From Promethearchaeia archaeon (lineage in GTDB: Archaea; Asgardarchaeota; Lokiarchaeia; Sigyniarchaeales; SOKP01): a stretch of 29,919 nt of DNA. The stretch's first letter is position 1; every line of letters begins with the position of its first letter. The stretch spans positions 1 through 29,919 of the forward strand of contig JAHQWG010000030.1 in assembly GCA_029856045.1 (NCBI GenBank), read 5' to 3'. A program made the position numbers and the translations under genes. Of the stretch, positions 1 through 29,919 are shown piece after piece. A model generated the notes under the pieces. That model was not told where the DNA came from. It ran no database searches and saw only the letters and a list, made by a program, of their open reading frames with translations.

Positions 1-74
1 GAGAGTTGGAAAATGGTTTCCAAGGTTATTTTCATCCAAGATTGAAAATTCTAAATGAAAAGTAATAGGTGTAT

Positions 75-317
75 ATGATGGCTAAAATTTATAAAGATAA
101 ATATATTTTCGGAATGGTTAAAGTTGGAGAAAGAGGACAGATAGTTATACCAAAAGAAGCTAGACGGTTATTCAATATTAAGGCAGGAGATCGATTGCTA
201 GTAGTTGGTGATCTTAATAAAGGAATTGGAATCTCAAAAATTGAAGGAATGAAAAAGTACGCATTAAAAATACTTGGGGCTCTGAAAGAGGAACCTAACG
301 AAGGAATAGAAAGTTAA
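75..317 (+). CDS. AbrB/MazE/SpoVT-family DNA-binding protein
   Basis: GMVKVGERGQIVIPKEARRLFNIKAGDRLLV is the swapped-hairpin AbrB signature. An AGGTG motif at 67-71 favours ATG 75/78 over GTG 69. Confidence 0.88.
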   Translation: MMAKIYKDKYIFGMVKVGERGQIVIPKEARRLFNIKAGDRLLVVGDLNKGIGISKIEGMKKYALKILGALKEEPNEGIES

Positions 318-352
318 ATGAATGAAGATCAAGGAGAAGGTGGCAAAGAATA

Positions 353-1180
353 ATGAATAATAAGGTGGCAAGTTTAAATGAGGAATTTATGAAAAAAAAA
401 ATTGATGGAAAAGATGAAAATAAGCCGAATTATGGCCTTGTAGCAGTGAAATATTCTATATATATGGTTATTATAGGGATTATTGGAATAGTGATTGCGC
501 TAATTGGCAGTCAAGTTTATTTTCCATTTAATATAATTTTGTTTTTAGGAGGAATACCTCTTGCATTCATATGTTTGTATACAGGTCTTTCTTATATTCC
601 ATTTTATTATTTCATGCTTAAACCCGAGGAAAAAAATGATTTCTGGTATGAAGTTTTTGAAAAAAATATACAAGGAAATGAACATGTTCTAGATGTAGGA
701 TGTGGAAAAGGTCGTGTTGCAATAAAAGTTGCGAAGTTATTAAACACTGGAAAAGTTGTGGGTATTGATCTTTTTAAGGGATCAAGTGGTTATTCCCCAG
801 ATCCTGCATATAGAAATGCAAAAATTGAAAAAGTGTTTGATAAAACAGAATTTAAACATGGAAATCTTTTAAAACTTGAATTTCCAGACAATGAATTTGA
901 TATTGTTACTTCAGGTTCAGTGCTTCACGACGTACATGGGGATAAAAATAAGGAAATGGCTATGAAGGAGATATTTAGAGTTCTCAAACCTGGTGGAAAA
1001 TTTATCGCGTTTGAAATGTTTAGAGATGTCAGAATGTATTTAGTATTTTTATTTTTTAGTTTTGTTTTCAAACCTAAACATTATTGGACTGAGTTATTAA
1101 ACAAATTTAATTTTAAAAACATAAAAGTCGAATATTATTCAGAGTATCTAAATTACGGGTTGTTTATTGCTGAGAAATAA
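353..1180 (+). CDS. Class I SAM-dependent methyltransferase with N-terminal transmembrane segments
   Basis: Motif I VLDVGCGKG, VVGID, FPDNEFDIV, EIFRVLKPGG; two hydrophobic helices at about aa 30-90. Confidence 0.9.
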   Translation: MNNKVASLNEEFMKKKIDGKDENKPNYGLVAVKYSIYMVIIGIIGIVIALIGSQVYFPFNIILFLGGIPLAFICLYTGLSYIPFYYFMLKPEEKNDFWYEVFEKNIQGNEHVLDVGCGKGRVAIKVAKLLNTGKVVGIDLFKGSSGYSPDPAYRNAKIEKVFDKTEFKHGNLLKLEFPDNEFDIVTSGSVLHDVHGDKNKEMAMKEIFRVLKPGGKFIAFEMFRDVRMYLVFLFFSFVFKPKHYWTELLNKFNFKNIKVEYYSEYLNYGLFIAEK

Positions 1181-1325
1181 AAAATAAAAATTAAAGAAGA
1201 TTAGTAATGCAGATTATTCTTTGTTCTATTTCTTCTTTTTTATTTATCTAATTTTCTTATATTCTCGTTAATTAAATTTTAATTTTTATTACTTTTTTTA
1301 ATCAATAACAAAAATTACATTTGTT

Positions 1326-1568
1326 TTAATACCTACTAGTTTGTGGTGCTCTTTCAGTCACCACTACGTCACTAGCCTGTGGACCCTTTTGTCCCTCTGT
1401 TACATTAAATTCAACTTTATCTCCTTCATATAAGGTTTTAAAATTACCCTCTTCAGATACAATAGAGCTAAAATGAACAAAGACGTCCTTTTCTTCAGAA
1501 CCTTCCTCATAAGTAATAAAACCATAGCCTTTTCGGCTATTAAACCATTTGACAGTTCCATTTACCAT
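1326..1568 (-). CDS. cspA: Cold-shock domain protein (CspA family)
   Basis: [15 protein letters not shown] (RNP-1), DVFVHFS (RNP-2), GQKGPQA. Confidence 0.96.
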
Positions 1569-1731
1569 TCTTAAAAACCTAAAGCAATTTACTTAAATTG
1601 TCCTATATTGAGACAATTAATTCTTAATAATGTTAGCTTATAATAAAACTTGTAGTATTTCAAATTATTCTTAAAAATTTTTAAATATTAATCTTTTTTC
1701 ATTATTTTATAGTTCTTAATGATTAACAGAT

Positions 1732-2661
1732 ATGTTGCAATTTTATTCTCAAATATCGGAAGAATTTCCAGAATTTTATATTGTTTATGGTAATAATCGA
1801 GCAAAATATCCTTATTCCAACTCTTTTTTAGTCAAAACAGATAAAAATAATCATTCTGCACTCCTTTTTGATAATGGAATCGGTCATAGACTAATAAGGA
1901 AATTGAAGAGAGAATTTAAGATCCAAAAGACCTATCTTAGCCACTGGCATGAAGACCATGTGTCAGGTTGCGCTCTATTTAAAAAACATGAATATTATTG
2001 CCATAATCTGGATATTCCTCCTCTTAGAGATTTAGATTTATTCATAGATTTGTATGGGGTTAAAGGAACTCCAGCTGAAGAAGAATTTTATCCAATTATG
2101 CAGTTTTTAAAAATTGAGCCTTTAAATGATATTAAAATAATACGAGACAATGATTTAATTCCTATAAAAGATGATTTAAGTGTCCGAGTAATTCATACAC
2201 CAGGACATACTGCTGGTCATTGTAGCTTTTTTGAACCTAAAAGTAAAATTATTTTTTTAGCAGATATTGATTTATCAGGCTTGGGACCAATGTATCTCTG
2301 TAAAGATGCAAACGTTAATGAATTCGAACAATCTATAAAAAAAATTATGAATTTAAATATTGATTATGCCATATCAGGACATAATGGTCTATTTACCGGA
2401 AGAGAAATAATAGCAGACGCTTTAAAACGCTATTTGAACATTATTTATGAAAGAGATAATAAAGTGCTTAACCTTTTAAGTGAGAATATACCTAAAACTA
2501 CTCAAGATTTGATTAAGAAACGTGTAGTATATAAAGATTATAAAGGAGAATTCGCAAACTATCTTGTCGTCTCGGAGGATTTTATAATTCAAAATCATTT
2601 TGATCGTCTTATACAAAAAGGAATGATAAAAAAAGAAGAAAATGGTTATATTTTATCATAA
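1732..2661 (+). CDS. Metallo-beta-lactamase-fold hydrolase, probably with a C-terminal winged helix
   Basis: SHWHEDH (HxHxDH), [18 protein letters not shown] metal ligands. Its 3' end overlaps the convergent ald by 6 bp. Confidence 0.9.
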
Positions 2662-3771
2662 AAGTTCTTCTATTGGCTTATATGGATATCCAAATTCATC
2701 TGCTACTGGTTTTAAAACTACATTTCCTTTGAAAGTATTTACACTTTTTCTCAATGGAGCGTTATTTTTTAATACTTTGTTAATATCTTCATCTGAAATT
2801 AAATCAACTAGATATGGGAATAAATTTTCAGACAATGCTTCAGTTGCAGTTCTAGGATATGCTCCCGGCATATTAGTCACACAATAATGAGTAACTCCTT
2901 CTTCAACAAAAGTGGGATTATCATGACTTGTTGGACGGCTTGTTTCAATACATCCACCTTGATCTATAGAAATATCTACGATTACAGAACCAAGTCTCAT
3001 GTTTTTTACCATTTCTCTAGATATTATTCTTGGAGCTTTAGTATTTGGAATTAGGACAGTTCCTATTAAGAGATCGGCTAATTTTACATACTCTCTTAAG
3101 TTTTTCAAATTTGATTTTATTACTGTGATTTCCTTTGGTAAAATATCGTTTAAATCTCTAATTGTTTTATTATTTTTCTCTAAAACTATCACCTGAGCTC
3201 CTAATCCAGCTGCTGTTATTGCTGCATTCTTACCAGCAGTTCCTCCTCCTAAAACTACAACATATCCGGGATGAACACCAGAAGCTCCTCCTAATAATAC
3301 TCCAGAACCTTTATTTTTTATGGATAATAGATTTGAACCAATTATTGCCCCGATTCTTCCTGCAACTTCTGACATTGGTATTAAAATTGGTAATTGGCCA
3401 TTTTCTAATTCAACTGATTCAAATGCTAATGTTGTAGATTTACCATTAACTAATGTTTGAGTTAATTCTCTATTTGCTGCTAAATGTAAAAATGAGAATA
3501 GAATAGGTCCTGGGTTAAAATAATTAAATTCTTCGGCAAATGGGTCCTTTACTTTCACAACTATTTCTGATTCCGAATATACTTTCTTTTTCGAATCAAA
3601 AATTTTCCCACCAGCTTCAATATATTCATTATCTGGAAAACCTGCGATCTTGCCAGCTTCGTGTTCTATATTTACATTATGGCCCATTTGAACTAAATGT
3701 TCAACATTAGCTGGAGTTAAACTGACTCTTCCTTCACCAGCTTTAATTTCTTTTGGAATTCCAATAATCAT
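2656..3771 (-). CDS. ald: Alanine dehydrogenase (AlaDH/PNT family, bacterial type)
   Basis: [65 protein letters not shown]. Confidence 0.95.
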
Positions 3772-3815
3772 AATCAGATCAACTTTATATTTTTTATATT
3801 TTTTAATTTCATTTA

Positions 3816-3823
3816 TTTATAAA
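3816..3823 (-). promoter_or_regulatory. Putative archaeal TATA box (TTTATAAA) for ald; identical copy at 6501-6508 for the 5748..6440 gene
   Basis: The minus strand reads CAAAA-TTTATAAA about 45-60 bp upstream of the two leftward start codons. The AT-rich background limits certainty. Confidence 0.45.
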
Positions 3824-3903
3824 TTTTGAACTAAATTATATCTATCTAAAGAAACTTTAATTGAGAATAACTCACTTCTATTTGAAAATTCAATTGTTTT
3901 ATA

Positions 3904-4062
3904 ATGAATAAAAATGAATTTATTATTTATCGTAAAGGAAATATTCCATTAATCTTATCTGTCCCGCATGGAGGTATAAATAAATTCGAGGATATCTTAC
4001 TTGAAAAAAAAGATGGTATAAAAGGAACAGATAAAAATACAATCAAAATTGTATTTAAATAA
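3904..4062 (+). pseudogene. 5' fragment (52 aa) of the N-formylglutamate amidohydrolase-like gene
   Basis: Translates MNKNEFIIYRKGNIPLILSVPHGGINKFEDILLEKKDGIKGTDKNTIKIVFK*, matching MNKNIFIICNKGNIPLILSVPHGGTNKFEDILHERESGIKGIDKNTIQIALK at 6589. Absent from the ORF track. Confidence 0.92.
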
Positions 4063-4129
4063 TTAAATATATATGTTTAATTATAAAAAAAAAGAGATAA
4101 ATAAAATAAAATAAAATTTGATATTTTTC

Positions 4130-5515
4130 TTAAACTTCAAGAACTTCTTCGGGAATTGATTTACAAATCTCTTTTATATCGATGCCTTTCTTTTTAAGCA
4201 TTTTGACTCTATAGAAGTAGTAAATAATTGATAATCCATAAAATATAGCAACAGCAATAACTATTATGGGAGAATATCCAATCATAATGATCATGCTAAA
4301 AACAGAATAACTGAGATTAAAAATCGTCAATGTTATTACTGTTTTTTTTGAAAGTTTAAATTTTGATTTTTCGACTAATTCTGGGTATTTTTTCTCCAAA
4401 TTGAGAGGAATATATGCAATAATTAAACTTGGGATCGTCATTGCAAAACTAATAAAGATTGATAAATCTATAATACTTGCCTGTAAAACTAGAAATAAAC
4501 AAGAACCAATTGTAAAAAATATCAACGCCCAATACGGAGTACCATATTTTTTATGAACTTTTGCAAAAATTGAAGGAAGAATGTGATCTCGAGCAGCGGC
4601 GTATAAATCTCTTGAATAAGCTAAAATAATTCCATGAATTGTAGATGCTATTGCAATTAAAATCATAATATTTAAGATATTTAGAAAAAACGGAGGAAAA
4701 AATAATGCACCAACATCAATTAGTGTACCTTCTGTTTCACCTAAAGTTTGCCAATTCATAACACCTGTCATTACAATAGAAATTAAAATATATACAACTG
4801 TTATTAGAATTATACTTAAAATTATCGCTATAGGAATATTTTTTCTTGGATTTTTAATTTCTCCACCAATCTCTATAACAGCTTGAAATCCTGCATATGA
4901 AAAACTTAAAATTATCGCACCTATAAAAATTCCCATGATACCGGTTGGAAAAAGTCCCCCTTCTGCATCAACCAAATTAGCCGGATTTACATTAGGTAAG
5001 CCAAAAATTATGAATATAAATATTACAAGAAAATCTCCTAATATTGCTAAAATTATTTGAACCCAGCTAGCAAACTTTACTCCAAAAAGATTTACAAGAA
5101 AAAATATAATTAAAATAATTATTGATATAATATACGCGCTTTCCGGAATATACATTTCAAAATAAGTTCCAAATCCTAATGCTAACAGTGCTAATGCTCC
5201 TACAATATTTAATAATATTGAAACTGCTACTATATATCCAGCAAATGGCGATGCTAAGCGGGAAGAATAAACCCAAGCGCCACCACTAACTGGGAAAGCA
5301 GAGACTATATAACAAATAATTATCGCCATTATTGCATTAGGAATGCCTGCAATAATAAAAGCCAACCATAATGCTGGTCCTGTTTCTCCTGCAGTTACAC
5401 CAGTTTGAATTAAAATTCCTGCACCTACAACATACCCAAAAATGAAAAATACAACGGCTCCCAATCCCAACTCACGCTTTAATTTTTCTTCTGAATTATT
5501 TTCTTTTTCAGCCAT
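4130..5515 (-). CDS. APC-family amino acid permease
   Basis: LKRELGL, VGAGI (TM1), FPVSGGAWVY, SYAGFQ..GGEIKNPRKNIP, SRDLYAAARD..LP, GTPY; about 12 TM; GAGGT RBS upstream. Confidence 0.93.
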   Translation of the reverse strand: MAEKENNSEEKLKRELGLGAVVFFIFGYVVGAGILIQTGVTAGETGPALWLAFIIAGIPNAIMAIIICYIVSAFPVSGGAWVYSSRLASPFAGYIVAVSILLNIVGALALLALGFGTYFEMYIPESAYIISIIILIIFFLVNLFGVKFASWVQIILAILGDFLVIFIFIIFGLPNVNPANLVDAEGGLFPTGIMGIFIGAIILSFSYAGFQAVIEIGGEIKNPRKNIPIAIILSIILITVVYILISIVMTGVMNWQTLGETEGTLIDVGALFFPPFFLNILNIMILIAIASTIHGIILAYSRDLYAAARDHILPSIFAKVHKKYGTPYWALIFFTIGSCLFLVLQASIIDLSIFISFAMTIPSLIIAYIPLNLEKKYPELVEKSKFKLSKKTVITLTIFNLSYSVFSMIIMIGYSPIIVIAVAIFYGLSIIYYFYRVKMLKKKGIDIKEICKSIPEEVLEV

Positions 5516-5747
5516 AATTATTAACCTCTAAATGATAATTAAGGGTTTATTAAATAATATTTAACTATTTGTAAAAATTTAGTTTTTTGATCTGATGTAT
5601 TAATCGTTAAAATCGATTTAATATTAAATGCCTTTCGATTTTCAAAATAAAAATGAGATAAATTCGTCCCAATTTTTGTTTTATCCTTGGATTTTCTTAT
5701 TTACGGCGTAAAAACGAATCTTTATATTCGAGAATGTTTTTTCATAT

Positions 5748-6440
5748 TTACAAAGCTTGTTTGTAAAATTCAATTATTTTGTCTAAAGATTTATTCGGAA
5801 TTTCCCCATGAATTCCATCTATCTTTATTGCTGGTAAATCAAACATATTTGCGGCAATATTTCCCAAACTTTTAATATCTTTTATATCTTTTGCAGCGAA
5901 TATTATTGTTTTCTCCTTCATATCTTTTATTAAATTTTTATCAATGCTTTTAAAAACCGCTGGATCAATAAGAACTATGCCCACAATACGACTTAGTAAA
6001 GTTTTATTACTTCCTAAAAATTCAATAAATTGATGTCCACCCATTGAAAAACCAATAATCCCTAATTTCGAATTTGAATTAATTAGATCCAAAATAACAT
6101 CAAGTTGATATAAATATTTACTTCCAGTTCGATCGGGTCTAAAAAAATGTGGATTAATGACAACTAATCCCCAATTTTTCTCGTTAAAAGCTCGAAAATA
6201 GGGCTCCATGCTTGATTTATCTATCAAATTCTTTCCTAATAATGTGTTGGACCAAACTCCTGCTTTCTCGGGATAACCAAGTGCTATTATGCATACAAAT
6301 TCCTTATCCAAAGCATCCGGAGTTAAAAGAATGAAATACTTTTTCCCGCTTACATCATCAATAAATTCTTTTTTTTCGGCCAACTTTGACTCAAGTAAAT
6401 GTTCAATAATTTTATTTATAATCTCATCAAATTTTTTCAT
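5748..6440 (-). CDS. Alpha/beta-hydrolase-fold protein, Arb2/FAM172A(ARB2A)-like
   Basis: GFSMGG nucleophile elbow and a C-terminal His (GIHGE). FILLTPDAL...AGVWS..L......SMEPYF......WGLVVINP follows the Arb2-domain pattern recalled from FAM172A. Confidence 0.75.
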   Translation of the reverse strand: MKKFDEIINKIIEHLLESKLAEKKEFIDDVSGKKYFILLTPDALDKEFVCIIALGYPEKAGVWSNTLLGKNLIDKSSMEPYFRAFNEKNWGLVVINPHFFRPDRTGSKYLYQLDVILDLINSNSKLGIIGFSMGGHQFIEFLGSNKTLLSRIVGIVLIDPAVFKSIDKNLIKDMKEKTIIFAAKDIKDIKSLGNIAANMFDLPAIKIDGIHGEIPNKSLDKIIEFYKQAL

Positions 6441-6490
6441 AAAATTTCAAAACCTTTTTTTTTAAAATATTTGTTTAACTAATTGTAAAT

Positions 6491-6747
6491 ATTTCATTTA
6501 TTTATAAATTTTGAACTAAATTATATCTATCTAAAGAAACTTTAATTGATAATAACTCACTTCTATTTGAAAAATCAATTATTCCATGATGAATAAAAAT
6601 ATATTTATAATTTGTAATAAAGGAAATATCCCTCTAATTTTATCAGTTCCCCATGGGGGTACAAATAAATTCGAAGACATCTTACACGAGAGAGAATCGG
6701 GAATAAAAGGAATAGATAAAAATACAATCCAAATTGCATTAAAGTTA
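6491..6747 (+). repeat. Direct repeat copy 2 (of 3806..4062)
   Basis: See copy 1; this copy continues into the intact gene. Confidence 0.95.
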
Positions 6748-7347
6748 AAAGAATCAATTAAATATTATAGTCAAGAAAAATTTAAAACCCAAATAACTCC
6801 CTCATTAGTCTTTTCAAATGTTCATAGAAGTCGAATAGACTTTAATAGACCGCCTAGCGAAGCATACCCAGCCGATTCTAAATTATCTGAAAAAGTATAT
6901 AATGATTTTCATGAAAATCTGAAAAAATTACTTTTATATAATTTTCAAAATTGGAAAGTTTCATATCTAATTGATATTCACGGTTTTGAAAAGTCCAAGA
7001 GACCCCCCGGCTTTATGAATGTAGAGATTGTAATTGGTACGAAAAATTTACAAACATTATTTCATAAAGGTCAGCCCAAAAATGAGAAACATAAAAATAT
7101 TAGAAATTTAATTATAGAAGAATTACATAATAATAATATTTTTGCTGCACCTGTATGGCCAAGGCAAAAAGAATATGTTCTAACTGGTGGATATATAACT
7201 CAAAAATATGGTGCCGAAAATTATAATTTTTCCAAATCAATGCAAATAGAATTTTCAGATGATATCCGGTATAATGATGAAAAACTATATTTAAAAGTAA
7301 TTCGCATATTATCTAAGACTTTATCTAACTTTTTTTTATCTAAGTAA
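6586..7347 (+). CDS. N-formylglutamate amidohydrolase-family (Zn carboxypeptidase-like) protein
   Basis: LSVPHGG, D..T, RSRIDFNR, YNDFH, LIDIHG, GGYIT, QIEF. The start may be ATG 6589. Confidence 0.8.
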   Translation: MMNKNIFIICNKGNIPLILSVPHGGTNKFEDILHERESGIKGIDKNTIQIALKLKESIKYYSQEKFKTQITPSLVFSNVHRSRIDFNRPPSEAYPADSKLSEKVYNDFHENLKKLLLYNFQNWKVSYLIDIHGFEKSKRPPGFMNVEIVIGTKNLQTLFHKGQPKNEKHKNIRNLIIEELHNNNIFAAPVWPRQKEYVLTGGYITQKYGAENYNFSKSMQIEFSDDIRYNDEKLYLKVIRILSKTLSNFFLSK

Positions 7348-7408
7348 TTTGATTATATATACATAATTTACAAGATATGTTTTTTTTAAATTATATCTCT
7401 TAAAAAAG

Positions 7409-10066
7409 ATGACAATAATGAAAAAAAAAGGAAAAATTTCATTAAATGGTGAATGGAGTCTAAAAAATGAAGTAAGATCAATCAATATCCTAGCTTCAGT
7501 ACCCGGCTCGGTGTATGAAGCTTTACTTGAAAATAATCTTATTGAAGATCCATTTTATGGGATGCATGAGCATGAAATGTCATGGATATATGAATCAGAT
7601 TGGCAGTATGAAAAAACATTCGATGTTTCTGACGATTTATTAAAGTATGAGAATCTAATTCTCCGATTTAATGGTATTGATACAATTTCAGAAATTGAAC
7701 TAAATAATATTCATATTGGAACAACGAGTAATATGTTCCGTAGTTATGAATTTGATGTAAAGGATTACATAAAAAACACGGGTAACAGAATAAAAGTTAT
7801 TATTCATAGTCCAACACAAAGAGCTCGTGAAGAAATTGAAAAATATGGTCATCGATTAAAAGAGGCTCCTGATGCTATTCCTGGAGTTCCATTTCTTAGA
7901 AAAGCACAATATTCTTTTGGTTGGGATTGGGGACCTAAGCTGCCAGATATAGGAATATGGAAACCCATCGAATTGATTGGTTTCGATAAAATCAGAATCG
8001 ATTCTGTATATATTATACAAAATTTTACATACAATAAGGATCCACTAAAAATTGCAAATCCAAAAGATATCGAGGATATTAAAGTTGAATTAGTTAATTT
8101 ACAGATTCAAATAGAATTGGATTCAAGCATTTTTTCAATGAATTCTAACCAAGATGTGAATCCTGAAGTTAATGGATATTTTGCGAATGTAATTATAATA
8201 TCTCCTGAGGAGGAAGAAATATCTCAAGAAGTTGAGATTAAGAATAAATCAATTTCTCTTGAGATAAATATTAAAAAACCCCAGTTATGGTGGATCTATG
8301 AGCTTGGAAAACCATATCTTTATGAAATCCAAGTATTTATTAAGAAAAATGATGTCATTATAGATTCACAAACGCACAAAATTGGAATCCGTGAAATCCG
8401 TCTTGTTCGAAATGAAGATAAATGGGGGGAGACCTTCTATTTTTTACTTAATGGAGTGCCTATATTTGCAAAGGGTGCAAATTGGATTCCAGTCGACAGT
8501 TTCATTCCCCGGGGAAAACGATTAGGGCTTTATTCAATGAATTTGAAATATGCAAAAAAGGCAAATATGAACATGATTCGTGTTTGGGGTGGTGGGATCT
8601 ATGAGGATGATCTTTTTTATGATCTTTGTGATGAATTGGGATTATTGGTCTGGCAGGATTTTCCTTTTGCATGTGCACTTTATCCCTATACTTCCGAATT
8701 TATTGATAACTTTAAAGAAGAAGCAATACAAAATATCAAACGTCTTCGTAATCATGCCAGTTTGGCTTTTTGGTGTGGAAATAATGAAAATGAATGGTTG
8801 ATGGAGTTATATTTATCGAATATTTTTAAATCAGACTCAAACAAACGACGTCAATACAAAAAAGATTATATGGAACTATTTGAAAAACTTCTTCCAGAAT
8901 TGATTAATGAGTATGATCCTCAGCATGATTATTGGCCTAGTTCACCTTCCAATGGAGGAATCTTTAGGGAGGGGGGTAGAGATTTATTGAACCCAAATTC
9001 TCCTGATAGAGGTGATTCTCATTATTGGATGGTTTGGCATGCTGGAAAACGATTTTCTGCTTATCGTAAATTCAATTCAAGATTTATGTCAGAATTTGGA
9101 TTTGAATCATTTCCATCAATGAAGACTATATCTTCTTTTTGCCCATCTGACCAATTTGATTTATATTCACCAATTATGGAAAATCATCAGAAAAATGCAG
9201 CTGGAAATAAGAAAATCCTAAGGTATATGAAGAAACGGTTCATAATCCCTAAAAAGTTTGAAAATCAAGTCATTTTATCTGAAATCACCCAAGGAGAGGC
9301 TATCGAATATGGAGTAGAACATTGGCGTCGCAATCGTAACAAATTTCATTGCATGGGGGCTCTCTATTGGCAATTAAATGATTGCTGGCCGGTTGTGTCG
9401 TGGAGCTCTTTAGACTATTTTGGGCGATGGAAAGCTCTCCATTATTTTAGCAAAAGAATTTATCAACCAATTTTTCCTAGCGTTAAAGAAGATAAAGAAT
9501 CTATCGATTTCTGGATAACAAACGATTTAAGAACTTCTTGTGAGTTTATATTAAATTGGAAAATTATGAATTCTGCTGGAATGGTGCTAAAGCATGGTTC
9601 ATTTAATTCAGAAATTTTTCCATGCACTTCATTAAAAGCAGGAACTATTACTGTGAGTGAAATAAATAGAGACGAGATAAAGAGACAAAACAATGTGGTT
9701 TTTTTCAAATTAAAATATATACAAAATGGAGAAAAGATAATATCTCATGGATTTCGATTGTTTGATGCTCCAAAAAAGTTTAATCTGCTTAATCCTGAAC
9801 TTTCATATAATTTTGAAGATGTTTCTTTAGGTGAAAGTAATATAAAATTAAAAATTCAAAATAAAAACATTGCTTTTTATGTATTCATAGATTCTGGATT
9901 AGTGGATTTCATAGCTTCTGATAATTTTTTCTCTATGGAGCCAAATGAATCAAGAATAATTACGTTATGTAACATTAAACCAATTAATCATGAGAAAAAG
10001 CTTTCAAAACAAGAAATTCGGGATTCCATAATAATTCGATCTTTGTTTGATTTAATTAGAAATTAA
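7409..10066 (+). CDS. Beta-mannosidase, glycoside hydrolase family 2
   Basis: RKAQYSFGWDWGP, KGANWIP, NMIRVWGGG, WQDF, WCGNNE (acid/base), RFMSEFG (nucleophile), YWQLNDCWP. Confidence 0.93.
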   Translation: MTIMKKKGKISLNGEWSLKNEVRSINILASVPGSVYEALLENNLIEDPFYGMHEHEMSWIYESDWQYEKTFDVSDDLLKYENLILRFNGIDTISEIELNNIHIGTTSNMFRSYEFDVKDYIKNTGNRIKVIIHSPTQRAREEIEKYGHRLKEAPDAIPGVPFLRKAQYSFGWDWGPKLPDIGIWKPIELIGFDKIRIDSVYIIQNFTYNKDPLKIANPKDIEDIKVELVNLQIQIELDSSIFSMNSNQDVNPEVNGYFANVIIISPEEEEISQEVEIKNKSISLEINIKKPQLWWIYELGKPYLYEIQVFIKKNDVIIDSQTHKIGIREIRLVRNEDKWGETFYFLLNGVPIFAKGANWIPVDSFIPRGKRLGLYSMNLKYAKKANMNMIRVWGGGIYEDDLFYDLCDELGLLVWQDFPFACALYPYTSEFIDNFKEEAIQNIKRLRNHASLAFWCGNNENEWLMELYLSNIFKSDSNKRRQYKKDYMELFEKLLPELINEYDPQHDYWPSSPSNGGIFREGGRDLLNPNSPDRGDSHYWMVWHAGKRFSAYRKFNSRFMSEFGFESFPSMKTISSFCPSDQFDLYSPIMENHQKNAAGNKKILRYMKKRFIIPKKFENQVILSEITQGEAIEYGVEHWRRNRNKFHCMGALYWQLNDCWPVVSWSSLDYFGRWKALHYFSKRIYQPIFPSVKEDKESIDFWITNDLRTSCEFILNWKIMNSAGMVLKHGSFNSEIFPCTSLKAGTITVSEINRDEIKRQNNVVFFKLKYIQNGEKIISHGFRLFDAPKKFNLLNPELSYNFEDVSLGESNIKLKIQNKNIAFYVFIDSGLVDFIASDNFFSMEPNESRIITLCNIKPINHEKKLSKQEIRDSIIIRSLFDLIRN

Positions 10067-10252
10067 ATTCATTTAACTTTTTTCAAAAGACTCGAGGGAT
10101 CCCTAATTATTTTGAATGAGAATAAATAAAATTAAAATTAGTAAGAATTAATAAAAATAAAATTATATATAGATAAACTGGTTAATTATTGATCATTTTA
10201 ATTCTTTCCAGATTAAGGAATAGAAGTAGCATCTTTAAAATAATTGAGTTTA

Positions 10253-11449
10253 ATGTCGCAACAAAATTTTGATTATGATGTTAGTATAATTGGTGGAGGT
10301 CCAGGTGGATCTACTGCGGGTTATTTATTGAGTAAGCTCGGACTTAATGTACAAATAATTGATAAGGATATTTTTCCACGACAAAAGCTATGTGGAGGCA
10401 TAATTACTTTTAAAACCCTTGACCTGTTAAATAGGTTATATAAAGAAACAACGGACACTCTTCTGGATAAAAATATTATAAATTATCACACAAATCGTTT
10501 TGAAATTAATTATAAAGTAAAAAGAATAATGTCAATAAATATTTCTAAGTTTCCTTTTTACTTAGTGGATAGGCGCGTGTATGATAATTTCCTCTTGAAT
10601 AAAGCGAAGGAAGCAAGTGTAGATGTAATTGAAGGAGATGAAGTAATAAAAGTAAATTTAGAAACTTGTGAAATTAATTTGTCGAAAGGTGATAAATTTA
10701 AAACGAAATTAATCATCGGTGCTGATGGGGCTAATAGTATAGTAAAGCAAGAATTTATACGTAATGGAATAATTAGAAAAGACAAATGGAATTATAATTT
10801 AGCTACAGGGCTTGAATGTTTTATTGATAGAAATAATTTAGAAAAAGGTCTTTTTAAATATCCTATAATTTCATTTGGATTTTTAAGATATGGATATAAT
10901 TGGTTATTTCCAAACAAAAACCAGGTAATCGTGGGTGTAGGGGGCCTCAATAGAAAAAATAAAGGTCTTTTCAAAAGAACATTAAATAGATTCATAACTG
11001 CTTTGAAAATAAATCCCGATGTCGTCTCTAGAGTATCAGGACATCCCATTCCTTATGGAAATTTCCACATTACCCCTATATATAAAAATAATATAATTTT
11101 AATAGGTGATGCAGCGGGTATTGCTGACCCGTTTTGGGGAGAAGGTATATATTACACTCAAAAAACCGCAGAGTATGCGTCTTTAGCAATTTTAAAAAAT
11201 TTAAAAAATTTAAAAAATTCTACCATCCTCTATTTACGTCTATTAAGTAAGTATATTTATTCGGAGTTAAGATATGCAATGAAGTTGAGATGGTTTATTT
11301 TTAATCCAATAAATTCCTTTTTTAGTTATTATCCCACACATCTAATGTTAAAATTAATGAGAAACAAATTAATAGAAATAACACACGGGATAAGATCCTA
11401 TAGATGGGGCATGAAAAAATTTTTTAAACTTGGAACATATCTTCAATGA
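10253..11449 (+). CDS. Geranylgeranyl reductase-family FAD-dependent oxidoreductase
   Basis: IIGGGPGGS, FPRQKLCGG, GADGANS, YNWLFP, GDAAG..DPFWGEGI. ATG 10253 is preferred over TTG 10244. Confidence 0.88.
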   Translation: MSQQNFDYDVSIIGGGPGGSTAGYLLSKLGLNVQIIDKDIFPRQKLCGGIITFKTLDLLNRLYKETTDTLLDKNIINYHTNRFEINYKVKRIMSINISKFPFYLVDRRVYDNFLLNKAKEASVDVIEGDEVIKVNLETCEINLSKGDKFKTKLIIGADGANSIVKQEFIRNGIIRKDKWNYNLATGLECFIDRNNLEKGLFKYPIISFGFLRYGYNWLFPNKNQVIVGVGGLNRKNKGLFKRTLNRFITALKINPDVVSRVSGHPIPYGNFHITPIYKNNIILIGDAAGIADPFWGEGIYYTQKTAEYASLAILKNLKNLKNSTILYLRLLSKYIYSELRYAMKLRWFIFNPINSFFSYYPTHLMLKLMRNKLIEITHGIRSYRWGMKKFFKLGTYLQ

Positions 11450-11462
11450 AATTATGTAAAGG

Positions 11463-12896
11463 TTAATTGCCAGAATTTTTTTTCTGCCCATACCAATTTT
11501 TTAAATCACCTAGTTTAAATTTTGTATCTATAAGAAGTTCCCCTTTTGCGTCTTTATTAATTATTTCAAATAATTCTTTGCAAATATCAGAATTATCTTT
11601 TGCTATATTGTCTTTCCATTCTGGGTCTTTTGATAAATCAAATAGTTTTTGGTCAGATCTATCATTAGATGTGATTAATGCATAGTGATCATCTTTATAT
11701 AATGTATACACAGTAAATCCACATGTAATATAATCTCGATTTTCAATTTCTTGATCATTTTCGTTATGAAATATAGAAAGATCGATACCTTCAAAAACAT
11801 CTGGTTTCTCTTTCCCTAAAAATCCAAATATCGTTGGTAAAATATCATGATTATATACATAAGACTTCTTAATTCTTTTTAGACCATTTAGACCGCCAGG
11901 TGGTTTGATCATAAAAGGGACATCTATAAGTTCTGGATATAAAAACATCGGAATTTTACCTGTTGCGTTATGCTCACCTATACTATGCCCATGATCGCTT
12001 ATTAAAATAATTAAAGAATCTTCGTATAATTCCATATTTTTTAATTCTTCAATAAAATAACCAAACCAATAGTCACACATAGAAACTTCACCCGCATAGC
12101 AAGCTCTCATGTATTTCAATTCCCCATTAGTAATATAATCTAAATTAGCACTATATGCAGGTTGGATTACTTTTTTTCCATTATAATTTTTATCTACGTA
12201 CAAGTCAAGATATTTCTGAGGTGGGTCCCAAGGCTCATGTGGATCAAACTCATCGATAACACATAGGACATTTTTTGAATCTTTTGTATCTTTAATAAAT
12301 TTAATTGCTTGTTCAAAAGTTTGCGCAGGAAAATAATCATTATCTACTTTCCTATCTTGCACATTACTAAAATAATTTTTTAAAATAGAACTCTGTCGCA
12401 TCCTGCCTCCAAGATGTTCGCAAATATGTTCTTTTACTTTTTGATTCAATTTTGTCTTGCCTGCTCTTAACTGCGCTCTAAATTTATCATGTTCATGACC
12501 TCTAATCCAATTCCATTGATCAAATCCGAGGTGAAAATTCATATTAGGTTTAAATTGATGGTAAGTACTCGTTATAAATGAAGTAACAAATAGATCTTTT
12601 TTCAAATATTCTGCTAAATGAATCTGGTGTGGAGGTATGGGATACCATCCAGGAATTATAACTATGTCATCTGTCCGAAGAGCCGGCTTTTTATGATTAA
12701 AAGGAAAAGTTCGTATTCCAGTATGTATTGCTCTGCGCACTTGAATCGTAGCTAAAGATTCTGGATATGCCTTATCAAAAACAATTGAATCTTTAGCAAA
12801 CTTATCAAAATTAGGAGTTTTTATCCAAGAATTACCATAAGTTTTTCCCGTATGGTCTTTTCTTAAAGTATCAAAAATTATTAAGAATATTTTCAT
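11463..12896 (-). CDS. Sulfatase/alkaline-phosphatase-superfamily hydrolase with Thr at the usual Cys/Ser position
   Basis: DTLRKDH, TPNFD, TIQVRRAIHTG, FDPHEPWDPP, YAGEV, SDHG, VPFMI, HDILPT, LFDLSKDP. Confidence 0.88.
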   Translation of the reverse strand: MKIFLIIFDTLRKDHTGKTYGNSWIKTPNFDKFAKDSIVFDKAYPESLATIQVRRAIHTGIRTFPFNHKKPALRTDDIVIIPGWYPIPPHQIHLAEYLKKDLFVTSFITSTYHQFKPNMNFHLGFDQWNWIRGHEHDKFRAQLRAGKTKLNQKVKEHICEHLGGRMRQSSILKNYFSNVQDRKVDNDYFPAQTFEQAIKFIKDTKDSKNVLCVIDEFDPHEPWDPPQKYLDLYVDKNYNGKKVIQPAYSANLDYITNGELKYMRACYAGEVSMCDYWFGYFIEELKNMELYEDSLIILISDHGHSIGEHNATGKIPMFLYPELIDVPFMIKPPGGLNGLKRIKKSYVYNHDILPTIFGFLGKEKPDVFEGIDLSIFHNENDQEIENRDYITCGFTVYTLYKDDHYALITSNDRSDQKLFDLSKDPEWKDNIAKDNSDICKELFEIINKDAKGELLIDTKFKLGDLKNWYGQKKNSGN

Positions 12897-12950
12897 ATTG
12901 ATTTCAATTTGATGTTATTTTTTGATTTTTTATCCTATGAAATTTAAATT

Positions 12951-15629
12951 TTATTTTTTAAGTTCCCATCGAAATGGTTTTTCTGGAGCACTTTTTCCAC
13001 TTAAGATAATTTTTTCCCTCTCAATAGTAATTTTTTCTTCTTTTCCATTAATCTCTACGGTTCTAAAAAATTTTAATTCATCTTCATTAAGGTTCAAGCT
13101 AATTTTCCAAGTACCCCCCACTTTAGGTGAGTACCATCCGGAGTAGCCGTTTTTTGTTTTCTTGAATCCTAAAAGCGGTGATGAAAATTCATATTCATCC
13201 TTCGGTAAAGTTGGTGTAAATTCTACACCTTCACTAGTAATTTTTGAACCAATTAATTTGGTTGTACTATATATTGGCCAAGCATGAGGATGTAAATTAA
13301 ATACTGGGAAATCAGTCCAACCCAATCCTACACTCCAAACAATTTCCTCCTCATCTTTTTTTGAATCTTCAGTGAGTAGAGCCTCGTTAAAAACAGTTTG
13401 CCCTGGATACTTAGATAAATTCGAATTATATGTATCTGGACCACTCCAAATTCCATACCACACTTCAGGGTAGCTTTCTGCATGAATGGCAAGTGTATTT
13501 TTTTTCCATTCATCCCATGCCATATCTCCATCTACTAATGATAAAGCCCATATCAATGTACCATTTATCGAAGCCCAAACTCCACCATTCGCTCCTTGTC
13601 CTTTATCTCCAACTACTTCAAGTCCTTTACTATGGAGTCTAGCACCAATCTTTGAAGGGTGGCGTACTAATTCATCAATTGAATGAACTAAAATATCTCT
13701 CTGTTCTGGGTCTATAGCTCCTCCAATAATAGCCCACGGTTGAGGTTCCAACCACATTTGATCTTCCCCGATCCATCCAAGTTCTTCTGTGAGCCATGCT
13801 CGTTTAAACCATTTTCCCGCCCATTGAGAGCGAACTGCCTTACGTTGAGCATCAGAATATTTTTGGACTTTTTCTGCCATCTCTTTATCACCAATGAAAT
13901 TCAGCATTTCTGCGTATATTCTAAGAGTGAAAATCGCCATGGCAGCATTCAAAACACTCTCTGCATATTTTTGAATCTCTCTATGTTTTTCAGGGGGGAT
14001 GTGACCAACAACAACAACGTCGTTCCAATCACCATTAGATAAACGTTGAAGGCCATGATGACCAGTTCCTGTTTTATCAACAAAATGCTTATAACATCGT
14101 ACCAATAAATCTCGTACTTTTACTTTATCTGCTTTAGGGCCGTAAATTGGATAGGTTGGAATCTCTTCCTCAAGAAAATTTATATCCCGTGTCGCAAGAA
14201 TATATTCACTAACCAACCATAGTAGCCACATTTCTAAATCACTAGGTTTAAAAAGATCGGGCATTATTTTTCCACTACCACAGATTCCGTAGGGTATTTT
14301 CCCACTCTTATATACAGTTTTTAAGGTGTATCTGAGAACATTTTTAACAATTTCTGAATTGCTATAAATGAAAGGTAGTGCATGTTGTAGGGGATCACGG
14401 GTAGCACCTTGAAATCCAATAATATATTGATAAACGTGCCCTTGGGAAAGTATATGTTCTTTAAAGTAACTGTCATATGTCATAGCACCTCTTAAGTAGC
14501 AATTATGCCACATAAGTTCACGATCTACCCAAGGTTCATCAGGGATAATTAATCCTATTCTATTATTTTTCCAACTCTCGCGTGATTTAGACCATAACAG
14601 GGATAAATTCTCTTTATATTTGTTTAAAAGAGAGTTAAGTTCGAATCCTTCTGGTAGATAACCGTAGGTAAAATATAAGGTTTGACTCGTACCAGGTTCT
14701 AAATGTATCTTATGCTCAAGAAACATAGCGCTTTCAGTACTGGAAGTAATAATTTTTGAAGTTAAATCTTCTTTAAGTCCATCTGGTGATTCGATTCCAC
14801 CTTTACCAAAAAATTCCGAGCTATTAGTACTCATTCGATCTGGCTTTGTATCTAAGGAAACAAGAAAAGTCATCGGTGGATTAATATCTTCATCTACTGG
14901 TTTGGGGTAAGAGGCCTTATCAACCTTATTTAAATCCTCAATAAATTTTTTTTCTTGAAGTCCCGTACCATCATTTATTATTTTAAATTTGTGTTTAAAC
15001 TGATCACTGAATTCTCGACGTATTTCTCTTGGATGCTTTTTACTTTTTTTTGTAATGGTTGTTGTATATGCCTTTAATGAAAATTGATACATATGACAAC
15101 CCCAAAACTCTATCCAGCGTAGATCAGTTGGGACTTTAAGATTATTAGTTATTGTAACTTGAGAGATCAATATTGGATCATCACCAAATGGCGCAAAAAC
15201 AATCTGATCGGCAATGTACCCATTTCCTCTCACTTTTTTTCGGATATAACCCAATCCAAAAATCCTATCAAATGATTCTCCATTTCCTGGGTAATATGTA
15301 CTCAAAGTAATCTTCCCATCAGTAAGATAACCGAACCCTCCTGCATAATGACCATGTTTAGGATCGTATTCATTAAGATATTTGGGGCTTCCTTCATCCT
15401 GTCTTACCTGAATATAACCATAGTTAGATGCTACAGCCACCAATCGATCATTACCTACTTGATGAAGATGTTCAGTTTTAGAACGCCAAGTTTCATTCAT
15501 AGGAGTAATTGCCTTAGGATCATTTATCTGATCACAAGTGTATCGATAAGCCGGCAAACCAAATTCGTCTTCGATCCATTCGCCAAAATAACCTGAACCA
15601 TATGATTTTTCTGTTATTTTTTTCATCAT
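12951..15629 (-). CDS. GH94-like (cellobiose-phosphorylase-like, (alpha/alpha)6) glycoside phosphorylase or hydrolase
   Basis: GATRDPLQH (compare GH94 RD..Q), SDLEMWL, GDWND catalytic-Asp motif, ESVLNA, EPQPWA, NGGVW. Confidence 0.72.
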   Translation of the reverse strand: MMKKITEKSYGSGYFGEWIEDEFGLPAYRYTCDQINDPKAITPMNETWRSKTEHLHQVGNDRLVAVASNYGYIQVRQDEGSPKYLNEYDPKHGHYAGGFGYLTDGKITLSTYYPGNGESFDRIFGLGYIRKKVRGNGYIADQIVFAPFGDDPILISQVTITNNLKVPTDLRWIEFWGCHMYQFSLKAYTTTITKKSKKHPREIRREFSDQFKHKFKIINDGTGLQEKKFIEDLNKVDKASYPKPVDEDINPPMTFLVSLDTKPDRMSTNSSEFFGKGGIESPDGLKEDLTSKIITSSTESAMFLEHKIHLEPGTSQTLYFTYGYLPEGFELNSLLNKYKENLSLLWSKSRESWKNNRIGLIIPDEPWVDRELMWHNCYLRGAMTYDSYFKEHILSQGHVYQYIIGFQGATRDPLQHALPFIYSNSEIVKNVLRYTLKTVYKSGKIPYGICGSGKIMPDLFKPSDLEMWLLWLVSEYILATRDINFLEEEIPTYPIYGPKADKVKVRDLLVRCYKHFVDKTGTGHHGLQRLSNGDWNDVVVVGHIPPEKHREIQKYAESVLNAAMAIFTLRIYAEMLNFIGDKEMAEKVQKYSDAQRKAVRSQWAGKWFKRAWLTEELGWIGEDQMWLEPQPWAIIGGAIDPEQRDILVHSIDELVRHPSKIGARLHSKGLEVVGDKGQGANGGVWASINGTLIWALSLVDGDMAWDEWKKNTLAIHAESYPEVWYGIWSGPDTYNSNLSKYPGQTVFNEALLTEDSKKDEEEIVWSVGLGWTDFPVFNLHPHAWPIYSTTKLIGSKITSEGVEFTPTLPKDEYEFSSPLLGFKKTKNGYSGWYSPKVGGTWKISLNLNEDELKFFRTVEINGKEEKITIEREKIILSGKSAPEKPFRWELKK

Positions 15630-15701
15630 TTAATTATTTACCTTAATATCTTAAAAAAATTAATATATTATTAATTAAATTTAATTTCACACTATACAAA
15701 A

Positions 15702-16337
15702 TTGAGAAATAAATTGAAAAAAGTAGCCGTTTCGATTCACGCAAGTGATGATTTTACTACAGATATTTTAAAAAATTTAAAAGGATTCGATTTTATCCAC
15801 ATAGACGTAATGGATGGAAGATTTGTTCCGAATTTAAAACTTAACCTAGAAATTTTAAAAAAAATCAAATTTGAGTTTGATTTACCTATAGAAGCTCATT
15901 TAATGGTTGAGAATCCACTTGAATATATTGAAAAAGTTATTGATTATATCGATATTTTCTTGTTCCATATTGAAATTAAAGAAAATATTCAAGAGATAAT
16001 TATGAAAATAAAGAGTTATAATAAAAAGGTGGGGTTGGTGATCAATCCCGACACAGAAATTCACAAATTAGAAAAATATCTCCCGATAATTGATACAATT
16101 TTGATTTTAGGAGTAAGTCCTGGATTTTCTGGCCAAAAATTTATAGAAACCACAGTAGATCGATTAAAAAAGATTGTAAAATTTAAGGAGAAATACCCAA
16201 TAGAAATAAGGGTAGATGGTGGGGTAAATTTAGAAAGTTCAAAAAAATTATCAGAAGCCGATATATTAATTTCTGCTAGTGCAATAATTAATACAAAAAA
16301 CCCTAATAAAGTAATAAAGGAATTAAAGAAAAGGTAA
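15702..16337 (+). CDS. rpe: Ribulose-phosphate 3-epimerase
   Basis: HIDVMDGRFVPNL, EAHLMV, INPDT, VSPGFSGQKF, VDGGVN; TTG start. Confidence 0.93.
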   Translation: MRNKLKKVAVSIHASDDFTTDILKNLKGFDFIHIDVMDGRFVPNLKLNLEILKKIKFEFDLPIEAHLMVENPLEYIEKVIDYIDIFLFHIEIKENIQEIIMKIKSYNKKVGLVINPDTEIHKLEKYLPIIDTILILGVSPGFSGQKFIETTVDRLKKIVKFKEKYPIEIRVDGGVNLESSKKLSEADILISASAIINTKNPNKVIKELKKR

Positions 16338-16353
16338 ATTTTTATATATATTG

Positions 16354-16367
16354 AAAAAAAAAAAAAA
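16354..16367 (-). terminator. Oligo-T (T14 on minus strand) archaeal-type terminator between convergent rpe and MFS genes
   Basis: A14 run about 25 bp downstream of the transporter stop codon. Confidence 0.5.
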
Positions 16368-16391
16368 TTTAAAATAATGGTTTAAGAGGTT

Positions 16392-17861
16392 TTAAAGCCC
16401 TAATTCTTTCAATTTTTCTTTATTTGCTTCTGCATCTTCCTTTCTTATTTTATACATTAGTGCGAAAATAATCGTGCCAATAAGGATAATAACCATTGGA
16501 ATTAGTGACATTTGGAGATTTAACCCCCATTTGGCAAGAGGAGTTTGGTTAGTTTCAAGTACAGGATTATATTCTGTGATATATGCTACTATTGCAAAAA
16601 TTAGAGTTTGAGAAAAATATGAAAATGCAGAAAAAACTCGCAATATACCATTGTAACTCCCTTCTTCACGTTTTCCTGAATTTACAGCAGCATTATCAAT
16701 TCCTTCAGCCATTACAAGATTAATAATCACACCATAATTTGCACTAGTAGGTATACCTACATAAGCTAACACTATAATTACTCCAATAATATCAGTTACA
16801 AAATAAAATGCAAGGAAACCAATAACATTTAAAATCAAACTCACTAAGTAAGTTTTTTTAACACCTATCTTTTTCGCTACCTTAATCCAAATGGGTGCTG
16901 AAATAATACTTACAATCATATAAAATAGTCCTGGTAAAATGGTAGATTCTATGCCCAATCCTAAACTATGTAAGACAAAAAAGTTTAAACCATATAACAT
17001 GCAAGCTCCAGCTATAGCCCAGCAGAAATTCGTAATTACAATAGCCATCCAATTTTTATCTCTAAATATGCGAATCACTACTTCTTTCACTGGAGAAGTA
17101 CCTTTTCCTGAATCATCTAATTCTACTCGAAATGCTTTCATCTTATCAGTTTCACGAACACCTAAATTATAGGGGAAAATCAATAAATAAACAACAATAA
17201 TGATTATTATTGTAGTAAACAAATAAGCAGTTAGGCTAGTTGCCCCTCCTAGACTTGCTATAAATAATGGAATCAAAATAGCAGATAATATCGAGGTTAT
17301 TCCACCTACAATCCCTCCAACTCCACTAACTTTCCTTCGTTGGTTCTCTTCTCGGAATAAATCAGGGAACAAAGATGTGTGGTTTATCTCATGTAATGTG
17401 CGAAATGTTTCGTAAATAACCATTATAATGCATAACCATATAGAGGCTATTAAAACTGCTTCAGGGTTTAGCACTTGACCGGATTCATCAACATTAATTT
17501 GAGCAACTTGAATGAAACATAAAATGAGTAAAATCGGACTTATAATAGCCCCAATCATAATCCATGGAAAACGCTTTCCAAATTTTGCTGTAAATCTTTT
17601 GGATCGATCAGTAAGATAACCTAAAACTGGATCATTGATGCTATCAACTATTGAGTAAATAAGGTAAATCACAGTAATTACAGCTTGTGGTATTAAAAGC
17701 ACTGATGCCGCAAAAAACTGAATATTCCCCCACATTCCAAACAAAAGTCCGTTGATTGGTCCACTTAATGTAAATAAAATCATTTTCTTATTAGTAATTT
17801 TTTCAGAATACCTCATTTTTGTAGATTCTGTCATAATACTTTCATTCCATATTGTTTTCAA
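16392..17861 (-). CDS. MFS transporter, GPH/MelB-like sugar:cation symporter
   Basis: DSINDPVLGYLTDR...FGKRFPW, SLFPDLF....RR, IDN....GKREEGSY.G; about 12 TM. The start may be a downstream ATG. Confidence 0.9.
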   Translation of the reverse strand: MKTIWNESIMTESTKMRYSEKITNKKMILFTLSGPINGLLFGMWGNIQFFAASVLLIPQAVITVIYLIYSIVDSINDPVLGYLTDRSKRFTAKFGKRFPWIMIGAIISPILLILCFIQVAQINVDESGQVLNPEAVLIASIWLCIIMVIYETFRTLHEINHTSLFPDLFREENQRRKVSGVGGIVGGITSILSAILIPLFIASLGGATSLTAYLFTTIIIIIVVYLLIFPYNLGVRETDKMKAFRVELDDSGKGTSPVKEVVIRIFRDKNWMAIVITNFCWAIAGACMLYGLNFFVLHSLGLGIESTILPGLFYMIVSIISAPIWIKVAKKIGVKKTYLVSLILNVIGFLAFYFVTDIIGVIIVLAYVGIPTSANYGVIINLVMAEGIDNAAVNSGKREEGSYNGILRVFSAFSYFSQTLIFAIVAYITEYNPVLETNQTPLAKWGLNLQMSLIPMVIILIGTIIFALMYKIRKEDAEANKEKLKELGL

Positions 17862-17982
17862 TTTTTTTTTAAAAATTAATTTCTATAGTTTTTTTTTATA
17901 AAGATTTAATTAAACAATCTATGTTAGTTAATTTAATTAACGATACAAACTTATATTTAAATGTTTATTTTTAAAAATATGG

Positions 17983-18010
17983 CTTAACTGGGAAAGATTT
18001 TCCCAGTAAG
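17983..18010. promoter_or_regulatory. GC-rich inverted repeat, candidate TetR operator
   Basis: ACTGGGAAA-gat-TTTCCCAGT (17987-18007, perfect 9-bp arms, extendable by CTT/AAG) lies between the divergent transporter and TetR genes. Confidence 0.55.
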
Positions 18011-18166
18011 GGCATTATGAATATAGGAAGATTTTTAATAAAAATGTAAATGAAATATGCTCTTTCATCAAAATATATAATTATAAAAATTAATCAATCT
18101 AATAATCATAATATTAAGAAATTTAAACTTTGAATTATAAGTTATTAAAAAAATTAGATAATCATA

Positions 18167-18844
18167 ATGGAAAAAAGTAAAAAGAAGAAAATAATTCCAA
18201 GAGCACGAGCACCAAAAAAAAAGGCAGAACAGTTTAATAGAATTCTAGAAACTGGAAAGGAATTATTTGTTAAATATGGCTCACATGGATTTAGTCTTCG
18301 AGCCTTAGCAAAACGTTTAAACATGTCTCAAACAAATGTATATAATTATGTAAAAAGTAAAAGAGAACTTTGGATTGCTATTAGGACAAAATATTATGGA
18401 GAATTTCAAGATGGGATAAATAGATTAATAGATGATCATCAAGGTTCCTATACTGACCTTTTTTTTAAAATGGCAGAATTTTTTTTGGAATTTGCAAGCG
18501 TTGATTTTAATCGATTTGCGATGATGTTTTTAATTTCTGCTCCCCCTTCCAATAAAATTGGTCCTCTAGAGAAAAATTATAAACCATTCCAAATAATGAA
18601 ATACATCTCAGTAATTGTGGAAAAAGCGGTAATTGCTAAAGAAATAAATAAAACTGAAGCTATTGAACGTTTATTTTATATATATGGGGTAATTCTTGGA
18701 GCGGCGAAAGTAGAGGCAGATCTTAAATTACGTGAAAGTATTACAGAACCAATAAAATTGGAATCTTATATTTTATCTGCTAAAGAATATAGAAAATTTG
18801 CTTTAGAACAAATTAGAGATTTGTTGGAGAAAAACGTTTTATGA
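18167..18844 (+). CDS. TetR/AcrR-family transcriptional regulator
   Basis: ILETGKELFVKYGSHGFSLRALAKRLNMSQTNVYNYVKSKREL HTH. Confidence 0.92.
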   Translation: MEKSKKKKIIPRARAPKKKAEQFNRILETGKELFVKYGSHGFSLRALAKRLNMSQTNVYNYVKSKRELWIAIRTKYYGEFQDGINRLIDDHQGSYTDLFFKMAEFFLEFASVDFNRFAMMFLISAPPSNKIGPLEKNYKPFQIMKYISVIVEKAVIAKEINKTEAIERLFYIYGVILGAAKVEADLKLRESITEPIKLESYILSAKEYRKFALEQIRDLLEKNVL

Positions 18845-19088
18845 AATAAATAATTTAGTTTAATACTACCAAGGATAATCTTCTAAATAGTTATTACATT
18901 AGATTTTTCAGCATTATTTAATTTTTAAATTTTCAAATTGTATTAATTTTTTTATAATAACAATTCAAATTATTATTTAAGTTAATTAAAAATAGATTGA
19001 AGATTACAGATATATGAAAATAAATTTTTACAAAAAAATATAAATTATTCTAATAATTTTTAAAGTAATAAAAAAAAAAGGTGAAATT

Positions 19089-19883
19089 ATGTCTAGTTCA
19101 AGAAATAAAATTTTTTTGCAAGTATCTAATATTATCGCTTTTATTTCAACAGTTGTAGTTAATATATTAGCAAACACTTTACCAATAAATGGAAAAACAA
19201 CTGCTGAGATTTCTGATTCATATCCTAATTTATTTGTTCCAGCAGGTTTAACTTTTAGTATTTGGGGTGTAATCTATGTACTATTGGGATTATTCGTGGT
19301 TTACCAAGGTCGTGATATCTTTAAAAGTCAAAAAGAAGAAATGTATTTTCTCGATCAAATAAGCTATCTTTTTATATTAACTAGTGCAGCAAATATCCTA
19401 TGGATCTTTTTTTGGCATTATGAATTAGTCCCATTATCCCTTGTTGCAATGCTAATCATACTTGCATGCTTATTAGCAATTTATTTACGTTTGAATATCG
19501 GAAAAAATAATTCAGGAATGTCTCGAATTGAGAAGTTCTCTATCCAAATACCTTTTAGTGTTTATTTAGGTTGGATAACCGTTGCTACGATTGCCAATGT
19601 TACTGCACTTTTAGTATCTATTGAATGGGATGGATTTGGAATCTCAGAAGCAATTTGGACAATAATTATACTTATTGTTGCAACTGTGATTACTCTATTA
19701 ATGCTCTTTATTAGAAAAGATATTGCTTATAGTCTAGTCATTATATGGGCATTTATTGGTATAATTATTAAACGATTGGATCCTTCATTAACTTCCCATA
19801 TTGATATTGTGATTACTGCTTCGATTGCAGTAGTTATAATTATAATCGGAATTATCTTTATTTTCATTAAAAAAAAGCGATAA
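19089..19883 (+). CDS. TspO/MBR-related tryptophan-rich membrane protein
   Basis: NILANTLPING, LFVPAGLTFSIWGVIY, ANILWIFFW, SVYLGWITVATIAN; GGTGA RBS upstream. Confidence 0.75.
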   Translation: MSSSRNKIFLQVSNIIAFISTVVVNILANTLPINGKTTAEISDSYPNLFVPAGLTFSIWGVIYVLLGLFVVYQGRDIFKSQKEEMYFLDQISYLFILTSAANILWIFFWHYELVPLSLVAMLIILACLLAIYLRLNIGKNNSGMSRIEKFSIQIPFSVYLGWITVATIANVTALLVSIEWDGFGISEAIWTIIILIVATVITLLMLFIRKDIAYSLVIIWAFIGIIIKRLDPSLTSHIDIVITASIAVVIIIIGIIFIFIKKKR

Positions 19884-19985
19884 TTTTTATTACGTTTATT
19901 TAAGTTGGTAAATCTAATAAGATATTAATTAAAATAAATATTGATTTAAATCAATTTTATTTTAAAAAATTTTTTTTGAAAGAAG

Positions 19986-20771
19986 ATGTTAAAAAATAAA
20001 GCCGATTTTGGTCGCTTTATTGAATTTAAAGTAAAAAATCGCATTGGAATTATAACATTAAATAAAATTGAGCGTTCAAATGCTTTTGATGTAGAACAAT
20101 TAGAGAATTATAAGAAAGCACTCCTTTATTGCCAAAATAATAAGCGTATTCGAGCAATTATTTTGACAGCCAATGGAAAAAATTTTTCTACTGGAATTGA
20201 TGTCGCCAGTGTAAGCGGTAAGGACATTTCAGTTGCAAAAAAACTTGAAAAATTATTGGCTGAAGTTGTTCACATTCTTTTAAATGGGAAACCAGTTATT
20301 GTAGCAATTAACGGTAGGGCGTTAGGTGGAGGTCTTGAAATACCTCTTTTTTGCGATTATAGAGTTGCAGTTAATGAAGGTTATTACCAAATGCCGGAGA
20401 TTCTTATAAATGTCTTTCCCGGAACAGGCTGCATAACTCAGATGGTTCGCACGATAGGTCCATTATTGACAAAAAAGGTATTAATGTGGGGTGAAAAGAT
20501 TACACCAGAACAAGCATTGAATATAGGTTTGATAGATAAGCTGGTAGAAACTAAGGAGAAATTAATGGAAGTTGCTATGGAAAAAGCTAAATTTTTAGTT
20601 TCAAGAAATCAAGCAGTAATTAATGGTATAAGGCTGTGTGCCAATCATGTTTGGGAAAAATCCTATGATGAAGGTTATAAAATGGAGAATTATTGCAGCA
20701 ACTGGTTTGAAATTGGAAAAGAAGGCTTTATACTAAAATTCAAAAAAGAGTTTAATTTAGAAGAAAAATAA
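19986..20771 (+). CDS. Enoyl-CoA hydratase/isomerase (crotonase family), intact copy A
   Basis: ITLN...NA, FSTGID oxyanion segment, KPVIVAINGRALGGGLE, CDYR, MPE..INVFPGTG (both catalytic Glu present). Confidence 0.93.
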   Translation: MLKNKADFGRFIEFKVKNRIGIITLNKIERSNAFDVEQLENYKKALLYCQNNKRIRAIILTANGKNFSTGIDVASVSGKDISVAKKLEKLLAEVVHILLNGKPVIVAINGRALGGGLEIPLFCDYRVAVNEGYYQMPEILINVFPGTGCITQMVRTIGPLLTKKVLMWGEKITPEQALNIGLIDKLVETKEKLMEVAMEKAKFLVSRNQAVINGIRLCANHVWEKSYDEGYKMENYCSNWFEIGKEGFILKFKKEFNLEEK

Positions 20772-20821
20772 AAAAAATGAATTAAATTAGTTAAATTTAT
20801 TAATTTTTTAAGTAAAATGAA

Positions 20822-21550
20822 TTAATTTTCTTTTAACAATAAGTTTTTCAATGATTTTGGCAAAAAAAAGCCAAAATAAAACGTGAATGAGCTAATCACC
20901 AACAAACCTCTATATAATAACATTGTTAGAATATCCAATTCTAAGAAAAAATCTAAAGAAGCTCCTATTATAAATAAAATAAAACCAATTAGTATGAATT
21001 TTGCTTTTAATCTGATTGCATGATTATCTAATTTGAATGATTTCCATGCAAAAATCGTACTTGTTATTATTAACAAGCATATCACTTCAATATAAAATAA
21101 AAAGATAAGTAATTTATATTTAGCGTCTATAATTCCAACTATATCTAATAACATTGAAGGTTCGGTGAAGAGATAATAAAGAAAAAAAGCTTCGAAAAAA
21201 ATGATTTGAATTACTAATATTATTATAAGAGGTTTCTGTAGTTTTTTTTTATCCATAAGGTCAGTAAAAGCAATCATCCATAATGTTATCGATACAGGAC
21301 CTAAACTTAATGCTACTAAGAAAAATAATTCTATGGATAGACCTTGATTCGTGATAAGTAATAGAATAAATGAAATAGATGGAGCCCACCAGCCTTCATA
21401 CATCAATATCCATGCAATACCAACCAATAATAAAACTCTTTCTTTATTCTGAAAATACTTTAAAACTAGTTTTGAACCAGTGATAATAGATACTGCTGAA
21501 ATAATTAAGCAAGTTAATCCATTAGTAATTAATAGTATATCTAATTCCAT
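20822..21550 (-). CDS. Stand-alone integral membrane protein with about 7 TM helices, function unknown
   Basis: About seven hydrophobic helices with short loops and no soluble domain; ends GFFLPKSLK. Confidence 0.7.
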   Translation of the reverse strand: MELDILLITNGLTCLIISAVSIITGSKLVLKYFQNKERVLLLVGIAWILMYEGWWAPSISFILLLITNQGLSIELFFLVALSLGPVSITLWMIAFTDLMDKKKLQKPLIIILVIQIIFFEAFFLYYLFTEPSMLLDIVGIIDAKYKLLIFLFYIEVICLLIITSTIFAWKSFKLDNHAIRLKAKFILIGFILFIIGASLDFFLELDILTMLLYRGLLVISSFTFYFGFFLPKSLKNLLLKEN

Positions 21551-21886
21551 ATCTTCGGTTTGTTATATGAATCAAAATTAATATAAATATAATCTAGAGA
21601 CATTTAAAGATATCGGAATTGAAATTTCAATACAAAAATCAAAAACTTCATGTTATTTATTTATATTTCTTTTAACCCAAATCCTCATCTTAAATTAACT
21701 TATTATATTGAATACAATTTAAATTTAATGAAATCATCTTGTATGACCGCCCTTTTTAATTAAATCGATGAATCTTCATACTTAATATCCTTTATAAATG
21801 TTATTAAAGTTAAATTTGTAATTAATGTAATTAAAAAAAAGAATTGTCTTGTTTTGCTAGATATGAGTTTTCATAACAGAATTGTA

Positions 21887-22603
21887 TTATTCAAGAGCTT
21901 GAAAAAACTTTCGGAATTCCTTTAATTCAGAATCATACTCTATTATTTGTAACAAGGGAAAAAAAGTATTTAAAACCAGATATGGTCTAATAACTTCTTT
22001 ACTTTCAAGATTTTCTTGATGGATGATATCTTCTAATTCTTTCTTAAATTTCGTGATTCGTTCTTCGTAGAATTCGCGCCCTTTTTCAGAAAGAAACCAG
22101 AAATCATAATTTATTAGGGTTTTAAAATGCTTATCTTGAAAATCTTTAAAAATCTTTGGTTTAAATTTCATACTCTTGCTGATTAACCCTTCATAATACA
22201 AGATTGCTTGCTCAAAAAGAATTTTAATAATCTTGAAAAAAAGCATGTCATTTAACATTACATCATTAAGAACTTCTCTATCTTTACTTGATTTAGATAA
22301 TGTGATTTTATCTGTCTCTAAATATAATTTTTCAAGAAAATTTGGAGATAGTTCATAAACTTTAGCATCAATAGAACCACGTGCTTCTTTCCTAGTAGAT
22401 TTTATTAAGCCTAGATTATCTAGTATCCCCATGTGATGGGTTATTGTAGATTTAGCTCTCCCTAATAACTGACTTAACTTGGTCAAGCTTACCTTCTTAA
22501 ATATTAAAAGTGATAAGATTATCCTAAGTCGAGTGAGGCTTTCCATTAATCTTAAAACTTCGATTCTTAGTTTTAAATTCTTTTTTGAATAATTTTGATC
22601 CAT
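21887..22603 (-). CDS. ArsR-like winged-helix transcriptional regulator with a C-terminal extension
   Basis: TRLRIILSL....SLTKLSQLLGRAKSTITHHMGILDNLGLI....KVYEL; divergent from the GRE gene. Confidence 0.85.
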   Translation of the reverse strand: MDQNYSKKNLKLRIEVLRLMESLTRLRIILSLLIFKKVSLTKLSQLLGRAKSTITHHMGILDNLGLIKSTRKEARGSIDAKVYELSPNFLEKLYLETDKITLSKSSKDREVLNDVMLNDMLFFKIIKILFEQAILYYEGLISKSMKFKPKIFKDFQDKHFKTLINYDFWFLSEKGREFYEERITKFKKELEDIIHQENLESKEVIRPYLVLNTFFPLLQIIEYDSELKEFRKFFQALE

Positions 22604-22844
22604 TGTTCTTTAAAAACTAAATTTCTTATGAGTTCAGTATTAAAAACATAATGATTTTATGTTTTTATTTAGTTTTATTTATGATTTTTATACTTTATTA
22701 TAAATTAAGATTTCTCCTAATAATAAACTATTCAATTTATAAAAATAAATTCGAAAATCTTTAATTAATTTCTTATAAAAATGATTTTCTTTAGAATAGT
22801 TTCATTTGTTATATAAAATCTTACCATATTTTAGACTATGTATT

Positions 22845-22873
22845 TGTTCAATTTTTAGGTTCATATTTGAACA
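22845..22873. promoter_or_regulatory. Candidate operator upstream of the GRE gene
   Basis: GTTCA-tatt-TGAAC at 22859-22872, plus an upstream TGTTCAA half-site that pairs with TTGAACA. Confidence 0.35.
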
Positions 22874-22952
22874 TTAGAATCCTTTTTAAATGATTACAAC
22901 ATTTAAATAGAATTAATGATTATTTATCATTATTTATTGTAAAATTAAAGAA

Positions 22953-25466
22953 GTGAATAATGTGAGTGATTTTAAGGAAAATTTAAGATCTAATGGGAAA
23001 GAAATAAGATTTCCGGTTGCACAGGCTCATGATTTGCTACCTCGATCAAAGTGGCTTCGCGATTATTATTTTTCAGGTCATGAAAGAAAATGGAATAATC
23101 TTGCTATGTTTTTTACTACTGGTGTTGACTGGGATGTTATTTTATATGAGGGTGAGTTTTATCCAGCACCAGAAGTTTTAGATATGATTGGGATCAAGGG
23201 TAAAGGAGTGTATTATTCTGGAGAATCAATGGCCATAACAGTAAAATTACCAGACAATTTTTGGGAGCTATCATTGCCCGAACGTAGAGCAATTTTCTTT
23301 GAAACTGTTATATTAGATTACGTTCCAAAAGAAATTATTTCAGAAAATGATTTGATCGCAGGTGGACGTTTCAACACATGGCTTAGTCGATGTTTAGATA
23401 AAAAGCAAGTAAAACCATATTGGAAACAAGCTTTCAAAAATCGAAAGATTATAAGAGAATTTCATAATAACGGTTTTGGAAATTTTGGAGCAACAGGAGG
23501 GCATATTATTTGTGATCATGAAACTGTCGTGAAAAAGGGATTTAAATATATTTATGAAAACATAAAGGAGCATTATGAAAAATTAACCAAGAATGAGAAA
23601 AAAGGACCAAAAGGTAATCAATTAAGAGCAATGATGCGTTCAGCAGAAATTCCAAGAAAACTTGCTAAGAAATATGCTGATAAATGTCGTAAATTGAAAG
23701 AAACTGCTTCTACATCTGAAAGAGCTAAAGAACTCGAGCAAATGGCAAAAAATCTCGAACGTGTCCCTTGGGAACCAGCAGAAACATTTTGGCAAGGAGT
23801 CCAAGCAATTTGGTTAACTCATATGCTTATAATGGCTGAGGAATCATTTCCAGGAGCAGGAACTTCGTTTGGACGTTCTGATCAGCATCTTTGGCACTTG
23901 TACAAAAAAGACGTATTGGACGAAAAGAACATAACAAAAGACTTTGCTAAGGAAATTTTAGGTAGTTTCTGGTTCCATTGCCATACTGCATATGATGCAT
24001 TTATGATATTAGGTGGAAAACATGGGGTTAATTCTTCTTTTGGTCAATTGATTACACTTTCTGGATGTGGTCCCAATGGTGAGGATCTCACGAATGAATT
24101 AACTTATACAATTTTAGAAGTCGTTGATGAATGGTATCCCAGTCTGGAGCCAAAACCTAATGTGAGACTCCACAGAAATTCACCAAAACGGTTATTAGAT
24201 GTTATAGTCGATATGATTGCTCGAGCTCAAGGGAGTCCTTTCTTGTTAAATTTTGATGAAAGAAGTATCGCTGGAATGGTGTTAGAAGGTATTCCTGAAG
24301 ATGAAGCTTGGGATTATGGTGTCGTCGGTTGCTTGGAAAATACGATGCAAGGAAATGATCGTTCCGGTACTGTAAATTGTAATCCGGACTTGGCGAAGAG
24401 TATTGAATTAACGTTATGGAATGGAAAAAACATGCCAAATGATGATCCAAAGAAATCTAAAAAACAATTTGGTCCGAAAACAGGAGATCCAGAGAAGTTT
24501 GAGACATGGGAAGAATTCTGGGATGCATGGGTTAATCAAATTCAATTTATAATTAAACATACCGCTGAAAATTATAATCATTTAGAGCAGTTGAGATCAG
24601 AATTTTTACCCACTCCTTATGTATCCACAATTATAAGGGGATGTGCTGAAAAAGCGTTAGATGTGCGTAGTGGAGGCCCAGAATTAAGATTTATCACAAT
24701 TGAAGGCGTAGGATATGCTACAACTGTAGATTCATTATTAGCAATTAAAAAGTTTGTGTATGATGATAAAAAGTATACCATAGCGCAAATTAAAGAAGCG
24801 TTATTAAATGATTATAAAGGAAATAAAGACCAATCAATAATGCAAACAATGCTTCAAATGAAAGCCCCTAAATATGGTAATGATGATGATGAAATTGATG
24901 AGATCGGAAGAAAAATAATGGAAACTTGGTGTAATGAATGTTGGAAATACAAAACCCCTAATGATTTCCAATTTAGACCAGGAATGTTATCTTGGAATTA
25001 TTGGGCAGGTCCAGATGCTTTAAAATGCGTTGCTACTCCCAATGGAAGAAATTCTGGAACCTTTTTATCAAATGCAATTTGTCCATCTACAAGTGCAGCA
25101 AATAGTGGTCCTACTGCGGTGACTAATTCTGTTGGTAAGGTGATAGGAGGAAAAACCGAAGATAACAAGTATGTGAATTATTTACCTAATGGGACGAGTC
25201 ATACAATTACTTTCAACCCAAGTGTATTTTTTAGAGATAAAGAACACAAGGAGAAATTCAAAGCATACCTACGTGGATATATTGAAAATGGGGGAACATC
25301 ATTGCAAATTAACATGGTAAGTACTGATATGCTTCGAGATGCTCAAAAAAAACCCGAAGATTATAAAGAGTTATTGGTTAGGGTTACTGGATACAATGCT
25401 TATTTTGTTACCATTGGAAAAGAATTACAAGAAGAAATAATATCAAGAGATATGCATGCAATTTAA
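22953..25466 (+). CDS. Glycyl radical enzyme (PFL superfamily; non-PFL, CxE type), substrate unknown
   Basis: Gly loop LLVRVTGYNAYF; Cys loop VGCLEN (single Cys followed by Glu, not the PFL CC pair); SFGRSDQ, PKYGNDD, ATPNGR. GTG start at 22953 or 22962. Confidence 0.95.
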   Translation: MNNVSDFKENLRSNGKEIRFPVAQAHDLLPRSKWLRDYYFSGHERKWNNLAMFFTTGVDWDVILYEGEFYPAPEVLDMIGIKGKGVYYSGESMAITVKLPDNFWELSLPERRAIFFETVILDYVPKEIISENDLIAGGRFNTWLSRCLDKKQVKPYWKQAFKNRKIIREFHNNGFGNFGATGGHIICDHETVVKKGFKYIYENIKEHYEKLTKNEKKGPKGNQLRAMMRSAEIPRKLAKKYADKCRKLKETASTSERAKELEQMAKNLERVPWEPAETFWQGVQAIWLTHMLIMAEESFPGAGTSFGRSDQHLWHLYKKDVLDEKNITKDFAKEILGSFWFHCHTAYDAFMILGGKHGVNSSFGQLITLSGCGPNGEDLTNELTYTILEVVDEWYPSLEPKPNVRLHRNSPKRLLDVIVDMIARAQGSPFLLNFDERSIAGMVLEGIPEDEAWDYGVVGCLENTMQGNDRSGTVNCNPDLAKSIELTLWNGKNMPNDDPKKSKKQFGPKTGDPEKFETWEEFWDAWVNQIQFIIKHTAENYNHLEQLRSEFLPTPYVSTIIRGCAEKALDVRSGGPELRFITIEGVGYATTVDSLLAIKKFVYDDKKYTIAQIKEALLNDYKGNKDQSIMQTMLQMKAPKYGNDDDEIDEIGRKIMETWCNECWKYKTPNDFQFRPGMLSWNYWAGPDALKCVATPNGRNSGTFLSNAICPSTSAANSGPTAVTNSVGKVIGGKTEDNKYVNYLPNGTSHTITFNPSVFFRDKEHKEKFKAYLRGYIENGGTSLQINMVSTDMLRDAQKKPEDYKELLVRVTGYNAYFVTIGKELQEEIISRDMHAI

Positions 25467-26376
25467 AGAGATGAAAAAAATGTCAACAAAAAAATTTACT
25501 GAGGTATGGAAAAAAGAATTAAGTAAAGAAGCATGTGATTTTACTCAAAATTTGACGATGATAAAATTGGTATCCACTATTGATGATAAAGGATGGCCAC
25601 ACATTACTTTTATTTCAAATAATAAAGCAAAGTCTCCCAATCAAATCGTATGGGGAGAATTTATGCATGGAAAATCAAAAAGATATATCCAAGATAATCC
25701 TAAACATGGATATTTTTATATGTCTGGAGAGAAACCTTTAAGGATGTTGCAAATCAAAGCTAACTTTTCACACATCCTAAAGGCAGGAGAAGATCTCGAT
25801 GAATTTAATAATTCATCTACGATGCGATATAACAATACCGTGAATGTTTGGAGAGCATTCTATGGTAATGTCGTTTCAGTTTCACCATTTCAAAAGATAT
25901 CAATTGGTAAACTCATAAAAGGGATAATTTTCAGTATGTGGGCAAAAGGGGCTGCAAAATCGGGAATGACTGAAGAACGCCTTGATCAATTTGGTAAAGG
26001 GATCTTCACTGGAGCAATGAACCCAAAATTTTTGGCATTTATAGACCCAGATGATGGCTATCCAATAGTTTTACCTTGCTTCCAAGCAATTGCTGCTGAT
26101 TATACACGTTTAGTCTTTCCACCTACGATGTTTAAGGAACAATTAGCATACATCCCTGAAAATAGTAAAGTTGCAGTATATGGACTAAATTCAGAATTTA
26201 TCGCACAAACGGTAAAAGGTACATTTCTTGGATACAAGAAATATCGAGGAGTTACCTTGGGTTCGGTTAATATTGAAGAAGTTTATAATGCTGGACCACC
26301 TTTACCTGGCGTTATTTATCCAGAAATTGAAGTACTCCCAGAAGTTACAGATTTTGAAATGCCTATAATAAAATAA
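25456..26376 (+). CDS. Tandem split-beta-barrel (pyridoxamine 5'-phosphate oxidase-like) protein
   Basis: Two related segments, KLVSTIDDKGWPHITF...KSKRYIQDNPK and KFLAFIDPDDGYPIVLP...IPENSKVAV, resemble the PNPOx-like LAT.D.DG.P / K..N...NP.V pattern. The start may be 25471 or 25480. Confidence 0.7.
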   Translation: MQFKEMKKMSTKKFTEVWKKELSKEACDFTQNLTMIKLVSTIDDKGWPHITFISNNKAKSPNQIVWGEFMHGKSKRYIQDNPKHGYFYMSGEKPLRMLQIKANFSHILKAGEDLDEFNNSSTMRYNNTVNVWRAFYGNVVSVSPFQKISIGKLIKGIIFSMWAKGAAKSGMTEERLDQFGKGIFTGAMNPKFLAFIDPDDGYPIVLPCFQAIAADYTRLVFPPTMFKEQLAYIPENSKVAVYGLNSEFIAQTVKGTFLGYKKYRGVTLGSVNIEEVYNAGPPLPGVIYPEIEVLPEVTDFEMPIIK

Positions 26377-26459
26377 TTATTATCTCATTTTTTTTTAATT
26401 TTGTAATAAAATTACTTATAGATTAAATTTAATTTTGAATATTTATGTCCACTTTTTAG

Positions 26460-27425
26460 ATGGTGGTTTTGAAGGTGACAGAAGTACATAAAGGATTAAT
26501 TTTTGAGATTTTAAAAATGTCAACTGAGGATGGACCGGGACTTCGGACTACGGTCTTTTTCAAACAATGTCCTCTAAGATGTATATGGTGCCATAACCCA
26601 GAATCTATCTTAAAAAAGCGTCAATTAGAATGGTTTGAGCATAAATGTATTGGATGTAAAATTTGTATCGAAACCTGTCCTAATGGGGCTCTATTATTAA
26701 ATGAGAATGGAATGCATATTGATAGAGATAAATGCCAGAGTTGTGGGAAATGCGTAGAAGAATGTCCAAGTACTGCCCTCCATATGTGGGGTGAATGGTG
26801 GAGTCCCAACGATCTTTTCTATGAAATTCAAAAAGATAAAATTTATTACTCTGAATCGAATGGAGGTATAACTGTTTCTGGGGGAGAACCCACCCTTCAA
26901 GCAAATTTTATTATTGAATTCTTAAAGAAATGCAAAGAAAATGGTATTTCAACAGCTTTAGACACATGTGGCATAGCAAATAGAAATGTCTATGAAAAAA
27001 TTTTGCCATTTACAGATTTAATTCTTTTAGACATTAAAGAAAGTGATAGTAAAAAACATCTTGAATTTACAGGTGTTCAAAACGAAGTCATCTTAAATAA
27101 TGCTATTTGGATGGCACAATATGTAGAAAAAAATGAAAAAAAACTTTGGATTAGAACTCCAATCATTCCAAATTATACTGCAACAGAGGACAATATACTT
27201 GGAATTGGACAATTTATTGTTAACAAATTGAAAAATATTCCTAGTAGGTGGGATTTATTAAGCTTTAATAATTTATGCAAATCTAAATATGAGCGATTAG
27301 ATTTGGATTGGCCATTAAAAAATGAGCCCCTAATGAAAAAAAGAGATGTGGAAGATTTATTTAACCTTGCCAAAAGTACTGGTGTAAAAAATGTTCATTG
27401 GTCAGGGTTAGCAAGAAAAGATTAA
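26460..27425 (+). CDS. Glycyl-radical enzyme activating enzyme (radical SAM) with a 2x[4Fe-4S] ferredoxin insert
   Basis: EDGPGLRTTVFFKQCPLRCIWCHNPE; CIGCKICIETCP and CQSCGKCVEECP; GITVSGGEP; LDTCG; RTPIIP. Confidence 0.95.
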   Translation: MVVLKVTEVHKGLIFEILKMSTEDGPGLRTTVFFKQCPLRCIWCHNPESILKKRQLEWFEHKCIGCKICIETCPNGALLLNENGMHIDRDKCQSCGKCVEECPSTALHMWGEWWSPNDLFYEIQKDKIYYSESNGGITVSGGEPTLQANFIIEFLKKCKENGISTALDTCGIANRNVYEKILPFTDLILLDIKESDSKKHLEFTGVQNEVILNNAIWMAQYVEKNEKKLWIRTPIIPNYTATEDNILGIGQFIVNKLKNIPSRWDLLSFNNLCKSKYERLDLDWPLKNEPLMKKRDVEDLFNLAKSTGVKNVHWSGLARKD

Positions 27426-27452
27426 ATGAATTTTTAATTAAATTATGAAATA

Positions 27453-28007
27453 TTGTTTATGCCTAAAAATAAGAAGAAACTTTTTAAAAAAATAGTTGAA
27501 ATTGAATATCAAATGTTTGAAAATGTTAGAACAAACCAACGATCTTTATGTCAAGATAATCCTGGGGCATTTAAGTTAATGAGGGAAATGAATCACAATG
27601 TATTATCTTATGAAACGCTTAAATCTTACCTCAACGATTTAAAAGATGCAAACTCAAAAGATAGGAATCTTATGACTGAAAAATATGCCCGAATGGGCAA
27701 TTTAATTCCGCCAATTAAAGATAATCCCTTGATCCAAGAAATTGTGTCTATAGAATTGGAGTGGATGAATAATTTATCGAAACAATATCCCTTAAGTATA
27801 ATTCATAAACCAAATTATTTTTCGAAATATCTTTCATGTGAATTAGAAACTTATTCTGATAAATCAATTGAATTATATTTCAACGATGTTCAAACTGCGA
27901 AGAAAAATGGAGTGAGTTTGGCAAAAGATAAATTCGAATATCTCGCTAAAAAATTGGGATATTCTTCTTTAAAGGAATTAGAATCTAAAAGAAAATTAGA
28001 TTTTTAG
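27453..28007 (+). CDS. DUF4125-like protein
   Basis: IVEIEYQMF..V....CQD.P..F..MR.....LKSY..DL..A....RNLMTEKYARM and YL.CEL.TYS pattern, recognised from memory. The start is probably ATG 27459. Confidence 0.75.
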   Translation: MFMPKNKKKLFKKIVEIEYQMFENVRTNQRSLCQDNPGAFKLMREMNHNVLSYETLKSYLNDLKDANSKDRNLMTEKYARMGNLIPPIKDNPLIQEIVSIELEWMNNLSKQYPLSIIHKPNYFSKYLSCELETYSDKSIELYFNDVQTAKKNGVSLAKDKFEYLAKKLGYSSLKELESKRKLDF

Positions 28008-28160
28008 GGTAAATAGTAATATACTTTTTATTTATCAAATAACTTATTCGCTTACTTTTAAAAAACAAATGAAGTCTATTTTTTTTATAAGGTATAACAA
28101 TAGAGTGTATTTTTAAATCAATAAATAAACCTTATTTTTAAAAAAATTATAAATCTTATT

Positions 28161-28217
28161 CCGATTAAAATCGTGATTATCTCAATCCTAAAAATGTTGG
28201 ATTTCGCGAGTAATCGG
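28161..28217. other. Bulged stem-loop / imperfect inverted repeat
   Basis: Nested arms CCGATTA/TAATCGG, TCGTGA/TCGCGA and AATCC/GGATT. Confidence 0.55.
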
Positions 28218-28241
28218 GCAAAGAATTTGAAAACCGTCATT

Positions 28242-28412
28242 TTATTGTCATTTGATAACTTATATGCCTTAAAATATGAACGTTTAGACATAGACTGGCC
28301 CTTAAAAGACAAGGGTTTAATGACTAAAGAAGAAGTCGAAAATTTATTCGAGATCGCAAGGTCAACTGGGGTTAAGAATGTACAATGGTCGGGACTTACT
28401 AAAAAAGAATAG
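28242..28412 (+). pseudogene. 3' fragment (56 aa) of a second GRE activase allele
   Basis: LLSFDNLYALKYERLDIDWPLKDKGLMTKEEVENLFEIARSTGVKNVQWSGLTKKE* vs 27255..27425: 37/56 aa identical, ungapped, same stop position. Confidence 0.93.
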
Positions 28413-28429
28413 ATGAGCTTTTTATTTTA

Positions 28430-28629
28430 CACTAATTTTTCACAACAAGTCCTCGTTTTCTCTAATAGCGGATAATATCTCGTTAAAAACCTCGTGATAT
28501 ACCTTGCTGCCAAAAAATTTCTTAAACCAACACAACGAGCTAACAATCTTTTCCAGATTTTCTTGGATACAGCAATTAAAGAAGCTTATTAACAGTAGTT
28601 CTATCGCTTCTTGTTGTGAAAAATTAGTA
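28430..28629. mobile_element. 200-bp MITE with 19-bp perfect terminal inverted repeats, flanked by TA (IS630/Tc1-mariner-like)
   Basis: ACTAATTTTTCACAACAAG (28431-28449) and CTTGTTGTGAAAAATTAGT (28610-28628); TA at 28428-28429 and 28630-28631; no transposase inside. Confidence 0.85.
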
Positions 28630-29189
28630 TAAGCGGTAAGGATATTTCAGTTGCAAAAAAACTTGAAAAATTATTGGCTGAAGTTGTTCACATTCTTCTA
28701 AATGGGAAACCAGTTATTGCAGCAATTAATAATAGGGCGTTAGGTGGGGGTCTTGAAATACCTCTGTTTTGCGATTATAGAGTTGCACTTAATGAAGGTT
28801 ATTACCAAATGCCAGAAATTCTTATAAACGTTTTTCCTGGAACAGGCTGTATAACTCAGATGGTTCGCACGATAGGTCCGTTATTGACAAAAAAGATACT
28901 AATGTGGGGTGAAAAACTTACGCCAGAACAAGCTTTAAATTTTGGATTAATAGATGAGCTTGTGAATACCATGGATGAATTAATGGCAGTCGCTATGGAA
29001 AAGGCAAAATTTCTTTCTTCAAGAAATCAGGCGGTAATTAACGGTATAAGGCTGTGTGCAAATCATGTCTGGGAAAAAATTTATGATGAGGCCTATAAAA
29101 TGGAGAATTATTGTAGTAACTGGTTTGAAATTGGAAAATAAGGCTTTATATCTAAATTTAAACAAGAGTTTAATTTAGAAGAAAAATAA
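28630..29189 (+). pseudogene. Enoyl-CoA hydratase copy B: 5'-truncated, with a premature stop
   Basis: Ungapped match to 20212..20771 (offset 8418), missing the first ~75 codons. GAA>TAA at 29139-29141, after which GFISKFKQEFNLEEK* continues to the original stop. Confidence 0.95.
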
Positions 29190-29239
29190 TAAAAAAAAAT
29201 GAATTTAAAATTTATTAAATTCTACGCTATAATAGATGA

Positions 29240-29542
29240 TTAACCTAATCCAAGCATTGCTAAGACATCTTTTGATTCCATTAGAATCTCCATCTTAGCC
29301 TTAAAACCCTCAATAGTAAAATATGTTGAATATCGTTTCCCAATTGCCTTCATTGCCTCCATGATTTTATCATCTGGAACCTCATAAAGTACATAACCCT
29401 TAGTATCATAATCCATTACTACGAATCGATGGATTGGTTTTACAAAATCTGGATATTTTGCTTGTTTTCCTGAAGCATGTAATTTCACATATTCTTCTCC
29501 TTTATGAGGTGGAAGTATTGTGGTTACTAAAATAAATACCAT
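29240..29542 (-). CDS. Small hypothetical protein (100 aa), possibly ferredoxin-like alpha/beta (DUF3303-like)
   Basis: Clean ORF with a GAGGT RBS, and a paralogous C-terminus at the window end supports it being coding. The fold is inferred from the strand/helix pattern. Confidence 0.7.
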   Translation of the reverse strand: MVFILVTTILPPHKGEEYVKLHASGKQAKYPDFVKPIHRFVVMDYDTKGYVLYEVPDDKIMEAMKAIGKRYSTYFTIEGFKAKMEILMESKDVLAMLGLG

Positions 29543-29715
29543 AACTTATTTTTACCTCTATTATTTTTTTTGTTCAACAAAGGATATTAGAGCAAAGGAA
29601 TTATTTTTTCTCAAATATAAAAGGTTTTACTTTTTTATCAAAAATTATAATAAAATAAGCAATAATTAGAAGTAGGAGAAATAAAGTTACCATCCTTTTC
29701 ATCAATTGATTTTTG

Positions 29716-29820
29716 AATTACTATCATCACTGACTTGAAATTAGGAAAGAGGATTTGATATTGAAATTTAAAAAGGAGTTTTATTTAGAAGAAAGAAAAA
29801 AAAAAAACGAATTTAAAATT
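29716..29820 (+). pseudogene. Enoyl-CoA hydratase copy C: eroded 3' tail plus downstream A-run
   Basis: NYYHH*LEIRKEDLILKFKKEFYLEER vs NYCSNWFEIGKEGFILKFKKEFNLEEK (17/27 aa), followed by an A-run + GAATTTAAAATTT as after copy B. Confidence 0.85.
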
Positions 29821-29858
29821 TTTATAATATTTCTGGTTTCATTTGCTTTATTGAAATG

Positions 29859-29919
29859 TTAAGCAAGTCCTATCATTGCTAATGCATCTTTCGATTCTAG
29901 TAGGGGGATTAATTTATAT
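29859..29919 (-). CDS. C-terminus of a paralogue of the 29240..29542 protein (runs off the window)
   Basis: Minus-strand YKLIPLLESKDALAMIGLA* vs AKMEILMESKDVLAMLGLG*. Confidence 0.8.
   Translation of the reverse strand, partial: YKLIPLLESKDALAMIGLA

Follow-up and report, generated by a model that had tools for sequence, protein, structure and literature searches.

Truncated gene-end copies beside accessory-gene cargos as probable recombination scars in an Asgard archaeon

In the orphan C-terminal/immunity arrays of Rhs and CdiA toxins, a new gene end and small gene at a conserved anchor push the old end and its small gene outward, and such C-terminal displacement gives rise to an ordered array of 5'-truncated ends. 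Islands with tyrosine recombinases enter 3' or 5' gene ends, of the tRNA, guaA or dusA type, and restore the gene end. Homology-facilitated illegitimate recombination (HFIR), or additive integration, was reportedly described in naturally transformable bacteria, in work attributed to de Vries & Wackernagel 2002 and Prudhomme et al. 2002. For insertion with long target duplication, reference 37 cited by Furuta, Abe & Kobayashi 2010 is said to be Nobusato et al. 2000. The term HFIR occurs in PMC2884548 and PMC6336857. Insertion with long target duplication has been described for restriction-modification (RM) genes (Furuta, Abe & Kobayashi 2010, PMC2853133), where the published cases are bacterial, no archaeal RM system having passed the repeat-flank screen; the cargo consists of RM genes, the authors tie the event to DNA breakage by RM enzymes, and the repeats are ~93-100% identical (e.g., 417/423, 384/412 and 388/397; PMC2853133).

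Here we describe a related footprint in the window, which is an entire 29.9-kb contig (29,919 nt) of a Promethearchaeota (Asgard, Loki-type) metagenome-assembled genome (MAG) that comprises 55 contigs and 3.34 Mb, with an estimated contamination of 3.5%. On balance we favor the reading that its gene-end relics are scars left by recombination when genes were gained from related Asgard lineages, formed by one-sided homology and a non-homologous joint. Blocks of accessory genes would then be gained beside conserved genes via the cell's own recombination, each leaving a broken gene-end copy.

Four gene-end relics in the window

Self-BLAST recovered exactly four same-strand repeat pairs: (a) 3806-4058 and 6491-6743 (253 nt, 85.8% identity); (b) 20208-20806 and 28626-29221 (599 nt, 87.8%); (c) 27255-27434 and 28242-28421 (66.7% amino acid identity over 60 residues by tblastx, E 2e-22 by tblastn against the genome); and (d) 29105-29284 and 29715-29903 (70.8%), with an extra match between the enoyl-CoA hydratase (ECH) tail at 20701-20786 and 29729-29816 (79.5%). 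Their E-values exclude chance, and no further copies of the four repeat sequences were found elsewhere in the 3.34-Mb genome. The initial annotation had described one architecture occurring four times in 30 kb, always in direct orientation, and the four relics are confirmed at these coordinates. Pfam also upheld its gene identities (amidohydrolase, APC, Arb2-like, ECH, glycyl-radical enzyme, activase and DUF4125), and no ORF of the window has an integrase or transposase domain in Pfam or NCBIfam, as it had likewise stated; the cargos carry no recombinase. The comparators G001, G002 and G004 belong to the same genus as the genome of the window (G000), and the synteny comparison took in loci (a), (b) and (d), locus (c) being without a comparator. 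Locus (a) comprises:

2656-3771, minus strand: ald (alanine dehydrogenase; Pfam AlaDh_PNT), native left flank of event (a)
3806-4062, plus strand: relic A, amidohydrolase 5' end, 85.8% identical to 6491-6743
4059-6490, minus strand: cargo A, 2432 nt, APC permease and Arb2-like protein
4130-5515, minus strand: APC amino-acid permease (Pfam)
5748-6440, minus strand: Arb2-like protein (Pfam)
6491-7347, plus strand: intact amidohydrolase and promoter (gene 6586-7347, Pfam FGase; repeat copy 6491-6743)

As the initial annotation had anticipated, ald lies directly beside the amidohydrolase in all three congeners, where it adjoins the promoter, is 92-93% identical at the nucleotide level and is contiguous with a single-copy target; cargo A is missing at this site, and the overlap between the two matches is exactly the 253-nt repeat. 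The Arb2-like gene was found in only 3 of 134 family genomes. Relic A consists of 98 nt of promoter-like non-coding DNA and codons 1-52 of an amidohydrolase of the FGase type (ORF 3904-4062), which stops with TAA at the point where homology ends. Conservation is higher in the non-coding part (92/98) than in the 52 codons (125/156; Fisher p = 0.003), and the longest uninterrupted match, 58 nt, is found at the repeat's outer edge. Relic A is ~85% identical to the congeners' target and its left flank ~95%. Its N-terminus is a "type II" allele that is also found in the intact genes P0002-P0005; as counted by eye, 46/52 residues are identical to intact type II genes of other strains and 40/52 to its own parent. 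The intact amidohydrolase is a "type I" allele, as in the congeners, and its repeat copy is 96-97% identical to their target. Which copy at locus (a) is the old resident is ambiguous: because the truncated copy is unlike that of the congeners, a displaced old end requires a type II resident allele.

Loci (b), (c) and (d) comprise:

19024-19934, plus strand: substituted segment upstream of ECH (ORF 19089-19883, 264 aa, no family)
19986-20806, plus strand: intact ECH and 35 nt (gene 19986-20771, Pfam ECH_1; repeat copy 20208-20806)
20807-28625, unstranded: cargo B, 7819 nt, with the glycyl-radical enzyme (GRE) locus, activase relic and TIR element
20822-21550, minus strand: 242-aa ORF of cargo B
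21887-22603, minus strand: ArsR-type regulator of cargo B (Pfam/NCBIfam)
22953-25466, plus strand: GRE (Pfam/NCBIfam)
25456-26376, plus strand: 306-aa ORF of cargo B
26460-27425, plus strand: GRE activase, radical-SAM (Pfam/NCBIfam)
27453-28007, plus strand: DUF4125 (Pfam/NCBIfam)
28173-28412, plus strand: relic (c), 3' end of a third activase allele, 79-codon ORF downstream of DUF4125
28428-28631, unstranded: element of ~200 bp bounded by perfect 19-nt terminal inverted repeats (TIRs) ACTAATTTTTCACAACAAG, with TA on both sides
28626-29221, plus strand: relic B, ECH from codon 75 to its end and 35 nt, 87.8% identical to 20208-20806
29240-29542, minus strand: small gene 1, 100 aa, convergent with ECH
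29715-29828, plus strand: tail C, older relic, last ~30 ECH codons and terminator region
29859-29919, minus strand: C-terminus of a paralogous small gene, truncated where the contig ends

At locus (b), ECH is again directly beside the small gene in all three congeners, with the repeated segment in single copy and cargo B missing; the G000-to-G004 matches overlap by 597 nt at ECH, and the 7.8-kb GRE cargo is missing in G004. The 242aa-ArsR-GRE-306aa module is ~71% identical in other Asgard contigs, where it has no adjoining ECH. Upstream, segment 19024-19934 stands in place of ~1.28 kb with three other small ORFs in G004 and G001, and no nucleotide homology to G004, G001 or G002 was found between the TetR gene and ECH. 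A homologue of the 264-aa ORF occurs in G003 (60% amino acid identity), and the segment may represent the left portion of what event (b) brought in.

The intact ECH is a mosaic: by sliding identity its 5' and central part is congener-like (96-99% to G001), while ~20420-20630 is only 78-80% identical to every other copy. It groups with P0147-P0149 in a separate long-branch clade (support 100/99). The gene looks like a chimera in which the switch to foreign sequence lies at ~codon 145-215, downstream of the relic start at codon 75, so that a strictly linear replacement fits only with a closely related donor for the entire ECH. Relic B is a resident-type allele, 94-95% identical to the congeners' ECH over its full extent and sister to the full-length ECH P0129 of another strain (support 100/98), and it bears two marks of decay, a premature TAA at 29139-29141 and an oxyanion-hole Gly>Asn change (GGT>AAT).

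Relic (c) is 56% identical at the amino acid level to the adjacent activase (over 75-77 residues) and 56% to the activase paralogue on contig C8. The TIR-bounded element sits exactly where cargo B gives way to relic B. It has a DNA fold z of -3.2, is single-copy in the genome of the window and was not found in 80 other family genomes; only its 19-mer matched public contigs. The right joint of (b) is therefore the end of this element and not a plain microhomology joint, which means that a joint called illegitimate may be transposon-assisted.

The order ECH, small gene, tail and small gene stood as initially annotated and recurs in G001, G002 and G004, with the correction that the small genes are on the minus strand and convergent with ECH. 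Small gene 1, which has no Pfam or NCBIfam match, is 61% identical at the amino acid level to the first small gene of the congeners and 44% to their second; the tails, which are non-coding or relic, are kept better (74-82% nucleotide identity) than the small genes (44-61% amino acid identity). Given that array (d) is common to all four genomes of the genus and event (b) is lineage-specific, (d) is older than (b), in line with the proposed age-ordered stack.

Ancestry of the copies and the genome-wide footprint

Nei-Gojobori omega is 0.155 between relic and parent at (a) and 0.127 between relic and intact copy at (b), with dS of 0.45-0.86 where omega is 0.13-0.16; at (c), pN is 0.225 against a saturated pS of 0.855. 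These values are not those of fresh duplicates in neutral decay and indicate that the divergence of the copies built up under purifying selection, like that of working alleles. The claim that the relics evolved as working genes elsewhere is borne out by these ratios, by the greater closeness of relic A to type II genes of other strains and by the trees that separate relic B from the neighboring intact ECH. As judged from allele affinities, one copy and the cargo differ in ancestry from the other copy.

Self-comparison of the whole genome, the check proposed at the outset, yielded ~24 further loci with same-strand relic candidates in 3.34 Mb, compared with four pairs in the 30-kb window, and a single nearby inverted pair; the corresponding counts of inverted pairs in two other genomes are 0/11 and 0/5. 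The repeats are 107 to 599 nt long and 71-98% identical, and their targets differ. Five further loci (C8, C27-76k, C36-46k, C1 and C27-454k) are insertions into single-copy targets, and at seven loci, these five with (a) and (b), the congeners have one copy and no cargo, a pattern indicating that the cargos were inserted where the target had been present once. Tail relics of ECH are also present in three further MAGs, in one of them on a 468-kb contig, and the footprint is as dense in this contig and in a closed genome of 4.36 Mb as it is here. It extends across the whole genome and the lineage.

At C27-76k, the left flank and relic are 89-94% identical to the congeners, whereas the intact copy is 78% and the outer flank 84-87% identical, the identity returning to 93% ~1.3 kb further out. 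At C36-46k, the flank and intact copy (92-94%) are set against the relic and outer flank (85-88%). The ancestry splits at these two loci and at (b) mean that the divergent tract runs from the cargo through one repeat copy into non-duplicated flank, as would result from a linear import resolved by homologous recombination further out. The two copies at C8 are 97.7% identical and equally distant from the congeners, and this locus looks like a true duplication. One 7-kb cargo, 97% identical, is found at different positions in G000 and G001, bounded at both by direct repeats (512 nt and 59 nt).

Proposed mechanism and its alternatives

Based on these observations, we propose that the incoming DNA would carry an orthologue of a resident gene and adjoining accessory genes. 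At the end bearing the shared gene, or past it, integration would proceed by ordinary homologous recombination, the crossover not necessarily being within the shared gene; on the cargo side, where homology is lacking, non-homologous joining would place the joint by chance inside or next to the resident copy. One-sided homology and a joint in the resident copy would thus leave the cargo flanked by a complete anchor gene and a truncated relic that point the same way, and repeated events at one anchor would stack relics outward, here as intact ECH, GRE cargo, relic B, small gene, tail C and small gene. The earlier reading that incoming DNA of relatives displaces the old gene end is supported, each of its proposed checks that was run agreeing with the prediction; the one-sided-homology mechanism, the direction of (a) and the route of DNA entry are what we infer. 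No donor with an anchor gene beside matching cargo was found: neither ECH nor the amidohydrolase adjoins the relatives recovered for the APC and Arb2 genes or for the 242-aa gene, one relative of the latter being 91% identical in nucleotide sequence.

An unlikely but substantial alternative is Campbell-type additive integration, in which a non-replicating circle with cargo and an anchor-gene fragment enters by one homologous crossover that duplicates the homologous segment. The circle could be excised from another genome between such repeats or could be a circularised incoming fragment, and this process could also underlie insertion with long target duplication. It would suit the 58-nt perfect run at the outer repeat edge of (a), where the part of relic A that looks foreign runs directly into the cargo, the native-type N-terminal and foreign C-terminal parts of the intact ECH, whose relic starts upstream of the switch, the near-identical C8 copies, equally close to the congeners' target, and the shared 7-kb cargo between direct repeats at two positions. 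However, the divergent tract at C27-76k and C36-46k reaches past the repeat into non-duplicated flank, for which a circle with the repeated segment alone cannot account, and relic B is resident-like throughout, with no foreign-to-native switch.

That a gene end was duplicated locally in tandem and then decayed, with cargo inserted later or independently, appears very improbable. A duplication with its left edge in the ECH tail would yield the gene order of (d), and the C8 repeats are nearly identical, but the low omega at substantial dS, the closer affinity of relics to alleles of other strains than to their neighbors, the single-copy, cargo-free congener targets at seven loci and the better preservation of the (d) tails than of the small genes all argue against it. 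For (a) and (b), tandem duplication is largely refuted by omega, allele affinities and single-copy congener targets. We attach as little weight to site-specific elements that integrate at gene ends with a replacement end, their integrase being lost or supplied in trans. Such islands would produce an intact gene, cargo and displaced end, all direct, and one joint has a TIR-bounded, TA-flanked element; however, this element is single-copy among 81 genomes, inverted repeats of at least 14 nt occur at the joints of 0/13 other loci, no cargo in the window has an integrase or transposase, the target differs at every locus, and the repeats show identity gradients and no identical core. Neither a recombinase recurrently linked to the cargos nor a core conserved at all joints was seen.

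An assembly artefact, in which the contig would join haplotypes of co-occurring strains, is scarcely credible: the MAG is fragmented and partly contaminated, the contig ends inside a repeat array, and related populations carry both allele types of the amidohydrolase and of ECH, but chimeric assembly is made unlikely by the exact relic ORFs in independent assemblies, that of relic A being on five contigs from four sources (NCBI, JGI, Logan and ENA) and that of relic B on 10 contigs from JGI, the longest of 517,501 nt, which is also the longest contig for the ECH' type and the small gene (a common figure that suggests their co-location), and further by relic-to-cargo joints without a long shared repeat able to mislead an assembler, by the ECH-tail relics in the other MAGs and by the same footprint density in the 468-kb contig and the closed genome.

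Comparison with described systems

The scars are a known kind of recombination footprint and not a new mobile element; the initial claim of novelty was too strong, because the footprint is already known from HFIR and insertion with long target duplication (PMC2853133). The loci share with HFIR one homologous anchor and one non-homologous joint, the gain of foreign DNA without an element-encoded recombinase and donors that are relatives, and HFIR-type products are collinear, so that the retained fragment is in direct orientation. They differ in that the process is deduced here from genome comparison of an uncultured Asgard archaeon, that microhomology at the joints is not established in this AT-rich DNA, and that the joint lies inside the region homologous to the incoming DNA, which is why a relic of the anchor gene survives. 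Compared with Rhs/CdiA arrays, an analogy drawn in the initial annotation, the ECH, small gene, tail and small gene order has the same shape, but there are no toxin or immunity domains (only the crotonase-fold ECH in Pfam and NCBIfam), the small genes are convergent and not co-directional with ECH, and the other anchors are unrelated metabolic genes. Tyrosine-recombinase islands likewise leave an intact gene, island and displaced end copy in direct orientation, and their tandem accretion can stack relics; here, long and diverged repeats stand at targets that differ per locus, with neither an integrase nor an identical att core. Insertion with long target duplication also involves inserts of <20 kb without mobility genes, flanking direct repeats of tens to hundreds of bp that vary in length, and an empty site in a related genome whose single copy aligns to both repeats. 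What sets the present loci apart from it is the archaeal host, the transport and metabolic cargo, and repeats that are 71-98% identical with allele-like divergence.

Gene content and direct repeats of the window

The genome of this Promethearchaeia archaeon (G000) consists of 55 contigs totaling 3.34 Mb, and the window, contig C29, has a GC content of 29.8%. The window ORFs were annotated with Pfam and NCBIfam, from which the family assignments below are taken; (-) marks the minus strand.

69-317, MazE/AbrB-like
353-1180, methyltransferase
1732-2661, metallo-beta-lactamase fold
2656-3771 (-), ald
4130-5515 (-), APC permease
5748-6440 (-), Arb2-like
6586-7347, FGase-type amidohydrolase
7409-10066, GH2
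10244-11449, FAD enzyme
11463-12896 (-), sulfatase
12951-15629 (-), GH94-like
15702-16337, ribulose-phosphate epimerase
16392-17861 (-), MFS
18167-18844, TetR
19089-19883, unknown ORF of 264 aa, no family
19986-20771, ECH
20822-21550 (-), unknown ORF of 242 aa
21887-22603 (-), ArsR-type regulator
22953-25466, glycyl-radical enzyme (GRE)
25456-26376, unknown ORF of 306 aa
26460-27425, GRE activase
27453-28007, DUF4125
29240-29542 (-), small ORF, no family match

Neither Pfam nor NCBIfam detects an integrase or transposase domain among any of these ORFs, so the initial annotation's remark that the window contains no such gene holds. Self-BLAST of the window returns exactly four same-strand repeat pairs and no inverted repeats comparable to them. 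All four direct-orientation gene-end relics recognized in the initial annotation are thus recovered, and their description stands overall, except that the small genes of event (d) are on the minus strand. In event (a), which involves the amidohydrolase and the APC and Arb2-like cargo, positions 3806-4058 match 6491-6743 (253 nt, 85.8% identical); the left copy, relic A, comprises a promoter-like stretch and 52 codons, with a TAA where the homology ends. In event (b), which involves ECH and the GRE cluster, positions 20208-20806 match 28626-29221 (599 nt, 87.8% identical), and the right copy, relic B, lacks ECH codons 1-74, is interrupted by a premature stop and has Asn in place of Gly in the oxyanion hole. 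In event (c), the C-terminal 56-77 residues of the activase occur again at 28173-28412 with 56-67% amino acid identity (tblastn of the genome, E 2e-22). In event (d), the ECH tail and the end of the convergent small gene are repeated ~610 nt further on at 71% identity, which yields an older ECH tail, tail C. No further copies of the four repeat sequences are found elsewhere in the G000 genome, and the window repeats are 71-88% identical to each other, not near-identical. The homology breaks off abruptly at 4058/4059 and 28625/28626, and the possible AGT/TAA microhomology at these joints is indistinguishable from chance in 29%-GC DNA.

The right joint of event (b) coincides with an element of ~200 bp (28428-28631) that is bounded by perfect terminal inverted repeats of 19 nt (ACTAATTTTTCACAACAAG), is flanked on each side by TA and sits exactly between the 3' flank of the activase relic and relic B. 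It is present in a single copy in G000 and was not found in 80 other genomes of the family, while its public matches cover the 19-mer only and number eight, near a rough estimate of the chance number. The terminal repeats and TA flanks fit a MITE, but the multiple copies expected of one are absent, so that it is at most a putative MITE. A link through the 19-mer to a class-III aminotransferase gene in three Promethearchaeota MAGs was rejected, as the match ends at 19-21 nt and the count is at chance level. The joining of the GRE cargo to relic B may have been transposon-assisted. Such assistance is not the general mechanism, because 13 other loci have nothing similar at their joints, where no inverted repeats of at least 14 nt were found.

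Insertion into single-copy targets and ancestry of the copies

The window was compared with three congeners (G001, G002 and the best assembled, G004, Promethearchaeota archaeon CSMAG_2237), and is collinear with G004 at ~93% identity apart from a few indels. At the site of event (a), the matches of all three congeners to "ald plus relic A" and to "promoter plus amidohydrolase" overlap by exactly the 253-nt repeat; ald adjoins the amidohydrolase gene in each, and the APC and Arb2-like genes (4059-6490) are absent. At the site of event (b), both G000 repeat copies correspond to a single stretch of 597 nt in G004. None of the congeners has the 7.8-kb GRE block there, and in all three a small gene directly follows ECH. 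The synteny predicted from the window, with ald beside the amidohydrolase and ECH beside the small gene, is therefore the one seen in G001, G002 and G004, and the cargos of (a) and (b) are insertions. Nine further G000 loci, named here by contig, were compared with the same congeners. At five of them (C8, C27-76k, C36-46k, C1 and C27-454k) at least one congener has the two flanks joined, with only one repeat copy and without cargo. At one of the three loci C49-80k, C49-37k and C51 the relic and cargo are common to G002. The seven loci formed by (a), (b) and these five have direct repeats of 107-599 nt, inserts of 1.6-8.3 kb and a single target in a relative. No donor with the anchor gene beside the cargo was found among the relatives of the 242-aa, APC and Arb2 genes: the relatives of the 242-aa gene lie in a 242aa-ArsR-GRE-306aa module without ECH, and those of APC and Arb2 adjoin neither each other nor an amidohydrolase.

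Several other differences between these genomes were observed. The interior of the methyltransferase gene (441-1159, 719 nt) is without counterpart in G004, where its flanks are joined directly. G004 has ~1.9 kb extra at ~1691, between 11-nt direct repeats, and ~2.0 kb extra at 12922-12955, where 32 nt of G000 are replaced. At 19024-19934, ORF 19089-19883, which has a homologue in the comparison genome G003 (60% amino acid identity), replaces without homology the ~1.28 kb between TetR and ECH of G004 and G001, a stretch of three ORFs of 145-152 aa, by eye two SCP2-like and one TsaA-like. Locus L035 of G000 (C8:13000-20000) has a 577-nt duplication, 97.7% identical, that brackets a 1.6-kb insert. 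The duplicated sequence is the 3' portion of a 580-aa gene (judged by eye, for a TPP enzyme), and the 349-aa ORF of the insert, by eye a membrane protein, is found at another locus in all three congeners at 92-96% nucleotide identity.

By the Nei-Gojobori method, omega is 0.155 and dS 0.86 for (a), and omega is 0.127 and dS 0.45 for (b); for (c), pN is 0.225 and pS is saturated. These values indicate that the copies diverged as working genes and not as duplicates decaying in place, in agreement with the initial annotation, which had read the relics as alleles with a history elsewhere. Over its whole length, relic B shares 94-95% identity with the ECH of the congeners; the intact ECH of the window falls to 78-80% against everything at ~20420-20630. 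The protein tree places relic B, together with a JGI variant that lacks the premature stop, beside P0129, a full-length resident-type ECH of another strain (support 100/98), and apart from the neighboring intact ECH, which is in a long-branch clade of its own (100/99). P0129 differs from relic B at 4 of 154 comparable residues, the start codon set aside, and its N-terminus, MLKNK, is the same as that of the G000 ECH. Identity and tree both indicate that relic B is the displaced end of the old resident ECH. The outward displacement proposed for all four events is thus upheld for (b), and the polarity of (a) fits either copy. The variant P0130, on a JGI contig of 1,098 nt, has the Gly-to-Asn change without the premature stop, which indicates that the stop in the window is a later mutation and that relic B is polymorphic in the population.

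For event (a), identity to the congeners' target is 96-97% for the intact copy and only ~85% for relic A. The relic A peptide represents a "type II" N-terminal allele (46 of 52 residues identical to type II, 40 of 52 to its own parent) that is present in the intact amidohydrolase genes P0002-P0005 of close relatives, so either copy could be the resident; given these intact alleles, the outlier status of relic A against the congeners is not decisive evidence that it is foreign. Between the two copies, the 98 non-coding nt (3806-3903 and 6491-6588) are 94% identical and the 52 codons (3904-4059 and 6589-6744) 80%, and the type I/type II polymorphism of other strains affects codons ~3-43 only, the stretch under relic A. 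Gene conversion between relic A and the amidohydrolase gene is possible.

The relic of event (c) is 56% identical to the adjacent activase and 56% to a native paralogue on C8, and is the remnant of a third activase allele. The C8 paralogue belongs to a genus-conserved cluster of GRE, 306-aa protein and activase (C8:26746-32639) whose products are 71, 51 and 64% identical, respectively, to those of the window, with ~1.5 kb between the last two genes; the imported C29 cluster therefore duplicates a function that the genome already had. Another gene-end relic, an isolated 42-residue glycyl-radical domain fragment with an internal stop, was observed at C25:22814-22939. It is 71% identical to the C-terminus of the window GRE, and no GRE gene lies beside it in the stretch read.

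Beyond the GRE block, relic B, a small gene, tail C and a second small gene form an ordered series of 5'-truncated ends, every one with a small gene of its own behind it. All four genomes of the genus have ECH, a small gene, an ECH tail and a further small gene in this order. Event (d) is therefore older than the genus and event (b) more recent, as expected of the age-ordered stack envisaged in the initial annotation. The ECH tails (74-82% nucleotide identity) are more conserved than the intervening small genes (44-61% amino acid identity), and the G000 small gene is only 61% identical to its counterpart in the congeners, with flanks at 78-95%. Judged from these identities, cassette exchange between repeated tails fits better than local duplication. 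The contig end cuts the second small gene at 29859-29919, so the array may continue past the assembly.

Genome-wide spread and proposed mechanism of insertion

The pattern noted in the window recurs across the genome. In a whole-genome self-comparison for same-strand gene-end relics, in which a candidate locus is an intact gene with a same-strand partial copy within 15 kb, G000 has ~24 candidate loci and one nearby inverted pair only. Four loci and no inverted pair are found in 400 kb of a 468-kb contig of G004, and two loci and no inverted pair in 400 kb of a closed 4.36-Mb genome from another family of the order. Relic density across the samples, all from within this order, is 5-10 per Mb, and the footprint characterizes the lineage and is not confined to one contig. 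A 7-kb cargo, 97% identical, is common to loci L037 (G000 C36:44000-55500) and L047 (G001 C155:14000-28164), where it occupies positions 1.2 kb apart, flanked by 512-nt repeats (86%) in G000 and by 59-nt repeats (81%) in G001; it is absent from G004 at the C36-46k site. The presence of one cargo at two positions shows that blocks of this kind are mobile within and between these genomes.

At the informative loci, one flank and one repeat copy are at background identity to the congeners, while the cargo, the other repeat copy and part of the outer flank are more diverged, and identity recovers further out. The respective values are 89-94% against 78% and 84-87%, then 93% again, at C27-76k, and 92-94% against 85-88% at C36-46k; C1 has a similar asymmetry. 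The ancestry switch of (b) lies inside ECH or upstream of it, and no donor-ancestry tract is visible at (a). We propose that linear DNA from a relative, with its own copy of the anchor gene, would be imported, that one side would be resolved by homologous recombination and that the other would be joined without homology, the joint falling inside the resident gene. Such one-sided homologous import with a non-homologous joint, as expected of homology-facilitated illegitimate recombination (HFIR), is in our judgment the probable origin of these loci, and the main points of the interpretation first offered for the window are supported. A non-homologous joint of the HFIR type typically has 3-10 nt of microhomology, and in this uncultured organism the route would depend on DNA uptake and on RecA/RadA.

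For some loci, a Campbell-type single-crossover insertion has points in its favor, as the intact ECH looks chimeric with a switch point downstream of the start of relic B, the outer edge of repeat (a) has a 58-nt run of perfect identity and the C8 copies are 97.7% identical. At C27-76k and C36-46k, however, the diverged tract extends beyond the repeat into the non-duplicated flank, which a circle carrying the repeated segment alone cannot explain, and we consider Campbell-type insertion a viable, if rather unlikely, alternative for some loci. A chimeric assembly is highly improbable, since the exact ORF of relic B is on ten JGI contigs, the longest of 517,501 nt (also the longest for the ECH' type and the small gene, which suggests co-location on one contig), the exact ORF of relic A is in five contigs from four sources, and ECH-tail relics lie downstream of ECH in three other MAGs. 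The longest recorded contig of both P0129 and the small gene P0139 is 13,631 nt, and this shared length is the sole basis on which an "empty-site haplotype" is inferred.

A broader and rather doubtful extension of one-sided import is that most recent gene gain in Loki-type Asgard archaea is recombinase-free, an integron-like cassette economy run wholly by host recombination. Any conserved gene with a block of accessory genes beside it would then be a portable integration site, and relics and repeated gene tails would be homology handles that allow cassettes to be swapped, excised as circles and re-inserted. Handle swapping fits two observations: small-gene cassettes sit between ECH tails, and two species have the 7-kb cargo at different positions. 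Relics might also return sequence to the live gene, a suggestion prompted by the type I/type II polymorphism that spans exactly the stretch of relic A.

Significance and relation to known systems

Since Asgard archaea stand next to eukaryotes, their means of gene acquisition is of interest. Papers on Asgard mobile DNA deal mainly with viruses, plasmids and integrase-bearing elements (PMC8813620; PMC11529989), and the relic footprint is not described in those on Asgard mobile elements (PMC8813620). In this contig and five other G000 loci, ordinary metabolic operons, such as the glycyl-radical enzyme cluster and the permease pair, enter without an element-encoded enzyme and leave datable scars. 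These scars offer a cheap way to detect recent gene gains in MAGs and put them in order, and are evidence of recombination between lineages 5-25% apart in sequence.

The footprint belongs to a known kind and is not a new kind of system. It differs from integrase-mediated gene-end islands, as the window has no tyrosine or serine recombinase gene and an identical att core is absent; identity changes gradually along the repeats, and the loci have no core in common. The ordered truncated ends with small genes have the shape of Rhs/CdiA orphan arrays, and to this extent the likeness drawn in the initial annotation is apt. It does not extend to content: by Pfam and NCBIfam there is neither toxin anchor nor immunity gene, ECH being an ECH_1 (crotonase) protein and the small gene having no family match, and the small genes differ from immunity genes in their convergent orientation.

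"Insertion with long target duplication" has been described for restriction-modification (RM) genes, mostly in competent bacteria; no archaeal RM system survived the repeat-flank screen, and the authors ascribe this type of insertion to a property of RM enzymes (PMC2853133). Seven G000 loci share its direct repeats of >30 bp, inserts of <20 kb and single target in a relative, and the window cargos, like its inserts, carry no mobility genes. In contrast, the window cargos of this Asgard archaeon are metabolic (APC plus Arb2-like, and the GRE cluster) and contain no RM genes, and near-identical repeats are found only at C8 (97.7%), whereas the window repeats are diverged alleles. The scars are thus evidence that insertion with long target duplication needs no RM genes, contrary to its discoverers' supposition (PMC2853133). 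As in additive integration of the HFIR type, cargo is absent from the relatives' site and the flanks are collinear at (a), (b) and five further loci, and a donor-ancestry tract fading to resident sequence is present at C27-76k, C36-46k and C1.
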